Of a stretch of DNA of 64,000 nt, positions 1 through 64,000 are shown piece after piece. The notes under the pieces were generated by a model, which was not told the origin of the DNA, made no database searches, and was given only the letters and a program-made list of their open reading frames with translations. Position numbers and translations under genes: made by a program. The stretch is from Candidatus Omnitrophota bacterium. GTDB taxonomy: Bacteria; Omnitrophota; Gorgyraeia; Zapsychrales; Fredricksoniimonadaceae. Each line of letters opens with the position of its first letter. Within the stretch, counting starts at the first letter, position 1. The stretch spans positions 45,933 through 109,932 of the forward strand of contig CAJARJ010000018.1 of the NCBI GenBank assembly GCA_903944345.1. Reading direction: 5' to 3'.

Positions 1-461
1 CAACCAGCCTCTTCGGCAATCTGATGAAACTTCTTGGCATTCTGCGGGATACAACTTACAACGGCAGGAACTTTATGCTTCTTGATTTCTTCAATACGCT
101 TGGCAATCAGACTTTCCTTGACCGGCTTAGTGTAAAGACTCTGAATAAGCTTAGTGGCCTCATCCGGTGCCGATTCAGCAATCTGATCAAGAATTTCGTC
201 AGGATTTTCGTAGCGAGTCTGGACGCCATCCAGATTGATGGAAGCAATTCCGCCCATTTTCCCCATCTCGACGGCAAAACGAACATTGACAACCCCGTCC
301 ATAGAGGCCGCCAGAACGGGAATATCAAACTTCATTTTCCCGATCGACCAGGAAACATCCACTTCATTGGGATTAATGGTTTTATCCCCAGGGACAAGGG
401 CCACCTCATCAAAACCATAACAACGGCGTGCCCTGCGGTTGATGCCAATCCAATCGGCCAT
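1..461 (-). CDS. IMP dehydrogenase/GMP reductase family protein, N-terminal part (continues past the window edge)
   Basis: Reverse-strand translation from the ATG at 461 reads MADWIGINRRARRCYGFDEVALVPGDKTINPNEVDVSWSIGKMKFDIPVLAASMDGVV..., i.e. the FDEVALVP and AASMDG motifs of the IMPDH family. The listed + strand ORF 24..509 is its antisense shadow. Confidence 0.6.
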   Translation of the reverse strand, partial: MADWIGINRRARRCYGFDEVALVPGDKTINPNEVDVSWSIGKMKFDIPVLAASMDGVVNVRFAVEMGKMGGIASINLDGVQTRYENPDEILDQIAESAPDEATKLIQSLYTKPVKESLIAKRIEEIKKHKVPAVVSCIPQNAKKFHQIAEEAG

Positions 462-569
462 ATACGCAACCTCCAATATATCAATAAGTTACAACAAAAT
501 TACGCTTGAAGTCCGGGAATAGATAGATAAACACGTTTCTATATCATATTAAAACAGGCCAAAAAGTCA

Positions 570-615
570 ACAGGAAAGAAAATCCCCCGGAAAAGAGTTG
601 CTTCTTTCCCGGGGG
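570..615 (-). terminator. Rho-independent terminator downstream of groEL
   Basis: GC-rich inverted repeat TCCCCCGG(583-590)...CCGGGGGA(608-615), followed on the minus strand by TTTTCTTTCC, 30 nt after the groEL stop. Confidence 0.5.
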
Positions 616-645
616 ATCAACTTAATGAAGACTGCCAGGCTCTGA

Positions 646-2310
<1,665 letters not shown>

Positions 2311-2360
2311 TTAGATTGTTTGCCCGGAGATACAGACCTGTCCGCACCCCCGGTTAACTC

Positions 2361-2651
2361 TTACTTGACGATCGCCAGAATTTCCTCTTCACGAATAATC
2401 AGGACAGGATTACCTTCCTTGTCCTTGATCTCTGTTCCGCTGTACTTGCCGTAAAGCACAACATCGCCGACCTTGACTTCCAGCGGCTGAAGCTGACCGT
2501 TGTCAGATATTTTGCCTTTGCCGACAGCAAGGATTTTACCTTCCTGAGGCTTCTCTTTTGCTGTGTCGGGAAGAACAATTCCGCCCTTGGTTACTTCTTC
2601 AGCATTAAGGGGCTGAACCACGACCCTGTCCGCTAATGGTTGAAGTTGCAC
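2361..2651 (-). CDS. groES: Co-chaperonin GroES (10 kDa); GTG start
   Basis: 96 aa sitting 62 nt upstream of groEL. Typical GroES sequence ([10 protein letters not shown]...GKILAVGKG...[14 protein letters not shown]). AGGAGG lies 7 nt upstream of the GTG. Confidence 0.95.
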
Positions 2652-2700
2652 TGAACACCTCCTGTTTAATTTTGTTGAACGAATATTCTTAAACTTGCTT

Positions 2701-2727
2701 TTAGCAGTTATCTACCTAGAGTGCTAA
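2701..2727 (-). promoter_or_regulatory. CIRCE operator (HrcA binding site) of groESL
   Basis: TTAGCAGTT-ATCTACCTA-GAGTGCTAA is a perfect 9-N9-9 match to the CIRCE consensus TTAGCACTC-N9-GAGTGCTAA. It lies just downstream of a minus-strand sigma70-like promoter (-35 TTGACA, rc of 2747-2752; -10 TATTTT, rc of 2726-2731). Confidence 0.85.
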
Positions 2728-2811
2728 AATAGCCCAAAAAAATCTTTTGTCAAGACAAAATTTTGGGAATTTTGCGGAAGAACAGAAAACAGCGACGGAA
2801 GGGAAAAACCG

Positions 2812-3315
2812 TTATTCGAGAATTTCGCTGTATTTCCTGAGCAGTCCATGTTCAACAGCACGAACATTTCCGTCGGCGCCAATATAATAAAGTGCTGGCA
2901 CACCGTAAACCAGATACTGCTCGGAGACGCTACCCTCTACATCCAGCAGAATAGTATAATCCGGGCGCTGAGCGGAGAAAAATTTTTCAACCCGGTCTTT
3001 CTGTTCTCCAATATCAATCAAAATAACCTCAATGCCTTCTTTGGAAAACTGCTCTTTGCTGGTTTGTATAGCAACCATCTGTTCGCGGCAATGCGGGCAC
3101 CAGGTCGCCCAAAAAAACAGAATAGCCTTTTTACCCTTGATCTGCTCAAGCAAGGAAACGTTCTCCCCCTGAAGTGATGTCAAAGTAAAGTCCGCAGCCG
3201 GCCGGCCAACCAAAGGGTGATCAAATGGCCCCTGGGCACGCACACACCCGGCTCCCGGAAGCAGAAAAGAAAAAAACAGCAACAACCCTAGCCACGCTCT
3301 CAAGGAAATTTTCAT
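2812..3315 (-). CDS. TlpA/ResA-family periplasmic thiol:disulfide oxidoreductase (redoxin)
   Basis: WATWCPHC thioredoxin-fold active site. Start refined to the Met at 3315 (MKISLRAWLGLLLFFSFLLPGAGC signal peptide); this removes the overlap with ccdA. The ORF track extends to 3441. Confidence 0.75.
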   Translation of the reverse strand: MKISLRAWLGLLLFFSFLLPGAGCVRAQGPFDHPLVGRPAADFTLTSLQGENVSLLEQIKGKKAILFFWATWCPHCREQMVAIQTSKEQFSKEGIEVILIDIGEQKDRVEKFFSAQRPDYTILLDVEGSVSEQYLVYGVPALYYIGADGNVRAVEHGLLRKYSEILE

Positions 3316-3350
3316 AAGAACCCTTTCTATAAACCCGGGTTGAACCCCGG

Positions 3351-4028
3351 TCAAAAGAATAATTGTCCCGCTCGCAAGAAGAACCATTCTGCCAGACCCA
3401 GCAACAAAAATGCCAGCCATTTCCTGACTCGAACCATCCAAAGTCCGGACTTGGGCAGACTGGCCAGAAAGCCGCTGAATGTTCCGGCCAGAAGAAGCGA
3501 TGCTCCCATCCCGAGCGCAAAAACAAACAACAAAGAAACGCTAAAAAAGATATTCTCCCGGGAAGCCGTCAACACAAGCAAAGAACCCAGCACCGGAGCC
3601 GTACAGGGGCTCAAAATAAACCCGGAAACAAAACCCATGACAAACAAGGGCCAGAGGCCACGCCCGCGTATATCCCTGCCCCCCATAGCAAATGACGGCA
3701 AGGGCAACACATCAAACATGACCAGCGCAAAGAGCACCAGCAAATTCCCGGCGATAAATGGCGGCCAGAACGTATTCTGCAAACGACCGAACATCTGTCC
3801 GGAAATTGCGGCGAAAACAGCCAACAAACTGTAGGAACACGCCATCCCCAGCACATAAACCAAAGACAGAAAAAAACCTCTCAGCCGGGAACGGGAAACA
3901 TTGGCTCCAGCCACTATGGCGACCAGAACAGGAAGAACCGGATACACACACGGAGTAAAACTGACCAGAACCCCGGCAAAGAAAACTATCCCATAATCCA
4001 GCCATCCTCCCGTCAAAGGCATGATCAC
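3351..4028 (-). CDS. ccdA: Cytochrome c-type biogenesis protein CcdA (DsbD-like transmembrane electron transporter)
   Basis: Six-TM protein with the conserved CcdA Cys motifs (FTPCVYPVLP and SPCTAPVLG). Confidence 0.8.
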   Translation of the reverse strand: MIMPLTGGWLDYGIVFFAGVLVSFTPCVYPVLPVLVAIVAGANVSRSRLRGFFLSLVYVLGMACSYSLLAVFAAISGQMFGRLQNTFWPPFIAGNLLVLFALVMFDVLPLPSFAMGGRDIRGRGLWPLFVMGFVSGFILSPCTAPVLGSLLVLTASRENIFFSVSLLFVFALGMGASLLLAGTFSGFLASLPKSGLWMVRVRKWLAFLLLGLAEWFFLRAGQLFF

Positions 4029-4519
4029 TCCACCGCAACAATCGTCACGTCAAACCTGAGATCTTTACCTGCAAGAGGATGATTGAAATCCAGTTTGACT
4101 GTTTTATCCATTACTTCGACAATCGTACAGGGAAAACCGTTACCCTGCGGATCCTGCATTTCAAGAATAATTCCCGGTTCAGGAACCAGGTCCTGCGGCA
4201 ACCTGGAACGTTCAAACTCGCGCACCAGCTGGGGATTAATCTGACCATACCCCTCGACAGCCAGGACATCCACAGACTTTTTTTCATTAACCTTCATCCC
4301 CTCAAGCCCTTTTTCGAGACCGGGAATTAACATCCCCTGCCCCTGCGTGTATTCAAGCGGCTGCTTGCCCTCTGTTGACTCGACCACCTGACCATCGACA
4401 ATCAACGTATACTCCAGCTTGACTTTCCGATCCTTGGCAATCGAAATCTCCTGTGCCTGAAGTGACGCGGCATTTGCTCCCAAAGCCAACACCATAATAA
4501 CTGCAGCCATCATCCTCAT
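4025..4519 (-). CDS. FKBP-type peptidyl-prolyl cis-trans isomerase (SlyD/FkpA-like), secreted
   Basis: FKBP domain motifs (EYTLIVDGQVVEST, GLEKGLEGMKVNEKK) with a PPIase-IF-like insertion. Start refined to ATG 4519 (MRMMAAVIMVLALGANAASLQAQ signal peptide), preceded by a GAGGGGGAAGG RBS. Confidence 0.8.
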   Translation of the reverse strand: MRMMAAVIMVLALGANAASLQAQEISIAKDRKVKLEYTLIVDGQVVESTEGKQPLEYTQGQGMLIPGLEKGLEGMKVNEKKSVDVLAVEGYGQINPQLVREFERSRLPQDLVPEPGIILEMQDPQGNGFPCTIVEVMDKTVKLDFNHPLAGKDLRFDVTIVAVE

Positions 4520-4646
4520 GCCTTCCCCCTCGTAGTTATTATTAAAAACGCCGCCCGCCATTTTTTGCGGACAGCACTGCTTGTTTTCCAAACAAACAGC
4601 ATACCAACCCGAAACCATCACCTTGTCGCTTCCCGTCCATACCGCA

Positions 4647-6188
4647 CTACGGCGTAGCGGAAACCGCGGGCCTGACCCGATAACCCAGAATTTCCCCGCT
4701 CACATCACTAAAAAGCACCGACAAAGGCAAAGCGTTGCGCAAAGCGATCCATTCGCCGTGTTCGTTCCCGCTCGTCCCAAAAATCACCGCAACAGCTCGG
4801 CGGGAAAGAAAATCTTCCCGGACATGCTCCATTGGCGACAAATAAGAAATATCTTCTCCAGGAGAAGGGATTTTGATGGCTGATCGACCGGCAAAATAAT
4901 AAAAACGGGAAATGTCATTCGTATAGACAGGCACATTATCCGCCAGCGAACGGACTGTTTCCGCTATTCCGGTTTTAGCATTTGCGGATACACTCTTTCG
5001 GTATTGCCCTCGCAGCATATCCTTAACCAGGCTGGCTGTACGCAAAAAACCTACCGCCAGCAAAACAACCACAAACAGCGCGCTAAAACCGCGCAGTCGC
5101 TTCCCCGAACTTTTCAGCTGCTGATGATCCAGCAGAAGCGGGGCAACAATCATCAAAAGCACGCAAACCGGAAGAACTTCTTTCCAAGTGACCAGAAACT
5201 TCTCGTCCCAGAAAAGCCCAGCCGCAAACAACCCCATCAGATATAAAAGAGAAAAAACACCAAAAACCTGTCCGGCCGCAAAAAAGCGCGGATTTTCAAC
5301 TCTGATCAACTCAATAGCCCGGGGACGCAGAAACATATACCCCAAAAAGGCAAGAAAAACTCCCAAAACAACCCAACGCAACGGCCAGGGCACAAACGCC
5401 GGCAGCAAATAAACCGAAAGGGCGTCGGGAATATTCGCCAGCTTATCCAGTGACAACGGATACACGGACATCTGCCTGCCTGCAATACCTCCGTCTATTA
5501 AACAGCAACGGACAAACCAGAAAAACGGGAGCAGAGAAGATACCATAAAATAAAGCAAGCCGTAATAAAATTTCTCCCGTCTCAAGCCAAGCACCAGCAA
5601 AGCGGAAAAAATCAGTAAAACACCGGCATAAGAGGTCAACGCCGCCAAAGCGGCCAAAGCGGCCGCTGCCAGAAGATGCCACGTCGTTCTTGTCGAACAA
5701 TACGACGTTAGCATCCACAAAGAAGACAGCGTAAAAGCCAGAAACAGCGGCTGGGCAAGAATGCTCATGTGAGCTTCAGCCATACAAACCGAAAGTAGTG
5801 CCAAAAGCCCCGTAAGCAATGCCGAACGACGACGTCCAGTCAGATAAAAAGCCGCCATTGTCATCAAAAAAACATTCCCGGCCCATAGCAAAGCGTTAAA
5901 GCGCAAACCCCAGGTCGGAAAATCCATACCAAAAAAATTTCCGAACGAAAGAAAAAACGGATACAAAGGAGGTTGCGCCGTCATCCCCTCCAGACTGCCC
6001 GCAGAGGAAAAAAGGGAAAACCCATGCCCGCGAACAAGATTCCTGGCCACCTGAAGATAATCCAGCGAAACCTCGGCAAGGCCAGGCCCCGAAGTCGATC
6101 CGGCAACCAAGGCGACAATAAACGCCGTAAAAGCAATCCAGGCCGCCATCCAGATTGAACGATTACCTTCATTCTTCATATTTTTCAT
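4647..6188 (-). CDS. Polytopic membrane glycosyltransferase, GT39/GT83 (ArnT/PMT-like) family
   Basis: 513 aa with about 11 predicted TM helices. N-terminal DYLQVARNLVRGHGFS-type motif and periplasmic loop are typical of ArnT/PMT-like undecaprenyl- or dolichyl-phosphate-sugar transferases. Family assignment is by resemblance only. Confidence 0.5.
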   Translation of the reverse strand: MKNMKNEGNRSIWMAAWIAFTAFIVALVAGSTSGPGLAEVSLDYLQVARNLVRGHGFSLFSSAGSLEGMTAQPPLYPFFLSFGNFFGMDFPTWGLRFNALLWAGNVFLMTMAAFYLTGRRRSALLTGLLALLSVCMAEAHMSILAQPLFLAFTLSSLWMLTSYCSTRTTWHLLAAAALAALAALTSYAGVLLIFSALLVLGLRREKFYYGLLYFMVSSLLPFFWFVRCCLIDGGIAGRQMSVYPLSLDKLANIPDALSVYLLPAFVPWPLRWVVLGVFLAFLGYMFLRPRAIELIRVENPRFFAAGQVFGVFSLLYLMGLFAAGLFWDEKFLVTWKEVLPVCVLLMIVAPLLLDHQQLKSSGKRLRGFSALFVVVLLAVGFLRTASLVKDMLRGQYRKSVSANAKTGIAETVRSLADNVPVYTNDISRFYYFAGRSAIKIPSPGEDISYLSPMEHVREDFLSRRAVAVIFGTSGNEHGEWIALRNALPLSVLFSDVSGEILGYRVRPAVSATP

Positions 6189-7413
6189 AAGCCACCGCCA
6201 TCAAAAGGTTAATCAATTCCTCGTTAAGCTTCCTCATATTGTACTGCCGCTCAATAATTTCCCTGGCCTGCGCAGCCACCGTCTGGGCCAGCGCAGGATT
6301 CTGCCAGACCAAACGCAGTCCATCGCGCAACGCCAGAGGATCTGACGAATTGACAAGAAAACCGGTTTTGCGATCTTCCACCAGCTCACGGATCCCTCCG
6401 CTGCGGGTCGTCACAACAGGAACTCCACTGGCCATGGCTTCCATCAAAACAACAGGAATGCCATCCTCATCGTCATTGAGCGACAACAGCCCAGGGGCCA
6501 GGAATAAATCCGCATCTTTCAGATAACGATGGATAGATCCTGAATCCTGCCAACCGGCAAAACGCACACAATCAAGAATCTTTTCACGACCGGCCAACAC
6601 TCTTAACTGATCACGCAAAGGACCATCTCCAATAATGGTATACTCGCAAACGATTCCGTCACGAACAAGTTTTCCTACCGCCTCCAAAGCACAGGCAATT
6701 CCTTTTTTTTCTACCAGACAGGCAACCGATAAAATTCGCAATGGCACCGTACCAAAACGTTTACGTGTTGCGCCTCCAAAACAGGAAAGATCAACACCAG
6801 CCCGATGGACTCGAATTTTCTTCGCAGGACAGCCAGACTCCAGAAGCCGCTCCTCGGAAAAACGACTTGCCGGCAAAAAAAGGCTCACCCGCGAAAAAAT
6901 TTTGGAGGAAACCTTTAGAACCTTGCCGTCCCCCCCTAAGGGAATATCATCACCACGCAAGGCTGATACCAACCGCCCGGTTATAGCCCCGATTTCCTTC
7001 ATCTGAATAACAGTCAACATATCCTGCCAGGAATGACAATAGACAATATCATGATCCCTGATCGCAAGAAACGACTGCATCCGAAAAAAAAGACGCAAAG
7101 ATAAAGCTTCCTGCCCGTAACGCCGGATATTCAACGACCTGAGAGCTGGAACAGGCGCTTGCAGCAATGTTACCAAAAAAAGAACCAGAAAACGCAAAAT
7201 CCGCGCTAACCAGAATTTCGGCATCTCGTTAAAGAAACGGACATGCGAAAGCAACCCGGAACGAATGACATCCTCATGTACAATCAGATCAGAGGATCGC
7301 GCACCGGCATAAATTCTTAAATAATGCCCTTGATCCAGCAAACCAGTAATTTGATTCAGAATAAATGTTTCCGATAAGGATGGAAACGTTCCGACAACAA
7401 AACAAATCTTCAT
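6169..7413 (-). CDS. Glycosyltransferase family 4 (GT-B fold)
   Basis: C-terminal EAMASGVPVVTTRSGGIRELVED motif (the GT4 E-X7-E region). Start refined to ATG 7413 (MKICFVVGTFP...). Confidence 0.8.
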   Translation of the reverse strand: MKICFVVGTFPSLSETFILNQITGLLDQGHYLRIYAGARSSDLIVHEDVIRSGLLSHVRFFNEMPKFWLARILRFLVLFLVTLLQAPVPALRSLNIRRYGQEALSLRLFFRMQSFLAIRDHDIVYCHSWQDMLTVIQMKEIGAITGRLVSALRGDDIPLGGDGKVLKVSSKIFSRVSLFLPASRFSEERLLESGCPAKKIRVHRAGVDLSCFGGATRKRFGTVPLRILSVACLVEKKGIACALEAVGKLVRDGIVCEYTIIGDGPLRDQLRVLAGREKILDCVRFAGWQDSGSIHRYLKDADLFLAPGLLSLNDDEDGIPVVLMEAMASGVPVVTTRSGGIRELVEDRKTGFLVNSSDPLALRDGLRLVWQNPALAQTVAAQAREIIERQYNMRKLNEELINLLMAVAYEKYEE

Positions 7414-7462
7414 ATTTTTTGCGACCCGCTGTTGGCACCCAACCTTGTGAGGAGACAGCAAT

Positions 7463-8431
7463 CTATTTTGAAACAACCCCCTCACAGGCTCTAAGCCGCT
7501 CTGCTGTTTCATTCTTCAAAGCAGCAATAATACTCTCATATTGCTTCTTCAAAGCCGCAGATTTGCGCTCAGCCCGGATGGATGACTTGACTGCCAATCG
7601 CATAACCCCTTGAGCTTCAGCAACTTTATTCCGAGCAGATTCTTCGATGTCCCTGATTCTTGGCGGTCTTGGATCGTTGACGACTTTCTTTTGGCTTACG
7701 GTAAGCTTTTGATTTGTTTGTTTGAGTTCCTGCGTTAAAGTCGCCAGCCGGTCTTCCAAGGGCTTGGAGGCAGCGCGAACCTTTTCATTAACCAATGTCT
7801 GCTCCGCATTCAACCGTGCTTGTAAATCCAGCACTTTCTTGTCGTAACCCTCCCGCTCCCTGGCCAGGCGTTGATCGCAACGCGAAGACGCGCCACGCGA
7901 TTCTTCAGTAAGCCTCGCCAAAGCCTTCTGCAAAGCTTCCTTCTCTTCACGAAACTTCTTGAACTCAAGCTGTAACTGCCCGCTTTCCCTGCGCACGGCC
8001 TCAAGGCGAGACTCTTTTTGTTCCAGCATCAAAGTCTGCACTTCTGTTTTACGAGTATAATCAGCCAGTTTACGCTGCCAGAGAATGTTGTTCTGTGAAA
8101 GAGACTGCTCCGATTCCTGGCGCTGCGAAGCAAGAGCTTTTTGCAAATCCGCGACCTTTAGCTGCAAATGCAGCTTTTCCTGTGAAAGAGCCTGTTCACG
8201 CGCAAGAGCTTGCTCTTTCTCGACCAATAAAGCCTTCATCTCCAAATCCTTGTCGGCAATCTGAACCTGGACTTTCCTGAATTCTTCCTGCAAAAAAAAC
8301 AACTCATCCTGCAAAAGAAATTCGGCATCCCCGGAAGCATAAACCATTCCGGAAGACCCCGCTATCAGGCCGACAGAAAGAACCAGTCTTAACAAAAAGC
8401 AGCCATTTTTCATATATTTCTTCTGATACAC
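7463..8431 (-). CDS. Secreted coiled-coil protein of unknown function
   Basis: Signal peptide (LLRLVLSVGLIAGSSGMVYASG), followed by about 280 aa of Q/E/L/K/R-rich heptad-like sequence. Confidence 0.5.
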   Translation of the reverse strand: MYQKKYMKNGCFLLRLVLSVGLIAGSSGMVYASGDAEFLLQDELFFLQEEFRKVQVQIADKDLEMKALLVEKEQALAREQALSQEKLHLQLKVADLQKALASQRQESEQSLSQNNILWQRKLADYTRKTEVQTLMLEQKESRLEAVRRESGQLQLEFKKFREEKEALQKALARLTEESRGASSRCDQRLAREREGYDKKVLDLQARLNAEQTLVNEKVRAASKPLEDRLATLTQELKQTNQKLTVSQKKVVNDPRPPRIRDIEESARNKVAEAQGVMRLAVKSSIRAERKSAALKKQYESIIAALKNETAERLRACEGVVSK

Positions 8432-8524
8432 AGCAAACTTGTCTACCCCGGGTTTGCTTCATGATACCGCTTGTAACGACGCGAGGCAACGTGAAACTGA
8501 TATAATAATTAACCCTAATCTGCT

Positions 8525-9502
8525 TCAGGGTGCCAAAAAGAAAGCATCAGTTCCCCGGGAAAGAACCGGGGTTGTCGCCAGGAGAACCAGCTGCAACCGA
8601 GCCCAACGATCCTGCGGATGCACAGCGATGCGCTCACGCAAGGTTTGTGCCGCCCGTTCACTGCGCTCCTGATAAAGCCCATTGGGGATATCGGCTTTTT
8701 TGTCCCAACCATAATAAAATCCCTGATACAATAAGCGCCAAAAGACAAATATTTCAACCAGCAACGGTGAATAGACACCCTCTTCAATAAATGTCCCGAG
8801 CCAATCAATACATTCCCGCTCGATTTCACGAGTACTGGAGCCTCCCCGGTCTTTGAGAACAGAACGCACAAGGCGCAAAAGCACGCTACCCCGCCAGTCC
8901 AGACCTTGCGAACTGCCCAGCAACTCCTTCAGCACAACGCACGACTCCTCGTACTTCTTTTCTTCCAAAAGAGCAGCTCCTTTAAGAAATTCCACCCGCG
9001 GCCGACCTTCGGGAAACAGCCGCAACTCCTCGTCCCAGGGATCAATGTTGTTCTCCTGACGAAAGAAAGACTCCCCGGTTGTCAAGGCATCCAGCACCTT
9101 CTCCCGGAGCGCTGTCCTCTTTATTTGCAAGAGCCCCTCGTAAACTCCCATATGCTCCGGAAATCCTTCACGAAACTTACGCGTATAAGCGGCCAGAGCT
9201 TCAATGTAAACAATAAGATCCCGGCGAATTCCGGCGAATTCATCCGTAAGATGAAGGCTCGCCGCCTCTGCCCTGATATGGCCAAGCTGTCCGAGCGCTT
9301 TCTGCGTTTCATCCTCCCAGAAGCCCGTGGAGCCTTGACGATAACGTGCGAACCTTTCCATATCCGTCCGCACAGCTTCTATCCGATTGACATAAAAACA
9401 CAGCGTGATCAAAGGATTTTCCGGCTCTGCCTGATTCACAGCGAAAGCAGATAAAGGGAAAACACACAATGCGATAAAGAAAAAGGAAATAAAACGCATC
9501 AT
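8525..9502 (-). CDS. Hypothetical secreted protein
   Basis: 325 aa with an N-terminal signal peptide (MMRFISFFFIALCVFPLSAFA). No recognisable catalytic motifs. Confidence 0.45.
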   Translation of the reverse strand: MMRFISFFFIALCVFPLSAFAVNQAEPENPLITLCFYVNRIEAVRTDMERFARYRQGSTGFWEDETQKALGQLGHIRAEAASLHLTDEFAGIRRDLIVYIEALAAYTRKFREGFPEHMGVYEGLLQIKRTALREKVLDALTTGESFFRQENNIDPWDEELRLFPEGRPRVEFLKGAALLEEKKYEESCVVLKELLGSSQGLDWRGSVLLRLVRSVLKDRGGSSTREIERECIDWLGTFIEEGVYSPLLVEIFVFWRLLYQGFYYGWDKKADIPNGLYQERSERAAQTLRERIAVHPQDRWARLQLVLLATTPVLSRGTDAFFLAP

Positions 9503-10059
9503 ATTCCAAGATGTTCAATTAAAACCCGAATCCCAAGCCCCAGCAGAATAAGACCGCCCAGAAACTCGGCCTGACGTCCCAAGCGGCAGGAACACCATTG
9601 ACCAATAAAAACGCCGGTGAATGCCACCCAAAACGTCACCGCCCCGATCACCGCAACCGCCACCCACAGCGGATAATCCATAAAAACCAGGCTAATCCCG
9701 GCTGCGAAAGCATCGACGGAAGTCGCCAGCGATAAAACCAGAAGCCTGCGGCGAGTCATGGGTTCGTTACGGCCATCGCAATCTTTTTCGAACGATTCAT
9801 AAAGCATTTTTGCCCCAACCAAAGCCAGAAGAGAAAAAACAATCCAGTGGTCATACGCTTCAATCAAATCCCGGCAAGTGTCAGCAAGAAGTCCACCGGC
9901 CAGCGGCATCATCATCTGAAAGAAAGCGAAACTGGCACCAATTCTCAAGGCATGTCCAACCCGACCGGAACGCAAGGAACTTCCGGCTCCCACAGATACG
10001 GCCAAAGTGTCCATTGATAAACCCAAGGCTACCAAAACAAGCATCCACAAAGAAATCAC
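9499..10059 (-). CDS. mntP: Manganese efflux pump MntP family
   Basis: 186-aa six-TM protein with MntP/DUF204 repeat motifs (LGLSMDTLAVSVGAG ... SLATSVDAFAAGISL). Confidence 0.8.
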   Translation of the reverse strand: MISLWMLVLVALGLSMDTLAVSVGAGSSLRSGRVGHALRIGASFAFFQMMMPLAGGLLADTCRDLIEAYDHWIVFSLLALVGAKMLYESFEKDCDGRNEPMTRRRLLVLSLATSVDAFAAGISLVFMDYPLWVAVAVIGAVTFWVAFTGVFIGQWCSCRLGRQAEFLGGLILLGLGIRVLIEHLGI

Positions 10060-10169
10060 AATTCCCCTTCCGCGATCAAAGTTTTTATACCAAACAATAC
10101 CGTATCAAGCAGAAAGGGGAACGGTTTTATCCATTCCCCTTTCTGTGCAGGCTGTCAACAACAACAGTC

Positions 10170-10412
10170 TTACATATCCATACGACGGGACGGCTTGGTG
10201 TCAGCCGGCGGGTTCAGACGGACAACATTCACGGCTTTAGGTCCGCGAGTATCTTCCTGAACCTCGAACTCCACCTCTTCTCCGTCAACAAGGTACTTAT
10301 ATCCGTCACCGGTGATACCGCTGTAATGGACATAAACGTCCTTACCGTCGGTCATCGTCACGAAACCATACCCCTTTTTCCTGTCGAACCACTTGACTTT
10401 ACCTGTTTGCAT
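10170..10412 (-). CDS. Cold-shock domain protein (CspA family) with a short C-terminal extension
   Basis: MQTGKVKWFDRKKGYGFVT...DVYVHYSGI carries the RNP1/RNP2 cold-shock motifs. Start taken at ATG 10412. Confidence 0.85.
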   Translation of the reverse strand: MQTGKVKWFDRKKGYGFVTMTDGKDVYVHYSGITGDGYKYLVDGEEVEFEVQEDTRGPKAVNVVRLNPPADTKPSRRMDM

Positions 10413-10497
10413 ATGCTTCTCTTTCTTTGATACGTTGATACGGTCCTGCAACCTCTGCCTATCAGAGGATCGATCCGGTGTTATTCACGCAAAGCAT

Positions 10498-10854
10498 TTA
10501 TTCAGCTGCCTCAGCCGCGACAGGGACTTCGGTTCCTTTTTCTTCCTTAACTAAGGTAGAAATCGAACGCTTGCCATCCTTCTCGACGTAATCAATGACA
10601 ATATCATCATTAACAGCCAGATCGGTCAGCGCATTAATATTGCCGAACTCGGTCTCGGCAGTAACGGCATACACAACATTGACATCCGCATCATTGGCAA
10701 AATCGTATTCCTTGATCGTAACCTGGCCCTCTGCGATAGCCACAACTGTACCAAAAGAAAACTTGTCGTTGTCATCTTCCTGAGCACGGGATATATTAAC
10801 ATTGACCAGCACAAAACTCAAAAACAAAAACATAACTGCCATCAATTTCCTCAT
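10498..10854 (-). CDS. Small acidic secreted protein of unknown function
   Basis: Signal peptide (MRKLMAVMFLFLSFVLVNVNISRAQE) followed by a D/E-rich 95-aa domain. An alternative start at 10881 is possible. Confidence 0.45.
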   Translation of the reverse strand: MRKLMAVMFLFLSFVLVNVNISRAQEDDNDKFSFGTVVAIAEGQVTIKEYDFANDADVNVVYAVTAETEFGNINALTDLAVNDDIVIDYVEKDGKRSISTLVKEEKGTEVPVAAEAAE

Positions 10855-10972
10855 AACACACCCTTTCTTGAGGGGAAACATGATTGTTTCTCGCCCCTTG
10901 TTGTTTAACAAATTCATGACTTACTGCTTTGAATTATATCATTACAGGGATGAAAGCAAGATGAAAGAAAAA

Positions 10973-12493
10973 TTAAATCTTCTTAACCTGTCCGGCCAGG
11001 GGCAGCTCGACCGTAAAAACCGAACCGCCTTTCCCCCGGCTTTCCGCTTTAATATCTCCACCGTGACCACGGGCAATAGCCAGGGCAATACTTAACCCTA
11101 GGCCATTACCCGGATCCTCACAAGAATCCGGCCTGTCCCGGCGAAAGAATCGGTCGAACACCCTGGGAAGGATATCGGCAGCAATCCCGCAACCCGTGTC
11201 GCAGACCTGGGCATACAACCGTTCATCCCGTTGAACAGCAGAAAGAACGACCGCACCTCCCGCATCAGTAAAACGAACCGCGTTATGGATCAGATTGAAA
11301 AAAAGTCTGCGTAAATGCAGCCTGTCGGCCGAAACCAGCAAGGCACCCTCGGGCAAATGCAACGTGATCTCAATACCTTTCTCCTCGCCAAGAATGCTGG
11401 CCTGACCAGAAATCTCACGAAAGAAAGCACAAAAGTCAAACACTTCCCGCCTGAAAATATCCGGATGATAATCAAGCCTGGCCAAAAGCAGAAGATCCTC
11501 CACCGTCTTGAGCATACGCTTTGTTTCTTCAAGATTGACCTCAATGACCCTGCGGTATTCCTGCGGGGAGCGCTCCTTGCGCAAAGCCAGCTCGGATTCA
11601 CCACGCATGATCGCCAGTGGCGTACGCAGCTCGTGTGCCACCTGGGAACTAAACTCCTCAATATGCCGAAAAGACTTCTCCAGTCGCCCGATCATTTCGT
11701 TAAACGCCGCCACCAGCCGCCGCATCTCCTCGTTATTCCGGGGCGGAGCCAGACGCTCCCCCAGTTTACGATGACTAATACGTTCCGCCGCTCCGGTAAC
11801 GTCCAATACCGGCTGCAACATCTGCCCGGCGAAAAAACGACCAAGCAGAAACATAAACACAAAGACAAACGGAATACTGAGCAGGATAACCCACAAACGT
11901 GTCCGCAAAATCTGGACAACCGGACGCTGGGAGGTGGCAATCTGCAAAAACCGCAACTGTCCTGCAACCACAAAAGGCACAGAAATACCCCGCAACACCC
12001 GCTTCTTGTAATAAACATCGGCAAAAATTACCCCATCAGTCCGGCCAGAAGTTGGCAGTTTCCGCGCCAGCACAAGAAGCAAATCAGTAGACAACCTCCG
12101 GCTGCGCCCACGAACCTGCCCATCTTTCGTTGTCAGAAAAAGCAGGTCTTCCTGCATGTTCAATTTTCCAAAATACTGAGTCCAATAGAAATCCAGTTTA
12201 GCCAGCAGCTCAAGTCTAACATCTATGTCCTCGGGAAAATTAATCCGGTTAAATACGTAATCCACAACCCTGGGGGAGTCGCCAACAGCCCGGGCGTAAA
12301 GATCAATAACCTTCTGGGTGACCCTTGCCTTGTTTCGAAGCTCGCGATCCAGCTCCTCGTACAGACTTCTGGAAAGCCCCCAGTACAGAAAAAAAGCGTA
12401 CAACAACAGAACAAGGCCCAGAATAAGGGAGAAAAGGATGCTGATTCGGGAACGAAAGGAACTGATTCTCATGCCGGATTCGCAGGCAAGCAA
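10973..12493 (-). CDS. Two-component sensor histidine kinase (periplasmic sensor, HAMP, HisKA, HATPase_c)
   Basis: Two TM segments flank a periplasmic domain. H-box SSQVAHELRTPL; N, G1 and G2 boxes (NLIHNAVRF, DTGCGI, GNGLGLSIA). Confidence 0.85.
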   Translation of the reverse strand: MLACESGMRISSFRSRISILFSLILGLVLLLYAFFLYWGLSRSLYEELDRELRNKARVTQKVIDLYARAVGDSPRVVDYVFNRINFPEDIDVRLELLAKLDFYWTQYFGKLNMQEDLLFLTTKDGQVRGRSRRLSTDLLLVLARKLPTSGRTDGVIFADVYYKKRVLRGISVPFVVAGQLRFLQIATSQRPVVQILRTRLWVILLSIPFVFVFMFLLGRFFAGQMLQPVLDVTGAAERISHRKLGERLAPPRNNEEMRRLVAAFNEMIGRLEKSFRHIEEFSSQVAHELRTPLAIMRGESELALRKERSPQEYRRVIEVNLEETKRMLKTVEDLLLLARLDYHPDIFRREVFDFCAFFREISGQASILGEEKGIEITLHLPEGALLVSADRLHLRRLFFNLIHNAVRFTDAGGAVVLSAVQRDERLYAQVCDTGCGIAADILPRVFDRFFRRDRPDSCEDPGNGLGLSIALAIARGHGGDIKAESRGKGGSVFTVELPLAGQVKKI

Positions 12494-13146
12494 TAGCCGC
12501 GTCCGCGCACAGTGTGGATCAGCGAGGGGGTTTCATCAATATCGATCTTGTCGCGCAAATGCTTGATGTGCACATCAATCACATTGGTAAAGCTGTCGAA
12601 ATCTTCATTCCAGACCTGCTCGGAAATCATGGTACGGGTCACAACTTCATCTGCGTGCAGCATCAGGAACTCAAGCAAAGCGTATTCTTTGGCACTGAGC
12701 GTTATTTCTTTACCGGAGCGAAAGACCCTGCGCGACAGCTGGTTAAGCTCAAGGTTCTGCACACGTAAAACATTGGAAGCCGAACCGGAAGAGCGCCGCA
12801 GCAACGAACGAACCCTGGCCAGGAATTCATCGAAAGAAAAAGGCTTGGTCATGTAATCGTCGGCGCCGGAATCAAGGCCCGAAACCTTGTCAGCCACCGC
12901 GTCCCGGGCCGTCAGCATAAGGATCGGAGTGCGCACTGCTTTCCTGCGCAGTTCGCGACAGATAGAAATACCGTCACGCTCCGGCAGCATGATATCAAGC
13001 ACAATCAGGTTGTAAGGGTTTGTTTCCGCAAGAAACAGCCCTTGTTCGCCGTCAAACGCCAGATCCACCGCAAAGTTTTCCTCTTTTAACCCGCGCTGGA
13101 TAAAACTGGCGATTTTTTTCTCGTCCTCAATCACGAGAATTCGCAT
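12469..13146 (-). CDS. OmpR-family response regulator (REC + winged-helix)
   Basis: MRILVIEDE...LDIMLP receiver-domain motifs plus a C-terminal trans_reg_C domain (RVQNLELNQLSRRVFRSGKEITLSAKEYALLEFL). Overlaps the kinase gene by 25 nt. Confidence 0.9.
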   Translation of the reverse strand: MRILVIEDEKKIASFIQRGLKEENFAVDLAFDGEQGLFLAETNPYNLIVLDIMLPERDGISICRELRRKAVRTPILMLTARDAVADKVSGLDSGADDYMTKPFSFDEFLARVRSLLRRSSGSASNVLRVQNLELNQLSRRVFRSGKEITLSAKEYALLEFLMLHADEVVTRTMISEQVWNEDFDSFTNVIDVHIKHLRDKIDIDETPSLIHTVRGRGYCLPANPA

Positions 13147-13151
13147 ACAAT

Positions 13152-13769
13152 CTAACCTGTGAAAGCGGCCAGTGCTGTTTCAATCTGCACTCTTGCAGCA
13201 GAAAGAATTTCTGCTTCTTTCTCGGGGTAACGGTTTATGCCGGCAGCTGAAACGACGGCGGTCCGGTAACCCATAAATTCAAAAAGCTGCTTGCTCAGAC
13301 TCGAACTGTGATCAAGAGCGGACAAGTCACCTTCATAGGCTCCACCGCTGCTGGACACAATCAGCGCCTTGCGTGCCTTCATCAGTCCGGCATACCCTCC
13401 CTGAGAGATATCCCAGGTCTCACCTTTCTGCATGACAGAATCAAACCAGGCCTTGACCACCGCCGGCTGGGAGAAATTATACATAGGATACGCCAGAACC
13501 ACAATATCCGCACCCTTGAGTTGTGCGGTCATACGATCCATCTTTTTTAAATACTCCTGTTCGCGGGCATCCAGTTTCTGGCCAACATAATTTCTGTTAT
13601 AGTAGGCTGCGAGTCTTTCCGGCATAAGAAGATCCGGAACATCTTTGACCAGATCAAGCAAATCAACAACAACACCTTTCGACTTCAAAAGTCTCGCGGA
13701 ATAATCCGCGAGCTGCTTGGTACGGGAACGTTCCTGACGCGGACAATAAATAACAACCAAAGCTTTCAT
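13152..13769 (-). CDS. azoR: FMN-dependent NADH-azoreductase (AzoR/AcpD family, flavodoxin-like fold)
   Basis: MKALVVIYCPRQERS...VLAYPMYNFSQPAVVKAWFD matches the AzoR family. Start refined to ATG 13769, with an AAGGAGG RBS. Confidence 0.7.
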   Translation of the reverse strand: MKALVVIYCPRQERSRTKQLADYSARLLKSKGVVVDLLDLVKDVPDLLMPERLAAYYNRNYVGQKLDAREQEYLKKMDRMTAQLKGADIVVLAYPMYNFSQPAVVKAWFDSVMQKGETWDISQGGYAGLMKARKALIVSSSGGAYEGDLSALDHSSSLSKQLFEFMGYRTAVVSAAGINRYPEKEAEILSAARVQIETALAAFTG

Positions 13770-14443
13770 TGGGCCTCCTTGTATAAAGAAACTATTTCCG
13801 ACCACTCCTCCTCGGAATATTCGGGCTTGTCCGCAAAAAAACCATAATCGAGAATCTTGCCTTCCAGAGTTCCGCGACGAAACAGGCACCTTTCTCCAGA
13901 GCCAAGCATTTGCACGATTTCGCGAGCATCCTCTACACCCAGAATCGGCTTTAACGCGGTTGTTCGAAACTGATGCTCAACCCCCGAACGTTTAAGAAGC
14001 TCGATTGACGCCAGCGGCCTTGCTATGTCGCTCATAACACCAATAGCCTTACAATAATATTGCGGGGACGATTTGACATCCATGGCAACAAAATCAAGCA
14101 AACCCCGCTCCAGCAATCCTCGCAAAACCTCCGGAGATGAGCCATTAGTGTCGAGTTTGATCAGAAAACCCATAGACTTGACACGCTCAAGAAAAGAGCC
14201 AAGCCCGGCATGGAGGGTAGGTTCACCGCCAGTCACAACCACTCCCTGCAACTGTCCTCGACGCTTCTCCAGAAAGGAAAAAACATCCTGCGGAGCCAGA
14301 GAAGATTCAAAAAGTTCCGGCAAAACCAGTTCAGGATTATGGCAAAAGGGACAGCGGTAGTTACACCCTTGGGTGAAAACGACCGCTGCCACCTTTCCCG
14401 GATAATCAATTAATGAGAACTTGAGCAGGCCTCCGATGAGCAT
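13766..14443 (-). CDS. nrdG: Anaerobic ribonucleoside-triphosphate reductase activating protein (radical SAM)
   Basis: MLIGGLLKFSLIDYPGKVAAVVFTQGCNYRCPFCHNPELV is the canonical NrdG N-terminus and CX3CX2C motif. Start chosen at ATG 14443 (the ORF track extends to 14602); it overlaps the nrdD 3' end by 34 nt. Confidence 0.75.
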   Translation of the reverse strand: MLIGGLLKFSLIDYPGKVAAVVFTQGCNYRCPFCHNPELVLPELFESSLAPQDVFSFLEKRRGQLQGVVVTGGEPTLHAGLGSFLERVKSMGFLIKLDTNGSSPEVLRGLLERGLLDFVAMDVKSSPQYYCKAIGVMSDIARPLASIELLKRSGVEHQFRTTALKPILGVEDAREIVQMLGSGERCLFRRGTLEGKILDYGFFADKPEYSEEEWSEIVSLYKEAQ

Positions 14444-16539
14444 ACCTGATACGTCTTCCTTTGCGTAAATTCGGACTTTTTTCCCTTGTTCCACTGACTG
14501 ACCGGACGCAGATAACCGACAATGCGGGAATAAACCTCGCACTCGTTCTGGCATTTCGGACAATGCGCATGCTCGCCAACGATATAGCCGCAGGTCGGAC
14601 ACACACTGAAAGTCGGAGAGATCGTAAAATAAGGCAGACTGTACTTTGTGCAGACTGTTTTAACGAACGACTTGACCGCTTCGGTATTATCAATCCGCTC
14701 TCCGACGAAAACATGAATAACTGTCCCCCCGGTGTAGCGCGTCTGCAGGCTGTCCTGATGATCCAGCAACTCGAAAATATCATCCGTATGATGCACCGGA
14801 AGATGGGTTGAATTGGAATAAAAAGGATCCCCTCCGGCCGCTTCGCGGACGCAATCGCGTTTGAGATCCGGATAAAGATCCTTGTCCATGCGGGCCAGAC
14901 GATAAGACACCCCTTCGGCAGGCGTCGCTTCCAGATTGTAATTGCTTCCGGTCTCCTGCTGGAAGCGTACCAGAACCTTGCGCATGAAATCCAGCACATC
15001 CTCGGCAAACTTTTTACCGCGAGGAGTGGAAATGTTTTCGCCCAGGAAATTCAGGCAGCATTCGTTCATGCCCACCAGTCCGATTGTGGAAAAATGATTC
15101 TTCCAGTACTGCTCGAAACGCGATTTGACGCTGCGCAGGTAATACTTCATGTAAGGATAAAGATTGTCGTCGGTAAACTGCTCCAGAACCTTGCGCTTGA
15201 TCTCCATGCTCTCCTTGGCCAGAACCATCATGTGTTCCAGGCTGGCATAGAAAGTCTCTTCGTTCTTGCAGACATGGCCCAGACGGGGCATGTTGATTGT
15301 GACCACCCCGATAGATCCGGTCAAAGGGGACGCGCCAAACAGGCCGCCGCCGCGCATGTTAAGCTCACGATTATCAATTCGCAGACGACAACACATACTG
15401 CGAGCGTCCTCGGGACTCATGTCAGAATTGATATAGTTGGCAAAATATGGAATACCATACTTGCCGGCCATATCCCACAAAGGAGTCAGCTGCGGATTAT
15501 CCCAGTCAAAATCCTTGGTCACATTGTAGGTCGGAATCGGAAAAGTGAAAACGCGCCCCTTGGCATCCCCTTCGATCATGACTTCCAGAAAGGCCTTGTT
15601 AAACATGTCCATCTCGGCCTGGAACTCGCCGTAAACCTGATCCTGAACTTCTCCACCTACAATGACCCCCTTGTCCTTGTAATAGGAAGGAACCCGAACA
15701 TCCAGAGTCACATTAGTAAAAGGCGTCTGGAACCCAACCCGGGTCGGGACATTAACATTAAAAAGAAATTCCTGCAAAGCCTGACGGACATCCCTATAAG
15801 TCAGGCCGTCGTAACGGATAAAAGGGGCGAGCAAGGTATCAAAATTGGAGAACGCCTGGGCTCCGGCCGCTTCGCCCTGAAGCGTATAGAAAAAGTTAAC
15901 CACCTGTCCCAGCGCCGAGCGAAAATGCTTGGCCGGACGGCTTTCAGATTTGCCGGAAGCGCCTTTGAATCCCTGCATCAAAAGATCATACAAATCCCAG
16001 CCGACACAGTACACGCTGATGCTGTTAAGATCGTGAATATGAAAATCCCCGTTATGGTGGGCATCGCGAATCTCGGCCGGATAAATCTTGTTTAGCCAAT
16101 AGTCTTTGGAAATCTCGGAAGAAATATAATGATTGAGCCCCTGCAGGGAATACGCCATGTTGGAGTTTTCGTTAACTTTCCAGTCGCGGCGGGAAAGATA
16201 CTCATCAACAATACTTACATTAAAACGACCGGCAATCTCGCGCATGCGTGCATGCTGATCACGGTAAATAATGTAGGATTTGGCTGCCTTGCGATAGGGA
16301 GATGTCAACAGGACTTCTTCGACGATATCCTGTATCCCCTCGACCGTCGGCAGTCCGGTTGGATACGACTGCAAGGCAAGGTTAAGCACCCGGATTGTCA
16401 GCTTCTGGGCGGCTTCCTCGCCAAACTCTCCCGAAGCCTGGCCGGCTTTAAGAATAGCCCGGGCGATCTTGCCCGTTTCAAAAGCGACTTCAATTCCGTT
16501 GCGTTTGACAATCCGGTTAAAAATTTGCGTGGTGTGCAC
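14410..16539 (-). CDS. nrdD: Anaerobic ribonucleoside-triphosphate reductase, class III
   Basis: 709 aa with an N-terminal ATP-cone, a C-terminal glycyl-radical motif (SRIVGYLRPV) and the Zn-ribbon CPTCG...CPKC. Confidence 0.9.
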   Translation of the reverse strand: MHTTQIFNRIVKRNGIEVAFETGKIARAILKAGQASGEFGEEAAQKLTIRVLNLALQSYPTGLPTVEGIQDIVEEVLLTSPYRKAAKSYIIYRDQHARMREIAGRFNVSIVDEYLSRRDWKVNENSNMAYSLQGLNHYISSEISKDYWLNKIYPAEIRDAHHNGDFHIHDLNSISVYCVGWDLYDLLMQGFKGASGKSESRPAKHFRSALGQVVNFFYTLQGEAAGAQAFSNFDTLLAPFIRYDGLTYRDVRQALQEFLFNVNVPTRVGFQTPFTNVTLDVRVPSYYKDKGVIVGGEVQDQVYGEFQAEMDMFNKAFLEVMIEGDAKGRVFTFPIPTYNVTKDFDWDNPQLTPLWDMAGKYGIPYFANYINSDMSPEDARSMCCRLRIDNRELNMRGGGLFGASPLTGSIGVVTINMPRLGHVCKNEETFYASLEHMMVLAKESMEIKRKVLEQFTDDNLYPYMKYYLRSVKSRFEQYWKNHFSTIGLVGMNECCLNFLGENISTPRGKKFAEDVLDFMRKVLVRFQQETGSNYNLEATPAEGVSYRLARMDKDLYPDLKRDCVREAAGGDPFYSNSTHLPVHHTDDIFELLDHQDSLQTRYTGGTVIHVFVGERIDNTEAVKSFVKTVCTKYSLPYFTISPTFSVCPTCGYIVGEHAHCPKCQNECEVYSRIVGYLRPVSQWNKGKKSEFTQRKTYQVCSSEACSSSH

Positions 16540-16571
16540 TTTCCCTCCCTGTAGTTTGGGGTGTTAAACAA

Positions 16572-17357
16572 TCACTGCCGATACTGCCCATGACGTTTGC
16601 GCGTCGCCGCGTCGTCAAAAGGTTCGTACCGTCTTTTTTCTTCTTCATAAACCGACAAAACTTTCAGCCCCGAAAAAGCCCGCTTGATCAAAAACATCTG
16701 ACCTTCATCCAGCGGCTTGACCGGACTAGGCCGCAATGGCGTATTAAGCTGAACCTCATCCGGGGCAATCCGGCGCGCCATCCGGGCTATTTCTGCCGCA
16801 GAATCCTTGTTCGCTTCGGTCATCATGATCTGCAGGGCCATCCGGCCCTTGAATGTTTTTCTGAAATCCACCAAACCGGCCACTATTTTCTCAAGAGTGA
16901 TTCCGGGACAGGGAACATTGACAGCCTCAAAGGTTTTCTGATCCGCAGCTTCCAGCTTGAAAAGAACAAAATCTGCCTCTGCCAGGTCTAACCTGACCGC
17001 CGCATCCTGAATGGTGGACGAATTGGTGATAACTGCGGTCTTGAACGCAAAGCCGCTATGCACCGCCCGGATCATGGCGCCCAGATTGGCCGCAAGAGTC
17101 GGCTCACCATTACCGGAAAAAGTCACATAGTCAATACAAACATCTGCAGGCAGACCTTTAAGTTCGGATACTATATCCTCAACAGATACAAATACTTTGC
17201 GCTCAACACCAAAAGAATTGGCCGCGCCAAGCTGACAATACGAGCAGGCGAAATTACAATATTTACGCTCTGTATTAAGTGGATCAACCCCAAGAGACAT
17301 GCCCAGCCGCCAGGAATAAACCGGACCATAAATATACTTAAAGGCTGAAGCTGTCAT
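16572..17357 (-). CDS. Radical SAM protein of unknown function, first gene of the nrd operon
   Basis: CNFACSYCQLG (CX3CX2C) follows a YGPVYSWRLGMSLGVDP N-terminal motif. Sits 32 nt upstream of nrdD on the same strand. Confidence 0.65.
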   Translation of the reverse strand: MTASAFKYIYGPVYSWRLGMSLGVDPLNTERKYCNFACSYCQLGAANSFGVERKVFVSVEDIVSELKGLPADVCIDYVTFSGNGEPTLAANLGAMIRAVHSGFAFKTAVITNSSTIQDAAVRLDLAEADFVLFKLEAADQKTFEAVNVPCPGITLEKIVAGLVDFRKTFKGRMALQIMMTEANKDSAAEIARMARRIAPDEVQLNTPLRPSPVKPLDEGQMFLIKRAFSGLKVLSVYEEEKRRYEPFDDAATRKRHGQYRQ

Positions 17358-17431
17358 TTAAAACCTGTGTAATTGCAAGAGATGCAGCAAGAAATGTTGA
17401 AACGTCAAATCATGAACCTGGATTTTGATAA

Positions 17432-17479
17432 AAACTATATGTTGTTGCGGTCGCGCCTTTGCAACACAATATATAGTAT
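17432..17479 (-). promoter_or_regulatory. Tandem NrdR boxes (operator of the radical-SAM-nrdD-nrdG operon)
   Basis: ACACAATATATAGTAT (17464-17479) matches the NrdR box consensus acaCwAtATaTwGtgt at 15/16 positions. AAACTATATGTTGTTG (17432-17447) matches at 12/16. Box centres are 32 bp apart, the typical NrdR spacing. Located about 75-120 nt upstream of the radical SAM start. Confidence 0.55.
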
Positions 17480-17555
17480 AATCGCTGGAGATATTGTCAA
17501 TCTCTTTTCCTGAATTTATCCCGATTTTCAACAAACAAATTCGCAAAATCCCGGG

Positions 17556-18947
17556 CTATGGCCCGATTGCGGTTCCTCGCCGGGAGATATCACGAAAAAC
17601 GGATTGAGCCCACTGTTTGGCAATAGCATGATCAACCAGCAAAGGACAATATCCCGCACGCGCCAGCCTGAGGGGGTCATGGATGTCGACGGGCGATAAA
17701 TTTCCCAATTCCGGTAGCCATTTTTTAATATATTTTACCTCCGGGTCAAAACGGGTCTGTTGCAGCCAGGGATTAAAAATACGAAAGTACGGCTGATGAT
17801 CGCAGCCGGTCGAGGCCGCCCACTGCCAGTTACCATTATTAAGTGCAGGATCGTAATCGAGCAGCCGGGAGGCAAAATAACGCTCCCCCTTGCGCCAGTC
17901 AACGTGCAAATCTTTAACCAGAAAAGAGGCTGTGACCATGCGGCAGCGATTATGCATAAAACCGGTCGTATTAAGCTCCCTCATCCCGGCATCAACCAGA
18001 GGAAATCCAGTGCGCCCCTCGCACCAGGCTAAAAAGAAATCTTCCCTGTTCTCCCAGCGAATCGCGTCGTATTCAGGATAAAAAGCCCCTGTGAACACAT
18101 GCGGGAAATGCCAGGCAATATGAGTAAAAAAATCCCGCCAATAAAGCTGACGAATAAGCGGATGATCGTCACCTAATACGCGGGATATCGCCGCATGTGC
18201 TTCGCGCACAGAAAGCGTTCCGAATTTAAGGTGAGCCGAAAGACCACTGGTCGCGGCGAGCGCCGGGATATCCCGCCGGGAAGCGTAATCCTTCAGGTGC
18301 TCAAAATTTTTCAGAATCTTTATGACCTGAGCTCGACCGCCCAAGAAGGCCAGCCGCGGATTGTGTATCTCCCTGAGCTGACCCTCTTTATAACTATGAC
18401 GACTCGGGCACACCCCCCCTAAAAGAGTTCTTGCAGGAAAGCTTTCCGCCGGTAAAGGCGCAGCCTGGCTCAAAGCCTTGCGGTAAAACGGCGTAAAGAC
18501 TGTATACGGCCCACCGGCATCTCTGATCACCGATCCCGGCGGGAAAAGCAGAGTGTCATGCATTTGCTCACAGGTGCACCCGCACTCGGTGAGCCGTTGA
18601 CGCATGACAGCATCCCTGCGACAACTGAAAGGGGTATAATCCTGGTTCCAGAAAACCGCTTCTATTTTGTGTTCAGCGACAAGATCGGGTACGACATCCT
18701 CGGCCAGCCCGTAATAGAAATTAAGTCGGCCGCCTTTGTCAGCCAGGCTCCGCTCAAGATCGGCCAGGGATTGCCGCAGAAACTCGAAGGCATTGGGACT
18801 GAAATAATCGTGCGGTTCGCATTGCCTGGGATCAAAAATAAAAGCCGTAATGACCTGTCGCGAAACTTTCATGGCCCTGATCAAGGCCGTATTGTCGTCC
18901 AGGCGCAGGTCGCGGCGAAAGATAAAAAGAGAGCGAGCGTAAGCCAT
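17556..18947 (-). CDS. phrB: Deoxyribodipyrimidine photo-lyase (cryptochrome/photolyase family)
   Basis: FIFRRDLRLDDNTAL N-terminus, WRDFF motif, and FAD-binding region TGFPLVDAGMREL...NRCRMVTASFL...DYDPALNNGNWQW. Confidence 0.85.
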   Translation of the reverse strand: MAYARSLFIFRRDLRLDDNTALIRAMKVSRQVITAFIFDPRQCEPHDYFSPNAFEFLRQSLADLERSLADKGGRLNFYYGLAEDVVPDLVAEHKIEAVFWNQDYTPFSCRRDAVMRQRLTECGCTCEQMHDTLLFPPGSVIRDAGGPYTVFTPFYRKALSQAAPLPAESFPARTLLGGVCPSRHSYKEGQLREIHNPRLAFLGGRAQVIKILKNFEHLKDYASRRDIPALAATSGLSAHLKFGTLSVREAHAAISRVLGDDHPLIRQLYWRDFFTHIAWHFPHVFTGAFYPEYDAIRWENREDFFLAWCEGRTGFPLVDAGMRELNTTGFMHNRCRMVTASFLVKDLHVDWRKGERYFASRLLDYDPALNNGNWQWAASTGCDHQPYFRIFNPWLQQTRFDPEVKYIKKWLPELGNLSPVDIHDPLRLARAGYCPLLVDHAIAKQWAQSVFRDISRRGTAIGP

Positions 18948-18954
18948 GTCCGGA

Positions 18955-19992
18955 CTAAAGCCACCTTCTCTTGCGGAAATAGACGAGCATCCCCGCCGCC
19001 ACCGCCGACATCAACCCCAGTGCCCAGATGTAGCCAAAAGGCCAAAGCAATTCGGGCATGTTAAAAGGCGAAGCATGCGGGTTGAAATTCATTCCATAGA
19101 CTCCGGCAATAAAGGTCAGTGGCATAAAAATCGTGGCAATAATCGTGAGCACCTTCATAACCTCGTTGGTACGATAACTTACGGTAGAAAGATATATCTC
19201 CAGCATGCCCGAGGCGGTATCACGCAGCACCTCGATTTTGTCTGCCGCCTGGATAACATTATTATACAAATCTCGAAAATACACCTCCGTCGCCGGACGG
19301 ACGAGGACGGATTCACCCCGGGCCAGGGAATGCACGGCCTCGCGCAAAGGCCATACCGAACGGCGCAGGGTCAGAAAATCTTTCTTGAGGCGGCTCATCC
19401 GCTTGAGCAATCCCGGATCCGTCTTTTGAAAAAGCAGAGTATCCATGGCCTGTAAATCTTCACCGATCACATCAATTACGTCAAAATAACGCTCAACCAG
19501 CGCAGCCAAAAGAGCATGCAACAGATAATCTGCCCCCGCCTCGCGCAAACGCGCGTAGCCCGAACGCAGCCGCCGGCGGACCGGATCAAAGACATCTCCT
19601 TCCCTGCCTTCCTGGAAAGTGATCAGAAAATTATTACCCAATATAAAACTAACCTGCTCCTCCTGCAGACGGCTCTCTTTCCGGTCACGGGAAAGCATGC
19701 GGGCCAGCACAAAAACATGGCTGCCGTACTCAACCATGCGGGGGCGCTGATGCGCCTGGGTGATATCTTCCAGCATCAGGTGATGAACACCGTAAGCCTC
19801 TTCCAGACGGGCAAGAACATCGGGACAATCCAGCCCCTCCACATTGATCCAGGTGACTGTGGGCTTGTCGCGATAGGGGACACACTCCTCGACATCTTTG
19901 ACATCATGTTCACGCAAGGAGCTACCGTCATAATCCATAACGGTAATGCGAACAGGAGAGGCGGTTGTTTTTCGGGGTGGATGCGCGTTCAT
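18955..19992 (-). CDS. corA: Magnesium/cobalt transporter CorA
   Basis: Cytoplasmic domain plus two C-terminal TM helices with the YGMNF signature (AGVYGMNFNPHASPFNMPEL). Confidence 0.85.
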   Translation of the reverse strand: MNAHPPRKTTASPVRITVMDYDGSSLREHDVKDVEECVPYRDKPTVTWINVEGLDCPDVLARLEEAYGVHHLMLEDITQAHQRPRMVEYGSHVFVLARMLSRDRKESRLQEEQVSFILGNNFLITFQEGREGDVFDPVRRRLRSGYARLREAGADYLLHALLAALVERYFDVIDVIGEDLQAMDTLLFQKTDPGLLKRMSRLKKDFLTLRRSVWPLREAVHSLARGESVLVRPATEVYFRDLYNNVIQAADKIEVLRDTASGMLEIYLSTVSYRTNEVMKVLTIIATIFMPLTFIAGVYGMNFNPHASPFNMPELLWPFGYIWALGLMSAVAAGMLVYFRKRRWL

Positions 19993-20041
19993 GATGATTT
20001 GACTATAGCATTCCTGAACTCGTGGTCAAGCAAGGAAATGA

Positions 20042-20569
20042 CTAAGGATTTGTATGTCGATTGGAAGCAGCCGGGTCAAAACGCAACGCCGCTGAATTGA
20101 TGCAGAAACGGCGGCCTTCTGGAGCCGGGCCGTCTTCAAAAACATGCCCCAGGTGCCCGCCGCAAACCAGGCAATAGGCTTCCGTCCGGTGCATGCCGTG
20201 CGAGCGGTCTTCCCGCAACCCTATACTGCCTTCCGGTGCCGGGCGAAGGAAACTCGGCCACCCCGTACCGGAATCAAACTTGTCCTGCGACAAAAAGAGT
20301 GCCGTGCCGCAGGCCGCACAACGATAGACTCCGGGCTGGTGATGATCGGCATACACGCCGCTGAATGGCCGTTCCGTACCCCTTTCCCTCAGGACGCGGT
20401 ATTCCTCGGAAGAAAGCAGTTTCTTCCACTCATCCTCGGAACGCGACGCCGTCGGCCCCTTGGGCAAAGGACAAATTGCGTTTTGCACCACCCGGCTCTG
20501 TCCTGTCTTCATATCAGCACACCCCGCATAAAACAGCGTAACTATAACCAAAACAAAAACGGCATACAA
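20042..20569 (-). CDS. msrB: Peptide-methionine (R)-S-oxide reductase MsrB, probable lipoprotein
   Basis: HLGHVFEDGP and RRFCINSAALRF MsrB motifs with the two CxxC Zn-site pairs. N-terminal lipobox-like LFYAGCAD. Confidence 0.8.
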   Translation of the reverse strand: MYAVFVLVIVTLFYAGCADMKTGQSRVVQNAICPLPKGPTASRSEDEWKKLLSSEEYRVLRERGTERPFSGVYADHHQPGVYRCAACGTALFLSQDKFDSGTGWPSFLRPAPEGSIGLREDRSHGMHRTEAYCLVCGGHLGHVFEDGPAPEGRRFCINSAALRFDPAASNRHTNP

Positions 20570-20578
20570 TGCCCCCCA

Positions 20579-21589
20579 TCAGGAAGCGGAAGCCCCTCTG
20601 CCGACACTCTTCAGGCTGTGTCCGGCATCCTGGGCTATCGAGCGCCCCAGCGAAGCCACCATCCCGGAAATACACAAAGCACAATCTGCGGGCTTGTCCT
20701 GGATACATATTTTGCCCGGATAAAGCTGATAATGCTCCCGATAACGCGTCGGAGTGACATTCGGCATAAGAACATTGGCCCCGCAACGCAAAGCCCGCTG
20801 GCGACCCTGCTTGTCAATGGACCCCATGGCCGTCGTTGCCGGAATATGTGTGTTACGCGTGACCAGACGAATCAAGGCCACAGCTCTGAGTGTCATGTCC
20901 AGCGTACCACTGACCGCCCCCTCCAACGGAGTCTGGGGATTGGGAATAAACGGCCCGATCCCGATCATATCAAGATCCAGAATTTTCATCAACATAATGT
21001 CGTCGGCAATCATCTCCGGAGTCTGACCGGGCAACCCCACCATAATACCCGATCCAACCTGAAAGCCCAGTTCCTTGAGCCAGAGCAGACATTGCATCCG
21101 CTCGTCAAACGAAGAGTCTGGCTTCAGCTCGGCAAACAACCGGCTTGAGGAAGTTTCGAAACGCAACAGATACCGGTCGGCTCCCGCCGCCTTGAGGCTG
21201 GCGTATTCCTCGCGAGTTTTCTCACCAATCGAAAGGGTAATGGCCACCTTGAGCTCACGCTTTATGCGCTCCAACAGGCGACAAACATCTGCCACCGGAT
21301 AAGCGGAACTCTCTCCTGACTGCAGCACCAGGCTTTTATACCCGAGTCGCGCGGCATTGGCCGCAGTTTCGTAAATCTCGTCGATACTCATACTGTAACG
21401 TTCAACAGCACGGTTGCTGCGCCGCAATCCGCAATAAAAACAGTCTCTGCCGCAAACATTGGAGAATTCAATAAGGCCGCGCAAATGCACAGCATCCCCT
21501 ACCTGCTCGCGCCGGACACGATCAGCCTCGGCAAAAATATCCTGCACATCAGGCCTCGTCAGGCCGTCTACAATCTGTGCGTAGGTCAT
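20579..21589 (-). CDS. hydE: [FeFe]-hydrogenase maturase HydE (radical SAM, BioB-like)
   Basis: LRGLIEFSNVCGRDCFYCGLRRSN CX3CX2C motif and BioB-like fold, located in the hydG/hydF/hnd context. Confidence 0.8.
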   Translation of the reverse strand: MTYAQIVDGLTRPDVQDIFAEADRVRREQVGDAVHLRGLIEFSNVCGRDCFYCGLRRSNRAVERYSMSIDEIYETAANAARLGYKSLVLQSGESSAYPVADVCRLLERIKRELKVAITLSIGEKTREEYASLKAAGADRYLLRFETSSSRLFAELKPDSSFDERMQCLLWLKELGFQVGSGIMVGLPGQTPEMIADDIMLMKILDLDMIGIGPFIPNPQTPLEGAVSGTLDMTLRAVALIRLVTRNTHIPATTAMGSIDKQGRQRALRCGANVLMPNVTPTRYREHYQLYPGKICIQDKPADCALCISGMVASLGRSIAQDAGHSLKSVGRGASAS

Positions 21590-21594
21590 AGGCT

Positions 21595-21888
21595 TCAGGC
21601 ATCCCCCTTCCCCGCGTGTTTCTCGAATAGTTCCCGGATTTGCTCCCGGTCGATGTCTGATCCATTACCAGGATAGAACAACAAAGCCCACTCCGGGCTA
21701 AGAATAACTCTTTGCGGAGCATCAAACGATTCTTCCAGCGGCAAACGCCCCGCGGCATAAGACCAGCGCTGACCGGCAATACGCACCAGGTGCACCGGCC
21801 CGCCGGTCTCGGACTCAAGCATTGACTCCAATTGCTCAAAAGCCTGCATCATGTTGACATTCACATAACCTCCCTCGCCATCCGGCAT
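21595..21888 (-). CDS. Hypothetical 97-aa protein between hydG and hydE (uncertain)
   Basis: Non-overlapping ORF that exactly fills the hydG-hydE gap (ends 6 nt before the hydE start) with protein-like composition. No convincing RBS and no recognisable motif. Confidence 0.3.
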   Translation of the reverse strand: MPDGEGGYVNVNMMQAFEQLESMLESETGGPVHLVRIAGQRWSYAAGRLPLEESFDAPQRVILSPEWALLFYPGNGSDIDREQIRELFEKHAGKGDA

Positions 21889-21925
21889 TTTAATACCGGG
21901 GCGTATCCATTTGCATGCCCTTCGC

Positions 21926-23494
21926 TTACAAGTAAAGATCCCGCTCCCCTGTCTTGATTCTGCGGTGATAATCCATAAAAATATCCAGTGCCTTGGGATT
22001 CTTTTCCTTGATCTGGGCTATCTCTTTGTCGATCAAAGGCTCTCCGGCCTTACGGGCTTCTTCGCTGCCAAAATCATCCAGCCATTCCTGAAAAGTCAGT
22101 ACGGCGTTAAGTTTACAAAACTTTCCTTCGGTGCCGCTGCGCAAAAGATCCATAATACATTTTCCGGTGCGCCCGCAGCGATAGCCCGCCGTACAAAAAG
22201 AAGTAATATGCCCCATCCGGGCCAAATCACGGATAAGCTCATCCAGCGATCGGGTATCTCCAAGAATAAACTGCTGGCGGTCTTCCTTCTGAACTGTCAC
22301 CGCGTCCGTCGTCCCGCCGGAATAGGAACCGATCGCAATACGGCTTGAGGCGTCCATCTGGGTAATACCCATGCGAACGGCCTCATCACGGATATCGGCT
22401 CGTTCGCGGGCGGTAATGATCATGCCGGTATAAGGAACCGCCAGACGGATAATCAGCATGATTTTCTTGAAATCCTCGTCATTCACCAGATAAGGCCAGT
22501 CTGCGGGTATCGCAGAATTCAAGGCAGGCACCAGCCGAGGGAAAGAAATCGTATGGGCCCCGATACCCAGACGTTTTTCCAGCTCCTGGGTGTGATACAC
22601 CAGCGACATGAGTTCAAATCGCCAGTCGTAAAGACCGAAAAGCACTCCGATCCCGACATCATCGATCCCCGCCTCCAGAGCTCGATGCATGCAATACAGT
22701 CGCCAGTTATAATTGCCCTTGAGAGTCCCGGCAGGATGCATGCGCGCGTATGTTTCCTTATGGTAAGTTTCCTGGAACACCTGATAAGTTCCGATACCAG
22801 CTTCATTGATGCGGCGCAAGTCTTCCACACAGAACGGCGGCGCATTGACGTTAACCCGACGGATAGACCCGTGTCCATTCCGTGTCTTGACCCGGACGGA
22901 ATAAATTGTTTTCAGGCTCTCGATAATATAGTCCACATCATTCTTCGGGTGCTCCCCGTAAACCACAATCAGGCGTTTGTGACCGATCTCGCCAGCCAAA
23001 ACAGAGATTTCCCGGCGTATTTCATCAGGTGAAAGCACCTTGCGCTGCGCGTCGCAATTGTCGTTATTAAACCCGCAATAGGAACAGCGGTTCACGCAAT
23101 AATTTCCCAGATAGAACGGGGCAAAGGTCACGATCCGGTTATCGTAGATCTTGAGTTTGATCCTGAGAGCGGTATCCCGCATTTCTTCCAGCATCCCGGG
23201 ATCACGGACATTGATCAGAACCGCAACCTGCTCGGGAGACAGATCCTTGATTGCCATCGATTGAGCCAGGATTTCCCTGACCTGACGGGGATCCGGCTCT
23301 TTGGGCGCCTCCGCCAACTGGCGCTCGATCAGAACATCGTCAATGAAATCGCGTCCGTGATCCATATATTTGACAATCTCGTCATTCTTGATCCGGCGGC
23401 TCATCCAGGATGAGGTATTTGTCTCTTCCGTCAACATAGCTGTTCTCCTTTTCGGGAATCCGTATGGATCATCCCTTGTTAAGCTCTTGCTCAA
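21926..23494 (-). CDS. hydG: [FeFe]-hydrogenase maturase HydG (radical SAM tyrosine lyase, ThiH-like)
   Basis: NYCVNRCSYCGFN radical SAM motif plus a C-terminal auxiliary-cluster domain (SFCTAGYRCGRTGKC). 522 aa. Confidence 0.85.
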   Translation of the reverse strand: MSKSLTRDDPYGFPKRRTAMLTEETNTSSWMSRRIKNDEIVKYMDHGRDFIDDVLIERQLAEAPKEPDPRQVREILAQSMAIKDLSPEQVAVLINVRDPGMLEEMRDTALRIKLKIYDNRIVTFAPFYLGNYCVNRCSYCGFNNDNCDAQRKVLSPDEIRREISVLAGEIGHKRLIVVYGEHPKNDVDYIIESLKTIYSVRVKTRNGHGSIRRVNVNAPPFCVEDLRRINEAGIGTYQVFQETYHKETYARMHPAGTLKGNYNWRLYCMHRALEAGIDDVGIGVLFGLYDWRFELMSLVYHTQELEKRLGIGAHTISFPRLVPALNSAIPADWPYLVNDEDFKKIMLIIRLAVPYTGMIITARERADIRDEAVRMGITQMDASSRIAIGSYSGGTTDAVTVQKEDRQQFILGDTRSLDELIRDLARMGHITSFCTAGYRCGRTGKCIMDLLRSGTEGKFCKLNAVLTFQEWLDDFGSEEARKAGEPLIDKEIAQIKEKNPKALDIFMDYHRRIKTGERDLYL

Positions 23495-24716
23495 AAGCTT
23501 CCAGTGCCGCCGGAAATGGCGACAAAGCTCTCCTTAAAACTCCCTGCACCAGAGAAATTGCAACGCCGTAATTCGTTACCGGAACGCCCATCCCCCTGGC
23601 CTGCTGCAAACGAAAAAGTGTTTCGCCCCGCGTCAACATGCATGAACCGCAATGAATCACCAGCTTGTACCTGGCCAGATCCTGCGGATAATCCCGCCCG
23701 GCACAATGTTCGACCACAAGATCCCCTCCGACATGCTGACGCAGCCAGCGCGGAATCTTGACCCGTCCGATATCATCCTCAAGGGCATGATGCGAACAGC
23801 TTTCGGCCACCAGAACCCGGTCGCCGGGAACAAGCTTGTCAATCGCGGCCGCCCCGCGCGCCAGCTCAACCAGATCTCCCTTGAAGCGGGCAAAAAGAAC
23901 CGAGAACGTAGTGCACTTGACCTCCCGGGGCGTATCGGCGACAGTTTTCATAACCACCTGCGAATCGCAAACCACCAGATCAGGCGGGCGGCGTAAATTA
24001 GCCAGGCAAGCGGCATACTCGCGATCCTTGACCACAACAGCAACCGCGTCATTATCCAGTAAATCCCGGATGGCCTGGACCTGCGGCACAATAAGCCGGC
24101 CCTTGGGGGCTTCCAGGTCAATAGGAACCACCAGCACTACCGTTCCTCCCGCCGGAACCAGATCACCCAGCAATGAAAGCGGCTGGAGAAAATCCTGCGG
24201 ACAAACCTCCAGCAAATATGCTTTTAAACGATTTAACCAGACCTCTCTGTTTTCCCTGCGAATGCTCGACACCTCCACAACCCTCGGGGTCAAACCAGCA
24301 AGCCTGGCCATAAAAGCAGGCGAGGCAGGAGCAATATCCGTCTTGTTCACGATGACAATAAACGGCTTTTTCTTTTCCTGCAAAACGGCCAGCAACTCGT
24401 CCTCTGACGCACCCCACACCTCAGGCTCGACAACCACAAGCGAGATATCCGCACGGTTCATGGCCCTTCGGGCCCGCTCAATACGCCGATCGGCCAGCTC
24501 CGACACATCATCCAGTCCCGCCGTATCCAGAAAGACCACCGGCCCCAGAGGCGGCAGTTCCATGGTCTTTTCGACCACATCCGTGGTTGTGCCCGGAACG
24601 GGGGAGGTAATAGAAACATCCTGTCCGGCCAGCATATTAAGAAAACTGGACTTGCCGACATTCGCCCGGCCAAAAATGCCGATCTGTAAACGTAATGACT
24701 TAGGTTGCGCCTGCAT
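23469..24716 (-). CDS. hydF: [FeFe]-hydrogenase maturation GTPase HydF
   Basis: N-terminal GTPase (GIFGRANVGKSSFLN, DTAG, NKTD) and a C-terminal HydF cluster-binding domain (CxH...HC). Confidence 0.85.
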   Translation of the reverse strand: MQAQPKSLRLQIGIFGRANVGKSSFLNMLAGQDVSITSPVPGTTTDVVEKTMELPPLGPVVFLDTAGLDDVSELADRRIERARRAMNRADISLVVVEPEVWGASEDELLAVLQEKKKPFIVIVNKTDIAPASPAFMARLAGLTPRVVEVSSIRRENREVWLNRLKAYLLEVCPQDFLQPLSLLGDLVPAGGTVVLVVPIDLEAPKGRLIVPQVQAIRDLLDNDAVAVVVKDREYAACLANLRRPPDLVVCDSQVVMKTVADTPREVKCTTFSVLFARFKGDLVELARGAAAIDKLVPGDRVLVAESCSHHALEDDIGRVKIPRWLRQHVGGDLVVEHCAGRDYPQDLARYKLVIHCGSCMLTRGETLFRLQQARGMGVPVTNYGVAISLVQGVLRRALSPFPAALEAFEQELNKG

Positions 24717-24719
24717 TTT

Positions 24720-25340
24720 TTATTCTCCCTGATTACGGAAACCGGACAAATTGTTCCGGAACAGAAATCTGAAAACCATATACGACAAAGGCACGATCAC
24801 CGCCCAGGACAACAGAACGCTCGTTAGAAAATAACGCAAATACCCGCCGCCGGGATCATCCGCATCACAAGGAAAGAAGACGCAATTGACATTCTTGAAA
24901 GCCGGGGTCAGCAGAAACGTTCCGACCATAAGAACCGCCCCGCAGGCAACCGCCCAGACAAGCGAGCGGCGGTCAAAGCCAAGGCGTGTAACTCCCCAAA
25001 AGGAAACCGGAATAACAAAAGTATGAATCACCGCCGACCCCCAGTAAATCAGCGGGCCGCAAGGCTCCAGCATGGCAGTACGCCCCATCCCCCGTCCAAA
25101 AAATTCCAGCACAAAATCCAGGGCCCACAATGACTGGGCTGGAACCGAAAGAACCAGACAAACACTCAAAAACAAGGCCGAACGCCGGAACAATGCATAC
25201 GCGAGCAACAGCGTTATCAAGGGACAAAACCAGAAAACCTCCGTCCAATCCCCCCAGTTGGCAAAAATATCCATAATAACCAGAAATACGCTCAAGGCGG
25301 CCAGCCGCCGGAAAGATATGCCGGAAGAACGCTTTCTCAC
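24720..25340 (-). CDS. Polytopic membrane protein of unknown function (hyd cluster)
   Basis: 206 aa with 5-6 hydrophobic helices. Translationally coupled: 4-nt overlap with the aspartase-like gene and a 3-nt gap to hydF. Confidence 0.45.
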   Translation of the reverse strand: MRKRSSGISFRRLAALSVFLVIMDIFANWGDWTEVFWFCPLITLLLAYALFRRSALFLSVCLVLSVPAQSLWALDFVLEFFGRGMGRTAMLEPCGPLIYWGSAVIHTFVIPVSFWGVTRLGFDRRSLVWAVACGAVLMVGTFLLTPAFKNVNCVFFPCDADDPGGGYLRYFLTSVLLSWAVIVPLSYMVFRFLFRNNLSGFRNQGE

Positions 25341-26713
25341 TTTTTATACCCCAGAGCTGTCAGATTATGGGGAGCGAGCACCTTGTCAACCAGCTCACCG
25401 CCCAGACGTTCCGTCAGAAAAACCCTTAAATCCGCGCGCCCGCAGGAATCAAACTCTTTTAACAGATCCCTGGCTTTCTCGTAACCGATAGCCGGAACAA
25501 ACGCGGTTACAATCATCCGGCTCCGGTCGAAATATTCCCGGCACCCGGAAGCATTGGCCTCTATCTGATCCACATGACGGGCAAGAATACGGCTGGCATT
25601 GATCAAAAGCTCCAGTGAATCAAGCAGAGCCCCCGCCAGAAGCGGAAGAAATTCATTGATCTGGAAACTCCCCCGCGAAGCGCTTTCGGTAACAAGAAAG
25701 TCATTGGCCATGACCTGCAGTCCGGCCTGGATAACCGCCTCGGGAATGACCGGATTAACCTTACCCGGCATGATCGAGGAACCGGCCTGCAAAGCCGCAA
25801 GGCGCAACTCCCCCAAATAATTAAGGTGGCGCAAATCATTGCCTATTTTGACCAGATTGGATGCCAGCGCCTTGAGAATTCCGGACACTTCGACAAAAAC
25901 ATCTGCGTTAGCCGTTTCTCCGGCGGGAAGCTCTCCGCGCGACAAGCCAAACCCGGTCAGGGCACGCAATTTCTCGATAACCAGAAAAATATATTCACGC
26001 GGAGCACCCAGTCCGGTTCCGATAGCCGTCCCCCCAAGATTGACAACCCGAAGACGTTCCTCGCATTTGAACGTACGCCAGCGGTCTCTGGCAAACGCTT
26101 CTGCCCAGACCGCACATTCCAGCCCGAGTGTCATGGGCACGGCATCCTGCAACTCAGTCCTTCCAATCTTGACAATCGAAGCAAACTCATTTTCCTTGCG
26201 CTGGAATGCCCCCTGCAAAAGAGCGACCGACTCGCTCAACAGTCTTAACTGTCCAATGGCCGCAACCTTGAGCGCTGTCGGATAAACATCGTTCGTTGAC
26301 TGATGCAGATTGACATGTTCCAAAGGATGAATCCTGTCGTAAGCCCCGCGAGAAAAGCCAGAGAGCTCCAGTGCGCGGTTGGCCAGAACTTCGTTCATAT
26401 TCATATTCGTCGATGTGCCTGCGCCTCCCTGCAAAAGGTCAACCGGAAACTGATCGGCAAGCGCCCCTTCAGCCACTTCCCGGCAGGCGCCAACAATCAC
26501 CCCGGCCTTATCTGCAGGCAGAAAGCCCAGATCAGCATTAGCCTCGGCACAGGCCTGCTTGACCTGGGCCATTGCCATAATAAGCACCCGCGGCACCTTG
26601 CGGGCAGAAAGCGGAAAGTTCTCCAGCGCGCGCAGGGTATGAATTCCCCAATACACTTGCGCGGGGACATCCCGCTCTCCCAGCGAATCTTTTTCACGAC
26701 GAACAGAATCCAT
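25337..26713 (-). CDS. aspA: Aspartate ammonia-lyase (fumarate lyase superfamily) embedded in the hyd cluster
   Basis: GSSIMPGKVNP fumarate-lyase signature. N-terminus MDSVRREKDSLGERDVPAQVYWGIHTLRALENF resembles AspA. Confidence 0.75.
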   Translation of the reverse strand: MDSVRREKDSLGERDVPAQVYWGIHTLRALENFPLSARKVPRVLIMAMAQVKQACAEANADLGFLPADKAGVIVGACREVAEGALADQFPVDLLQGGAGTSTNMNMNEVLANRALELSGFSRGAYDRIHPLEHVNLHQSTNDVYPTALKVAAIGQLRLLSESVALLQGAFQRKENEFASIVKIGRTELQDAVPMTLGLECAVWAEAFARDRWRTFKCEERLRVVNLGGTAIGTGLGAPREYIFLVIEKLRALTGFGLSRGELPAGETANADVFVEVSGILKALASNLVKIGNDLRHLNYLGELRLAALQAGSSIMPGKVNPVIPEAVIQAGLQVMANDFLVTESASRGSFQINEFLPLLAGALLDSLELLINASRILARHVDQIEANASGCREYFDRSRMIVTAFVPAIGYEKARDLLKEFDSCGRADLRVFLTERLGGELVDKVLAPHNLTALGYKK

Positions 26714-26716
26714 CTC

Positions 26717-26965
26717 CTACTCCTTAGCCAACGCCGAACGGACCGTGACACTGTCCACCGCGCCCAATTTTCCGGTGAGAGCACCAAGCTGATCGGAAGT
26801 CATATCAACCGTCAGGGTGATCACCCAGCACTGGCGGTCACGATAAGGAAGTCCGACTCGGGCAATAATATCTTCGCCATAATCCATCAGGATACGGTTG
26901 ACGACCTGAGCCGACTTCTTGCGGTCTTCAATAATAATTCCAACAAAACCCAGCCGCTTGCTCAT
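26717..26965 (-). CDS. Putative iron-only hydrogenase system regulator (TM1266-like small ACT/NikR-C-like protein)
   Basis: 82 aa, VGIIIEDRKKSAQVVNRILMDYGEDIIARVGLPY...VITLTVDMTSDQLGALTGKLGAVDSV. Strong AAGGAGG RBS. Positioned between hndD and the aspA/hydF genes. Confidence 0.55.
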   Translation of the reverse strand: MSKRLGFVGIIIEDRKKSAQVVNRILMDYGEDIIARVGLPYRDRQCWVITLTVDMTSDQLGALTGKLGAVDSVTVRSALAKE

Positions 26966-26980
26966 TCATTCCTCCTTGTT

Positions 26981-27017
26981 AATAAAAAAACCCGTCCCGG
27001 CACAAAGCCGGGACGGG
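26981..27017 (-). terminator. Rho-independent terminator of the hndABCD operon
   Basis: CCCGTCCCGGC-acaaa-GCCGGGACGGG is a perfect 11-bp stem, followed on the minus strand by TTTTTTTT. Confidence 0.7.
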
Positions 27018-27096
27018 AATAATTGATCGCTCCCAATCCCTGACTTCAGGAACTTGCGTTCCCTGGCTGCGGGTTTTTGAAAACTATACCAGATCG

Positions 27097-28857
27097 TTAC
27101 TTGTTATACAAGGGCCGTGATACATACGTTGTGTGCAAAAGCTCATGCGCCTTATGACTCAACGGCTTCTCCAGAAAATCCTTGTACAACTGCTGTACAT
27201 ACGGATTGTGATGCGAACAACGCACCGTCATAGCCGAATCTTCGTCATAAAGCCCCTTGGCGCGCTGCTGACGGATTTCATCGGTCACCATGTAAGGCTG
27301 TCCGCCGCCGCCCACACACCCGCCGGGGCAAGCCATAACTTCAATAAAGTGATACGGCACAGGCTGTTTCTTCTCGATCGCCTCGCGCACCTTGTTCATG
27401 ACATGCTTGACATTGGCCAGGCCATGCGCCACCGCAATCTTGACCTCGGTTCCCTTGATATTGACCGTCGTCTCCTTGACCCCCTCCAAACCGCGCACAG
27501 CGTAGAAATTAACATCCGCCAGATCTTCTCCGGTCACATTAAAGTAAGCCGTACGCAGAGCCGCTTCCATAACACCTCCGGTTGCGCCGAAAATTGTTCC
27601 GGCACCGGCATAATCACCCAGAATCGAATCCGCCTCTTCATCGGGCAAAGAGTTAAAATCGATGCCGGCGTGTTTGAGCATACGGATCAATTCGCGGGTG
27701 GTCAAAGATATATCCACATCCTGGTATCCGGAAGCGAACATATCCTTTGTGCGGCCAATCTCATACTTCTTGGCGGTACAAGGCATGACCGAAACAACAA
27801 CTATTTTGGAAGGATCTATATTCTGCTTGCCGGCATAGTAGGTCTTGGCCAGAACGCCAACCATTTCGTGAGGGCTCTTGGCAGAAGAAAAATGCTGGAT
27901 CATGTCGCCATAATACTTTTCAAGATAATCCACCCAGGCCGGACAGCAACTGGTAATAAGAGGCAATGCCCCCTTGCCATGGGCAAAGCGCTCCACAAAT
28001 TCGCCGGCTTCTTCAAGAATGGTCAAATCCGCACCGAAGTTGGTATCAAAAACCGCCTTGAACCCCAGGCGACGGAAGGCAGCATAAAGCTTTCTGGTCA
28101 GATTTGTTCCGACCGGATAACCAAAACCCTCCCCGACCGCCACACGAACCGCAGGCGCGACCTGAACCACCACAACCTTCTCCGGGTCCTGCAATGCATC
28201 CCATACCTTGCGGGTATCATCATGCTCAAAAATCGCACCTGTCGGACAATGCGCCGAGCACTGCCCGCAACGCACACAGGGAGAATCCGCCAGCTTGATG
28301 TCGCCGGCAGGAGCCATGCGCGTATTAAAACCGCGATCCATGAAAGAAAGAGCCCAAACATCCTGTACGTTCTGGCAAGCATCAATACAACGCCCGCACT
28401 TGATACATTTTTTGGGTTCCAGAATAAGGGTTCCGGTCGACTTGTCTGCCGGAATTTCCGGGACAATACGCTCAAAACGATCTTCACGAATACCAAATTC
28501 GGCGGCCAGTTTCTGCAATTCGCAATCATTGTTGCGTCCACAAATCAGGCAGTCCGTAGGGTGATTGGATAAAATCAGCTCCAGAACAGTCAGACGGGTC
28601 TGGACGATCTCGGAATCATGAGTGGTGACTTCCATCTTGTCTTCCAGGGGCGTACAACAGGCCCGCAGGAGTTTACGATTCCCCTTGACCTTGACAATGC
28701 AGATGCCACAGCCCGCCGAAGCAGTCAAATCGGGATGCTTGCATAAGGTCGGAATCTTGACCTGCACCAGCTTGGCGGCTTCCAGGATGGTTGTTCCATA
28801 AGCAACTTCCACCGGCTTGCCGTTAATGAGCGCTTTAACCATAGTAACGGTAGACAT
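27097..28857 (-). CDS. hndD: [FeFe] hydrogenase catalytic subunit (HndD/HydA; NuoG-like N-terminus + H-cluster domain)
   Basis: N-terminal 2Fe-2S and 4Fe-4S Cys motifs. H-cluster signatures TSCCPAWV, MPCTAKKYE and EVMACPGGCVGGGGQP. Start refined to 28857 (MSTVTMVKALINGKPVEV). Confidence 0.9.
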   Translation of the reverse strand: MSTVTMVKALINGKPVEVAYGTTILEAAKLVQVKIPTLCKHPDLTASAGCGICIVKVKGNRKLLRACCTPLEDKMEVTTHDSEIVQTRLTVLELILSNHPTDCLICGRNNDCELQKLAAEFGIREDRFERIVPEIPADKSTGTLILEPKKCIKCGRCIDACQNVQDVWALSFMDRGFNTRMAPAGDIKLADSPCVRCGQCSAHCPTGAIFEHDDTRKVWDALQDPEKVVVVQVAPAVRVAVGEGFGYPVGTNLTRKLYAAFRRLGFKAVFDTNFGADLTILEEAGEFVERFAHGKGALPLITSCCPAWVDYLEKYYGDMIQHFSSAKSPHEMVGVLAKTYYAGKQNIDPSKIVVVSVMPCTAKKYEIGRTKDMFASGYQDVDISLTTRELIRMLKHAGIDFNSLPDEEADSILGDYAGAGTIFGATGGVMEAALRTAYFNVTGEDLADVNFYAVRGLEGVKETTVNIKGTEVKIAVAHGLANVKHVMNKVREAIEKKQPVPYHFIEVMACPGGCVGGGGQPYMVTDEIRQQRAKGLYDEDSAMTVRCSHHNPYVQQLYKDFLEKPLSHKAHELLHTTYVSRPLYNK

Positions 28858-28870
28858 GAATAGCTCCTTG

Positions 28871-30604
28871 TTATTGACGAGAAACTGCAGTGAACTTGCA
28901 AACGTCAAAGCACTGCCCGCAGCTGATACACTTTACGGCATCGATCGTATACTTGTCCTGCCGGCTTCCGGAAATCGCATCCGCCGGGCAAACCCGGGCG
29001 CACATGCCACAGCCGGTGCATTTCTCCCGGGTGATCCGGTAAGAAACCAGGCTGGAACACTTGCCCGCAGGGCACTTGTGATCGATAACGTGCGCGCGAT
29101 ATTCGGACATGAAATACTTCAACGTCGACAAAACAGGATTGGGAGCTGTCTGCCCCAACCCGCACAAGGATGCTTTCTGCATGGCCTGGGCGATCTGTGA
29201 AAGACGGGCGAGATCCTCTTCCTCCGCCTTGCCGTGAGAAATCTTTTTAAGAATAGCCAGCATCTGGGTGCCTCCCACGCGGCAAGGAGCGCATTTCCCG
29301 CAAGACTCATCCACACAGAAGCCAAGATAAAACTTGGAAATATCCACCGCGCAATCGTTCTCGTCGAGTACAATCATGCCGCCGGAGCCCATGATAGACC
29401 CCAGTTTCTGGAGGCTTTCATAGCCCACCGGCGTGTCAAAAAACTGTTCAGGAATAACGCCGCCAGAAGGCCCCCCGGTTTGTATGGCCTTGATGGCGCG
29501 ATTGTCCAGAACCCCGCCGCCGATCTCGAACACGATGTCCCTTAAAGAAATGCCCATCGGAACCTCAACCAGGCCGGAATTGCGTACCTTGCCGGTCAGC
29601 GCGAAAACCTTGGTCCCGGTCGAACCCTCTACCCCGATCTTTCCGAAAGCTTCCCCGCCCTTGCAAAGAATATAGGAAACATTCGCCAGAGTCTCGACGT
29701 TGTTGATAACCGTCGGATTGCCCCACAATCCCTTGACCGAGGGAAAAGGCGGACGCGGACGCGGATAACCCCGTAAACCCTCGACGGAAGCAATAAGGGC
29801 CGTTTCTTCTCCGCACACAAAAGCGCCGGCTCCCAGACGGATTTCAATGTCAAAACTGAAAGAAGAGCCGAGGATATTTTTCCCCAGCAGTCCCCTGGAA
29901 TAACAAATATCAATCCCCTTCTGGATGCGCTCGACAGCCAGAGGATATTCGGCACGAATGTAGAAAAAACCCTTGGTGGCACCGATCGCAATCGCCCCGA
30001 TCATCATGCCTTCGATAACAGAATGCGGATCCCCTTCAAGAACCGAACGGTCCATGTATGCCCCGGGGTCGCCTTCGTCACCGTTACAGATGATGTATTT
30101 CTCGTTCCCCTGGACACCCCGGGTGATGTTCCACTTCATCCAGGTCGGGAAGCCCGCGCCACCACGTCCGCGTAAACCCGACTTCTTCATTTCCTCAACA
30201 ACTTTCTCCGGCCCCAATTCAAGCGCCCGGGCCAGCCCCTGATAGCCGTCATGGGCTATGTAATCTTCAAGGCTCTCCGGATCTATAACACCGCAATTGC
30301 GCAAAACAATTCGCATTTGACCAACGGAACCCTCACGGGCGATACCAGCGACTTGCTCGCCCTTAAGCAGGGTTTTCTCAATAATCTCGGGAATATGCTT
30401 CTGTTCAAGATTGACGTAAGTAAACCCTTCCGGCAAAACCTTGAGCGCTATCCCGCGGTTGTAAACCCCGATATCCGCCGCCATAAGCGTCTGAACTTCA
30501 GAGGACAACCCGCGATCACGCAGCTGACTGTTTAAGGACACCAGAAATTCCCGGGTCTCTTTCTTCAATTTTCCGTTTGTGTCCTGAATAAGAACTCTTT
30601 TCAT
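28871..30604 (-). CDS. hndC: NAD(P)-binding flavoprotein subunit of the hydrogenase (HndC/HydB, NuoF-like with extra Fe-S domains)
   Basis: GLRGRGGAGFPTWMKW FMN/NADH site, NuoF 4Fe-4S motif, and C-terminal 2x[4Fe-4S] ferredoxin CxxCxxCxxxCP motifs. Confidence 0.9.
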   Translation of the reverse strand: MKRVLIQDTNGKLKKETREFLVSLNSQLRDRGLSSEVQTLMAADIGVYNRGIALKVLPEGFTYVNLEQKHIPEIIEKTLLKGEQVAGIAREGSVGQMRIVLRNCGVIDPESLEDYIAHDGYQGLARALELGPEKVVEEMKKSGLRGRGGAGFPTWMKWNITRGVQGNEKYIICNGDEGDPGAYMDRSVLEGDPHSVIEGMMIGAIAIGATKGFFYIRAEYPLAVERIQKGIDICYSRGLLGKNILGSSFSFDIEIRLGAGAFVCGEETALIASVEGLRGYPRPRPPFPSVKGLWGNPTVINNVETLANVSYILCKGGEAFGKIGVEGSTGTKVFALTGKVRNSGLVEVPMGISLRDIVFEIGGGVLDNRAIKAIQTGGPSGGVIPEQFFDTPVGYESLQKLGSIMGSGGMIVLDENDCAVDISKFYLGFCVDESCGKCAPCRVGGTQMLAILKKISHGKAEEEDLARLSQIAQAMQKASLCGLGQTAPNPVLSTLKYFMSEYRAHVIDHKCPAGKCSSLVSYRITREKCTGCGMCARVCPADAISGSRQDKYTIDAVKCISCGQCFDVCKFTAVSRQ

Positions 30605-30659
30605 GCCCTTGTCCCCTGGTTGTGATTAAAGGTGCCACCTCGCGGATGTTCCGCGGGTT

Positions 30660-31001
30660 TCAGATCTCGTAAATATGCCCTTCGACCAGTCTTTTCTGAC
30701 ACACATGCTCGTCCATGATCTTGTGCGCGACATCCTTGTTGACCTTGCCGTAAATCACTCTGGGCGCACCCTCAACACTGACTTCAACCAGCGGTTCGGC
30801 AGAACACAACCCCAAACATCCGCATTTCTTGACCTGAAGTTCCAGCCCACGGGCCTTGACCTCGCCGGAGAGGACTTCAAGCACTTCCTTGGCGCCGGCC
30901 GCAATCCCGCAGGTAGAATACCCCACGCGGATCCAGTTCTTCGGCTGGCCAGCCAACGTCTTGTTCTTGATCGCCAAAAGGTCTTCTTTCGTCATCGCCA
31001 T
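30660..31001 (-). CDS. hndB: Small thioredoxin-like [2Fe-2S] ferredoxin subunit (HndB-like)
   Basis: 113 aa with Cys at STCGIAAGA and KKCGCLGLCSAEP, the Trx-like 2Fe-2S ferredoxin pattern. Confidence 0.7.
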   Translation of the reverse strand: MAMTKEDLLAIKNKTLAGQPKNWIRVGYSTCGIAAGAKEVLEVLSGEVKARGLELQVKKCGCLGLCSAEPLVEVSVEGAPRVIYGKVNKDVAHKIMDEHVCQKRLVEGHIYEI

Positions 31002-31010
31002 GCCGCCCCC

Positions 31011-31496
31011 TTATCCGTTCTTGACGGAGTCTTTGGAATATTCCGCAATAATATCCATCACATCACTGCGCTTGACCGCGCTGTAAACCTTGTCGCCGAC
31101 GGTAATGACCGGAGCGAGGCCGCAGCAACCCAGGCAGCGGACAATCTGCAAATGGAAGAAGCCATCTTTGGTTGTCTGCCCTTCCTCGACATGCAAAATC
31201 CCGCGGATTTCATCAATAAGCGCTGGCGCTCCCTTAAGATAGCAAGCCGTCCCCAGGCACACCGAGATATTAAACTTGCCCGGGGGCTGAAGCTTGAAAT
31301 AATTATAAAAAGTAAGAACTTCGTAGATACGCGCCAGGGGCGCATCCATCTGCCGGGACACTTCCAGCGCCGCTTCACGGGGCACATAACCGTAACGGTC
31401 CTGAATGTCATGAAGAATCGTAATAAGATTCCCCCGCCTGTCCTTCCATCTGTCTACGACGGACTTGACATCTGCACTGAGCGTCTCGATGATCAT
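31011..31496 (-). CDS. hndA: NuoE-like [2Fe-2S] subunit of the hydrogenase (HndA/HydC)
   Basis: CLGTACYLKGAP...RCLGCCGLAPV NuoE 2Fe-2S motifs. Start refined to ATG 31496 (MIIETLSADV...), which has an AGGAGA RBS. The ORF track extends to 31661. Confidence 0.8.
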   Translation of the reverse strand: MIIETLSADVKSVVDRWKDRRGNLITILHDIQDRYGYVPREAALEVSRQMDAPLARIYEVLTFYNYFKLQPPGKFNISVCLGTACYLKGAPALIDEIRGILHVEEGQTTKDGFFHLQIVRCLGCCGLAPVITVGDKVYSAVKRSDVMDIIAEYSKDSVKNG

Positions 31497-31690
31497 ACAC
31501 GTCTCCTGTGTTTGTTTGAAAAGCCGGATCGGCGCGCACGGCTGTCTTGCCTGATGAGGAAACTGCCGGAAATATTTTCTGATTATAAAGATGATCGAAT
31601 GCGCTGGCAAGGGAATTGTTCTCATTCCGCTGTCACTCCGAAAGCAAGAAAAACATAACACATGCGAATGCGTTTTGATAAGATAAGATC

Positions 31691-33112
31691 ATGTTTTTCC
31701 GCATCTGCACTTTAATGCTCACCGGTCTGCTCATATACAGGATCATTCTACCTGTACCCTCCGCCGACCTTCCCCTGACGGGCGAAGCGAACACGGTCGT
31801 TTTCCAGGCCGACGGCTATGGCGGCCCGATCAGGATGCAAATGGTGCTGACCAATACAGGGAGCATCCAGCAGCTGCAAGTCCTCACCCACCAGGAAACA
31901 GCCGCTTTTGTCACACAACTGGATACTTTTCTGGCACAGTTCAGACAGAAAACCGGAATCGACGACCAGGAACCGGGCAGGGAGATTGATGTCATGACCG
32001 GGGCGACCGTCACCAGCCGCGCGATCACCCAGGCCGTTGCAGCAACCTTGCATCAACAGCCCGCCCGTAAAGACCCCCTTCCCCTTCTGCCATTGCTCCT
32101 GTCCGCAACACTCGGTCTGTCCGCACTGGCCGCATTGCTTCTTGGCAACCGGATTCTTCGCGGCCTGGTTCTACTCTCTGCTCTGTTTCTCTTCGGCCTG
32201 GCCCACCGCAGCATATTCTCCATTCTACAGATAGCCGGAATACAAACGGGACATGCACCTGCTCTTTTTGCTGCCCCCTGGTGGTGGATTTCCTTTGTCC
32301 TGGCACTCGTGCCTGCGCTGATCCTGGGGCGGCTTTACTGTTCTTCCTTATGCCCTTTTGCTGCCATTCAGGAGCTCCTGGCCAAAATCCAGAGAATACC
32401 CAGAAAACAGTTTACACCTGCTGCAGAGACCGACCGCAGAGCAAGAAAAATCAAATACCTGGTCCTGCTTGCTTTACTAACGCTGACTCTTGTTCTGGGC
32501 CATCTCTCAGTTGCCGATATCGAGCCCTACATCACATTTTTCACAGGCCGGGGCACATGGCCTGTCTGGAGCCTGCTAATTCTGGTGCTTGCGGCAGGAA
32601 CGTTCTTTTTTCGTTTCTGGTGCCGATATCTTTGTCCGGCAGGCGCTTTCATAGGTCTGGTCGCCCGTTTTGCCCGCTGGAAAATACAGTCGACTCCGGC
32701 CTGCACCGGCTGCCATGTCTGCCTTGCCGCCTGCCCGGTTAACGCGCTGGAAGCTGAAGGTTCTTTTGTCCAGGCAGAAACGGCCGAATGTATTCTGTGC
32801 GGGCATTGTCTAAAAATCTGCCCGCAGAAATGCCTACACCTCACGGCAACTCAAGCCAGACCGGCTTCAGGAACCCAAAAGCAGCGTAGGGCTGTTCCCT
32901 CCCCAGTCGCCCCTGAACAAACCTGGCTCTTGCCTGTTTTTCTGCTTCTCTCCGTGCTTCTGCTAACGCTTGGCGTGATGTACAATATTTACCAGTCCAC
33001 ATCAACAGCGGCCACAGCCGAATCCGCGACTCCGGATAAAAGCGAACACCTGAAGAAAGAATTGCTGGATATGGGATTAACCCTGCATCCAGCGAAATAC
33101 TGGAAACCATGA
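31691..33112 (+). CDS. FMN-binding domain-containing membrane polyferredoxin (NosR/NapH-like)
   Basis: N-terminal FMN_bind motif (DVMTGATVTSRAITQAV), about 6 TM helices with cytoplasmic CSSLCPF / CRYLCPAG motifs, and a C-terminal 2x4Fe-4S (CTGCHVCLAACP, CILCGHCLKICP). Confidence 0.6.
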   Translation: MFFRICTLMLTGLLIYRIILPVPSADLPLTGEANTVVFQADGYGGPIRMQMVLTNTGSIQQLQVLTHQETAAFVTQLDTFLAQFRQKTGIDDQEPGREIDVMTGATVTSRAITQAVAATLHQQPARKDPLPLLPLLLSATLGLSALAALLLGNRILRGLVLLSALFLFGLAHRSIFSILQIAGIQTGHAPALFAAPWWWISFVLALVPALILGRLYCSSLCPFAAIQELLAKIQRIPRKQFTPAAETDRRARKIKYLVLLALLTLTLVLGHLSVADIEPYITFFTGRGTWPVWSLLILVLAAGTFFFRFWCRYLCPAGAFIGLVARFARWKIQSTPACTGCHVCLAACPVNALEAEGSFVQAETAECILCGHCLKICPQKCLHLTATQARPASGTQKQRRAVPSPVAPEQTWLLPVFLLLSVLLLTLGVMYNIYQSTSTAATAESATPDKSEHLKKELLDMGLTLHPAKYWKP

Positions 33113-34080
33113 AGACAGTCGAATGCCTGCTTTGTCCACGCCACTGCCGCCTGCCCGAGGGCGGTCGAGGTGACTGCCTGGTTCGCACCAATGTCGGCGG
33201 CAAGCTCTATTCCCTGGTTTACGCAAAACCATGCTCAGTGCATGTAGATCCTGTTGAGAAAAAGCCTTTCTTCCATGTCCTGCCCGGATCCTCGGCTTTT
33301 TCGCTGGCCACTGCCGGCTGCAATCTGCACTGCCTGTTCTGCCAGAACTGGCAGATCTCGCAAAGCCAGCCGGAAAAAACACAGAACATTGACCTGCCAC
33401 CCCAGGCTGCAGTCGACAATGCCCTGCGCCATAACTGCCGCAGCATCGCTTATACCTATTCAGATCCGGTCATTTTCTATGAATACACCCTGGACACCGC
33501 GCGACTGGCCCAGAACGCCGGACTGCTGAACCTGCTGGTTACGGCAGCCTACATCGAGCAGGCACCTTTAGCCGAACTCTGCACGGTCACCCAAGCCGCG
33601 AATGTCGACCTTAAAGGAATCACCGAAGCCTTCTATAAAAAAATGTGCCGGGCCTCCCTGCGCCCCGTTCTGGATGCTCTTGTAACTATGAAGAAACTCG
33701 GAGTCTGGCTGGAAGTTACCAATCTGGTCATCCCGACGTGCAATGACAGTGACGAAGATTTGCGCACGCTGGCGCGCTGGATAAAAAATAATTGCGGGGC
33801 GGATACTCCGCTGCATTTTTCCCGATTCTGGCCCATGCATCAACTGATGCATCTGCCGCCCACTCCGGAAGAAACCCTGACCCGGGCCAGACAAATTGCC
33901 CAAAGCGAGGGGCTGCACTTTGTGTACACCGGGAACATTGCCGGACACCCCGGGGAGAACACCTTCTGCCCTGTATGCAAAAAAGAACTCGTACAGCGTA
34001 AAAGATACACCTTAGGAGAGATTCACCTTGCTTCGGGGGCCTGCGCGTTCTGCGGGCACCGCATCCCCGGCATCTGGTGA
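33109..34080 (+). CDS. AmmeMemoRadiSam-system-type radical SAM enzyme (PFL-activase-related)
   Basis: N-terminal CLLCPRHCRL Cys cluster, then ATAGCNLHCLFCQNW (CX3CX2C), with the conserved architecture of the AmrS family. No AMMECR1 or MEMO1 gene is adjacent. Confidence 0.7.
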   Translation: MKTVECLLCPRHCRLPEGGRGDCLVRTNVGGKLYSLVYAKPCSVHVDPVEKKPFFHVLPGSSAFSLATAGCNLHCLFCQNWQISQSQPEKTQNIDLPPQAAVDNALRHNCRSIAYTYSDPVIFYEYTLDTARLAQNAGLLNLLVTAAYIEQAPLAELCTVTQAANVDLKGITEAFYKKMCRASLRPVLDALVTMKKLGVWLEVTNLVIPTCNDSDEDLRTLARWIKNNCGADTPLHFSRFWPMHQLMHLPPTPEETLTRARQIAQSEGLHFVYTGNIAGHPGENTFCPVCKKELVQRKRYTLGEIHLASGACAFCGHRIPGIW

Positions 34081-34189
34081 CAGAAAGGACTCATGACACG
34101 TCGCAACTTTATAAAGACTTTACTGTTAATCAGCATTGGCTGGGTTCTTCGGCTGCGGCGACCTGCTGAAGACTTTTCGGCAGACTTGC

Positions 34190-36331
34190 TCAAGGAAGCG
34201 CTTTTTTACCGCAACACCAACGATCTTGCCGGATAAAGGCCGTCATAAGCCCCAATTGCAGTAACGCACAAAACACCAGCGTGTCCGAACTCCCCCACAA
34301 AGGAACAAGCACAACCCCTCCCAAAACAAGCCCCAAAACCGATCCAAGAACATCTGCGGCATACAATTTTCCCGGCACAGCTCTCGAAGAAACCGCGACA
34401 GCAAATTGCCCCCCGCTGACAGCCCCTGCGCAAAACGAAAGAAGAAAAAGCCCGGACAGCGAAAACCAGCCAGCTCCGCAAACCGCCAGAAACGGCAAAA
34501 CAGCCGCTCCCGTAAACGACACCGCTGAAGCCAAGGCCAACATCTTCCACGACACCAGACTTTTTCGGTTCTCCGCCAGCCAGGCACCGGCACAAACACC
34601 TGCCAGAAAAACAGCCGTTATCAACCCGAACCAGGAATAGACATACCCGAACAATGCCTGAAAGAGAATCAACACCGACGACTTGATAATCATCAGTTGA
34701 AAACCCCCGGCTGTTGCCGTTACCAAGGGAAGTCTGAACCCGGACTTCAATCCGGGAAAAAATACAAAAAGAACCAGACACCACAACAGCAGCAAACCGT
34801 GCTCGGCCATCTGCATAAAGCGGGCAAACAAAGAATTAAAATGTGTCGACCAGAAAGACAACGAAGAGGCAAAAAGTACAGGACGAAGATCCTGATTAAT
34901 TTCTCCGGGGACAGCAAGCATTCGCTCCAATCCCCCCAGACGCAGACGGTCAAAACGCTCATCCCAGTATCCAGGCTTGACCCAGGATGTTTCAAGACCA
35001 CGCTCCCGCAGCCTTCTTTCAAGTACCCGAGGATCCAGGCTAACAGTTCCAGGCGAGCGCACCCCCAGAAACAAGGTTCTAGCCCCCGGAAGGAATCTGA
35101 CTTCTGGAAAAACCGCCTTCAAAGTGGCAAACAAAGACCGCAGAACTCGACGGCATTCCTCATTGATATAGTTTTCGGCTGAAGTCATGGTCAAGGCCAA
35201 AACTCCCCCCTCAGCCAGAGCCAGAGCGGCCTCTTCAAAGAATTCCCTGGTGTAGAAACGATTCTGCAAAAGCGTTAAAGGATCACCGGCATCCACAATA
35301 ATCACATCATACAATCCCCGGACTCGCTTCAGGTAAGCCCGGCCGTCCGTACGGAAGACCCGGAGACGAGGATTTTGTAAAACTTGCCTAACCAAAGGCA
35401 TTTCACGGGCCAGCAAAGCCACAGTTTGAATATCCATCTCGGTACAGTCAACAGCCATACCTGGATGCTTTAACGCTTCCCGTTCTCTTCCCGCCGCCAG
35501 CGTCCCGCCAAGAATAAGCAGCCGTTTTGGATCGGGATGAGCAAGCAAAGCATAATGCACGATCTCTTCCGCAGAGGCCGCATCTCCTGCCGAAGCAGAA
35601 AACCGGCCATCTTCAAAGAAACTCAAACTGCCATTACGCTCCAAAAGAAGGCTGCGACCATAAACCGTGTCTTTTTCTGCAACGATTCTAAAGCCTTTCC
35701 AGGAAGCTGCTCGAATAATAAAAGCTGTTTTTTCTCCAAGGCCAGCCAGAAAAAAGAACAACATCGCACCGCCAAGCGCAATTTTAAAAACCAGGACTCC
35801 CTCGCCTTTAAAATAAATAATCAAAGCAGGAAGACAGACCAATACCACAATATCCCAGCTGCGCATAAAGGGAAAGAAAAGAAACGTCGCCCCCACTCCG
35901 GCAAGAAAAAAACCCAGCGCTTCCTGCGCATACAAAGACATGACGCGCCCTTTAGCCTCTCTGGTCAAGGCTGAGAAAATTGCACCAAAAACAATGCTGG
36001 CGGGCAATACCAAAAAGAACGCAACCAAAACACTGATCAGTGGATCCGGGATCTGTCCAGGCACAAGCCCAAGACCCAAACGCACTGCAGAGGCCGCCAG
36101 CGCTATCAGCGGCGCCAGAACAGACACCAGCCCAAAAAGCAATGAAGCGGAACTTTTTAACCAGATACTGCCGCAAGCTATCCCCGCCATCCAGCCAGCA
36201 AGGCACAGCATATACACCAACTCATTGCCGCCGAAAGCGGCCATAAGTTCCCGCAAAACAAACAGCTGCAACAGGCATGAACAAAACCCCAGACAGAAAG
36301 CTTGTATCAACATCGCAGGGATCCTCATCAA
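34190..36331 (-). CDS. Spermidine-synthase-like (PABS domain) protein fused between N- and C-terminal polytopic membrane domains
   Basis: 713 aa. Central domain has an aminopropyltransferase-like fold (RLLILGGTLAAG..., VIIVDAGDPLTLLQNRFYTREFF). The Gly-rich dcSAM motif is degenerate (no GGGDG Asp). Confidence 0.55.
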   Translation of the reverse strand: MMRIPAMLIQAFCLGFCSCLLQLFVLRELMAAFGGNELVYMLCLAGWMAGIACGSIWLKSSASLLFGLVSVLAPLIALAASAVRLGLGLVPGQIPDPLISVLVAFFLVLPASIVFGAIFSALTREAKGRVMSLYAQEALGFFLAGVGATFLFFPFMRSWDIVVLVCLPALIIYFKGEGVLVFKIALGGAMLFFFLAGLGEKTAFIIRAASWKGFRIVAEKDTVYGRSLLLERNGSLSFFEDGRFSASAGDAASAEEIVHYALLAHPDPKRLLILGGTLAAGREREALKHPGMAVDCTEMDIQTVALLAREMPLVRQVLQNPRLRVFRTDGRAYLKRVRGLYDVIIVDAGDPLTLLQNRFYTREFFEEAALALAEGGVLALTMTSAENYINEECRRVLRSLFATLKAVFPEVRFLPGARTLFLGVRSPGTVSLDPRVLERRLRERGLETSWVKPGYWDERFDRLRLGGLERMLAVPGEINQDLRPVLFASSLSFWSTHFNSLFARFMQMAEHGLLLLWCLVLFVFFPGLKSGFRLPLVTATAGGFQLMIIKSSVLILFQALFGYVYSWFGLITAVFLAGVCAGAWLAENRKSLVSWKMLALASAVSFTGAAVLPFLAVCGAGWFSLSGLFLLSFCAGAVSGGQFAVAVSSRAVPGKLYAADVLGSVLGLVLGGVVLVPLWGSSDTLVFCALLQLGLMTAFIRQDRWCCGKKALP

Positions 36332-36349
36332 TAGCGGTCAAACACATCC

Positions 36350-36389
36350 GTAAAAACAAAGAGCGCAGGCTATAAATCTGCCTGCGCTC
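36350..36389 (-). terminator. Rho-independent terminator downstream of the TM-helix protein gene
   Basis: GAGCGCAGGC-tataaatct-GCCTGCGCTC is a perfect 10-bp stem, followed on the minus strand by TTTGTTTTT. Confidence 0.55.
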
Positions 36390-36411
36390 TTTAAACAAAT
36401 CATTCTAAGGT

Positions 36412-37092
36412 TTACTTGCCAATATTCTGCTTATTATAAAAATCCCAAAGAATCTTGGCGGCCAGATCTTTACCACCCAAACCAAAAGCAAGCCCCAGCG
36501 CAAGACAAAAAGCCGCAAAAAAGATCTGAAACGTCGTGCTGACAAAAAATGTAGAAATTCTCAACTGCTCAAATGTCATGACCGTTGTAAACAACAGAAT
36601 CGCTATCTTGGCAATCGAACCCAGCAACTCGGCACGCGAAACGTCAATATTTGAAGCTGCAGCCTTGATAATACTGTAAATAAGATTGGCAAAAAACATA
36701 CCGATCAAAGCCACAAAAACCGCGGCAATAACATTCGGAATAAACCCGGTGACTCTTTCCAGAAGGTGCGCCGCGACAACCAGCCCCATCGAATCAACCA
36801 CGACAGTAAACACCAGCAGCATCATCGCCCAATACACGAGGCCAGCCAGCAAAGAAGACGCCGAGAGCATCACTCCGCCCTTGGTGAGCATTGCAGAAAA
36901 CCCGATCTTGTCGGAAAAAGAATTAAACTTGACCTGATCAAGTAGTTTCTGTGCAAAACCGCTGAAAACTTTGGCAATAATCCAACCGAAAAGAAGGATC
37001 AGAAGCGCGCCAAATAGCTGGGGAACAAAAGCCCCAAGTTTGTTGAGCATCGTTACAATCGGCTCGATAAAAAGAATATCAATCCCCGCCAT
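36412..37092 (-). CDS. Small polytopic membrane protein (conserved TM-helix repeat, MscS-N-terminal-like)
   Basis: 226 aa made of about 5 hydrophobic helices with internal repeats. No catalytic motif. Confidence 0.4.
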   Translation of the reverse strand: MAGIDILFIEPIVTMLNKLGAFVPQLFGALLILLFGWIIAKVFSGFAQKLLDQVKFNSFSDKIGFSAMLTKGGVMLSASSLLAGLVYWAMMLLVFTVVVDSMGLVVAAHLLERVTGFIPNVIAAVFVALIGMFFANLIYSIIKAAASNIDVSRAELLGSIAKIAILLFTTVMTFEQLRISTFFVSTTFQIFFAAFCLALGLAFGLGGKDLAAKILWDFYNKQNIGK

Positions 37093-37249
37093 ATTTTCTC
37101 CTTTATTTAGAATTTTTCAACGCAAGTTGATTACACTCTACATGAATTTGTAAGTTATGAAAATAATTTTTCATCTTTTTTAACTCGTTATCCTATAGAC
37201 AGATCGAGTCAAAATTATACCCGCAGAAGGCCCCGGCAGGCCGGAGCCA

Positions 37250-39079
37250 TCAATAGGGTGTCTTGAGTCGCCACCATTCGGAGAAGTCCGGAAGTAGCGG
37301 TCGAAAAATGGAGTTAACCAGCCGCGAATTTTTCCGTGCAATCAACTGGTTACCAGCAAGCAGTGCCGCCCTGACCCGGGAGGAGTTGACAATATCCGGC
37401 GTAACACCCTGACCATAAAACATATCCGGGGTACCTGCACCTTGCGCACGAGCCAGAATGAAACCGGAAGAAAGATTCTGCAAAAAATCCCGCAACATTT
37501 CCCTGGCAACGGCCTCGCCGCCTCTGATCTGCATAGAACTTGTTTGTCCGGTCAACATGTTGGTGTCGGTCCGGGTTATGATATCAACACCCGTGTAAAG
37601 TTTTCGAAACAATGCCAGCGCCCGGGGATTATCATCCTCAAGCGCGGAAAAGAATGGCCGAATATCCCCAAAACCGGCAGCAAACAAGGTGTTATAGAGA
37701 ATATCCCATGTCCGAGTATCTTTGCCTGGCTCCTCCTGCCGGGGGATCTGCTCAAGCCCGGGAACATCCATAACCAGAAAGCCTTCGGCCGAAAGCCGCG
37801 CCCGCGCCATGGCATAAAACTCACGCGAATAAAGGCGGCTAAGGTTGTAATCGCTTGGAGCCGGAAAATCCAGATAAATGGCATCAAAGAACTCGCGTGA
37901 CTGGCGTACATAATAAAAAGCATCGTCAATAACCACCTGCACCCGGGGATCCTCAAAAGCCCCTTGGGTCAAAGAGCCCGGCCCGGAAGCGGAACGGAAC
38001 AAGTCAACCACCTTCCTGTCGATCTCAACTAAAATGATCTTGCGGACGGAAGAATACTTGAGCAATTCCCGAATCAGAAGGCCGTCACCGCCCCCCAGAA
38101 CAAGAACAGACTCCGGAACACGAACCGAGATTGCCATAGGAACATGCGCAAAGAATTCATGGTAAAATTTCTCAACATCAGAAAGAAACTGAAAATCATG
38201 CCCAAGATACAAAGCTAACCCGTGCGGACGAACCTTCCTGCCAGCTTTGCCGTTACTATAAATATCCAGCAAGTCATCCGGATAACCGGCGGCCGAGCGA
38301 ATACTCACCAAATCAATAGACTGATACGGACTGCGAACCCGCTGCACTTGCGCCAGAAAGGCACTCTCATCAGGAAGGGCATAAAAGCGGCGCAAGAAAT
38401 ACTGTTCAAATCTTCCGGCGCCGGCAAGCGTCAAAAAAATCAGAATCGCTGCCAGAGCAGACCAAAGTAGCTGCCCCGCCCCCCTGACCGGTTTGACCCA
38501 CCACAAAACAACGGCAGCCATAAGATTAACGACAGCAATTAATCCGGCAATCTGCAATAACCCGAACCTAGGCAACAAAAACAGCGGGAAAATCAATCCT
38601 GCGGACAGCGAGCCCAGATAATCCATGCCCAGAACCCGAACCAGAAGATTTCTGCCAGGAACCGCCTCCACAGCCATATCCAGAAGAAGAGGCAATTCGA
38701 TCCCCGCCAAAAAACCGACGGCAGACGAAAGCACAAGCGCGCTGAAAAAAAACAGGACGTCCGCAGCAATAACCTGATCCCCGGACAAAAAGGACAAAGC
38801 GCCCGACTGGGCTGCATGCAGAAGAAGAACAGATCCTCCTCCCACCAGGCTCAAAACAATTTCCACCCGAAATAGCCTGAGTTCCAGCGGAGCGTTTTTG
38901 AAAAATCTTCCGCCTGACCAGGCCCCTGCCCCCATGCTCCCGACAAAAACCCCCACCGCCAGACTCACCCAAACCAGCTGGTTAGCCGTAAAAACCGCAA
39001 CCGTCTGGGCAAGCACCAGCTCATAAACAAGCGCACACGCCGCCAGGACAAACGACAAAAGATATATAACAAACATCAT
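37250..39079 (-). CDS. Membrane-fused spermidine-synthase-like aminopropyltransferase (N-terminal about 7-TM domain + PABS domain + C-terminal soluble domain)
   Basis: VLVLGGGDGLLIRELLKY (dcSAM-binding GGGDG), VEID, and IYLDFPAPSDYNLSRLYSREFY (the DSSDP-equivalent). Translationally coupled to speH (ATGA overlap). Confidence 0.65.
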   Translation of the reverse strand: MMFVIYLLSFVLAACALVYELVLAQTVAVFTANQLVWVSLAVGVFVGSMGAGAWSGGRFFKNAPLELRLFRVEIVLSLVGGGSVLLLHAAQSGALSFLSGDQVIAADVLFFFSALVLSSAVGFLAGIELPLLLDMAVEAVPGRNLLVRVLGMDYLGSLSAGLIFPLFLLPRFGLLQIAGLIAVVNLMAAVVLWWVKPVRGAGQLLWSALAAILIFLTLAGAGRFEQYFLRRFYALPDESAFLAQVQRVRSPYQSIDLVSIRSAAGYPDDLLDIYSNGKAGRKVRPHGLALYLGHDFQFLSDVEKFYHEFFAHVPMAISVRVPESVLVLGGGDGLLIRELLKYSSVRKIILVEIDRKVVDLFRSASGPGSLTQGAFEDPRVQVVIDDAFYYVRQSREFFDAIYLDFPAPSDYNLSRLYSREFYAMARARLSAEGFLVMDVPGLEQIPRQEEPGKDTRTWDILYNTLFAAGFGDIRPFFSALEDDNPRALALFRKLYTGVDIITRTDTNMLTGQTSSMQIRGGEAVAREMLRDFLQNLSSGFILARAQGAGTPDMFYGQGVTPDIVNSSRVRAALLAGNQLIARKNSRLVNSIFRPLLPDFSEWWRLKTPY

Positions 39080-39435
39080 TCGTCAAAGCCCCTGGACATC
39101 ACACTAACCTCTGCTTTACGGGCCAAAAGCCCCTGCTTAAGAAAATCAATCGCCCTCTCGGGAAACATGGTTCCGCAGGTCAAAACATCAAAAGCCGCAT
39201 AACCGTCCTGGGGCCATGTATGAATAGAGAAATGTGATTCAGCAATAAAAATCATCGCACTGACACCCTGCGGCTCAAACTGATGGAAATGGGATCCAAG
39301 AATAGTGGCGCCGCTGTCACGGGCGGCCTGCAGAAAAAGAGGACGCAAAACTTCAACCCTGGCCAGGGGCTCCGGATCACAACCGGTAAACTCGACAAGA
39401 TAGTGTCTGCCAAATTCATGTTTTCTGGATTTCAT
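39076..39435 (-). CDS. speH: S-adenosylmethionine decarboxylase proenzyme, class 1b (SpeH)
   Basis: 119 aa with the FIAESHFSIHTWPQDGYAAFDVLTCG self-processing site (ES/H). Confidence 0.8.
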   Translation of the reverse strand: MKSRKHEFGRHYLVEFTGCDPEPLARVEVLRPLFLQAARDSGATILGSHFHQFEPQGVSAMIFIAESHFSIHTWPQDGYAAFDVLTCGTMFPERAIDFLKQGLLARKAEVSVMSRGFDE

Positions 39436-40244
39436 AACGCCTCTTCATGAAGATATAAACGAACACAGACCTCCTGGATTCGCCCGGACCAAGCCAGCCC
39501 GGCCAACGTCAGAAGCAGCAGCAGTGCCGCGCCACGCAAATACACTCTCGCCTTAACCCCGAACTCAGGTCGCCAAACCAGAACCAGAAAAAGCGCCCCC
39601 GCCGCATTGCACGTTGCGACCGCCATCAGAGAAGGCACAAGTCCGGATAAAGGATAAAGACAGAAAACATATAACAAAGTTCCGGCAAAAGCCCCGAGAT
39701 AATCAAAAGCGATCAGCCGGTTACGATCGGACTTTAAATCACTTGCGCCCAATGCAAGAAGCAGCGGCAACTCAAACCCGGTCAGAAAACCAATCAAAAC
39801 AACAAGCATGTGCGCCCAAAACAAAAGAAATCCGGATGGAAAATTCAACGCATCCAGAAGAAAAAGACCCGGAACAGCCGAAACACCAAACAAAATCAGC
39901 AATGTTTCAACCTTAAACAGAAGCCGCCAGGGTCTTTTGACAACATAACGTTCAGCCGCAAAAGCCCCTACACCCATAAAACACATATAGAGACCGATTG
40001 TCACGCTGTAACGCAGAACGGTATTGGCAAAAAACGCGGAAAGAACCTGGGCCAGCAACAACTCGTAAGCCATACTGCATAACGCCAGAACAAACTTGAG
40101 AAAAAGCAATGGCCGGAGCCGTCCTGCGGTTAAACCTGCAGAATCGACTCCGGCCTTATATGGCGTCTGCCGGAAAATCAAGCTTTCTCCTGAATCACCC
40201 GCATCAGCTGCCGGGCCGCTTCTTCCGGACCCTTTCTCTCCCAA
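39432..40244 (-). CDS. Polytopic membrane protein paralogous to the N-terminal TM domain of the SpeE-like fusions
   Basis: YELLLAQVLSAFFANTVLRYSVTIGLYMCFMGVGAF parallels the 609-aa protein's YELVLAQTVAVFTANQLVWVSLAVGVFVGSMGAGAW. 4-nt overlap with speH. Confidence 0.5.
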   Translation of the reverse strand: MGEKGSGRSGPAADAGDSGESLIFRQTPYKAGVDSAGLTAGRLRPLLFLKFVLALCSMAYELLLAQVLSAFFANTVLRYSVTIGLYMCFMGVGAFAAERYVVKRPWRLLFKVETLLILFGVSAVPGLFLLDALNFPSGFLLFWAHMLVVLIGFLTGFELPLLLALGASDLKSDRNRLIAFDYLGAFAGTLLYVFCLYPLSGLVPSLMAVATCNAAGALFLVLVWRPEFGVKARVYLRGAALLLLLTLAGLAWSGRIQEVCVRLYLHEEAL

Positions 40245-41926
40245 CCGGCCAGTCCCAGACGAGTACGCATCTGACCGACATAAACTCCCTGCCTGAAGAA
40301 GTGCTCAAAATAATCTTTCGCCAAAGGATCGTGCAAATGCTTGTACTGGGCAGGACCAAAAACATTGGAGAAATAAGAATGCACCAGCCCCGTCGCCGTA
40401 GTTGTGCCCTTGCTCATGGCGGTGCCTTCACGAAAAACGTTAAGCGCAGCCTCCGGTGTCTTGAAGCGCTCGACAATCGGATGATCGTCATCAGTGGCAT
40501 CATAATTATTTGCATAAAAAACAAAATCAATCTTCTCACCCTTGATAACCTGCTGATACGAGGTAACCGGAATAATGATCCTGGCATTCACCTGATTGGC
40601 CGACATGATAATCGCACGGTCAATCTGGCCGAGCGCATATCCAGGCTGCAAATCGTCGAGGCGCAGAAACGCCCCGATCTCGGTGCCGTAACCCAGCACC
40701 CGCCCGTCGGGGGCAAGCTGGATCGAACCCATGTCATCCGCAACAATAATCAGATCCTGGATATGATCCTCACCCAGTCCGCGCAAAGCCTCAAGCGTTT
40801 CAGACTTTCCGGCACCGGTATCTCCGATAAAAAGCAACGTACGGTCGATATCCCCTTTCAGAATAATCCGTACCAGCGCGCCATGAAAGGGCATAATCCC
40901 GCGCTTCATCATGATAACGTTATGCAGGGTCAGGACCATCTTTTTGACATATCCGAAATAACCGAACTCGGGACGAAACGGAACCGCACCAACAAGGAGA
41001 TTATTCTTTTCGTCATCAAAGAAAACCTGTTCACAGTTAAAGCGTGCCAGGCTCTCGGGAGGAACTCCGTAGGCATACACACCATCCGGTTGACGCTCCA
41101 GATCCTCGTCTCCGGCAATCTCGAAAAGATTGCATAAAGAATGACCCAGCTCGGCAAAACGGTTATGAAAATAAACCATAATCAGCAGCTCTCCGACTTT
41201 GGCCGGATAACAAAGCCAGTCGTTAGAGTCGAAGCTCAGCCCCTTGATCGGGCTCTCATTAACCCTCTCGGCACGACCAGTCCGCTTGTTCATCGGTGGC
41301 GTCAGAATGAGCGGAGGGTACAAGAGCATCTGCCGGATCATGGGCACATTGTTCAATTCGGCATACTCCTGCGGCAGCTTAACCTCCCTGGGTACCGATA
41401 TGGTGGACACCTCGGCTCCCGCCGCAACCTGACGATAAATACGAGGGTGCTGTCCGGTTACATTCTCCTGGATGTCCCGATACATCTGACGAATAAGATT
41501 AGTCAACTGACCAATCGTCTCGTTAAATGTGCGATACGGGCGCTTGTCCCAGTTCTTGTCCTGCCCGCCGGAAATGATAAAACGGTCAAAACTGCGCCAA
41601 AAATTGTAAATACTTTCGATCAACTCATTAAACAATGTGGGATCCTGCAGAAAGACATCCGATCCTTTCACAATATTAGGAACCAGACTGGCCGGCATCT
41701 TGGTCAGATACTTGATAGTCTGGATAAGCCGGTCGATATCTCCTGTGTCGGCATCTTTCTTGCCGAAGACCTGCATCAGAATAGAACGACGTTTGGCCAG
41801 TTTGCCAACGGCAGCAGTTACAATTCCCTTGAAAAGCTCGCTATCGATAATCTCTTCTTCGGTCTCACAAATCCTGTTCTGGATACGCAGAATAATTTTC
41901 GTATCGTATATGTCATAAGACTGCAT
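40178..41926 (-). CDS. Uncharacterised 582-aa protein with an HPr kinase/phosphorylase-like P-loop domain
   Basis: HGALVRIILKGDIDRTLLFIGDTGAGKSETLEALRGLGEDHIQDLIIVADD (aa about 348-398) closely mirrors the HprK/P Walker-A region (GDSGVGKSETALELI..GH.LVADD). The N-terminal about 330 aa are unassigned. Confidence 0.6.
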   Translation of the reverse strand: MQSYDIYDTKIILRIQNRICETEEEIIDSELFKGIVTAAVGKLAKRRSILMQVFGKKDADTGDIDRLIQTIKYLTKMPASLVPNIVKGSDVFLQDPTLFNELIESIYNFWRSFDRFIISGGQDKNWDKRPYRTFNETIGQLTNLIRQMYRDIQENVTGQHPRIYRQVAAGAEVSTISVPREVKLPQEYAELNNVPMIRQMLLYPPLILTPPMNKRTGRAERVNESPIKGLSFDSNDWLCYPAKVGELLIMVYFHNRFAELGHSLCNLFEIAGDEDLERQPDGVYAYGVPPESLARFNCEQVFFDDEKNNLLVGAVPFRPEFGYFGYVKKMVLTLHNVIMMKRGIMPFHGALVRIILKGDIDRTLLFIGDTGAGKSETLEALRGLGEDHIQDLIIVADDMGSIQLAPDGRVLGYGTEIGAFLRLDDLQPGYALGQIDRAIIMSANQVNARIIIPVTSYQQVIKGEKIDFVFYANNYDATDDDHPIVERFKTPEAALNVFREGTAMSKGTTTATGLVHSYFSNVFGPAQYKHLHDPLAKDYFEHFFRQGVYVGQMRTRLGLAGWERKGPEEAARQLMRVIQEKA

Positions 41927-41950
41927 TTAACACCTTCCTCCTGTTGTTTT

Positions 41951-42607
41951 TCAGTGCGCAAACTTCTTGTGAAGCCATATTCTGTCAACGGCCCGCTTGA
42001 ATGCCATATTGATCGGGAGCATTTCCCGCGATAAATCCGGATCAATACTGCTCAATCTCAAAACATAATCGGACATAAAAACGGGCTTATCCTCAGTGCC
42101 TTCCGGCTTCTGAATGCCCGGCGCTGCCAACGGCAAAATTTTATCCTTTAGAACAGAACAGGACGCCAGCCGAAAATGTCCATGCCGGTCCCGATTTCCG
42201 GAAAAACCGAACAGCCGGCAAATCAGCGGACGCGAAGCATACTGCAAACACTTGCCTTGCCCCGAGGACCCTGCCTCAGGAAAAAAGAAAATGCACCGTC
42301 CCTGAAAATCCTGCTTGTCGGCTTTTTCGTAAAAGCCCTCGGCCTGCCGAAGACGATCAAGCTGCGATGCCAAAGGAAGCAGCTCAAGCTCGGAAGCCTG
42401 AACATGCGGATTCTGACAGCAAACCCCGCAACCCACAGGACAGGAAAAGGCCAAACTGCGCCTGAACGCTCCCGTATCCCGGTCTACGTCAAGAAACAAA
42501 TACTGCACCGCAATAATCTTGCGGCGCAAAACATCCCCATGGGAAGTTCTGTATCGCTCCAACAACAAAAGGCAACGCTTTTTCCAGCGGGCTAAAGTTG
42601 TTTGCAT
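41951..42607 (-). CDS. YkgJ/UPF0153 family Cys-cluster (putative Zn/Fe-S binding) protein
   Basis: CPVGCGVCCQNPHV (CxxCxxCC), plus a second Cys cluster. Ends 25 nt before the HprK-like gene. Confidence 0.7.
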   Translation of the reverse strand: MQTTLARWKKRCLLLLERYRTSHGDVLRRKIIAVQYLFLDVDRDTGAFRRSLAFSCPVGCGVCCQNPHVQASELELLPLASQLDRLRQAEGFYEKADKQDFQGRCIFFFPEAGSSGQGKCLQYASRPLICRLFGFSGNRDRHGHFRLASCSVLKDKILPLAAPGIQKPEGTEDKPVFMSDYVLRLSSIDPDLSREMLPINMAFKRAVDRIWLHKKFAH

Positions 42608-42734
42608 AACTCCCCCTCTGCTTCGTCTCTCGTCTTATCTTAGCAATTATACGGTACGCCGCAAGAATAATCTGGAATCCACCCGGGGAAACTCAGCGGA
42701 ACCACAGACATCGACGAGAAAGCAACCCGACAGG

Positions 42735-44510
42735 CTAACGGACGGCCCCGGGATTATTTAATGTATTACGGACTTCCCGCTCAAACTCAAAAGGCGAAAG
42801 CCGGCGGGCCTCACGATAGAAATCCAGGGATTTATCTCTTTGCCCCATAACAGCATAAATCTGTCCCAGACTGAAATAATTAATGTAATTAAGCGGTGAA
42901 CGGCGAACCGCCTCCTCAAACGAAGCGGCACTTCCCGCAAGAAAATCTGCCCGGCCATTTTCCTTCCAGGAATTCGCAAGTACAATACCCGCTGCAGCCG
43001 GATAAACACAGGACCAGGGGTTCAGGCGGGAAGCCTGAACAAAAAGATGTCCGGCCCTGGCCAAATCACCTCCTGCTCGCGCGACCTTGCCTTCCATATA
43101 CAAAAAGAAAGAAACCGACAAACAAACACTCAGGAACAATAAAACCCCCGCCAAAACTCCGGCAAAAACAAAGAACAAGCGCTGCCAACCTTTTGTCCAC
43201 AATCTTCCGGATGAGGGACGACTCATAGCTGCCAGAGCCGCCAGCATGGCCCAGCCATGCCAGGCAATATTGGGTTTAATAAAAGTGAAGCTAAAAAAAT
43301 TATCAATCAGAAATGCCGTCAACCCCCAAATCAGCCCGACAACAAGCCAGGCATCCGCGCCATCCCTGTAAAGCGCTAATGCCCGACGAGATGCAGCAAT
43401 AAACGCAGCTACCAAAGCCAATATGCCGACAAGGCCCAAAACCCCTGTTTCCACCAGCCATTGCAAATAGGTATTATGCACGAAAGCTGTTAGCGCCTCC
43501 TGCGAAGTCACCAGATGGCGCGAAGCCATGCCAAACGCGCCAAAGCCGCATCCTCGCAATGGATGCTCGGCAATCAGAGTCGCGGCATTCTGATAATATA
43601 AAAGGCGCGGTTGCAAGGCCGCGCCAAAATCCTTACGCGCCACAACCCAGGCAAAAGCCACCAGAAAAAGAAGTACGAAAAGAATCAACCCCGTAGTCTG
43701 GATGGAGGACAGGCTTCCTCTCATTCTCCGGTAAACAAGCGAAACCAGCAAACAGGCGGACAACAGAAAACTGCTCCAGGCCAGAAAAGAAAAAGTGGCC
43801 AGAAAGCCAGTCAGCAAAACAGCCGCGAAGCTTCCCCAGAAAATACGACGCCACCAACCTTTCGCTGCCACCGCATAAATACCACCCAGGGGAAGAAACA
43901 GCAAAAGATAACCCGCCAACGAATTAGGCCAACCCAGCAAAGAAGTGGCCCGGCGGCGAGTCAACACATAATGCAAACTGGAATTAAAATCCTGGAGCAG
44001 TGCGTCAGACGGCAGCGGCTGACGCAGAAAGAGCAAAACAAACTCCCGCACGGCAAAAGCCGCCGTCACCAAAGCACAAAGGAGCATGCCGATAACAAAA
44101 ATCCTGATACGACACGGGCTGTCCAGCAGGTCGGAAAGCATAAAGAAAAAAAACAACACCGACCCGAAAACCACCGCAGAAATAACACTCACCGAACGAT
44201 CGACGCTATAAAAAACGGATAAGACCACCGCAAAAAACAACAAAGATAATGGAAAAAAGAATCCGGAACGAACCCATACTTCCCTGCTAAAGAATTTATA
44301 AAACAGATAGCCAATAAAAAGCAGACAAGATAACCCGGCGACAATCAAATTCGAAAGTTCTTCCCGAACAAAGATTTCCGCATGCGGGAAGAACTTCCAG
44401 ATTGTCAAACGCAGAATAACCAGACTCAGGGCCGCATACAAAAAGACATCTTTCCAACCAAACAACCTTGCGGTAATGGCGGAAAGCGTTCTCTCATACT
44501 CACACTTCAT
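42735..44510 (-). CDS. O-antigen ligase (Wzy_C/WaaL) family membrane protein with a C-terminal TPR domain
   Basis: About 10 TM helices. HNTYLQWLVETGVLGL Wzy_C motif. C-terminal about 150 aa are TPR-like. Confidence 0.7.
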   Translation of the reverse strand: MKCEYERTLSAITARLFGWKDVFLYAALSLVILRLTIWKFFPHAEIFVREELSNLIVAGLSCLLFIGYLFYKFFSREVWVRSGFFFPLSLLFFAVVLSVFYSVDRSVSVISAVVFGSVLFFFFMLSDLLDSPCRIRIFVIGMLLCALVTAAFAVREFVLLFLRQPLPSDALLQDFNSSLHYVLTRRRATSLLGWPNSLAGYLLLFLPLGGIYAVAAKGWWRRIFWGSFAAVLLTGFLATFSFLAWSSFLLSACLLVSLVYRRMRGSLSSIQTTGLILFVLLFLVAFAWVVARKDFGAALQPRLLYYQNAATLIAEHPLRGCGFGAFGMASRHLVTSQEALTAFVHNTYLQWLVETGVLGLVGILALVAAFIAASRRALALYRDGADAWLVVGLIWGLTAFLIDNFFSFTFIKPNIAWHGWAMLAALAAMSRPSSGRLWTKGWQRLFFVFAGVLAGVLLFLSVCLSVSFFLYMEGKVARAGGDLARAGHLFVQASRLNPWSCVYPAAAGIVLANSWKENGRADFLAGSAASFEEAVRRSPLNYINYFSLGQIYAVMGQRDKSLDFYREARRLSPFEFEREVRNTLNNPGAVR

Positions 44511-44802
44511 AGTCAGCCAAGCGCCGCTCCGAACGAACCGCCGTAATAAAGCCCTTGATGGCTACATGCTCAGGATGATCCTGATACTCATCTAACGCTT
44601 CACGAGAGGCAAACTCGGTATACAAAACCACATCCGCTGAACTGTCAGTCGCGCTAAAGTCCAGGCCGACTTCCAGCTTAAGCATACCGTCGATACGTCC
44701 ATTAAGCGCCTCAAGCTTTTCTTTCATCAACAAAGCGTTCGCAGCTTTATCATTGCCTAACGCGCTGTCCTTCAGTTTCCAGAATACGACATGCTTGATC
44801 AT
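44500..44802 (-). CDS. Dabb-family stress-responsive alpha/beta-barrel protein
   Basis: MIKHVVFWKLKD...EHVAIKGF is a Dabb-like about 100-aa protein. Start refined to 44802. Confidence 0.55.
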   Translation of the reverse strand: MIKHVVFWKLKDSALGNDKAANALLMKEKLEALNGRIDGMLKLEVGLDFSATDSSADVVLYTEFASREALDEYQDHPEHVAIKGFITAVRSERRLADYEV

Positions 44803-44904
44803 AAAACTATCTCCTTCTGCGGTTAACCCGTTCCTGGAACGGATACGATTCATGCGGCCATCTTACTGACCAGACCTATGATTCTAACCTCGAATCGCGG
44901 AAAA

Positions 44905-45666
44905 TCAAGTTTCACTCTGCAAGAAACTGCGAGGATCAAAAAAAGCTGACAAAACATGCTTCTTGCCGCCCAGACCGGGGATCTTGCGAATCACAAAACC
45001 GCGGTCGGTCAGACCTCGCCGGACAAAACCCGCAACAGTAAACGTTGTCAGGGTTGTCCCCTTCCGACTTAAAGCGGCTACTCCGTCAAAAACATGATCC
45101 GACCACATTTCAGGATTTTTGGAAGGAGCAAAACCGTCCAGAAGAACCACGTCCACCCCCTCCGGTGCCAATCCTGCGGTCTTAACCAGCGACAATGCCT
45201 CTTGCACATGCCGGAAAACAACTGTCAGAGTCACCCGATCCTCATCAAAAAGAAAAGACTTTATTTGTCCGGGCGAGGGAGTATATTGCGCTGCCAGCGC
45301 TGCGGCCTGCGGAGCCAGCACCGGCCAAAAAGCCAGTGCCCGTGTCAGATGCTCAACGGCCAAAGGATAAAGTTCCACTGAAATAAAATGTAACCGCCAG
45401 GAACGGGGAGCTGTCTCCCGCCACAACTGCCAGACACTACAAAAATCCAGCCCGGTCCCGAAACCTGTTTCCAGAATCGTAAAAGTTCCTCCCTCCGCGG
45501 AGCTCAAAGCCAGAAAACGTTCGCGCAAAGCATTGGACTGACAACACACATAAACAGATTCGTCATAACCACTTGAACGACAGAAATACTTGTCGCCAAA
45601 AGCGGTAGACTGGGGCATCCCCTGCTCGTCCCAGACAATATCAGCAAGCGAATCGGCAAGGCTCAT
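44905..45666 (-). CDS. tRNA mnm5s2U34 biosynthesis methyltransferase domain protein (MnmC C-terminal-domain-like / MnmD)
   Basis: ILETGFGTGLDF motif and DUF752-like SAM-MTase architecture. No FAD oxidase domain. Confidence 0.6.
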   Translation of the reverse strand: MSLADSLADIVWDEQGMPQSTAFGDKYFCRSSGYDESVYVCCQSNALRERFLALSSAEGGTFTILETGFGTGLDFCSVWQLWRETAPRSWRLHFISVELYPLAVEHLTRALAFWPVLAPQAAALAAQYTPSPGQIKSFLFDEDRVTLTVVFRHVQEALSLVKTAGLAPEGVDVVLLDGFAPSKNPEMWSDHVFDGVAALSRKGTTLTTFTVAGFVRRGLTDRGFVIRKIPGLGGKKHVLSAFFDPRSFLQSET

Positions 45667-46565
45667 GGCTCTCCGTCATTTGCAACTGTCAGCGTCAGCT
45701 CCATTGCAACCGAGCCCATACTGCCACGGGTCGAATGGACTGCACCCAAAGTCACTTTGCCCATATCCAGACCCAAAGACAAAAGAGCCTCGTGAACTAC
45801 TTTAGCGCGCTCCGTTGCCAGAGACGACATGGCAGCATGATCAGCAGGGGCGCTTTCAATCAATTGGCGCCTGATTTCCGTAATAAAAGCATTCTCCTGG
45901 TACTGGCCAGGACGATTCTTGTACTTCCTGGCCAATGACCAAAGACCACGAATCCCGAAACTGCGCTGATACAACATCTGGTAAAGCTGACTTTCCGTAC
46001 GCGAAGAACCCGCCCTGAGTTGCGCATAATTTCCTGCCAACGCTTGCGCTGCCAATGCCTTCCAGTCCATATCAGGATCGAAAGCCCCTTTAATCTCAAG
46101 CTTTAAAGCAGGACGCTGTTCCATGCCCCGCACCAGAGTTGCAAGTTTTTGCCGCTCGGCATCCGTCAATACCGCCTGCCCGGGCTGAAAACGCACGTAA
46201 CCAAGCTCGTCAGTTCCACTCTCCGAACCAAGAACAGAACCCAAAAAAGCAAAAGGACTGCTCACGACCTTGAAAAAGAAATTACGGATCACCTGTCCAA
46301 CCAACGGCCAGAAACGAAATTGCGGATCACTCAAATCCCCCGTAACCGGGAGAGCCACCTTAATTTGCCCATTAGCATCCTCCAAAAGTGCCAATGCCAA
46401 ACCAAAAGGTAACCCCAGCATCTTTGCTTTGAGTCCGGCGGCCAAAGGTAAAATTCTGAACCAGCAGGCGATGATCAGCCGAAAGCTGATTGCCGGCAAT
46501 ACGATAATCCATCCGTAAATCAAACTTGCCATCATCCAGTTCCCGCCCGGTATATTTACCGACAT
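45663..46565 (-). CDS. DUF748 (AsmA-like) protein, C-terminal fragment (frameshifted gene?)
   Basis: LPFGLALALLEDANGQIKVALPVTGDLSDPQF is the conserved DUF748 core. Overlaps the upstream fragment by 194 nt in another frame. Confidence 0.5.
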   Translation of the reverse strand: MSVNIPGGNWMMASLIYGWIIVLPAISFRLIIACWFRILPLAAGLKAKMLGLPFGLALALLEDANGQIKVALPVTGDLSDPQFRFWPLVGQVIRNFFFKVVSSPFAFLGSVLGSESGTDELGYVRFQPGQAVLTDAERQKLATLVRGMEQRPALKLEIKGAFDPDMDWKALAAQALAGNYAQLRAGSSRTESQLYQMLYQRSFGIRGLWSLARKYKNRPGQYQENAFITEIRRQLIESAPADHAAMSSLATERAKVVHEALLSLGLDMGKVTLGAVHSTRGSMGSVAMELTLTVANDGEP

Positions 46566-47355
46566 ACGGCGAAAGCACCGTCAGCACGTAACTGCCCAGA
46601 ACACAGCTCATCTCCAGTTCCGGGGGCGATTGCAAAGGTTTAAGCCGGGCCTCCAGATTCACAGTGCCCCGCCCATCCAGAGTCCCTTCCACAAATACCC
46701 CGGTCCACACACCCGGATCTGTTGAGAAACCGGTCACCCGAATCAGAAGTCCACCCAGATTTGTAACAAGCCGGGGAGAAACTGTTTCATCTGTAAACCC
46801 CAAACGAGCTTCGCGGACAATCAAACTATCTACAAATACGGGGGGAAAGGATGCCTTCCGGGAAGAGGAATCTGCCGGAGTATCCACCGCGGCGGAAGCC
46901 TTCGGCGCCGGAAAGGATGCCACAAAATCCAAAAGATTAAAACGACCCTCCGCAGACAAGCGGGCATCAACCTCAAGACCGTCGAGCACAACAGACTCGA
47001 CACGTAAATTCTTTTTTAACAATGCCAGAAAACTGACATCCAGGCTGGCCGCACGTAAAAAGAACAATGGCTCCCCTTGGGTATCCCTGAGCTCAACACC
47101 ACGGACACCTATGCTGAACATATAAGGGTTCACCCAAACGGCGGACACAGCAAGCTTGCGTTTTAACAACTTGCTTCCCTGGGCTTCAACTGCCCAGCGG
47201 AGCATAAACGGCAGAACAATAAAACCGAGGATCGTATAAACACAAACAACTATCCCGAAAAACTTCAGTACCTGAACAAGGCTCCGGATCCCTGACGGAC
47301 GTGCAATTTTCTGCATAGAAATCTTCCCGAAAAACTTTTCTTTTTGCGATGACAA
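46372..47355 (-). CDS. DUF748 (AsmA-like) protein, N-terminal fragment
   Basis: N-terminal TM anchor followed by AsmA-like beta-rich repeats. The reading frame terminates inside the conserved core and continues in the 45663..46565 ORF. Confidence 0.5.
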   Translation of the reverse strand: MSSQKEKFFGKISMQKIARPSGIRSLVQVLKFFGIVVCVYTILGFIVLPFMLRWAVEAQGSKLLKRKLAVSAVWVNPYMFSIGVRGVELRDTQGEPLFFLRAASLDVSFLALLKKNLRVESVVLDGLEVDARLSAEGRFNLLDFVASFPAPKASAAVDTPADSSSRKASFPPVFVDSLIVREARLGFTDETVSPRLVTNLGGLLIRVTGFSTDPGVWTGVFVEGTLDGRGTVNLEARLKPLQSPPELEMSCVLGSYVLTVLSPYVGKYTGRELDDGKFDLRMDYRIAGNQLSADHRLLVQNFTFGRRTQSKDAGVTFWFGIGTFGGC

Positions 47356-47382
47356 CGCCGATTAACACATCTTGATATCTCA

Positions 47383-47425
47383 AATCAGAAGAAAACCGTA
47401 GACTGTTCAAACAAACAGTCTACGG
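47383..47425 (-). terminator. Rho-independent terminator downstream of the repeat-protein gene
   Basis: CCGTAGACTGTT-caaaca-AACAGTCTACGG is a perfect 12-bp stem, followed on the minus strand by TTTTCTTCTGATTT. Confidence 0.6.
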
Positions 47426-47460
47426 CTTCCTCCTCAAGCCCAGACAAAATATCCGGTTCT

Positions 47461-48171
47461 TTAGAAAGACCAGTTAACTATGGGCAGAAACTCAAACGGC
47501 TTTTTGTTGCCGTTATAATTGGCCAGACCAATCTGAAGTCCGTCCAGTGACTTGGTCACATTAATAAATCCCAGCTGGAATCCGCGCATCTCACGGGCAT
47601 AATTGACAAACCCGCCCTGAAAACCTTTCACAGCGCCGTCCGCATAATTCAGAGCACCAATGGCGGCCCCGGAAAAATAGGACTTGGAGAAATTTCCCAA
47701 ACCACTCTGTAGCCCGACAAAATCACCGCCAGCGTAATTAACCCAAGCCGCCTGCCAGCCATGAAAAAAGCCCTCTGTCCAGCCAACCATCCCGGACTGT
47801 AATCCCGTAAAGTCTCCCTCGGTTACAGCGGCAAACCCTCCCTGCCAACCGACAAAGCGACTGCCCGTACGACTAACCCAGCCCGGCTGCCAACCATAGA
47901 ACGCTCCGTCAGTCCAGTTGCCAAGACCCAGCTCAACACCGATCACATCCCCTTTGGTGCGGTTGACACCGAAGAAACTATAGCTTAAACCGGTGACATC
48001 CTGGTTAACGGTATACAAAAGGTTAAGCCGAAGGCCTTTGATCGATTCGTCAGCCGGAACCAGCTGAACCGGATTAAAAAGCGACAACTGCAAAAACTTT
48101 GCCTCCTGGGCACCTGCCGGCATCGCCGCCGCGAATACAACAACCGTTAATAAAAGTAACTTTCTGAACAT
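47461..48171 (-). CDS. Secreted protein built from degenerate Gly/Trp/Gln-rich tandem repeats
   Basis: Signal peptide MFRKLLLLTVVVFAAAMPAGAQE. Body has about 8 repeats of about 11-13 aa (GWQPGWVSRTGSRFVGWQGGF... GLQSGMVGWTEGFFHGWQAAWVNYAGGDFVGLQSG... GFQGGFVNY... GFQLGFINV). Confidence 0.5.
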   Translation of the reverse strand: MFRKLLLLTVVVFAAAMPAGAQEAKFLQLSLFNPVQLVPADESIKGLRLNLLYTVNQDVTGLSYSFFGVNRTKGDVIGVELGLGNWTDGAFYGWQPGWVSRTGSRFVGWQGGFAAVTEGDFTGLQSGMVGWTEGFFHGWQAAWVNYAGGDFVGLQSGLGNFSKSYFSGAAIGALNYADGAVKGFQGGFVNYAREMRGFQLGFINVTKSLDGLQIGLANYNGNKKPFEFLPIVNWSF

Positions 48172-48299
48172 AAGGCCTCCTTGATTAAAATCATTCACAA
48201 ACTACTCCAGTTATTATATCCTTTATACCGCCGGGAACAAGGAAAGATTTGAAAGAGATCTTTTTTTGCCGGAGATAACCTGGACTACGCGAGGAGTGA

Positions 48300-48340
48300 C
48301 CAATAAAAAGAACCCCGAACGATCAGGTTCGGGGTTCTTT
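48300..48340 (-). terminator. Rho-independent terminator downstream of the TPR-like lipoprotein gene
   Basis: GAACCCCGAAC-gatcag-GTTCGGGGTTC is a perfect 11-bp stem, flanked by an A-run (plus) and a T-run (minus). Confidence 0.55.
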
Positions 48341-48386
48341 ATTAAAAAAACTTTATCCGCAACGGCCAGAAAAAGTCAGCTGGCAG

Positions 48387-49391
48387 TTATTGTCCGTACT
48401 GCAATTCCAGCAGTTTCTGCTGAGCGCCTTCTGCCGGTCTCCAGAACCAGCCCTGGGGATCCCAGCACTGTGAAAAACCATAATTATCAACAACCTGCTG
48501 ATAGGCTTTGGCTGCTTCTGTCTTCATACCGGCCAGGCTATAGGCTTCTCCCAGAACAAACGCTCCGGTTCCGACATCATTAAGAGCCCAATATTTGTGA
48601 ATGTTCTCGGCAGGAAGCTCGGGAAAATCCTTGAGGAAAGACTGCATCTCTTTGGCACGCTCACTGTAAAGAGAATCCATCTTTCTGAAGTAACCGATAA
48701 CTTCATCCAGATTCTCTTTCGCCAACGATGCCCACATCTTGCTAACCAATTCATAGGAAGTCATGTTGCCAAAATCCAGATCCAGATTCTTCTCGATCAT
48801 GTACAAACCATCACGCGCCGCTTCCGCAGGTTTCCAGAATGTTTTGCTGCCCGGATCATAGGTCTGACCATAAGAGAATTCGTTAATGACTCTTTGATAG
48901 GCGGCCTTGGCTTTGTCCATATCTTTCGCCTTGCGATAAGCCTCGCCCTGGATAAAAAGAGAAGTCGCAACATCATTAAGTGCCCAATACGAAAAAACCT
49001 TGGCCGGATCACCTGCAGGATAGTCGTTAAGGGTAGCTTGCATTTTGGCTGCCTCAGTCGCATAGAGGTCAACACATTTTCCGGTATAAGTTTTTACCCC
49101 TGTCAAATCCTTCTGCGCCAGCGACTGCCAGGCCTTGGATGTCAGTGTATTGGACTTATAATCGCCAAAAGTGTAGACACCGGGGACTGAAGCGGGCGCC
49201 GCAGACTGGCTTGTAACCGTCGTCTGAACTTTTTGGACAGGAGGCTGAACCTGCTCGACAGGCTTACTGGCAACCTGCTGATTCTTGGGAGCGCAAGAGG
49301 TACAAACCCAGTCCCAATGCCTGCAAGCACAACCCGCCGAGGTTAAAAGAAGAACACATACACCCAACAAATTCAAATAAGAATGTTTCAT
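48387..49391 (-). CDS. Lipoprotein with two tandem TPR-like repeat modules
   Basis: Lipobox LLTSAGC. Internal duplication (YWALNDVATSLFIQGEAYRKA...AKAAYQRVINEFSYGQTYDP vs YWALNDVGTGAFVLGEAYSLA...AAKAYQQVVDNYGFSQCWDP). Confidence 0.5.
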   Translation of the reverse strand: MKHSYLNLLGVCVLLLTSAGCACRHWDWVCTSCAPKNQQVASKPVEQVQPPVQKVQTTVTSQSAAPASVPGVYTFGDYKSNTLTSKAWQSLAQKDLTGVKTYTGKCVDLYATEAAKMQATLNDYPAGDPAKVFSYWALNDVATSLFIQGEAYRKAKDMDKAKAAYQRVINEFSYGQTYDPGSKTFWKPAEAARDGLYMIEKNLDLDFGNMTSYELVSKMWASLAKENLDEVIGYFRKMDSLYSERAKEMQSFLKDFPELPAENIHKYWALNDVGTGAFVLGEAYSLAGMKTEAAKAYQQVVDNYGFSQCWDPQGWFWRPAEGAQQKLLELQYGQ

Positions 49392-49652
49392 AAGCCACCA
49401 ACTCCTGATTATTGATTACAATGTAGCTGTTATGTTTACCCGCATCAGCTCCTGCGATATAAGCCTGTTTCTACACAAACGACCCTGTAAAGTTAGCATA
49501 TAACGTCATCGAATGTCAACATTAAGAATCTTACGGTCAGATTTGACCATAACAGACAGCAAGCCGCTCATTAAAATGGCACCGCTTGCCACTAGACAGA
49601 ACAATACATCACACAACAAGCGTGAGCGCGAATCCAGACCTCCCGGGTCACG

Positions 49653-51188
49653 TCAGACCGCTCCGGCATTCCCTGTTACAATATATTCGACCGGATTGTA
49701 ACTGTCCGTGAAAACTGGACTCCCTTCCAGACTATAATCTTGCGGCGGCACCCGGGTAGCAAGCAATGCCTGAAGGCCGCCGGGGGGTTCTATGCGGAGA
49801 AAATCATCATAAGTTCCCATGCGCATACCAGCCACAATAATAATATTCTGCAAATCCCCGGGATTCTGTCGATTGGTGGCGTAAACATCAACTCGCCCGA
49901 AAACCTCAGACAGAGTTCGGGTTATGGCGCGAAAGAATCGCGCTCTGTCTCCTTCAATGGCACTAATAATATTCATCATGTAAATACCATCCGGAGTCAA
50001 TCTCTGGCGTACCAGATCAAAAAACTCTTTTGTGACCAGATGAAACGGAACATTGTGCTTGCCATGGAAAACATCTCCAAAAACAAGATCATACTGGCCG
50101 TTATCTGAACGCAAATAGCGCCGCGCATCTTCTGCAGCAATCTTCATATGCGGATAGTCCCCGGTACGAAAAAAAATCTTGCCTGCTTCGATCACCTGCG
50201 GATCAATCTCGCAGACCTCCACTTGGGCACCGGGATAAGCCCGGCTCAACGCCTGCGGCATGGTAAAAGCGCCTCCACCAAGAAAAAGTGCCCTTTGCAT
50301 CCGCGGACAATAAAGCCGACTCAATTCCCAGTACCGGTTATACACCAGCGGACTTTCGGGCGAATGCTCGAAGCGCGCCCCCGCTGTAGAATTATCCGTA
50401 TTAATTGTCGTCACAAAATCTCCATTAGCCAGTTCCGGCCCCCGGAACACAACTATGCGGTGAAAGAATGTGATCTTGTGAAAGAGAATATGCCACGGCA
50501 TTGGCGGATTTTTCCTGGCAACCCATCCTGCCAGGAGCAAGGCAAGAAATATAACCGCCACAGGCACCGCCAGGTTCAGTGGTTTTCTAAGAGCGACTCC
50601 ATAAACCGCTGCTGCCATGCACGCCAGGACAATCCCGCTTCCCAAAAAGATCGTCCACAAATCAAAACGTGGAATAAGCAGAAAGCCGGTGGCAAAAGTC
50701 CCGGCGACACTCCCCAGCATGGAAAGCGTACCCACTATCCCGGATGATATTCCAACATGCCGATCCGCGGACAATAAACTGACCAGGCGCACACAAAAAG
50801 GAGGCACCGCACCGAGAAGAAAGCCAGGCAAAGCAAAAAACATACCTGCCGCCACAGCAGGACCCCAAACAGCACTGGTTCCAGACAAAAAAAGATCAGC
50901 AGAAAGATGCAAAAAAGGAACTATCAGAACAAAAACAGCCGCCAACCCAAGAATATGCCCCAGCAAAACAGGGGTGGGCTTGCGGTCAACCAGCCATCCA
51001 CCGTAACAATAACCTGCACTCATCGCAGTCAGAATGACTCCGATCAGTCCGGTCCAGGTATAGAGACTATTGCCAAAAACAGGAGCCAGAATGCGGTTAC
51101 CCGTCAACTCAATGACCATAACAATCGCCCCAGAGAAAAAGGCAATCACAGACAATAAAAGAGCTTCCGTCCAGGCTGAACTTTTCAT
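49653..51188 (-). CDS. Membrane-fused spermidine-synthase-like protein (third paralog; N-terminal about 7-TM + PABS-like domain)
   Basis: ALFLGGGAFTMP...VEVCEID...YDLVFGDVF...HLVTKEFF is a diverged aminopropyltransferase-like domain following a polytopic TM domain. Confidence 0.55.
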   Translation of the reverse strand: MKSSAWTEALLLSVIAFFSGAIVMVIELTGNRILAPVFGNSLYTWTGLIGVILTAMSAGYCYGGWLVDRKPTPVLLGHILGLAAVFVLIVPFLHLSADLFLSGTSAVWGPAVAAGMFFALPGFLLGAVPPFCVRLVSLLSADRHVGISSGIVGTLSMLGSVAGTFATGFLLIPRFDLWTIFLGSGIVLACMAAAVYGVALRKPLNLAVPVAVIFLALLLAGWVARKNPPMPWHILFHKITFFHRIVVFRGPELANGDFVTTINTDNSTAGARFEHSPESPLVYNRYWELSRLYCPRMQRALFLGGGAFTMPQALSRAYPGAQVEVCEIDPQVIEAGKIFFRTGDYPHMKIAAEDARRYLRSDNGQYDLVFGDVFHGKHNVPFHLVTKEFFDLVRQRLTPDGIYMMNIISAIEGDRARFFRAITRTLSEVFGRVDVYATNRQNPGDLQNIIIVAGMRMGTYDDFLRIEPPGGLQALLATRVPPQDYSLEGSPVFTDSYNPVEYIVTGNAGAV

Positions 51189-51369
51189 TAAACCCCTTTG
51201 TTCAAGATTAAAACAAGCTGCCTGATTTTACCTCACATGCTCGGGCTTGACCACGCATTTCCCCGGAAATATCCCTCAAGACAACAAGTTTCAAACAAAA
51301 CTTCAACACAACGTTCTTTCATGATATTCTCGGACTTATTACTAACAACCAAATCAAAATCAAGCCGCC

Positions 51370-52806
51370 ATGCTTTTTAACTCCACACAATTTTTTCTTT
51401 TCATTCTTATTGTCTACGGACTTTACCTCATCTTGTCCCATCGTTGGCAAAACAGAATGCTCCTGGCCGCCAGTTGCATCTTTTATGGCGCATGGGATGT
51501 CCGTTTCTTGCTGCTCATGTTTATTTCCATAACCGCAGACTATCTGTGCGGCCCCCGAATCTATTACGCCAAAGACAGGCAAACCGCAAAACTCTTTCTT
51601 TCTATCGCTCTCACTGTTAATCTGGTTATCCTTCTTTTTTTCAAATACTGCAATTTTTTTGTCTCCAATCTCACTTCTCTCCTGAGCTATTGCGGCCTGA
51701 CAGTTAACCCCTACACCCTCGACATTGTGCTCCCGATCGGAATCTCCTTTTACACGTTCCAGGCCATGAGCTATTCGTTCGACCTCTACCGCAGGGAAGT
51801 CATCCCTCCCGCCAGATATCTGGACTACGCTCTTTTTGTCACCTATTTTCCTCAACTCGTAGCCGGCCCGATCATGAAAGCCAGGGATCTGCTGCCACAG
51901 GTACTCAAAGAAAGAACTGTCACTGTAGAAAAATTTAAAGAAGGGTGTTTCTGGATTCTCTGGGGCTTTTTCCAAAAAGTCTATGTTGCCGACAATCTGG
52001 CCGGAATTGTAGAACCCGTCTTTTCTGCCACCAGCCCCCGGGACGGACTGACGGTGCTGCTGGCCGTATACGCTTTCGCCTTCCAGATTTATTGTGATTT
52101 CGCCGGTTACTCGAACATTGCCAAAGGCCTGGGAAAAATCATGGGCTTTGATATTATCACCAACTTTAACTTGCCCTATTTTGCCACCAATCCTGTCGAG
52201 TTCTGGAAAAGATGGCACATCAGCCTGTCTTCCTGGCTACGCGATTATTTATATATTCCCCTGGGAGGGAACCGTCAGGGACGCCTGCGTATGTTTCGCA
52301 ACCTGGGGCTAACCATGCTGATCGGGGGGTTGTGGCACGGAGCGTCGTGGACCTTTGTTTTATGGGGAGCCTACCAGGGGGCGCTGCTGATTGCCTACCG
52401 CGCCGGAGAACCGCTCTGGCATAAATTCCGTTCACTAACCGGAAGACTCTCCCTGCCTTCAGGCCTGCTTTATGCAGCCAAGCTGTTTTTCTTTTTCCAC
52501 CTGATCTGCCTGGGTTGGCTCGTGTTCCGGGCTCAATCCTTTGAACAAATTTTTGTTATGCTAAGAAGTATTCTAACCGGATTTCTGCCTGTCAATCAAC
52601 AAGCTGCATGGCAAACAGCCGCAGCCATTTTGCAGTTTACGTGGTTCCTGGTGCTTATCGAAATCATGCAGTATCATCTTGATGACCTGAAATTCATTCT
52701 GCGGCAAAGCCCTCTGGTCAAGGCAGGCTTTAGTTACATATGTTTTCTCCTGCTCATTTTCTACGGAGCAGAAGGAACCCGGCAATTTATTTATTTTCAG
52801 TTCTAG
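51370..52806 (+). CDS. MBOAT-family membrane-bound O-acyltransferase (AlgI/DltB-like)
   Basis: 478 aa, about 10 TM helices, with the MBOAT conserved His region ([23 protein letters not shown]...GGLWHGASW). Confidence 0.85.
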   Translation: [478 protein letters not shown]

Positions 52807-52812
52807 AAAACC

Positions 52813-53757
52813 ATGAAGAACCTCGCCAAATCCTTTCTGATCTATGTTTTCCCGATCCTGCTTCTGGTGCTCTGGATTGAAACGGGGTTGCTTGCGGTCC
52901 GAAACAGCTATTCCCAAAAAAAAATCCTTCTTGAGCAGCATCTGGCGGAACATGAAGTCCTCATCCTGGGCAACTCTCTGCCCTGGCACGGAATCAACCC
53001 GGGCCTGATCAGTGCCCGGGCATTCAATCTCTCTATGGTCAGCCAGTCTCTTTTCTACGATCTGCAGTTTATTGCCCGGTATACCCCGCGAATGCCCGCG
53101 CTCAAGGCAGTGGTTCTTTGTGTAGATTATACGTCTCTTGAAGACGATATAAACCTCTCTCCCGAGTACTGGCGGAGCTTCTTTTACGAACGTTTCTTCG
53201 GATTTCCACTGGAGTCCGAAAAGTTCGCCTGGGACATCATGCGCTTTAGTTTAATCAAGCTTTATGGCGGCGACGAAACACTTCGCCTGGCCAGAAATCT
53301 TTTCCGGGACCATCTTGACTATGAGCAGCTGGAAAACGGCTTCGCCCCCAGGATCAATCCGGGATATCTCACCAATGAATCCGAGGCCCGCAAACGCGTA
53401 AACTTCCTGCACACCTGCATGAACTCGTCTGCTATCCCACGCAACAGCGCCCACCTCCGGGAGATCATAAGGCTGCTGCGCGCCAAAGGAGTCATTCCCG
53501 TGTTAGTTTCATTGCCGGTCTCTTCGGGGTATACCCTTGCGCTCGATCAGAAGAAACTTCAAAAGATGCAGGAAACCATTCAAACAATTGCCACCGAATC
53601 AGGAATTAGCTATCACAATTACATGTTCGATCAACGCTTTGCTACAGAAGACTTTTTTGATGCAGACCACCTGGCGGTGAATGGCGCCATACACTTTACC
53701 AATATCCTGAATCTGGAAGTCATTAAACCCCTGCTGAAGACAACTAACCCGGATTAG
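52813..53757 (+). CDS. DltD/AlgJ-like periplasmic partner of the MBOAT acyltransferase (SGNH-like)
   Basis: N-terminal TM anchor. Immediately downstream of the MBOAT gene (6-nt gap). Size and position match DltD/AlgJ/AlgX-type partners. Confidence 0.55.
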   Translation: MKNLAKSFLIYVFPILLLVLWIETGLLAVRNSYSQKKILLEQHLAEHEVLILGNSLPWHGINPGLISARAFNLSMVSQSLFYDLQFIARYTPRMPALKAVVLCVDYTSLEDDINLSPEYWRSFFYERFFGFPLESEKFAWDIMRFSLIKLYGGDETLRLARNLFRDHLDYEQLENGFAPRINPGYLTNESEARKRVNFLHTCMNSSAIPRNSAHLREIIRLLRAKGVIPVLVSLPVSSGYTLALDQKKLQKMQETIQTIATESGISYHNYMFDQRFATEDFFDADHLAVNGAIHFTNILNLEVIKPLLKTTNPD

Positions 53758-53945
53758 ATCCCTTCTCCTTCCTGCACCATCCAGATATCATCAAACCGAC
53801 TCTTCTTCGAAATTTCAATCTGAACTATCTTCGAATTATGAACAGTGATCATCACTGTCCCGAAATTTAATCCATGAATAGACTCGCTTATATCTTTAAT
53901 AATCGCATCATTAATAATATTTCTGCCTGGTTGCTGAATGCTCAT
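53754..53945 (-). CDS. Small DUF2292 (YezD-like) protein
   Basis: GTVMITVHNSKIVQIEISKKSRF resembles the DUF2292 core (...IQDGRVVQIEKTEK.R). Start taken at ATG 53945 (MSIQQPG). A sigma70-like promoter sits upstream (-35 TTGACA, rc of 54099-54104; -10 TATATT, rc of 54077-54082). Confidence 0.4.
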   Translation of the reverse strand: MSIQQPGRNIINDAIIKDISESIHGLNFGTVMITVHNSKIVQIEISKKSRFDDIWMVQEGEGI

Positions 53946-54232
53946 TTCTCTACCCTCCTTTGGGGATTTTTTCCACAAACTTGACCGATCTTCAAACAAC
54001 CCTGTCGCCTTAATGCCACCAAGGATACCGTAAGGCCACAAACCTAAAACGCTATTAACTCTATCGAGTTAGTAGGAATATAGCATGCGAATAAAAACTG
54101 TCAAGAAGATTATATCCAGCCTTCTTGGAAACTTGCACAACCGACACAAACCTGCCCCCTCTTTTGAAGGGGCAGGACAAGCATTCAGCTTGTAATAATA
54201 TCTTCTCTGTTTAAAGGTAACCATCCGAAGTC

Positions 54233-54931
54233 TTAAAGATACAAGCCTGTCCGCCGGATAAATTCGCCTCCCAGCGCCTGCACAAGATCCTGACGAAACT
54301 TGCCAAGAATTTCATCCCGCGCTCCATAATTAAACGAAGGATATCCACCGGAAGCCGACTGGTCGGCACTGACAAAAAAAATAACACTGCCAGAATCCGC
54401 ATCAACCAGGGCCCCTACAGCTTTGCCGTCAGCAAAAACCGTATTACTATCAATCAAGAACCCGCCAATAATAGTCAGATCCAGAATCTGCAGCGCATTA
54501 TTCTTCTGACCAATATCGGCTGATCCCCCAAAAAGAAACACGTAGTCTGCCCCTTGGCTTCTGGCCAGAGATAGCATGCTGGCGACCTTCTTCTGCACAT
54601 AAGCCTCAATATCACTGCGCTTGTCCGCGCCCGATACTTGCAAGCCTGCAGCCGGTAAAGGAATTAAATCTGTAATCGGCAAATCTGACTCTCTGATAGC
54701 ACGCAGCATGGCCGGATGCGGCGACTGCTCACCCACCTGAACAACCGCAAGCCGAAAAGGTTCTTTAAGACGCGTAAGCCTGGGGGACGCTGCCTGATTT
54801 GATAAACCGTATATGAGATTTGAATAATTATTCTCTCCTTGTTCCCGCAGAGACAAACCTGTCGTTTCACAGCCGGCCAATCCAAAAGAAACCAGAACCA
54901 ATCCAACCAAAACAAGCGCCTTGATCTGCAT
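54233..54931 (-). CDS. Lipoprotein of unknown function
   Basis: Lipobox SFGLAGC. 232 aa with no enzymatic motifs. Weak resemblance to LpoB-type folds (ADYVFLFGGSAD). Confidence 0.45.
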   Translation of the reverse strand: MQIKALVLVGLVLVSFGLAGCETTGLSLREQGENNYSNLIYGLSNQAASPRLTRLKEPFRLAVVQVGEQSPHPAMLRAIRESDLPITDLIPLPAAGLQVSGADKRSDIEAYVQKKVASMLSLARSQGADYVFLFGGSADIGQKNNALQILDLTIIGGFLIDSNTVFADGKAVGALVDADSGSVIFFVSADQSASGGYPSFNYGARDEILGKFRQDLVQALGGEFIRRTGLYL

Positions 54932-54943
54932 ACCCGTCTCCCT

Positions 54944-55033
54944 TGCTTTATAGTTGATATGTCAACTATATGGTTAAAAAAAATGCGCCCCGATCTATTT
55001 CAAGAATAGCAGCATTTAGTTGATAAGTCAACC
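54944..55033. promoter_or_regulatory. Two copies of a palindromic operator-like motif upstream of the lipoprotein gene
   Basis: TAGTTGATATGTCAACTA (54946-54963) and TAGTTGATAAGTCAACCA (55015-55032); each is an imperfect inverted repeat AGTTGA-N4-TCAACT. The second overlaps a candidate minus-strand promoter (-35 TTGACT, 17 nt, -10 TATTCT). Confidence 0.3.
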
Positions 55034-55064
55034 ATTTTTACTTCTACAGCAATTCCCAAATAGA

Positions 55065-56069
55065 CTATTCCCGCGGGTGTTTTAGAAAAAACTCCCACAT
55101 CTCATCCGTGGCTGAAATATCTTCTGTCACCTCGCCCACAATGCGCCTGTACCAGAGGGCATCAGACTCCCTTCTGCCACCCGGCCAGGTATGCCCACCT
55201 GTCTCGACGGAGCACAATGTCACCTCAGCCCCCTGGCGACAAGAATGATGGGTTCGGCACTCGACGTTTCCCCTCTGAAAAGTCACATAGGATTTCAGTT
55301 CACAGGCATTATTGGCTACCCAGCTTGACACAACTTCTTCAACTGGCATCAGATCATCCATAAGTCGAATCCTCACAGGCACCGAAACATCACTATGGCC
55401 GCCAGCAAACGATATCATTTTATCTTGCTTTCCGTGGAAATGCATAATCGGCACCGGTTTTGACGGATGACAAGCCTTCAGGATCATGGTAGTCGCCACC
55501 GGAGCCGCAGCTGCAATTCTATCACTTAATTCACAGGCAACCCGGTACGCCATTGCTCCACCATTAGATATCCCGGTCACATAAACACGATCCCGATCAA
55601 TATTGTAATTGTCCTGCAATGCATCAAGCATTTTCCGAATAAAGCCAATGTCATCCGCAAAAGACGCGTCCCGGGCATTATTTTCCCTGGGGCCAAGATT
55701 CCACTTGTTTTTAGGCGCAACAGCTCGCGGATAAACCGCTATGAACCCGGATGAATCAGCCTTATGGTTCATACCGCTAGCGAGCTGAATATCCGCAGGC
55801 GTTCCCCCTCCTCCATGAAAAACAATAACCACTGGGGCGGACCGATTCGGAGTTACTGAACGCGGGACATGAACCTGATAAGTGCGTTCCAACCGACCGT
55901 GACGAAGGGAGTGTTCAAAGTTTTCTCCGTTCTTTACTGTCGGTTTATCCAACGGGGCAGCCAAGGATGGCAAAGAAAACAGAACCAGCGAAAAACACAC
56001 AACAGCCAGACAACAAAAGAAAGAAGAAAAACCCGCTCTGTTGAAATTCTGCCTTCGCCTGTTTTTCAT
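55065..56069 (-). CDS. Secreted alpha/beta-hydrolase, PHB-depolymerase-family esterase
   Basis: VIVFHGGGGTPADIQ...YVTGISNGGAMAYRVACE (GxSxG nucleophile elbow), typical of the esterase_phb/LpqC family. Start refined to ATG 56069 (signal peptide FFCCLAVVCFSLVLFSLPSLAA). Confidence 0.65.
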   Translation of the reverse strand: MKNRRRQNFNRAGFSSFFCCLAVVCFSLVLFSLPSLAAPLDKPTVKNGENFEHSLRHGRLERTYQVHVPRSVTPNRSAPVVIVFHGGGGTPADIQLASGMNHKADSSGFIAVYPRAVAPKNKWNLGPRENNARDASFADDIGFIRKMLDALQDNYNIDRDRVYVTGISNGGAMAYRVACELSDRIAAAAPVATTMILKACHPSKPVPIMHFHGKQDKMISFAGGHSDVSVPVRIRLMDDLMPVEEVVSSWVANNACELKSYVTFQRGNVECRTHHSCRQGAEVTLCSVETGGHTWPGGRRESDALWYRRIVGEVTEDISATDEMWEFFLKHPRE

Positions 56070-56254
56070 ATTCCTCTCTTCTTGCTGCCACTGCCCCAGA
56101 CTTTCCCGGTATTGATCAGTATGTTGATTAAGGACACCGGACTGTTTATCGACATTCTTTACGTAGTGCGCAGACAAAGCTTAAACCATAGAACACGTTG
56201 CGAAAGAATATAAAGTTACCTGATAAAACTATTTTGTGTGTCCCTATTTATAGA

Positions 56255-56596
56255 TCAACCGATGGACTGCGGCCCTTCTTCACCTGTTCGTATGCGGATA
56301 CAACGCTGCAGCTCTGTCACAAAGATTTTGCCGTCACCGATCTTTCCGGTTCGCGCCCCCTTGATGATAGCGGCAATCGCGCGATCAACAAAGGGCTCAT
56401 TAACAGCAATATCCACGCGAATCTTGCGCAAAAGATTCCCTGTTTCCTTGACCCCCCGATAAAATTCGTCAACCCCCAACTGACGGCCGTGCCCCAGCGC
56501 TTCGGAAACAGTAATAAGGTTGATCTCGGCAGCATACAACTCGCGTTTGACTTCTTCCAGACGATGCGGCTGAATAATAGCAGTGACAAGTTTCAT
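56255..56596 (-). CDS. glnK: Nitrogen regulatory protein P-II (GlnK-like) with an atypical T-loop
   Basis: 113 aa. B- and C-loop motifs conserved (TGKIGDGKIFV, RIRTGEEG). T-loop reads RQLGVDEFYRGVKETGNLL, so Tyr46 is present but Tyr51 is replaced by Thr. Confidence 0.85.
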   Translation of the reverse strand: MKLVTAIIQPHRLEEVKRELYAAEINLITVSEALGHGRQLGVDEFYRGVKETGNLLRKIRVDIAVNEPFVDRAIAAIIKGARTGKIGDGKIFVTELQRCIRIRTGEEGPQSIG

Positions 56597-56610
56597 GATA
56601 TCCTCCCTTG

Positions 56611-57849
56611 TTATTCCAGCATGGTGTAAGCCCGTTCATAATGCTGGGTAATGTCCAGCCCCATGATCTCTTCTTCAGCGCTGACCCGAAGGCCAAGCCA
56701 TTTATCCACCACAACAGCAATCACAAAAGTAACTGCAGCACAATAGGCCACCGTGACCAGCGCTGCAACAAATTCTGTGCGCAAAAAAACCGGGTTGCCT
56801 GCCAGAAGCCCATCCGTTCCGGCCGCGTTAACCGAGACCGTACCAAAAATACCAGTAGCAACCATTCCCCAGAATCCGCCGATGCCATGCACTCCGAACG
56901 CGTCCAGGGAATCATCATAGCCCAGCTTCTGCTTTATGACACTGACCGCAAAAAAACTTAACCCGCCAGCCACCAGTCCGATGCAAATAGCCGCCATGGG
57001 TGCGACAAAGCCGCAGGCGGGGGTAATGGCCACCAGCCCGGCGACAACACCGGAAACCGTGCCGAACATAGTAGGTTTACCCGTCACGAGCCATTCAACC
57101 GCCGCCCAACTGCAGGCGGCAGCTGCCGCCGAAAGATTGGTGGTTACAAACGCGTTGACCGCGACACCATTGGCCGCCAGCGCGGAGCCGGCGTTAAACC
57201 CGAGCCAGCCAAACCACAAAAGCCCGCCGCCCAGAACAACAAGCGGAAGATTATGAAGTGTCGGACGGGTCAATCCCTGACGCTTGCCCAGAACGAGTGC
57301 CGTTACCAGTCCGGCTACGCCGCAATTGATCTCGACAACACAGCCACCGGCGAAATCCAGGGCTCCCAGCCCGCGCAGCCAGCCGTCCGGAGACCATACC
57401 ATATGCGCAACAGGGATATATACAGATGTCACCCACAATGCTACAAAAACCAGAAAAGAAGAAAATTTGATACGCTCGACCAGTGATCCGATCACAACAG
57501 CCGGTGTTATGACCGCAAACATCGCCTGGAAGATCATGAACGCGGCATGAGGAATCGTCGAGGAATAGTCCGGATTAGGTGCCGCACCCACTCCCCGCAG
57601 CCCAACCCACTCCAGGCTTCCGATAAAACCGTTACCATGACCAAACGCCAGCGAATAGCCATACAGCGCCCACAAAATCAGCACCATGCCCAGACAGGCA
57701 AAACACTTCATCAAAATGGAAAGGATGTTCTTGCGGCGAACCATGCCCCCGTAAAAGAAAGCCAGTGCCGGCGTCATAAGCATGACCAGACCGGCGGAGA
57801 TCATAACCCAGGCCGTGTCCCCGGCGTTAATTCCCTGTTCAGCGCCCAT
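56611..57849 (-). CDS. amtB: Ammonium transporter AmtB
   Basis: 412 aa with 11 TM helices. Amt/MEP signatures (DFAGGCVVEINCGVAGL, twin-His region). Confidence 0.9.
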   Translation of the reverse strand: MGAEQGINAGDTAWVMISAGLVMLMTPALAFFYGGMVRRKNILSILMKCFACLGMVLILWALYGYSLAFGHGNGFIGSLEWVGLRGVGAAPNPDYSSTIPHAAFMIFQAMFAVITPAVVIGSLVERIKFSSFLVFVALWVTSVYIPVAHMVWSPDGWLRGLGALDFAGGCVVEINCGVAGLVTALVLGKRQGLTRPTLHNLPLVVLGGGLLWFGWLGFNAGSALAANGVAVNAFVTTNLSAAAAACSWAAVEWLVTGKPTMFGTVSGVVAGLVAITPACGFVAPMAAICIGLVAGGLSFFAVSVIKQKLGYDDSLDAFGVHGIGGFWGMVATGIFGTVSVNAAGTDGLLAGNPVFLRTEFVAALVTVAYCAAVTFVIAVVVDKWLGLRVSAEEEIMGLDITQHYERAYTMLE

Positions 57850-58232
57850 AATCCAGATCCTCCTTCGGATGAACGATTAAAAAACAAAAAGCCCGGCCCC
57901 CCGACAGAGTCGGGGAACCAGGCGCCATTGCCCGGAATAATATACTTCAATGCATGACCTGACGGGCTACGCTGTCCGCGCAGGGCAGGTCATAATAGCT
58001 TTCGAAAAATGGAATGTCAAGACTGCCTGCCCGAAAGAAACTAACCGGATATCGAACCGAATATATACACAATCCGCCTCCCTCCAGCAAGACCTTAACC
58101 CCGTCTAATACCACATTAGGACTCTGATTTGCATACCAAAACATTATGTGCTATCTTCTGCCGTATATCACGTCTTATCTATTGGTTGCTTTGATATTGT
58201 CTCTGTCTGATATTAAGAAAACTCGAAAAACT

Positions 58233-60776
58233 ATGAAAAAACAGCTTCAACAAAGATCGTTCTCTTTCCGGATGCTCTGCGGCTGGCTCAGCCTGAATCT
58301 TGTTATCGCCGCGATCATCCCGTCCAATGCTTTTGCACAAGGGGCATACTTACCCGCTCCCGGATCCATGCTCCTGACCAGCCCGGCGTTCACCCCCGTT
58401 ATCATGCAGGGCATAAAAGTCCATGAACAAAACCCCCTTTTATTAGATTTCATAATCGATAACGGACAGACGAAGTTCCAGGCCGACAGTGCTGATTTCA
58501 GGTCTGAAGCCCAGAAAATAATCAAATATTTCCTGGCCGCGCTAACGATCAAAGAAGAAGACCTGTGGGTAAATCTGTCTCCCTACGAAAAAGACCGGAT
58601 GATTCCTGCGGAATTAGGCAAGACCGATCTGGGCCGGGACATGCTGGCGCAGGACTATGTGCTTAAGCAATTAACCGCTTCCCTTATTTATCCCGAGAAA
58701 GATCTCGGAAGAAAATTCTGGAACAAAGTGTACGCCCGGGCACAGGAACAATTCGGCACAACAGATATCCCGATAGATACTTTCAATAAAATCTGGATCG
58801 TGGCAGAGAAAGCCAAAGTCCTTGAGCGCAACAATACAGCATATATTGCAGGTGCCCGTCTGAAAGTGATGCTGGAACAAGACTATGTCGCCGAGCAGCA
58901 CAGGCACGATGCCACACCTTCCGATACCGCCCTCGAACCATCCGGCACTCCCGCCAGCAGGATCATGTCTGCGTCCACCCCGGATGAAACCGGCGCGTTT
59001 GAATTGGCCCGGGACATCATCCGTGAAATTATTGTTCCCGAAATCGAAAAAGAAGTCAACGAAGGCAAAAACTTCGCCCCCCTGCGCCAGATATTCTATT
59101 CCATGATCCTGGCAACCTGGTACAAGCTGGCACTAAAAGACGCTTTGTTAAATCAGGTTTACAGCAACCAGGGAAAGACCAGCGGCGTATCGTCAAATGA
59201 TCCAGGGGCAACAGAAAAAATTTACAACCAGTATCTGGAAGCCTTCAAAAAAGGCGTTTTCAACTATATAAAGGTTGAATCCGAAGGGGACGATAAAAAC
59301 CCTTTACCCAGGAAATACTTTTCAGGCGGCGAAGATTGGGCAATGCTGCCGCGCATCCTTGAACGAATCGAAACCGAACGCTTCTTTGGTGCAGACGACT
59401 TGAGAAGCTCCGCAGGAAGAAGCCTGGCCCTGGTCAAGACACAAGTCGCACCGCGACATGCCTATCTTGAACCAATGCCCCCAGAAAAATACACCCTTTC
59501 AGCAACAATAAATCCGATGCGGCCGGCTTACACTGGCAAAATGCTGCAAACCAACCATTCTCCGACAAACGAAAAACTCCCAAGGAACACAATAGTAATC
59601 GGCACCGGACGATCCACCAGCTACCGCCCCAGTCAATTTACCGAACAAATCTTCATTAATACCGAAGATTCAAAAAAAACGCCCGCAGCTCTTCTATACA
59701 AAAGCGCAGACGATTTCACATTGAGCACTACGGGTGCCAATGTCATTGTTATGGCTGACGCAATGCTGGGAAGACCCGATGAAGGCCCCATTCTGTTAGG
59801 CCTGCCTGTTATCGTTGCCACCACACTCACAGAAACCCTGGATCCACAACAACTTGCAGCCTTTATTCGTCAGACCAGCGACGCGAACGACGCTTTCGTT
59901 GCTTCGACCGGATCCCTGCTCACCCGATATGAATCCTTGCTGGCCTCTTATGCGGACAAATTAATGCCCGAGCATATTCACCAGCTGGCGGATTCATTGC
60001 GCCTATCTCCCGCCTTTCTGGAATCAGCAGATACTGTCAAAAAATCTCTCGGCCTTCAGTCTCTCGAGGTAGAAATTGAAGCCGGCCCCATTCTTGGAGA
60101 CATTATCGACGCATTTCTGAAAAGATCCATTATAGTCCAAACGTTAAAAAACCATAAAATCCATATCACTGCGGTCAAGGCTGCTCGCGCCGAACGCAAG
60201 GATCCTTCCCTGAAAATTCCACTGCCCACGGATGGAATTGTCAATCTCATGTTTAGCTATCGTACCAAGACCAATCTCTCTACTGATGCCAATGAACCAA
60301 TAATCCCGAGAAACATTGATTTTTCTCTTCTTGTATACCCCTCAACCAACGACATCCAACTCCCGATATACGACAAAAATATATCTATCCAATTCGAAGG
60401 ATCCCGGTTTAGTCTTTTCTATAACTATGATTCACTCATTCATTACCCCATTACGCTTGTAACCGGTGAATTGATCAACGGCACTCTCAAATTGTTCCAT
60501 CCCTCACAGGATCCTGATTCCCCTGTCGATATCCTGGTACAATATACTCCTCCGCGAACCAATCCTCCGGTTGTCCACACATCGGCCTCGACAGAGCCTG
60601 CAACCGGTGGTATCGATCTGGACGCACGGAATATGTCTCTGGATATATCCAAGGACGGTAACGGAACAGCCCTACAGATCGACCCGGCCATGCTTGCCGA
60701 ATTCCAGAAAGACAGTTTTACCGGCGTGGAGGGAATCATCCTGGAAATAACTCCGCTGTTAATTAGTGCCGATTAG
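58233..60776 (+). CDS. Large secreted protein, paralog A (shared N- and C-terminal domains of unknown function)
   Basis: Signal peptide MKKQLQQRSFSFRMLCGWLSLNLVIAAIIPSNAFA (start refined from 58146). The N-terminal about 330 aa are about 70% identical to the N-terminus of the convergent gene 60759..63926. The C-terminal GGIDLDA...ITPL tail is also shared. Confidence 0.55.
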   Translation: MKKQLQQRSFSFRMLCGWLSLNLVIAAIIPSNAFAQGAYLPAPGSMLLTSPAFTPVIMQGIKVHEQNPLLLDFIIDNGQTKFQADSADFRSEAQKIIKYFLAALTIKEEDLWVNLSPYEKDRMIPAELGKTDLGRDMLAQDYVLKQLTASLIYPEKDLGRKFWNKVYARAQEQFGTTDIPIDTFNKIWIVAEKAKVLERNNTAYIAGARLKVMLEQDYVAEQHRHDATPSDTALEPSGTPASRIMSASTPDETGAFELARDIIREIIVPEIEKEVNEGKNFAPLRQIFYSMILATWYKLALKDALLNQVYSNQGKTSGVSSNDPGATEKIYNQYLEAFKKGVFNYIKVESEGDDKNPLPRKYFSGGEDWAMLPRILERIETERFFGADDLRSSAGRSLALVKTQVAPRHAYLEPMPPEKYTLSATINPMRPAYTGKMLQTNHSPTNEKLPRNTIVIGTGRSTSYRPSQFTEQIFINTEDSKKTPAALLYKSADDFTLSTTGANVIVMADAMLGRPDEGPILLGLPVIVATTLTETLDPQQLAAFIRQTSDANDAFVASTGSLLTRYESLLASYADKLMPEHIHQLADSLRLSPAFLESADTVKKSLGLQSLEVEIEAGPILGDIIDAFLKRSIIVQTLKNHKIHITAVKAARAERKDPSLKIPLPTDGIVNLMFSYRTKTNLSTDANEPIIPRNIDFSLLVYPSTNDIQLPIYDKNISIQFEGSRFSLFYNYDSLIHYPITLVTGELINGTLKLFHPSQDPDSPVDILVQYTPPRTNPPVVHTSASTEPATGGIDLDARNMSLDISKDGNGTALQIDPAMLAEFQKDSFTGVEGIILEITPLLISAD

Positions 60777-63700
60777 GGGTGTTATTCGGAGAATAACCGG
60801 TGAAATGCCGCTGAAATTACCACTCTGTAACCGCTCCAACACCTGCTCATCAAAAGCAAACATTGCTGCATCTCCGGAAGCCGTCAACGCTCCGGAAGCA
60901 TCCAGATCGATACCACCAACATCCTGATTGGGCGCACGTTCGCTGCTGTCTGCTCCACTGTCGGCATCCTGCAAACTTTGCTCAAGTCCCAACGAGCGAA
61001 TATCCTTTATGACTGCGTCGATAGATACCGGCGCTCCAATCATCCCGCTGACCGCCCGCGCAATTGAAGGCAGATCCCCCCCATGCAAGCGGATCATCTG
61101 CGAATACATAACCCTGAAAATATTCTTGATCGCAGACAAATCAAACGCTTCACGCCAGCTCAACTGCGGATGGACTTTTTTCTCGGCAGCCACGGCCTCG
61201 GCCGCTCTTTGCAAGGATGCCTGACGCATGGCAGTTGTTTCCTCAACCGTCAAAAGATGATCGCCGTTGGTCTGATCTGTCTCATAAGATGAGACCGTTA
61301 CTCCACCGGCATTGGCCAGAGTGTCCGGAATGACATTAATCCCCTTCTGCTCAAGAATCCTTTCAGCCTCTTCCGTGATCGGCCCGTTAGCCCCCTCAAA
61401 GACCCATGGAGCAACAACAAGCTCTGCCTCCCGTGCCGTAATCGCTTCCTGAATAGCTGCAGGAACAAGAATGTCAACCCTGGCTCCGAAAACAGCATCC
61501 GCCACAGCCTGGGGACTATCCAGAGCAGCTGTCACCCCCTGTAAAAAAATCCGCCCCTGAGTCCAGGCATCACGCAACGTTCCAGCCTCCCTGATCGCCA
61601 CCAGAATATCCTGAAGCTCATTCTCGGTCCAGACACCGTCACCTTCTTTCACCAGCGTGATCCCCAAATCATTGATCACTTTAAGGCTTGCTCCTTCTTT
61701 GACCAGCCTCAAAGCAGTAAAGTAGCCGACATTCCCGAAGCCATTGACGGCTGCGGTCTTGCCTTGAAGATCTCCGATAAAGAATTTGATCACATCCACA
61801 ACACCAAATCCTGTAGCTTCGGCACGTCCGGCCACGCCGTAAACATCCGGATCCTTTCCGGTAAAAACACCCAACCAGGGAACCGGAATACTATTGTCGC
61901 GCCAAAACCTGTAGGCAACATCCAGATACGCAGTTCTGGTCGGGTCGGAATCCTCCTCGATGGATCCCAGCGCTTGATACAGATCCACATTGTATTCACG
62001 AATAATATTTGTCTCTCTTGTCAGATAGCGCAAATATTCATCCTCGTACCAACCAAGAATCTGCGAATCCGTTCTCATATCCGGAGCAGGAATATCTTTA
62101 TCGGGACCGATTGTCCCTGAACGGGCTAAAGCCCAGGCATGCGCCCTTGCGATCCTTGCCTTGTTGGCCAGCGGAAATTTCTTCCAGTCAACCTTGCCAT
62201 CCGCCCCCGCTTCATAATCCTCCAGCGTCCAGACTCTACGTCCACTGGAGTTCAGCTTTCTGGTGATCTTGCCGATAAAAATACCCCCTTTCCCGCCGCC
62301 CAGCGCCAAGCGACTGCCGGAAACTTTCAGCGTCATCCCCAGAGACAAAGCCAGAACATCTCCCTCAATCCATTTCCCTACAAAACTCCGCACTTCTTCT
62401 TCCGAAGGCTCCAGAGCAACAAACTTCTCCCACTGATCAACAAAATCCGTATCATTCATAAGATCGCTTGCAAGAACCCAACGAATGCCTCCCTTGGCCG
62501 GCCCCAGAATTGTGTTGTTTCTCACTCGCTCGAAATAGATATCAGCCTCCTGCTTCTCCCCGGACGGAGAAATCTGCGGAATCGTTGCCCATGACTTTGT
62601 TACTGTCCGTGGCTTAAGCAAAGACAGTACCAGTTGCGGATTAAGCTCCTCTTTAAAACGGTCAGATATCCCCCGAACGCGATTGCGCATTTTGGTCCAG
62701 TAAGGATTCTCCAGACGCTTAACAGCCTTCCCTGCAGATGTTAACGTAGCCGCCTCATCCTCCATTCTTCCCGAGACCGTGACCACCAGCGTCTTGCCGA
62801 CAGCATCCTTTACATCAGTCCGGGCCGCATTATCGACCGTTTCGGGAACCGGATTATCCCCGCCCGAAAAATATTTACGGGGAATCACCTCACCCATCGG
62901 GTTTATATCGTCCTTGATAAAATTAAAAACCCCCTGTCTGTAAGCGTCTACATATTTATTCCAGATTGCTTCCGGAGCTAAATCCACGCCGCTATCTTTG
63001 ACCCAGGCCCCTTCCAGTCCTCCGGTTCTGGCACGGTCGGCATAAGCCCGGGTCAACAGCGATTGACGAAGATTACGCTTGTACCAGGTTGCCAGAATAA
63101 CCGCCTGATGGATCTGACGAAGCCCGGCAAAATTCCTACCTTCGTTCACGTCTTTCTCGATCTCGGGAATAATAATATCCCTGAGCACCTGTTGGGATAT
63201 ATCGGGTGATGAGCTTTCTTGCAAAGTCAATACCCCCGCCGCACCACTGGCATATTGAGCTGCCAGATAATCTGTTTCCAGCATGACCTTAAGATGCATG
63301 TCCGTAATCAGGGCTGTCATCCGATTCCCATCCTGAGGATTCCTGTGGGCATATACAGCCGCGCGATCAGTTACAATCCAGACCTTATTCAACGTATCGA
63401 CAGGAATTTCTGTCGTGCCAAACTCGTTCTGCGCACGCTCGTACACTCTGTCCCAGAACGCTTTGCCCAGTGACTTCTCCGGAGTAATCATGGATGCAGT
63501 AAGCTGTTTAAGCACATAGTCCTGGGCCAGAAGATCGCGCCCCAGCTCGGTTCTTCCCATCTCTTCGGACAGCATCCGGTCTTTTTCATAAGGAGAAAGA
63601 TTGACCCACTGATTCTTTTCCGGAGTCGTCAGCGAAGCCAGAAAGTACCTGACCAATCTTTCGGATTCCCCGGCTATTTCTTTATCATCAGCGCTACCGG

Positions 63701-63926
63701 GCAAAAGACCGGTATGACCGGTATCTACAATAAAATCAAACAAAAGGGGGTTATCGGCATAAACAGCGACCCCCTGCAGACTCACCGGAACAAACGCCGC
63801 ACTGGGCTCGACCATTGCTCCCGGCTCCGGCAAAATCAGGTTTTGAGCCAGGACCGCATCAGGGCCAAGAACCGTGCTCAACAAAAACGCCACCAAAACA
63901 ATGACTGCATTAACCCGCTTCAACAT
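60759..63926 (-). CDS. Large secreted protein, paralog B, with an embedded Glu/Leu/Phe/Val-dehydrogenase (GDH-like) domain
   Basis: Signal peptide MLKRVNAVIVLVAFLLSTVLGPDAVLA. aa about 470-880 carry GDH motifs: GPAKGGIR, LALGGGKGG (catalytic Lys), DIPAPDMRTD, AEATGFGVV, NGFGNVGYF (Rossmann), VIPDTLANAGGVTVSSYE. N- and C-terminal domains are shared with paralog A. Confidence 0.65.
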   Translation of the reverse strand: MLKRVNAVIVLVAFLLSTVLGPDAVLAQNLILPEPGAMVEPSAAFVPVSLQGVAVYADNPLLFDFIVDTGHTGLLPGSADDKEIAGESERLVRYFLASLTTPEKNQWVNLSPYEKDRMLSEEMGRTELGRDLLAQDYVLKQLTASMITPEKSLGKAFWDRVYERAQNEFGTTEIPVDTLNKVWIVTDRAAVYAHRNPQDGNRMTALITDMHLKVMLETDYLAAQYASGAAGVLTLQESSSPDISQQVLRDIIIPEIEKDVNEGRNFAGLRQIHQAVILATWYKRNLRQSLLTRAYADRARTGGLEGAWVKDSGVDLAPEAIWNKYVDAYRQGVFNFIKDDINPMGEVIPRKYFSGGDNPVPETVDNAARTDVKDAVGKTLVVTVSGRMEDEAATLTSAGKAVKRLENPYWTKMRNRVRGISDRFKEELNPQLVLSLLKPRTVTKSWATIPQISPSGEKQEADIYFERVRNNTILGPAKGGIRWVLASDLMNDTDFVDQWEKFVALEPSEEEVRSFVGKWIEGDVLALSLGMTLKVSGSRLALGGGKGGIFIGKITRKLNSSGRRVWTLEDYEAGADGKVDWKKFPLANKARIARAHAWALARSGTIGPDKDIPAPDMRTDSQILGWYEDEYLRYLTRETNIIREYNVDLYQALGSIEEDSDPTRTAYLDVAYRFWRDNSIPVPWLGVFTGKDPDVYGVAGRAEATGFGVVDVIKFFIGDLQGKTAAVNGFGNVGYFTALRLVKEGASLKVINDLGITLVKEGDGVWTENELQDILVAIREAGTLRDAWTQGRIFLQGVTAALDSPQAVADAVFGARVDILVPAAIQEAITAREAELVVAPWVFEGANGPITEEAERILEQKGINVIPDTLANAGGVTVSSYETDQTNGDHLLTVEETTAMRQASLQRAAEAVAAEKKVHPQLSWREAFDLSAIKNIFRVMYSQMIRLHGGDLPSIARAVSGMIGAPVSIDAVIKDIRSLGLEQSLQDADSGADSSERAPNQDVGGIDLDASGALTASGDAAMFAFDEQVLERLQSGNFSGISPVILRITPLIGTN

Positions 63927-64000
63927 ACATCCCCCCCTCTATTATGAAAACCCCGCATCTCGATGGCAAAAGATGTCATTCCGAAACAAAAAAAAGAGGC

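Follow-up and report, generated by a model that had tools for sequence, protein, structure and literature searches.

Genes for an HndABCD-type [FeFe] hydrogenase and a lineage-specific variant H-cluster maturation operon in Candidatus Omnitrophota

Introduction

The closest described counterparts of the hydrogenase analysed here are HndABCD of Solidesulfovibrio (Desulfovibrio) fructosivorans and HydABC(D) of Acetobacterium woodii and Thermoanaerobacter kivui, which are group A3 electron-bifurcating [FeFe] hydrogenases. For the genes required to assemble the H-cluster the best comparison are the hydE/hydG/hydF-aspA-TM1266 clusters of Thermotoga, clostridia and other anaerobes, and the linkage between aspA and hydF has been reported in a bioinformatic analysis in a 2024 JBC paper (PMC11736057). 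In the same work, E. coli AspA together with 15N-aspartate labelled the bridgehead nitrogen of the dithiomethylamine (DTMA) ligand in a defined in vitro maturation, as detected by 15N ENDOR (PMC11736057). The original prediction for the present locus regarded the role of the aspartase as not yet settled, which is outdated, since aspartase can supply the bridgehead nitrogen of the H-cluster in vitro (PMC11736057).

Here we describe a locus of a Candidatus Omnitrophota bacterium that combines hydrogenase and maturation genes. It is located on a stretch of 64,000 nucleotides (GCA_903944345.1 CAJARJ010000018.1:45933-109932), which is referred to as the window.

Results

The locus consists of two co-oriented units

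All genes of the locus are encoded on the minus strand (Table 1), and the gene identities and the operon layout that had been proposed, including the coordinates, were found to be correct. The first unit contains hndABCD. It is followed by a strong intrinsic terminator, the "clean terminator" described after hndD, and by a second unit with the H-cluster maturation genes in the order TM1266-like gene, aspA-like gene, a gene for a membrane protein, hydF, hydG, a gene for an 89-aa protein and hydE. The conserved open reading frame for the 89-aa protein had been overlooked; the other genes had been named. A promoter candidate precedes the hndA ATG by 86 nt. The interval from the terminator to the TM1266-like gene yielded no promoter-like site. 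The genes of the second unit are closely packed or overlap. Ten related loci from metagenomes or MAGs have the 11 genes in the identical order, with identities of only 42-88% between the accessory proteins.

Table 1. Features of the hydrogenase and maturation locus, in the order of transcription. Bit scores are given with the cut-off of the respective model.
Feature	Coordinates	Strand	Length (aa)	Evidence
Promoter candidate, sigma-70-like (TTGCCA-17-TATAAT)	31582..31610	-		11/12 consensus matches; consensus match only
hndA, NuoE-like [2Fe-2S] subunit	31011..31496	-	161	PF01257 E 2.3e-45; NuoE/HoxE models
hndB, small thioredoxin-like [2Fe-2S] subunit	30660..31001	-	113	PF01257 weak, E 3.5e-4
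hndC, NuoF-like FMN/NAD(P)H subunit	28871..30604	-	577	Complex1_51K 1.6e-43; NADH_4Fe-4S 1.1e-31; SLBB; Fer4 x2
hndD, catalytic [FeFe] hydrogenase subunit, M3-type	27097..28857	-	586	NF040763 813.7 (cut-off 765)
Intrinsic terminator, boundary hndD/maturation operon	26991..27017	-		11-bp stem, 10 G-C pairs, 5-nt loop, TTTTTTT tail
TM1266-family ACT-like protein, putative regulator	26717..26965	-	82	TIGR03959 90.7 (cut-off 60.8)
aspA-like, hyd-linked aspartate ammonia-lyase-like gene	25337..26713	-	458	NF008909 subfamily 546 (cut-off 510)
Six-helix membrane protein	24720..25340	-	206	GTG start overlapping aspA stop
hydF, H-cluster scaffold GTPase	23469..24716	-	415	TIGR03918 512.3 (cut-off 325.6)
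hydG, radical SAM tyrosine lyase	21926..23437	-	503	TIGR03955 457.5 (cut-off 312)
Conserved 89-aa protein	21595..21864	-	89	GTG start, GGAGG ribosome-binding site; 26 homologues
hydE, radical SAM maturase	20579..21589	-	336	TIGR03956 358.6 (cut-off 254.6)

HndABCD resembles bifurcating hydrogenases

Judged from its predicted subunits, HndABCD is a multimeric [FeFe] hydrogenase of the HndABCD/HydABC type, composed of a NuoE-like subunit, a NuoF-like subunit with extra Fe-S domains, a thioredoxin-like fourth subunit and the catalytic subunit. The Pfam architectures of subunits A-D together with the NF040763 match bear out the tetrameric enzyme that had been predicted. HndA has a length of 160-161 aa in all homologous loci, and a 113-aa gene occupies the hndB position in every locus where this was examined. 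Comparison with PDB entries assigned HndB to the N-terminal 2Fe-2S domain of HydB/NuoF/HoxF-type subunits (E 7e-15; 9bov_B, 8oh5_B). HndC (nuoF_fam, 459 bits) carries an additional 2Fe-2S domain at the N-terminus and a 2x[4Fe-4S] domain at the C-terminus; fdxn_Clost matches residues 14-86.

HndD contains the domains Fer2_4, NADH-G_4Fe-4S_3, Fer4, Fe_hyd_lg_C (PF02906, 4.5e-94) and Fe_hyd_SSU (PF02256, 9e-27). Group A [FeFe] hydrogenases are defined by the two latter domains and the motifs L1 (TSCCPxW), L2 (MPCxxKxxE) and L3 (ExMACxxGCxxGGGQP). All three H-cluster motifs are present in the HndD translation as TSCCPAW, MPCTAKKYE and EVMACPGGCVGGGGQP.

The order of the four genes is kept in 12 related loci. 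Order, subunit sizes, domain set and H-cluster motifs are the same as in the group A3 systems. In contrast to these systems, the Omnitrophota hndABCD genes are located directly upstream of their own complete maturation operon, in an uncultured host.

HndABCD would be a cytoplasmic, flavin-containing enzyme of a class in which electron bifurcation or confurcation links H2 to NAD(P)H and ferredoxin. The literature and the nearest solved structures of HndD, the bifurcating HydA1 entries 7q4v (E 4e-176) and 8a6t, suggest that it may bifurcate electrons. The best NCBIfam model for HndD is titled "NADH-dependent [FeFe] hydrogenase, group A6" and the D. fructosovorans Hnd enzyme was originally described as NADP-reducing, which would both fit a hydrogenase that is simply NAD(P)-linked and does not bifurcate. 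We consider this alternative unlikely, since the closest solved relatives are of the bifurcating HydABC type and the extra terminal domains of HndC are typical of bifurcating HydB.

The aspA-like gene belongs to a separate hyd-linked clade

The original prediction had listed the absence of conserved linkage between the aspartase-like gene and hyd genes as a possible refutation of their association. The linkage is conserved: all 23 relatives with at least 48% identity are encoded together with hydF, hydE or hydG within 7 kb, whereas none of 57 relatives with at most 49% identity is hyd-linked. The 23 hyd-linked relatives come from Omnitrophota, Syntrophales, Planctomycetales, Verrucomicrobiota, Cloacimonadales, Desulfotomaculia-type Firmicutes, Negativicutes, Desulfovibrionaceae and Sulfurospirillum. 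This split across many phyla shows that the hyd-linked AspA proteins form a separate orthologous clade, which travels with hydF, and the association between aspartase and hyd maturases that had been noted before (see also PMC11736057) is thereby confirmed. In most loci aspA is located immediately upstream of hydF.

These data also bear on the possibility that the aspA-like gene encodes an ordinary housekeeping aspartase, which supplies fumarate and balances amino acids and is located next to hyd genes by accident or through loose co-regulation. The protein passes the cut-off of the NCBIfam aspartate ammonia-lyase subfamily, every catalytic motif is kept, its annotation at JGI and NCBI is plain aspartate ammonia-lyase, and aspartase-derived fumarate could feed anaerobic respiration (PMC11736057). 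Such an accidental neighbourhood is nevertheless very improbable given the complete split in hyd linkage, the position of aspA directly upstream of hydF in most loci and a loop deletion that is specific for the clade.

The AspA-like protein was predicted to be a bona fide aspartate ammonia-lyase, which holds in part. Its fold is that of fumarate lyases, it has the SS loop GSSxMPxKxN, and none of the catalytic signatures is disrupted (GTSTNMN, QSTND, GRTxxQDA as GRTELQDAVP, and GSSIMPGKVNPV). On the other hand, it scores below the cut-off of the aspA equivalog (TIGR00839, 437 vs 681 bits), belongs to the separate clade and lacks the near-universal SGPRxG loop ahead of the SS loop because of a 5-residue deletion. 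This deletion is shared by the window and 19 hyd-linked loci (L001-L019). Among the 57 relatives that are not hyd-linked the loop is intact in 55 and altered in two (SSDSRAG in L051, ASGPRCA in L083). Half of the hyd-linked clade (L020-L033) retains the loop, and thus the deletion is unnecessary for hyd linkage. A Glu is found at the site of AspB His188, which is Gln in E. coli.

The low equivalog score and the missing loop mean that substrate or kinetics may differ. Taken further, proteins of the hyd clade might not act as aspartases in vivo and might be fumarate-lyase-superfamily enzymes with changed substrate or direction, or channel ammonia to HydF. The equivalog score, the deletion just before the mobile SS loop and the Glu substitution are in line with such a change, but the aspartate-binding and catalytic residues known from AspB and AspA structures are all conserved, and L020-L033 keep the loop. 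We regard a non-aspartase function as improbable. Examples of other substrates would be another amino-dicarboxylate or an H-cluster precursor adduct.

The AspA-like lyase would split L-aspartate into fumarate and ammonium, and the glycine-cleavage H and T proteins would pass this ammonium on to become the bridgehead nitrogen of the dithiomethylamine ligand. This donor role is suggested by the in vitro work with the housekeeping AspA of E. coli. In the part of the window ORFs that was scanned, no gene for a glycine-cleavage H or T protein was found.

Two accessory genes are inserted into the maturation operon

The gene for the 206-aa membrane protein is a new feature of the operon. In 10 of 12 contexts (L001-L010) it separates aspA from hydF, and it is missing from the Omnitrophota loci L011 and L012, in which the gene order is otherwise identical. 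Pfam and NCBIfam searches with the protein yielded no match. A structural neighbour of the model (pLDDT 76.5) is the human Cys-thioester membrane acyltransferase TMEM164 (9LW1), which shares 9% identity and has seven helices instead of six. TMEM164-like proteins were defined by a shared fold, a catalytic Cys with a neighbouring His and Glu metal site and PF14808 membership; neither Pfam nor HMM searches indicated such a relationship, and Foldseek did not recover TMEM164.

The second new feature, the 89-aa protein, has 26 homologues among 5.8 billion proteins. In 12 of 12 contexts its gene separates hydG from hydE, and it was found nowhere else. The model (pLDDT 79) has Roadblock/LC7-MglB and GAF/IclR-effector domains as structural neighbours, and its fold may be GAF/Roadblock-like.

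That both are passenger genes without a role in hydrogenase maturation is quite possible, if somewhat doubtful, and the evidence differs for the two. The membrane protein family comprises 411 representatives and in its wider range is not hyd-linked; distant members occur in DPANN archaea, where they are not linked to hyd genes and are encoded directly after a Spermine_synth membrane protein in three of four contexts, with or without DUF2617. Three such Spermine_synth genes are present in the window. Purifying selection acts on the membrane gene, but it is weaker than for its neighbours (56 synonymous vs 24 non-synonymous codon differences), which together with its absence from two loci would fit a passenger. 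However, its start/stop overlaps with aspA and hydF are kept down to 42% identity. The 89-aa gene speaks against the passenger explanation with its exclusive position and its strong purifying selection (28 synonymous vs 4 non-synonymous codon differences), as does a weak remote match located directly after hydG in a Desulfonauticus genome. The membrane protein is possibly a passenger and the 89-aa protein likely a maturation accessory.

HydG carries a conserved variant motif

HydE, HydF and HydG all score above the curated family cut-offs, and the maturation set is complete, as had been predicted. HydF contains the MMR_HSR1, HydF_dimer and HydF_tetramer domains (PF18128, PF18133), and its translation includes the P-loop GRANVGKSS and the cluster motif CSHH...HCGSC. 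The radical SAM motif CX3CX2C is present in HydE (CGRDCFYC) and at the N-terminus of HydG (CVNRCSYC).

HydG matches the enzymes of Thermoanaerobacter italicus (4WCX) and Carboxydothermus hydrogenoformans (4RTB) over the full length (E 1.6e-132) and shares with them the radical SAM motif, the overall C-terminal domain and the Cys residues at both ends of the auxiliary-cluster motif. In contrast to these enzymes it has a CX5CX19C motif in place of CX2CX22C, which is the third new feature. The sequence is CTAGYRC-X5-C-X13-C (C-TAGYR-C-GRTGK-C-X13-C): in the alignment canonical CTACYR corresponds to CTAGYRC, the middle Cys is Gly, and additional Cys residues are present at +6 and +12 (CTAGYRCGRTGKC). 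The distance between first and last Cys is unchanged (26 residues). The variant is kept in 15 related loci, one of them in a Planctomycetales genome, and all of these share the +6 Cys with the window. Such conservation is more in keeping with a functional variant of the motif than with its decay. As HydG departs from the canonical motif, it is an assumption here that the auxiliary cluster works normally.

A TM1266-family gene opens the maturation unit

The TM1266-like protein (PF21699, E 3.4e-27) matches T. maritima TM1266 (2nzc, E 5e-15), and its gene comes first in the maturation unit, here as well as in L001-L012. The earlier description of this putative regulator as uncharacterised still holds; the literature that was searched mentions it in genome annotations only. 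On the basis of the literature, the ACT-like protein would probably sense a small metabolite and tune the maturation module.

Discussion

With good confidence we read the locus as a unit for an HndABCD/HydABC-type hydrogenase followed by a complete assembly line for the H-cluster, which would include the AspA-like protein as ammonium donor. HydG would convert tyrosine into the Fe(CO)2(CN)-cysteine synthon, HydE would process this synthon, and HydF would serve as scaffold for the [2Fe] subcluster.

The operon shares HydE, HydG, HydF and the TM1266-family gene with the Thermotoga and clostridial clusters, as well as aspA upstream of hydF, and the proposed logic of ammonium for DTMA would apply here, too (PMC11736057). 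It differs from them in the extra 89-aa gene between hydG and hydE, the extra membrane gene between aspA and hydF, the AspA without the SGPRxG loop and the HydG motif. The arrangement of the locus is thus mostly known, and the maturation operon is a lineage-specific variant in an Omnitrophota clade, which departs from the known arrangement by two conserved accessory genes and an unusual version of HydG.

The hydrogenase genes and the maturation operon

All features that had been listed for this locus in the original prediction were found on the minus strand at the positions given for them, and curated models agree with the assignments. The three quoted H-cluster motifs are seen in the hndD translation, and the clean terminator proposed downstream of hndD proved to be real and strong. 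The Pfam match of the small hndB product is weak; a search against the PDB matched it to the N-terminal 2Fe-2S domain of NuoF/HoxF-type subunits (E 7e-15).

Features of the locus and its surroundings. Paired numbers are model score vs cut-off.
Feature	Position	Strand	Description
hndA	31011-31496	-	NuoE-like, PF01257, E 2e-45
hndB	30660-31001	-	113 aa, small thioredoxin-like 2Fe-2S protein
hndC	28871-30604	-	NuoF FMN, SLBB and 4Fe-4S domains, two ferredoxin clusters
hndD	27097-28857	-	NCBIfam "NADH-dependent [FeFe] hydrogenase, group A6", 813.7 vs 765
Terminator	27017-26991	-	11-bp stem, 10 G-C pairs, T7 tail
TM1266-like gene		-	TIGR03959, 90.7 vs 60.8; 2nzc, E 5e-15
aspA-like gene	25337-26713	-	aspA equivalog model, 437 vs 681
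Membrane protein gene	24720-25340	-	206 aa
hydF		-	TIGR03918, 512 vs 326
hydG	21926-23437	-	TIGR03955, 457 vs 312
Small gene	21595-21864	-	89 aa, GTG start after GGAGG
hydE		-	TIGR03956, 359 vs 255
msrB	20042-20569	-	SelR domain
Polyferredoxin gene	31691-33112	+	NapH/NosR-like FMN-binding membrane protein
Radical SAM gene	33109-34080	+	AmmeMemoRadiSam system, TIGR04337, 383 bits
Spermine_synth membrane genes	34190-36331, 37253-39082, 49656-51227	-	three genes
GDH-like gene	60762-63938	-	1059 aa

Among proteins of solved structure, the hndD product is closest to HydA1 subunits of electron-bifurcating enzymes (7q4v and 8a6t). The best-supported reading of the sequence is that the genes probably encode an HndABCD hydrogenase of the bifurcating type and that a self-contained operon for H-cluster assembly follows; the product may alternatively be a non-bifurcating NAD(P)-linked enzyme. 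Two genes diverge from hndA, encoding a polyferredoxin and a radical SAM enzyme. The pair is kept upstream of hndA in seven of the related loci compared with the window (L001-L007), and two more (L008 and L009) begin with partial copies of the polyferredoxin gene.

The genes of the maturation operon overlap or are tightly packed, and the named relatives of the window proteins come from Candidatus Omnitrophota MAGs. Ten independent related loci have the identical order hndABCD–TM1266–aspA–membrane–hydF–hydG–small–hydE, with accessory proteins that are 42-88% identical to those of the window. Two further Omnitrophota loci, L011 and L012, lack the membrane gene and are otherwise identical in order. 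The TM1266-like protein would be an ACT-like sensor within the assembly operon. No RNA family matched in an Rfam scan of positions 19000-35000, therefore no riboswitch or leader was detectable there. The msrB gene starts 9 nt past the hydE stop codon and could belong to the same transcript as the maturation operon; in L001-L003 and L009 it likewise follows hydE, whereas the remaining related loci do not show this arrangement.

Hyd-linked aspartases behave as a separate clade

The role of the aspartase-like gene had been described as unresolved in the original prediction, which is out of date given the work of Pagnier et al. (2024; PMC11736057). An ammonia-lyase gene is found near 79% of authentic hydF genes, and aspA typically adjoins hydF (PMC11736057). 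In defined maturation, 15N ENDOR showed that E. coli AspA together with aspartate is a source of the bridgehead nitrogen in the dithiomethylamine (DTMA) ligand of the H-cluster, the nitrogen passing via ammonium and then the H and T proteins of the glycine-cleavage system (PMC11736057).

To determine the linkage of the gene with hyd genes, the window protein was scanned against one genome per GTDB species, and the resulting 80 loci were searched with all eleven window proteins by tblastn. All 23 loci with an AspA-like protein of at least 48% identity carry hydF, hydE and/or hydG within 7 kb. They belong to Omnitrophota, Syntrophales, Desulfofervidaceae, Planctomycetales, Verrucomicrobiota, Cloacimonadales, Syntrophorhabdaceae, Desulfoscipio/Desulfotomaculum, Negativicutes, Desulfovibrionaceae, Sulfurospirillum and Desulfonauticus. 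Among the loci with at most 49% identity, which comprise Bifidobacterium, Helicobacter, Rhizobium, Asgard archaea and fumarase-like sequences, none was hyd-linked by tblastn (0/57). The refuting condition set in the original prediction, a lack of conserved linkage in related genomes, therefore does not hold: linkage is conserved in close and absent in distant relatives. Because of this split the hyd-linked aspartases behave like an orthologous clade of their own. The same split speaks against a housekeeping enzyme, which is therefore the disfavoured explanation.

The gene had been called a bona fide aspartase. In agreement with this, the motifs for substrate binding and catalysis are preserved (GTSTNMN, QSTND, GRT[EQ]xQ[DE]AVP and GSSIMPGKVNPV). 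The five-residue SGPRxG loop, encoded 5′ of the mobile SS loop, is missing around residues 297-300 of the window protein and in its nearest relatives, L001-L019; it is intact in 55 and altered in two of the 57 unlinked relatives. Because this loop is lost and the equivalog cut-off is missed, a bona fide aspartase is only a plausible reading for this clade, and the hyd-clade protein may also be a lyase with altered substrate or direction. As an aspartase it would provide ammonium for DTMA, and the locus supports the recent ammonia-lyase model of H-cluster assembly. In the Cloacimonadales proteins (L031, L034) a deletion of four residues is located at the same place as the SGPRxG loss. A further ammonium-handling enzyme is encoded nearby, a large NAD-specific GDH-like protein of 1059 amino acids in which glutamate/leucine/phenylalanine/valine dehydrogenase domains are confined to the C-terminal half.

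HydG carries a variant auxiliary-cluster motif

Alignment of the window HydG to two solved HydG structures showed that the canonical C-TA-C-YR...(22)...C is changed to C-TAGYR-C-GRTGK-C-(13)-C. The second canonical auxiliary-cluster cysteine is replaced by glycine and a new cysteine is located three residues further on, so that residues ~414-441 read CTAGYRCGRTGKC...C (CX5CX5CX13C) where CX2CX22C is canonical. All twelve close loci (L001-L012) share this variant, as do two more distant Omnitrophota loci (L016 and L017) and a Planctomycetales genome (L015). Eleven other hyd-linked loci retain CTACYR or a close CX2C form. Judged from these alignments, CX5CX19C is a conserved variant and not decay. 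A literature check was uninformative, and no published description of the CX5CX19C variant was found. The public record names the window HydG "2-iminoacetate synthase", which is the ThiH name, although the protein passes the HydG equivalog cut-off. The label is erroneous, and a keyword search would miss the maturase set because of it.

An 89-aa protein is encoded between hydG and hydE

The small gene between hydG and hydE had been missed in the original prediction. Its product has no match in Pfam or NCBIfam with cut-offs relaxed to E 0.1-10. A profile search among 5.8 billion proteins identified 26 homologues, each either unnamed or assigned to Omnitrophota, and in 12 of the 12 available contexts the gene is located between hydG and hydE. 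Comparison with L001 showed 28 synonymous and 4 non-synonymous codon differences. Structure prediction with database homologues gave an AlphaFold model (pLDDT 79) of an alpha–beta4–alpha sandwich, a predicted fold that is GAF/Roadblock-like.

In L033, a Desulfonauticus MAG, an ORF directly 3′ of hydG (6681-6998, +) is a weak HMM match (E 0.0015) and has the core G-x-R-x-x-[FY]-x-AG in common with the 89-aa family; it could be a distant homologue from beyond Omnitrophota. A metagenome scan with an alignment of the family returned a single 1.2-kb contig and was uninformative.

The gene sits between hydG and hydE, exactly where the hand-off of the synthon occurs. Because of this position and the restricted distribution, a maturation-linked role is our best guess. 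The protein might serve as an adaptor in the transfer of the Fe(CO)2(CN)-cysteine synthon from the CX5CX19C HydG to HydE, or as a partner that modulates the HydF GTPase. That the HydG variant, the AspA deletion and the 89-aa gene always occur together was rejected: L013 and L018 combine the AspA deletion with a canonical HydG, and L015-L017 have the variant HydG without an adjoining 89-aa gene.

The 206-aa membrane protein belongs to a wider family

The 206-aa protein likewise matched no Pfam or NCBIfam model at cut-offs relaxed to E 0.1-10, and a PDB profile search with its family gave chance matches only (E ≥ 0.38). Six helices with both termini inside are predicted from the sequence by the positive-inside rule (model pLDDT 76.5). 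Paralogues of this gene or of the 89-aa gene were not found elsewhere in the window. A word-indexed search revealed only nine close homologues, and every context examined was hyd-linked. The exhaustive profile search yielded 411 cluster representatives. The conserved core (122 of the 411) comprises W37, C39, Q69, W72, D75, G86, H106, P111, N150, N152, C153 and C158, so that a metal or catalytic site may lie close to the outer face.

The more distant members, annotated as "hypothetical proteins", come from DPANN archaea and other organisms. In three of four contexts the gene is not located near hyd genes and directly follows that of a ~540-aa membrane protein with a Spermine_synth domain, with or without DUF2617. 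The two may have been functionally paired in an ancestor, in a role unrelated to hydrogenase. Given these distant relatives beside Spermine_synth genes, the idea that the membrane protein is hyd-specific was judged less likely. We conclude that one Omnitrophota clade has recruited a member of an uncharacterised membrane family into its maturation operon. The protein may have a role in maturation, which is however less likely than for the 89-aa protein.

Implications for H-cluster assembly

The locus is real and was correctly annotated, and its main open question was largely answered in 2024. What is added here are the clean separation of the hyd-linked aspartase clade, the variant HydG motif and two conserved operon genes without annotation.

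H-cluster biosynthesis is not known to require more than HydE, HydF and HydG together with the housekeeping H and T proteins and an ammonium source. We tentatively propose, while considering it rather unlikely, that [FeFe]-hydrogenase maturation has a fourth dedicated factor that has gone unrecognised, the 89-aa protein, and that the 206-aa protein is a second, lineage-specific accessory. By analogy with HupE/UreJ in [NiFe] hydrogenase clusters, the latter, with its six helices and conserved Cys and His residues, could for example supply metal or substrate. Both genes may instead be passengers, which is more likely for the membrane gene. Should the extra genes turn out to be irrelevant, what remains is an ordinary hydrogenase operon that is well annotated.

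At 11 kb the locus forms a compact and self-contained cassette, derived from an uncultured phylum, that could be used for heterologous expression. With its relocated auxiliary-cluster cysteine, this natural HydG is relevant to the question of how the dangler-iron site forms. The hyd-linked aspartases travel with hydF across many phyla, which makes that clade, and not E. coli AspA, the one against which the ammonia-lyase model should be judged.

Follow-up and report, generated by a model that had tools for sequence, protein, structure and literature searches.

Membrane-fused spermidine-synthase-fold proteins from three families at an Omnitrophota locus, and their predicted extracytoplasmic chemistry

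In a 64-kb stretch of DNA from a Candidatus Omnitrophota bacterium (64,000 nucleotides; hereafter the window), three minus-strand genes encode a spermidine-synthase (PABS) fold behind a polytopic membrane domain, and a fourth encodes such a membrane domain alone, the PABS domain being absent. The locus raises the question of whether these genes are local copies of one enzyme, of which a single copy has remained catalytic and the others serve as pseudo-enzyme or transporter-like partners, as a sequence-only reading of the window had proposed, or separate units with chemistries of their own, and on which side of the membrane that chemistry would take place.

Related membrane modules in separate families

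The four open reading frames, called here A (34190..36331, 713 aa), B (37250..39079, 609 aa), D (39432..40244) and E (49653..51188, 511 aa), all lie on the minus strand with the boundaries given in the sequence-only reading. On identical metagenome contigs, gene callers place the start of A at 36313 (707 aa) and that of D, whose open frame reaches a TTG at 40244, at 40181 (39432..40181); the resulting 249-aa form of D is 100% identical to P0241. A, B and E have the PABS/SpeE fold as defined by PF01564/TIGR00417 (PF01564 E 2e-19, 4e-29 and 7e-9, respectively), and the four genes are homologous in their membrane parts and, where present, in their PABS parts. A, B and D, together with speH and a gene F described below, occupy one strand within 6 kb in an order kept in two relatives, and E lies 10 kb away in an unrelated context. 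Comparison of the PABS domains of A, B and E gave pairwise identities of just 22-27%, which is too low for the local expansion that had been proposed, and the genes fall into different families, each of them with a wide distribution. Judged by their sequences, A, B and E are members of three anciently separated families in which an SpeE/PABS fold is coupled to MFS modules.

That the membrane domains are related to one another was borne out at the profile level, as hhalign connected D with the C-terminal module of A (98.9%), the N-terminal module of A (96%) and that of E (86%), and the two modules of A with each other (97.5%). The MFS fold with its two six-helix bundles was recovered, and the AlphaFold2 (AF2) models of A (pLDDT 92.3, pTM 0.92) and D (pLDDT 90.6, seven helices) show that the membrane module of these proteins is half of an MFS transporter. 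No Pfam MFS match was obtained for the window proteins themselves; many homologues within the family NF037959, to which E belongs, carry precomputed MFS_1 matches. The best structural matches to the membrane part of A were the organic-amine MFS transporters VMAT2, VAChT and FLVCR, and the fold matches of D included the lipid-handling MFS proteins LtaA, SPNS2 and MFSD2A.

Translation of the glycine loops agreed with the earlier observation that GGGDG is confined to the 609-aa protein, as A reads LGGTLAAG, B LGGGDGL and E LGGGAFTMP. Of the three proteins, only B thus has the acid of GGG(D/E)G by which decarboxylated AdoMet (dcAdoMet) is selected over AdoMet, so that A and E should not be classed with the aminopropyltransferases. 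All three proteins score below the equivalog cut-offs of TIGR00417, PRK00811 and PRK03612, the best result being that of B against PRK03612 (280 bits vs 472). The description of these active sites as progressively degenerate was not supported, as the variant loops of A and E are conserved throughout their own families; their conservation, together with that of the adenosine-binding residues, argues that ligand binding is under selection and not in decay. A hydrophobic residue at the Asp position of GGGDG is a known mark of SAM-using methyltransferases of the SpeE fold such as the fungal NHMT (PMC10349129). By the NHMT/METTL13-type criterion taken from that work, a non-acidic residue at the acid position of GxG(D/E)G with the ribose acid kept, both A (L/A in place of the acid; E298 and D300 present) and E (A in place of the acid; E-I-D present) show this feature.

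The D-SpeH-B cassette and protein E

Between D and B, and overlapping each by 4 bases, lies a minus-strand gene that the sequence-only reading had overlooked (39076..39435). It encodes SpeH, a class 1b (Bacillus-type) S-adenosylmethionine (AdoMet) decarboxylase of 119 aa (PF02675 E 1.7e-35; TIGR03330 124 bits vs a cut-off of 75.65), with an intact processing/active-site motif (IAESHFSIHTWP...TCG) and no signal peptide. B itself comprises a half-MFS of seven TM helices (residues 1-222), an aminopropyltransferase domain (~263-440) and a conserved C-terminal extension of 170 aa. It retains the FYHE Tyr, GGGDG, VEID (ribose acid), DDA and the catalytic Asp in DFPAPSDY, in which the second Asp of DxxDP is replaced, and five B-type proteins adjoining D genes elsewhere show the same FYHE/GGGDG/VEID/DDA/DFPxPxDY pattern. 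As far as the sequence goes, B has the residue set of a true aminopropyltransferase, and its activity is predicted. In PRK03612, which describes membrane-bound SpeE with an N-terminal TM region (e.g. the mycobacterial type), B aligns to both the TM and the PABS regions, with GGGDG and the catalytic Asp retained, and D aligns to the TM region (positions 21-229). Besides its score below the cut-off, B differs from this model by DFPxPxDY in place of DxxDP, by the C-terminal extension and by its pairing with D, a half-MFS that is encoded by a gene of its own and is absent from the model.

D is a stand-alone half-MFS membrane protein whose seven TM helices comprise a six-helix MFS bundle and TM7, and it shares 37% identity with the N-terminus of B (BLASTP E 1e-24). 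Its family consists of ~226-aa proteins from many phyla, in which the polar TM residues Y39, E40, E137 and Y161 are invariant and D160 is near-invariant. In each of the five contexts examined, which come from the window's organism, Verrucomicrobiales, a TARA contig, ctg33932 and Elusimicrobiota, D directly precedes a gene of the B type; SpeH is often encoded between the two, or is fused to the cytoplasmic N-terminus of D, such SpeH::D fusions forming three protein clusters. D-SpeH-B looks like a portable polyamine module, and gene order and fold suggest that D and the N-terminus of B together form a split MFS. The proposal of a catalytic subunit with partners thus survives for D, as the dedicated partner of a catalytic B, and is not supported for A and E: speH, B-type and D-type genes were absent within 10 kb of A homologues in 80 genome loci (0/80), and an A-type gene was absent near the D-B cassettes of other genomes. 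F (36412..37092, minus strand), a small membrane protein with the conserved TM helices of the MscS type (PF05552 E 1.4e-19), is located between B and A in this lineage only, including the close relatives L081, L094 and L095, and was not found in the other A or D-B contexts examined.

E joins a half-MFS of seven TM helices to a SAM-type SpeE-fold domain and matches NF037959 ('fused MFS/spermidine synthase') over profile positions 2-479 of 480 with 247 bits against a cut-off of 40. Homologues with 40-50% identity are found among Omnitrophica, Planctomycetes, Verrucomicrobia and Myxococcota, and the motifs FLGGGAFxMP, VvEiDP, DARr and GDaynG are conserved in the family; in E itself, the first Asp of the DxxD motif is kept and the second is His. 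Among PDB structures, E best matches 3GJY and weakly matches METTL13 (5WCJ, E 2e-5), and no candidate substrate gene was found conserved beside E in the contexts examined. Its profile match and motifs characterize E as a stand-alone NF037959 protein of SAM-type design, which probably works as a dimer.

Protein A and its radical-SAM neighbour

A is a complete 14-TM MFS into which a SAM-type SpeE-fold domain is inserted. The AF2 model places this domain (residues ~215-480) between two extra helices, TM7 and TM8, and resolves the additional C-terminal domain, which had been noticed before, as seven helices (residues 500-706, pLDDT 92). A resembles the 14-helix MFS proteins (DHA2 type) and VMAT2, from which it differs by the 270-residue enzyme domain between its two extra helices and to which its sequence identity is only ~9%. 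It shares with NF037959 the layout of a membrane domain plus PF01564 and passes the cut-off of that family marginally (46.5 bits vs 40, partial coverage), but differs in its second MFS half after the enzyme domain and in its radical-SAM neighbour. A-type proteins, found in at least 579 species genomes, form a clade of ~700-800 aa with a TM-PABS-TM layout that is distinct from the rest of NF037959. Their Gly loop reads GGG[VLAI]xG, E298, D300 and D329 are (near-)invariant, and the position of the catalytic Asp after strand 4 is variable (N37/D19/A12). In the window's A, the Gly loop lacks the Asp, E298, D300 and D329 are retained, Ser stands in place of the Y-x-E Tyr, and both Asp of DxxD are present (VDAGDP) although the GGGDG Asp is lost; no methyltransferase structure matched A by sequence. 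As its cofactor loop lacks the dcAdoMet-selecting Asp, A probably binds SAM itself, with the reservation that GGTLAAG departs from the family consensus GGGVxG, which makes SAM binding in this particular lineage uncertain.

Tail-to-tail with A, across a gap of 110 bases, is a plus-strand gene for a radical SAM enzyme of the AmmeMemoRadiSam system (33109..34080), a bona fide TIGR04337 member (383 bits vs a cut-off of 220). A homologue of this enzyme is encoded beside an A-type gene in 57 of 80 genome loci, in 15 of them on the same strand as A and either next to it or overlapping it, and Memo/AMMECR1 also occur in 28 of the 80. In the reverse search, which started from the radical-SAM side, 33 of 80 metagenome loci had an A-type gene no more than 8 kb away, and in Acidobacteriota a Memo::AMMECR1 fusion and the radical-SAM gene lie right beside A. 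Memo and AMMECR1 gave no tblastn match in the 64-kb window and may lie elsewhere in the genome. Further Memo contexts are reportedly described by Burroughs et al. 2019, where the link to A may already be noted.

While the AmmeMemoRadiSam system (TIGR04335-04337: AMMECR1, Memo and radical SAM) is usually taken as cytoplasmic, the radical-SAM enzymes at A-linked loci usually carry a Tat or Sec signal: among 54 complete ORFs, 38 have a Tat-type signal, 10 a Sec-like signal and 3 a separate Tat peptide. In a reciprocal scan restricted to loci with flanks of 5 kb or more on each side, A was nearby in 12 of 19 signal-bearing radical-SAM genes versus 0 of 4 signal-less ones; the other 7 of the 19, about a third, are without A, and at L173 an apparently signal-less radical-SAM gene has A nearby. 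The enzyme in the window is missing an N-terminal piece, which is encoded by a separate 47-codon ORF (34093..34236, plus strand) that overlaps, in antisense, the 3' end of A and consists of a Tat-type signal (MTRRNFIKTLLL...) followed by LKEALFYRNTNDLAG. This ORF is kept in the relatives L094, where it is called as a gene, and L095, and in L002, L003 and L006 signal-less radical-SAM genes are followed downstream by versions with 53-57 aa; in full-length radical-SAM homologues, the Tat signal and EAxFY... are fused ahead of xCxLCP. The start of the radical-SAM gene is overlapped by another plus-strand gene (31691..33112), which encodes a membrane ferredoxin-type protein with FMN_bind and NapH/NosR-like 4Fe-4S domains (PF04205, PF12801; NapH and NosR matches in NCBIfam) and has homologues in 16 of the 80 A loci. 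Taken together, these neighbourhoods indicate that A goes with a normally Tat/Sec-exported radical-SAM enzyme and not with polyamine genes.

Membrane topology and competing explanations

In A, the distribution of K/R residues assigns an inside location to the N-terminus and to loops 2, 4 and 6, and an outside location to the SpeE-fold domain. For the N-terminal module of A the values are 9.0 on the N-terminal side versus 3.7 on the other side, most of the latter falling in the segment that starts the PABS domain, with ~0.8 in the short outside loops 1, 3 and 5. Against this placement speaks the fairly high K/R content of the 25 residues that follow TM7 (2.9 in A). The bias in D is 7.3 versus 2.1, the C-terminal module of A agrees, E has the same pattern, and the N-in orientation was also found in the families of A, D, E and B. 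In addition, the two extra helices that flank the inserted domain of A would be needless if that domain were cytoplasmic, which argues for extracytoplasmic placement. A precedent is the fungal NHMT, a seven-TM protein with a SpdS-like domain that modifies secreted LPMO (PMC10349129). From the K/R bias and MFS topology, we infer that the N-termini are inside and that all of the SpeE-fold domains are on the periplasmic face.

We favour, at a probability of about 0.5, a reading in which D-SpeH-B, A and E are three separate units with PABS domains predicted to lie outside the cytoplasm and to receive an adenosyl cofactor carried by the MFS parts. The latter would carry dcAdoMet across the membrane for B, and SAM for A and E, and PABS chemistry would then occur outside the cytoplasm. 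In the cassette, SpeH would make dcAdoMet in the cytoplasm and the split MFS of D and B would carry it outward to the aminopropyltransferase domain of B; the MFS parts might instead, or additionally, carry the amine. To our knowledge, export of AdoMet or dcAdoMet by an MFS protein has not been established in bacteria.

A possible, though rather doubtful, alternative is that A and E act as NHMT/METTL13-type N-methyltransferases integral to the membrane, with an amine of an exported protein, lipid or envelope polymer as methyl acceptor, the target of A being the AmmeMemoRadiSam substrate or product, and that the MFS part presents or flips this substrate and is not a SAM carrier. The fungal NHMT (AN4663) consists of seven TM helices and a SpdS-like domain with Ile for Asp, methylates the N-termini of secreted LPMO and requires its TM domain (PMC10349129). 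Its likeness to the bacterial half-MFS is one of layout; it is a eukaryotic protein of the ER, and A has 14 helices. As in the SpdS-like domains of METTL13 and of NHMT, which uses SAM, where the acid of GxG(D/E)G is hydrophobic, A and E have a hydrophobic or small residue at this position, with the ribose acid and the adenine Asp intact, and the METTL13 match of E and the lipid-handling proteins among the fold matches of D are in keeping with such a role. SAM must still reach the outer face, however, so that a cofactor route is needed in any case, and the variable position after strand 4 in the A family, the absence of methyltransferase matches for A and the lack of a conserved substrate gene beside E in the contexts examined all count against it.

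Synthesis-coupled export, in which the PABS domains are cytoplasmic and the MFS parts serve either to export the polyamine made or to take up the amine substrate, appears unlikely. The organic-amine transporters that best match the membrane part of A fit this scheme, cytoplasmic SpeH and SAM would be the simplest supply route, and the surface spermidine of Pseudomonas, which derives from a speD2-speE2 pair of soluble proteins (PA4774, 349 aa), points the same way. It demands, however, an N-out MFS half or a non-spanning TM7 where the K/R bias is strongly N-in, leaves the link of A to exported radical-SAM enzymes unexplained, and has no need for the two extra helices that bound the insert in A, as the central MFS loop is normally cytoplasmic. 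It is very improbable that A, E and D, left without catalytic activity after a lineage-specific expansion, assemble with catalytic B as pseudo-enzyme or transporter-like partners, as the restriction of GGGDG to B, the compact and conserved gene order and the true partnership of D with B are outweighed by the low PABS identity, the distant and unrelated position of E, the conservation of loops and adenosine-binding residues within each family, and D-B cassettes elsewhere that lack A and E, with A-type genes never adjoining speH, B or D in 80 other genomes.

Within the favoured reading of three separate units, we tentatively propose an extracytoplasmic AmmeMemoRadiSam system, made up of a Tat-exported enzyme, electrons from a NosR/NapH- or CcdA-like source and SAM provided via A, alongside a D-SpeH-B split MFS that feeds a periplasmic aminopropyltransferase. 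We know of no periplasmic radical-SAM enzymes. A, as an MFS with its own periplasmic SAM-binding SpeE-fold domain, would deliver SAM to the exported enzyme, or could methylate the substrate of that enzyme, and the electrons would come from a NosR/NapH-like or CcdA-like membrane protein. In this lineage, the radical-SAM enzyme would hitch-hike on the separate 47-aa Tat peptide bearing its missing first strand. If this is true, 'membrane-bound spermidine synthases' would act on envelope or periplasmic amines.

Gene families and active sites

Four genes on the minus strand carry the membrane and PABS domains considered here. A (34190..36331, 713 aa), B (37250..39079, 609 aa), and E (49653..51188, 511 aa) each join a membrane domain to a SpeE-fold, spermidine-synthase-like domain (Pfam spermine/spermidine synthase, E 2e-19, 4e-29, and 7e-9, respectively), while a Pfam search found no such domain in the membrane protein D (39432..40244). 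On metagenome contigs of identical sequence, gene callers place the starts at 40181 for D (249 aa) and at 36313 for A (707 aa). In the translations, the Gly loops read LGGTLAAG in A, LGGGDGL in B, and LGGGAFTMP in E. The sequence-only reading had described all four open reading frames correctly, but it overlooked SpeH (39076..39435, minus strand, 119 codons). This gene lies between D and B, overlaps each by 4 bases, and encodes a Bacillus-type AdoMet decarboxylase (TIGR03330, 124 bits versus a cut-off of 75.65) in which the ES/HTWP processing motif and the TCG active-site motif are both intact.

The same reading regarded the three PABS proteins as an expansion with progressively degenerate active sites. 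Expansion is contradicted by the pairwise identity of only 22-27% among the A, B, and E PABS domains and by the membership of each gene in a broad family of its own. E matches the NF037959 'fused MFS/spermidine synthase' model over its full length (247 bits versus a cut-off of 40) and has homologues at 40-50% identity in several phyla. A belongs to a clade of proteins of approximately 700-800 aa found in at least 579 species genomes, with taxa including Omnitrophota, Acidobacteriota, Planctomycetota, Aminicenantes, and Desulfobacterota. The D family consists of stand-alone membrane proteins of approximately 226 aa in many phyla, and among named sequences those closest to A, D, and E come from Candidatus Omnitrophica MAGs (41-54% identity). 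B resembles the membrane-bound aminopropyltransferase model PRK03612, with a score under the cut-off (280 versus 472).

The A, B, and E domains were mapped onto the Thermus and Thermotoga aminopropyltransferases. In B, the Tyr (FYHE), the Gly loop (GGGDG), the ribose acid (VEID), and the adenine Asp (DDA) are kept, as is the strand-4 Asp in the variant DFPAPSDY, a pattern common to five B-type proteins of other genomes. In A the Tyr is replaced by Ser and the loop has no Asp; E298/D300, D329, and both Asp residues after strand 4 (VDAGDP) are kept. In E the loop likewise has no Asp, E-I-D and D-A-R are kept, and after strand 4 the first Asp is retained and the second is His. Thus B is indeed the only copy with GGGDG, but A and E keep the ribose acid and the adenine Asp. 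These features are family traits: A-type proteins share the loop GGG[VLAI]xG, invariant D300 and D329, a largely conserved E298 and LNRFYTREFF block, and a variable catalytic-Asp position (N37/D19/A12), and E-type proteins share FLGGGAFxMP, VvEiDP, DARr, and GDaynG. Within the SpeE fold, replacement of the GGGDG acid by a hydrophobic residue separates SAM-using enzymes from aminopropyltransferases, as was shown experimentally for the fungal seven-TM methyltransferase NHMT (PMC10349129). Given this precedent and the family-wide conservation of the loops, 'degenerate' is the wrong word for A and E, which by their residue patterns look like SAM binders under selection. A caveat to this assignment for A is its atypical loop GGTLAAG, which is conserved in a small clade of 80%- and 67%-identical relatives.

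We class B as a probable aminopropyltransferase and assign it to a new subtype that has D as its partner. E is placed within NF037959, and A is treated as a separate TM-PABS-TM relative of the NF037959 proteins. We assign neither of the two to the spermidine synthases, and in annotation A and E should not be counted among polyamine biosynthesis genes. These families are present in databases and uncharacterised, and a literature search returned no papers on 'fused MFS' spermidine synthases. Thousands of genomes carry such proteins under the labels 'spermidine synthase' or 'fused MFS/spermidine synthase', and none of these proteins is known to have an assigned function.

No context for E was conserved in three long contigs. 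In the window, its neighbourhood is one of envelope biogenesis, given by a DltB/AlgI-like MBOAT (TIGR04091, 153 bits, under the cut-off) with a 314-aa partner (51370..53757, plus strand, divergent from E) and by lipoprotein, DUF748/AsmA-like, and O-antigen-ligase-like genes (42735..49391); other E contexts do not share these neighbours. A stand-alone MnmC2-type tRNA (mnm5s2U34) methyltransferase domain (NF033855, 197 bits) lacking the FAD-dependent MnmC1 half is encoded at 44905..45666 (minus strand).

A shared membrane module and the D-SpeH-B cassette

Profile comparisons indicate that one module is common to the membrane parts of A, D, and E: D matches the C-module of A at 98.9% (E 1e-17), the N-module of A at 96%, and the N-module of E at 86%, while the two modules of A match each other at 97.5%. 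The membrane domains are thus mutually related, as had been proposed. AlphaFold2 models A (pLDDT 92.3, pTM 0.92) as seven helices, a SpeE fold (residues 215-480), and seven further helices, and D (pLDDT 90.6) as seven helices. As modelled, A is a complete major facilitator superfamily (MFS) protein with the enzyme domain between two extra helices, TM7 and TM8, and D is a half-MFS plus TM7; B and E are each a half-MFS plus TM7 and the enzyme domain.

A D-type gene lies directly upstream of a Spermine_synth gene (533-639 aa) in all five contexts examined. Between the pair, speH is found in the window's organism and in a Verrucomicrobiales MAG; it is fused to D on one TARA contig and is missing from the pair in two genomes. 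Natural fusions of an N-terminal AdoMet decarboxylase to a D-type half-MFS, followed by a B-type gene, were observed at 5001..6050 of contig L087 and in three proteins (P0337-P0339). We considered a decarboxylase placed after TM7 in such fusions, and this was ruled out by the sequences, which put it at the N-terminus of D, that is, on the cytoplasmic side. The fusions provide Rosetta-stone evidence for a decarboxylase that acts at the cytoplasmic face of the membrane module. Since an MFS transporter needs two halves, it is natural to infer that B and D form a split MFS to which SpeH docks from the cytoplasm.

Two further candidates were rejected. A 582-aa protein (40178..41926, minus strand) with a P-loop (GDTGAGKS) and a weak PEPCK/HprK-like match has a stop that overlaps the start of D by 4 bases and is kept in three close relatives, but it is not upstream of D elsewhere, where the upstream genes are unrelated to it and to each other; it is not a conserved fourth member. 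Pseudomonas PA4773/PA4774 was discarded as an analogue because PA4774, a thermospermine synthase of 349 aa, is soluble. In the window's lineage only, a gene for a 226-aa membrane protein (36412..37092, minus strand) is inserted between B and A; the protein consists of MscS-type 'conserved TM helix' repeats (PF05552) and has none of the other parts of a mechanosensitive channel.

A and the AmmeMemoRadiSam radical-SAM gene

The 10 kb around each of 80 A-type genes of other genomes were surveyed for neighbours. This revealed no speH, B-type, or D-type gene at any of the 80 loci, so that A was rejected as a member of the polyamine cassette; it belongs to a different system. Of the proposed catalytic subunit with partners, only the pairing of B with D survives. 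A strong homologue of the window's 323-aa gene 33109..34080 (plus strand), an AmmeMemoRadiSam-system radical SAM enzyme (TIGR04337, 383 bits versus a cut-off of 220), was found within 10 kb at 57 of the 80. At 15 loci it is directly upstream of or overlaps A on the same strand; at others the two genes converge across a short gap, which is 110 bases in the window. Acidobacteriota show the order A, a convergent Memo::AMMECR1 fusion, and the radical-SAM gene, with Memo/AMMECR1 present at 28 A loci altogether. At 9 loci, from Omnitrophota and Planctomycetota, A and the radical-SAM gene are separated by a gene for a CcdA/DsbD_2-type membrane protein. The reciprocal scan from the radical-SAM protein, on metagenome contigs of which many are short, placed an A-type gene within 8 kb at 33 of 80 loci.

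The radical-SAM partners of A look exported, judging by their N-termini. Using a Tat scoring that took in Ala/Gly-rich h-regions and KR variants, 38 of 54 complete A-linked open reading frames have a twin-arginine motif and hydrophobic region, and 10 have a Sec-like signal; the Memo::AMMECR1 fusion of locus L009 also starts with a signal-like segment. Where the contig extends for at least 5 kb to each side, A is near 12 of 19 signal-bearing versus none of 4 canonical signal-less radical-SAM genes, small numbers to which one locus among the shorter contigs (L173) is a counter-example.

The window's own enzyme is signal-less and starts exactly at the xCxLCP box. Thirteen bases downstream, a 47-codon open reading frame (34093..34236, plus strand) runs antiparallel to A and shares bases with the 3' end of that gene, and its product (MTRRNFIKTLLL... 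then LKEALFYRNTNDLAG) corresponds to the Tat signal and EAxFY segment found before the xCxLCP box in full-length homologues. The gene order is thus permuted, with the enzyme first and its missing N-terminal piece second. This frame is conserved in two relatives, in one of which it is called as a gene, and signal-less radical-SAM genes of three other lineages have a 53-57-aa version downstream. A search of a 1.8-billion representative library gave a single match, a 47-aa relative, so the family is not traceable by sequence. A reasonable reading is that the enzyme may be exported as a hitch-hiker on the 47-aa peptide.

The gene at 31691..33112 (plus strand), which overlaps the radical-SAM gene start and has homologues at 16 of the 80 A loci, encodes a membrane protein that combines NapH/NosR-like 4Fe-4S domains with an FMN_bind domain of periplasmic type and is a candidate electron donor for an exported Fe-S enzyme. 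Further upstream is a multimeric [FeFe]-hydrogenase cluster of Hnd/NuoEF type (27097..31661, minus strand; a 603-aa Fe-only hydrogenase, a 577-aa NuoF-like subunit, and a NuoE-like 2Fe-2S subunit), and in relative L095 a HydF maturase also lies nearby. A literature search found no papers on the function of the AmmeMemoRadiSam system. Burroughs et al. (2019) reportedly described further Memo contexts, and A may already be mentioned there as a neighbour.

Taken together, our analysis confirms the initial observation, supports its interpretation in part, and exposes, in place of a set of decaying paralogues, a modular design of MFS halves and a SpeE fold, with a conserved split-MFS partner and a strong link between A and an apparently exported radical-SAM system.

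Predicted topology and proposed cofactor delivery

MFS proteins have their N-terminus inside. Counting Lys and Arg over the family alignments gave 1.4, 3.1, 2.2, and 2.4 for the N-terminus and loops 2, 4, and 6 of the A N-module versus 0.02, 0.26, and 0.55 for loops 1, 3, and 5. The charge pattern of the C-module fits TM8 running from outside to inside, D has 7.3 on its N-terminal side versus 2.1 on the other, and the alternation recurs in E and in B (the latter read directly from the sequence). The inside N-terminus, this charge bias, and the two extra helices suggest that every SpeE-fold domain here is on the periplasmic side. The main rival places the domain in the cytoplasm, with the MFS exporting a polyamine product; however, the central MFS loop is already cytoplasmic, and an enzyme domain inserted there could do without the two extra helices, which argues for a domain outside.

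With periplasmic domains, the most economical mechanism, based on prediction and gene context, is one of cofactor delivery. SpeH, free or on the N-terminus of D, would remain inside, and the MFS parts would hand the adenosyl cofactor, which carries a positive charge, out to the domain attached to them: decarboxylated AdoMet (dcAdoMet) in the case of B:D, SAM in the case of A and E. The amine aminopropylated by B would then be one outside the cytoplasm, and A would either provide the exported radical-SAM enzyme with SAM or methylate that enzyme's substrate. Fungal NHMT is a precedent for both the layout and an exoplasmic substrate, and the NHMT authors themselves point to the supply of SAM in the ER as an unsolved question (PMC10349129).

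If the domains do face outward and the MFS delivers the cofactor, SAM- and dcAdoMet-dependent chemistry would take place in the bacterial periplasm, opening a new route by which the envelope could be modified with polyamines or methyl groups. It would also suggest how NHMT, an LPMO methyltransferase, obtains SAM in the ER, and would offer a first concrete starting point for understanding the long-unexplained Memo/AMMECR1/radical-SAM system, which has disease-linked human homologues.

Follow-up and report, generated by a model that had tools for sequence, protein, structure and literature searches.

A conserved three-gene cassette of a predicted S-adenosylmethionine decarboxylase, a membrane-fused aminopropyltransferase-like protein and a separate membrane protein

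Gene clusters that combine an S-adenosylmethionine (SAM) decarboxylase (AdoMetDC) with a 7TM/MFS–spermidine synthase (SpdSyn)-like protein, together with DUF350, DUF4178 and sometimes PspA/CesT, are described in PMC11237479 and by Li, Kurihara, Kim, Liang & Michael 2019 (Biochem J 476:2579). The experimental work on related fusions (Li et al. 2019) concerns DUF350-type relatives and not the subfamily analysed here. PMC12803844 describes related bacterial membrane fusions as uninvolved in spermidine or spermine synthesis, and for the published fusions a role outside polyamine synthesis, or a non-canonical one, has been put forward before (PMC12803844 and PMC11237479, which both cite Li et al. 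2019).

We analysed a locus within a 64,000-nt stretch of a Candidatus Omnitrophota genome (the window). In common with the published clusters, it links a class 1b AdoMetDC gene to a fusion gene, whose product begins with a transporter-like domain of ~7 TM and ends with a SpdSyn-like domain that has a GGGDG motif; membrane and catalytic domains are homologous between the window and published fusions, at ~30% identity over residues 1–480. The published type, exemplified by locus L050, comprises AdoMet_dc, DUF4178, DUF350, a 518-aa fusion and an amine oxidase, and its fusions keep a DFPDP motif and have no separate gene for a membrane domain. The window type, in contrast, has no DUF350, DUF4178 or PspA and carries a stand-alone membrane paralog instead; its fusion is longer (590–640 aa), ends in a conserved tail and no longer has the second Asp of the motif. 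DUF350 and DUF4178 are both missing from the window region and from the flank-annotated loci L018–L023 and L104, whereas L050 has the two of them. The cassette is therefore a variant of a published class of membrane-bound "spermidine synthase-like" enzymes, a class that is still unsolved. A first-pass annotation of the sequence had proposed an undescribed system, which overstates the case, since AdoMetDC clusters with 7TM-SpdSyn-like proteins are already in the literature; for the three-gene variant with a stand-alone membrane paralog, we found no description there.

Gene content of the locus and enzyme identities

Positions 37250–42607 hold five tightly spaced, co-directional genes on the minus strand. 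These genes, the parts of the fusion and two further SpdSyn-like proteins of the window are as follows.

41951–42607, minus strand: YkgJ-type CxxCxxCC protein (PF03692, 34 bits; cut-off, 23)
40178–41926, minus strand: 582-aa divergent PEPCK-superfamily protein (PEPCK_ATP matches, all sub-threshold)
39432–40244 (part: 39432..40181), minus strand: TM-only open reading frame (PRK03612 positions 21–229, 4e-32)
39076–39435, minus strand: SpeH, predicted class 1b pyruvoyl SAM decarboxylase (AdoMet_dc 122 bits; TIGR03330 123.9)
37250–39079, minus strand: 609-aa fusion, whole gene (7 TM and Spermine_synth, 101.9 bits)
38381..39079, minus strand: fusion membrane domain, residues 1–233 (7 TM helices and an amphipathic helix, half-MFS fold)
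37445..38350, minus strand: fusion aminopropyltransferase domain, ~residues 244–545
37250..37444, minus strand: subfamily-specific C-terminal tail of the fusion, ~residues 546–609, with the stop codon
34190–36331: 713-aa SpdSyn-like protein, representing NF037959, a fused MFS/spermidine synthase family
49653–51188: 511-aa SpdSyn-like protein

All five co-directional, domain-bearing genes listed in the first-pass annotation are present as open reading frames on this strand, and each has many homologs, so that none is a chance reading frame. The junctions had been given as ATGA overlaps or gaps below 25 nt. This holds for the TM-only/SpeH and SpeH/fusion junctions, both read from the sequence as ATGA overlaps, and for the 24-nt gap with an AGGAGG ribosome-binding site between the YkgJ and 582-aa genes, but not for the 582-aa/TM-only junction. 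There, two starts are available: (i) TTG 40181, which gives a 249-aa protein and a TTGA rather than an ATGA overlap, with an N-terminal extension that is kept in the three closest relatives, or (ii) TTG 40109, which gives a 225-aa protein and leaves a gap of 68 nt. The length of 225 aa agrees with that of the wider family (225–227 aa). Because the TTG start may overlap the stop codon of the 582-aa gene, both here and in the three closest relatives, local translational coupling to the PEPCK-like gene may exist.

The speH assignment is borne out by scores above both curated cut-offs (Pfam AdoMet_dc, 122 bits against 25; TIGR03330 equivalog, 123.9 against 75.65). SpeH matches the T. maritima AdoMetDC structures 1tlu/1vr7 with an E-value of 6e-28, keeps the ESH processing site, HTWP and TCG in alignment with them, and is near-identical to the T. 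maritima enzyme in its central region (ESHFSIHTWPQDGYAAFDVLTCG). PMC10407285 assigns the roles in T. maritima AdoMetDC to the self-processing Ser S63, His68 and Cys83. The Pro of HTWP, present in SpeH, is taken to be the residue by which the same source discriminates AdoMetDC from arginine decarboxylase, the exact columns being given there in a figure only. Judged from these matches, SpeH is a predicted class 1b SAM decarboxylase that would supply decarboxylated SAM (dcSAM). It is highly improbable that it is instead a neofunctionalised pyruvoyl enzyme that decarboxylates ornithine or arginine (SpeDC/SpeDA) and so yields the amine acceptor. In favour of this reading, such enzymes are widespread, Omnitrophota included, according to PMC10407285. 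Against it stand the central region, almost that of T. maritima AdoMetDC with the presumed discriminating Pro kept, the description in PMC10407285 of the ornithine decarboxylase group as the farthest diverged from AdoMetDC, the TIGR03330 score, and the dcSAM-specific GGGDG Asp retained in the partner fusion.

The catalytic domain of the fusion scores 101.9 bits with Spermine_synth PF01564 (gathering score 22.9) and aligns to 7xif and 1uir, its best structural and sequence matches. Residues G329, G331, D332, G333, D354, D386 and D404 do not vary among 40 family members, which upholds the intact dcSAM site reported earlier; from SpeE structures, we take them to be the GGGDG loop, whose Asp touches the aminopropyl amine, the acidic ribose residue, the DG/DA Asp and the catalytic Asp. 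The second Asp of DxxDP, which anchors the diamine acceptor, is lost: the window fusion reads DFPAP, and across the subfamily this position varies between A, Y, S, V, N, M, T, I and F, giving DFPxP or DFPY[AV] as opposed to DFPDP (or DLPDP) in the shorter type. Compared with canonical cytoplasmic SpeE (T. thermophilus 1uir, E. coli 3o4f, human 9q41), the window enzyme differs in its fused 7-TM domain and in having DFPxP instead of DxxDP. Its scores with the SpeE equivalog models of NCBIfam are all below the cut-offs, and with the membrane-fused model PRK03612 ('polyamine aminopropyltransferase', 522 positions) it reaches 280.2 against a cut-off of 472. The C-terminal tail is present in members of 590–640 aa, with N589 and P594 invariant, and is missing in DUF350-type fusions of ~520 aa, which match only as far as about residue 440–480. 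Since the dcSAM site is intact and the second Asp of DxxDP is replaced, the earlier proposal of a membrane-associated or exported, and thus non-canonical, acceptor in place of ordinary spermidine synthesis is a reasonable reading; the acceptor site is unlike that of canonical spermidine synthases, and the papers on related fusions (PMC12803844 and PMC11237479) agree.

The fusion had also been called the only candidate acceptor enzyme, which overlooks the 713-aa and 511-aa proteins nearby. The GGGDG Asp is absent from both, and the 713-aa protein is without the conserved Glu residues of the cassette; its homolog in locus L018 has GGAAT.

The conserved unit and its neighbours

The conserved unit consists of three genes, which encode the TM-only protein (~225 aa), SpeH and the 7TM-aminopropyltransferase fusion (590–640 aa). 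This order is found in Omnitrophota (the window, L018 and L023), in the Gammaproteobacteria Luminiphilus (L019) and Pseudomonadales (L021), in Verrucomicrobiales (L104) and in the metagenome loci L024, L026, L028 and L029, with flanking genes that are otherwise unrelated between loci. The TM-only gene adjoins the fusion gene in 16 further loci. Variants occur: TM-only adjoins the fusion without SpeH in L020, L030, L032 and L033; L034 has the order SpeH, TM-only, fusion; in L022, SpeH is adjacent to the fusion and TM-only lies ~2.7 kb upstream; and in L025, a 609-type locus, neither gene was found in the 4.6 kb upstream. None of the 69 remaining loci with shorter (~520-aa-type) fusions (L035–L103) has a separate TM-only gene. 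The link between SpeH and a membrane-embedded aminopropyltransferase, as recognised in the first-pass annotation, is tight and recurrent and comes with an intact dcSAM site, whereas the proposed five-gene unit failed the test of neighbourhood conservation, as only the trio is kept across phyla.

The 582-aa protein, previously described as HprK-like, is a divergent enzyme of the PEPCK superfamily and closer to PEPCK than to HprK. The PEPCK fold and catalytic motifs are present, along with an extra helical, globin-like N-terminal domain. Its sequence matches lie far below the family cut-offs for ATP-, GTP- and PPi-dependent PEP carboxykinases and for HPr kinase/phosphorylase (PEPCK_ATP, 16.8 against 26.5; NCBIfam PEPCK models, at most 24 against at least 369). 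Assignment as an HPr kinase/phosphorylase was rejected, as both a match to the HprK family HMM and the two-domain HprK architecture are absent. Nor is it the PEPCK of the cell, because L018 has a genuine PEPCK_ATP gene two genes upstream of the 582-aa homolog. The family comprises more than 6000 clusters, with homologs at 46–75% identity in Omnitrophota, Chloroflexota, anammox bacteria, CPR and DPANN. The YkgJ assignment stands on the Pfam score given above.

Both proteins are neighbours and no part of the cassette; we picture them as housekeeping genes that would have come to lie beside it through lineage-specific gene order. A single five-gene system, with the P-loop (HprK/PEPCK-like) protein and YkgJ as working partners of SpeH and the fusion, is very unlikely. 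Such a system would fit the tight co-directional spacing, the possible TTGA overlap with an N-terminal extension kept in three close relatives, and the identical five-gene layout of the near-identical contigs L014–L017. It is at odds with the distribution of the 582-aa family, which occurs in at least five phyla with no cassette gene nearby: neither SpeH nor a 609-type fusion lies within 8 kb of the homolog in any of 13 genome loci, and the neighbours are unrelated in 10 of these. Conversely, the cassette occurs without either gene in Gammaproteobacteria, Verrucomicrobiota, Bdellovibrionota and Patescibacteria, and of 17 additional loci whose fusion is of the 609 type or closely related to it, L018 alone has a 582-aa or YkgJ gene. 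Even there, PMSR and ABC genes intervene between the 582-aa gene and the trio, and in the relative L002 the same synteny block, with YkgJ, the 582-aa gene, PMSR, one open reading frame, an Msc-like gene and the 713-aa gene, is found without the trio. YkgJ adjoins the 582-aa homolog only in close Omnitrophota relatives (L001–L003, L018 and L014–L017).

Half-MFS membrane domains and candidate mechanism

The TM-only protein is a free-standing 7-TM protein, colinear with fusion residues 1–225; as already proposed, it is a paralog of the fusion membrane domain. Its family (168 matches) has lengths sharply confined to 225–227 aa and no Pfam domain. In 116 TM-only proteins and 115 fusion membrane domains, Y19/E20, Q25, N33, E73, E128/P130, Y154 and N185 are near-invariant, and the systematic difference is W37 in the fusion as against Arg in TM-only. 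In a structure model with a pLDDT of 86.9, the fusion membrane domain is folded like a single six-helix half of an MFS transporter; MFS matches near the top include the lipid/choline carriers SPNS2 and FLVCR. Pfam MFS gave no match, and with 7 TM per chain neither polypeptide contains the two bundles (12 TM) of a single-chain transporter. Unlike members of the Major facilitator superfamily, each cassette polypeptide holds one half only, and the second half would apparently come from a separate gene of the cassette.

We consider it somewhat probable that the three genes form a unit in which a split MFS-like heterodimer couples aminopropyl transfer to the movement of a cationic amine other than putrescine. 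SpeH would make dcSAM in the cytoplasm, and the half-MFS domain of the fusion would hold the dcSAM-dependent aminopropyltransferase domain at the cytoplasmic membrane face. TM-only, as the colinear paralog with the same invariant intramembrane Tyr-Glu, Gln, Asn, Glu and Glu-x-Pro residues, would supply the other half; the two domains could associate as a heterodimer and form an MFS-like route for a cationic amine, which would either bring the acceptor to the catalytic domain or export the aminopropylated product, amounting to coupled synthesis and translocation. With the second Asp of DxxDP missing throughout the subfamily, putrescine in the canonical binding mode is probably not the acceptor. 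Half-MFS likeness alone is no proof of transport, and the membrane domain could be a mere anchor or lipid binder.

An ordinary membrane-anchored synthase of bulk spermidine or another common polyamine, with the membrane domains as anchors or regulators, is unlikely. The nearest NCBIfam model bears the name 'polyamine aminopropyltransferase', the dcSAM-site residues and the catalytic Asp are all kept, and 1uir and 7xif, the best matches by structure and by sequence, are thermophile enzymes of broad specificity; yet the score with that model is far under its cut-off, the acceptor Asp is lost subfamily-wide, and an anchor alone would need no second, strongly conserved membrane paralog with the same invariant intramembrane Glu residues. 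The report in PMC12803844 of related fusions uninvolved in spermidine/spermine synthesis points the same way. We give rather less credence still to an acceptor in the membrane or envelope (an amino-lipid head group, lipid-linked glycan or peptidoglycan precursor) that the half-MFS domains bind or flip. An enzyme integral to the membrane would suit such a role, as would the lipid/choline carriers among the MFS matches, the many envelope genes of the Omnitrophota neighbourhood (Wzy_C, MBOAT, an MscS-like TM protein and DUF748), the acyltransferase nearby in L020, and UbiA and a glycosyltransferase nearby in L023. The flanks differ in every phylum, however, so there is no conserved envelope partner, and the three invariant intramembrane glutamates suit a cationic soluble substrate at least as well.

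Returning to the split MFS-like heterodimer, we tentatively entertain a bolder form of it, although it is doubtful: TM-only and the fusion membrane domain might be natural half-size MFS units, forming a heterodimeric transporter with a built-on aminopropyltransferase that makes and exports, or imports and modifies, an aminopropylated amine in one step. A split ancestor has long been postulated for MFS transporters. If true, the cassette would provide a living example of it, as well as a first function for the membrane 'spermidine synthase-like' enzymes, a large class that is still unsolved.

The NF037959 family, represented by the 713-aa protein, resembles the 609-aa fusion in joining a SpdSyn-like domain to polytopic membrane domains, and hhalign shows a weak relationship between TM-only and the N-terminal membrane domain of the 713-aa protein (E 1.4e-4). 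The 609-aa fusion scores 20.9 with the NF037959 model against a cut-off of 40, and, unlike in this fusion, the membrane domains of the 713-aa protein flank the SpdSyn-like domain on both sides within one chain.

Gene neighbourhood of the 37250-42607 region

Best matches assign the window to Candidatus Omnitrophota. Profile searches recovered the five co-directional ORFs of the first-pass annotation with their proposed domains, subject to minor corrections:

41951-42607, minus strand: YkgJ-type CxxCxxCC protein (profile search)
40178-41926, minus strand: 582-aa protein (PEPCK profile matches, sub-threshold only)
39432-40244 (ORF), minus strand: TM-only, a polytopic membrane protein without Pfam domain that matches positions 21-229 of PRK03612, the membrane part of this model of a membrane-fused aminopropyltransferase
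39076-39435, minus strand: SpeH, class 1b AdoMetDC (above the TIGR03330 equivalog cut-off)
37250-39079, minus strand: 609-aa fusion, a Spermine_synth domain joined to about 7 TM helices

Both the TM-only/SpeH and the SpeH/fusion junctions are ATGA overlaps, and a 24 nt gap containing an AGGAGG site separates YkgJ from the 582-aa gene. The 582-aa/TM-only junction reads TTGA, and the TM-only start is uncertain: (i) TTG 40181 would yield 249 aa, with an N-terminal extension kept in the three closest relatives, and (ii) TTG 40109 would leave a 68-nt gap and yield 225 aa, in line with a wider family whose lengths fall sharply at 225-227 aa. The GC composition of the cassette formed by TM-only, SpeH and fusion shows no anomaly; a promoter and terminator scan gave counts barely above shuffled controls and did not resolve transcription units. 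GC skew is negative in all 2-kb bins of window positions 1-64000 (-0.06 to -0.22), and nearly all long ORFs within 33-47 kb lie on the minus strand.

We compared 8 kb around the 582-aa gene in 13 genome loci. Neither SpeH nor a 609-type fusion was found within 8 kb of a 582-aa homolog (0/13), and YkgJ lies upstream only in the three closest loci (74% identity). Neighbours in other phyla are unrelated to one another (flavodoxin-like protein, GH57, ABC ATPase, Na/H exchanger, aminotransferase, chorismate synthase, PLP enzyme), and the neighbour comparison revealed no recurrent partner across these phyla. The Omnitrophota locus L002 has the order Dabb, Wzy, YkgJ, 582-aa gene, PMSR, one further ORF, Msc-like gene, 713-aa gene, and the trio is missing from this block. 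In locus L018, the order is genuine PEPCK, YkgJ, 582-aa gene, PMSR, ABC ATPase, trio, Msc-like gene and a 652-aa homolog of the 713-aa gene, so that the trio is present and separated from the 582-aa gene. Because of these two gene orders, we consider the position of the 582-aa gene beside the trio in the window to be a derived, local arrangement. Among the compared cassette and fusion loci, L018 alone carries a 582-aa or YkgJ gene. On the neighbourhood comparison, the operon is rejected as a five-gene unit, and both YkgJ and the 582-aa gene count as bystanders of the cassette.

Full-length homologs of the 609-aa fusion (590-640 aa) occur in MAGs and genomes labelled Omnitrophota, Patescibacteria, Luminiphilus, Pseudomonadales, Bdellovibrionales and Myxococcales. 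The order TM-only (~225 aa), AdoMet_dc, fusion recurs in Omnitrophota (L018, L023), Luminiphilus (L019), Pseudomonadales (L021), Verrucomicrobiales (L104) and metagenome loci (L024, L026, L028, L029). TM-only adjoins the fusion without SpeH in L020 (Patescibacteria), L030, L032 and L033; in L034 SpeH comes first, followed by TM-only and the fusion, and in L022 (Bdellovibrionales) SpeH is adjacent and TM-only lies ~2.7 kb upstream. Both are missing from the 4.6 kb upstream of the L025 fusion. The flanking genes vary between phyla. Judged by gene order, the conserved unit is three genes, not five, the simplest form seen, with no further conserved partner.

The metagenome locus L028 (4890-9686) has its catalytic component duplicated, with two 609-type fusions in tandem after TM-only and SpeH. 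In Luminiphilus (L019, 4014-5930), a 638-aa polytopic membrane protein is encoded directly upstream of the cassette; its C-terminal domain has no Pfam hit and by eye resembles SpdSyn or a methyltransferase (…GMIGLGIGT…VLDAFSSD…).

The 582-aa PEPCK-like protein

The family of the 582-aa protein comprises >6000 sequence clusters and has no Pfam domain. Identity is 58-75% within Omnitrophota and still 46-52% in MAGs labelled Anaerolineae, Scalindua, Woesearchaeota, Iainarchaeota and Patescibacteria, a range that also holds for the homolog encoded in the complete Pelolinea submarina genome. Between bacteria, namely Omnitrophota, Pelolinea submarina, Scalindua and Patescibacteria, and MAGs labelled DPANN archaea, homologs are 46-52% identical, and the gene context is different every time (L001-L013).

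When the family profile is aligned with the genuine PEPCK encoded in L018, the PEPCK motifs fall on invariant family residues, namely Y323-x-G-x-x-K328-K329, H348, the P-loop G368-DTGAGK374-S375, D397-D398 and N447-x-R449. This pairing makes the protein, initially described as HprK-like, a divergent enzyme of the PEPCK superfamily, and neither an HPr kinase nor the cell's own PEPCK. The finding clears away a polyamine role of the protein. A literature search on PEPCK-like families returned nothing relevant to it, and we flag the family as a very large, highly conserved, uncharacterised enzyme family. The protein has a PEPCK fold with intact catalytic motifs and a globin-like helical N-terminal domain. 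Some family members bear the NCBI name 'phosphoenolpyruvate carboxykinase', yet a genuine PEPCK is encoded two genes upstream of the L018 homolog.

The three-gene cassette and its putative mechanism

The confident structure model of the fusion (pLDDT 86.9, pTM 0.86) has seven TM helices and an amphipathic helix in addition to the catalytic domain, and TM-only is colinear with fusion residues 1-225. Comparison of 116 TM-only proteins with 115 fusion membrane domains revealed near-invariant polar positions common to both (Y19/E20, Q25, N33, E73, E128/P130, Y154, N185); the sole systematic difference is a Trp in the fusion and an Arg in TM-only. Since these positions are shared, TM-only is probably a constrained, functional partner rather than a decayed copy. 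Invariant in the catalytic domain are the YQ hairpin, YHE, GGGDG, D354, D386 and D404, positions that serve dcSAM binding and catalysis in canonical enzymes; the dcSAM site is intact, as originally described. The canonical DxxDP reads DFPAP in the window fusion and DFPxP or DFPY[AV] in its subfamily, with a variable second-Asp position, and almost all shorter fusion relatives keep DFPDP or DLPDP. Absence of the second Asp speaks against putrescine being held as in canonical enzymes.

SpeH is close to T. maritima AdoMetDC (E 6e-28), with the processing Ser, His and Cys all retained. The Pro of HTWP is present, which we take to be the proline separating AdoMetDC from derived arginine decarboxylases. 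PMC10407285 describes a proline with this role. It also shows that, in Omnitrophota, ornithine decarboxylases occur among the SpeD homologs, which leaves a small doubt on SpeH as an AdoMetDC.

A SAM decarboxylase gene stands beside a membrane-fused spermidine synthase-like gene in thousands of bacteria. Published operons of this type further carry DUF350, DUF4178 and PspA/CesT, according to PMC11237479, which, citing Li et al. 2019, also suggests other substrates for aminopropylation. The general idea of such clusters was therefore already in print, and the cassette cannot count as an undescribed system. We recovered the known type at L050 (AdoMet_dc, DUF4178, DUF350, 518-aa fusion, amine oxidase); a SpeH homolog lies ~2.7 kb upstream of many other ~520-aa fusions. 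The window cassette shares AdoMetDC and a homologous fusion with this type, but it lacks DUF350 and DUF4178, adds a stand-alone membrane paralog, and its fusion is longer, carries a conserved tail and no longer has the second Asp of the acceptor motif. At L050 (2191-9213) and many of the 69 loci with shorter fusions (L035-L103), AdoMet_dc, DUF4178 (with zinc ribbons), DUF350, the ~520-aa fusion and a flavin amine oxidase form clusters. The amine oxidase hints at an oxidisable amine as substrate or product of these fusions.

We regard a split half-MFS pair coupled to aminopropyl transfer as the most likely mechanism, with somewhat better than even confidence. SpeH would supply dcSAM, the half-MFS domain would hold the catalytic domain of the fusion at the cytoplasmic face, and this domain would aminopropylate an amine acceptor. 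The paralogous half-MFS domains of TM-only and fusion may assemble into a pathway for cations, lined with conserved Glu residues, that would either import the acceptor or export the product. Observed are the half-MFS fold, the residue conservation and the gene co-occurrence, from which pairing, transport, orientation and the nature of the acceptor are inferred. A literature search on natural half-size or split MFS proteins gave no relevant matches.

The intact dcSAM site would also suit an ordinary membrane-anchored polyamine synthase; against it stand the altered acceptor motif and bacterial homologs of membrane-APT-like fusions that, according to PMC12803844, are experimentally uninvolved in spermidine or spermine synthesis, and we consider this explanation unlikely. 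Slightly less probable still is aminopropylation of a lipid or envelope molecule, which would accord with a membrane-bound enzyme, the glutamates suiting a soluble cation no less. The five-gene model has the co-directional arrangement in its favour and the neighbourhoods against it, and is highly improbable. A neofunctionalised SpeH, conceivable from the Omnitrophota ornithine decarboxylases, is disfavoured by the retained AdoMetDC residues and has the least probability of all. The first-pass interpretation is partly supported: the intact dcSAM site stands, the altered acceptor motif agrees with a non-canonical acceptor, and the five-gene unit and the claim of an undescribed system fall away.

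Concrete hypotheses that mutation can address follow from the half-MFS fold, the conserved paralog and the changed acceptor motif: a cation pathway formed by a heterodimer, and an acceptor other than putrescine. The three-gene form makes the acceptor directly testable, the cassette being present in the sequenced Luminiphilus genome CP179213.1, from which it can be expressed heterologously.

Other membrane SpdSyn-like genes in the window

The 609-aa fusion had been taken as the only candidate aminopropyltransferase-like gene. The region holds three membrane SpdSyn-like genes (609-aa, 713-aa, 511-aa), the latter two without GGGDG:

34190-36331, minus strand: 713-aa protein, SpdSyn-like domain with membrane domains on both sides (NCBIfam fused MFS/spermidine synthase, 46.5 vs cut-off 40); the GGGDG Asp is not present
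36412-37092, minus strand: 226-aa protein of MscS-type TM helices, preceding the 713-aa gene
49653-51188, minus strand: 511-aa membrane-fused SpdSyn-like protein (weak Spermine_synth match; GGGAFT replaces GGGDG)
51370-52806, plus strand: MBOAT acyltransferase, divergent from the 511-aa gene
52813-53757, plus strand: 314-aa protein, likewise divergent

The 713-aa protein matches the TM-only profile weakly (E 1.4e-4 in its N-terminal and 0.013 in its C-terminal part), and a 'Rosetta-stone' argument from its membrane domains flanking a SpdSyn-like domain is suggestive only. The 226-aa/713-aa gene pair is conserved in the Omnitrophota relatives L002 and L018.

In L014, a relative with 88% identity to the window across the five genes, the DUF748 gene is one 564-aa ORF; its counterpart in the window (45663-47357, minus strand) is split into two ORFs, 327 and 300 aa long, that overlap. 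A 2-nt gap near 46417 points to a frameshift, which would reflect either a pseudogene or an assembly error.
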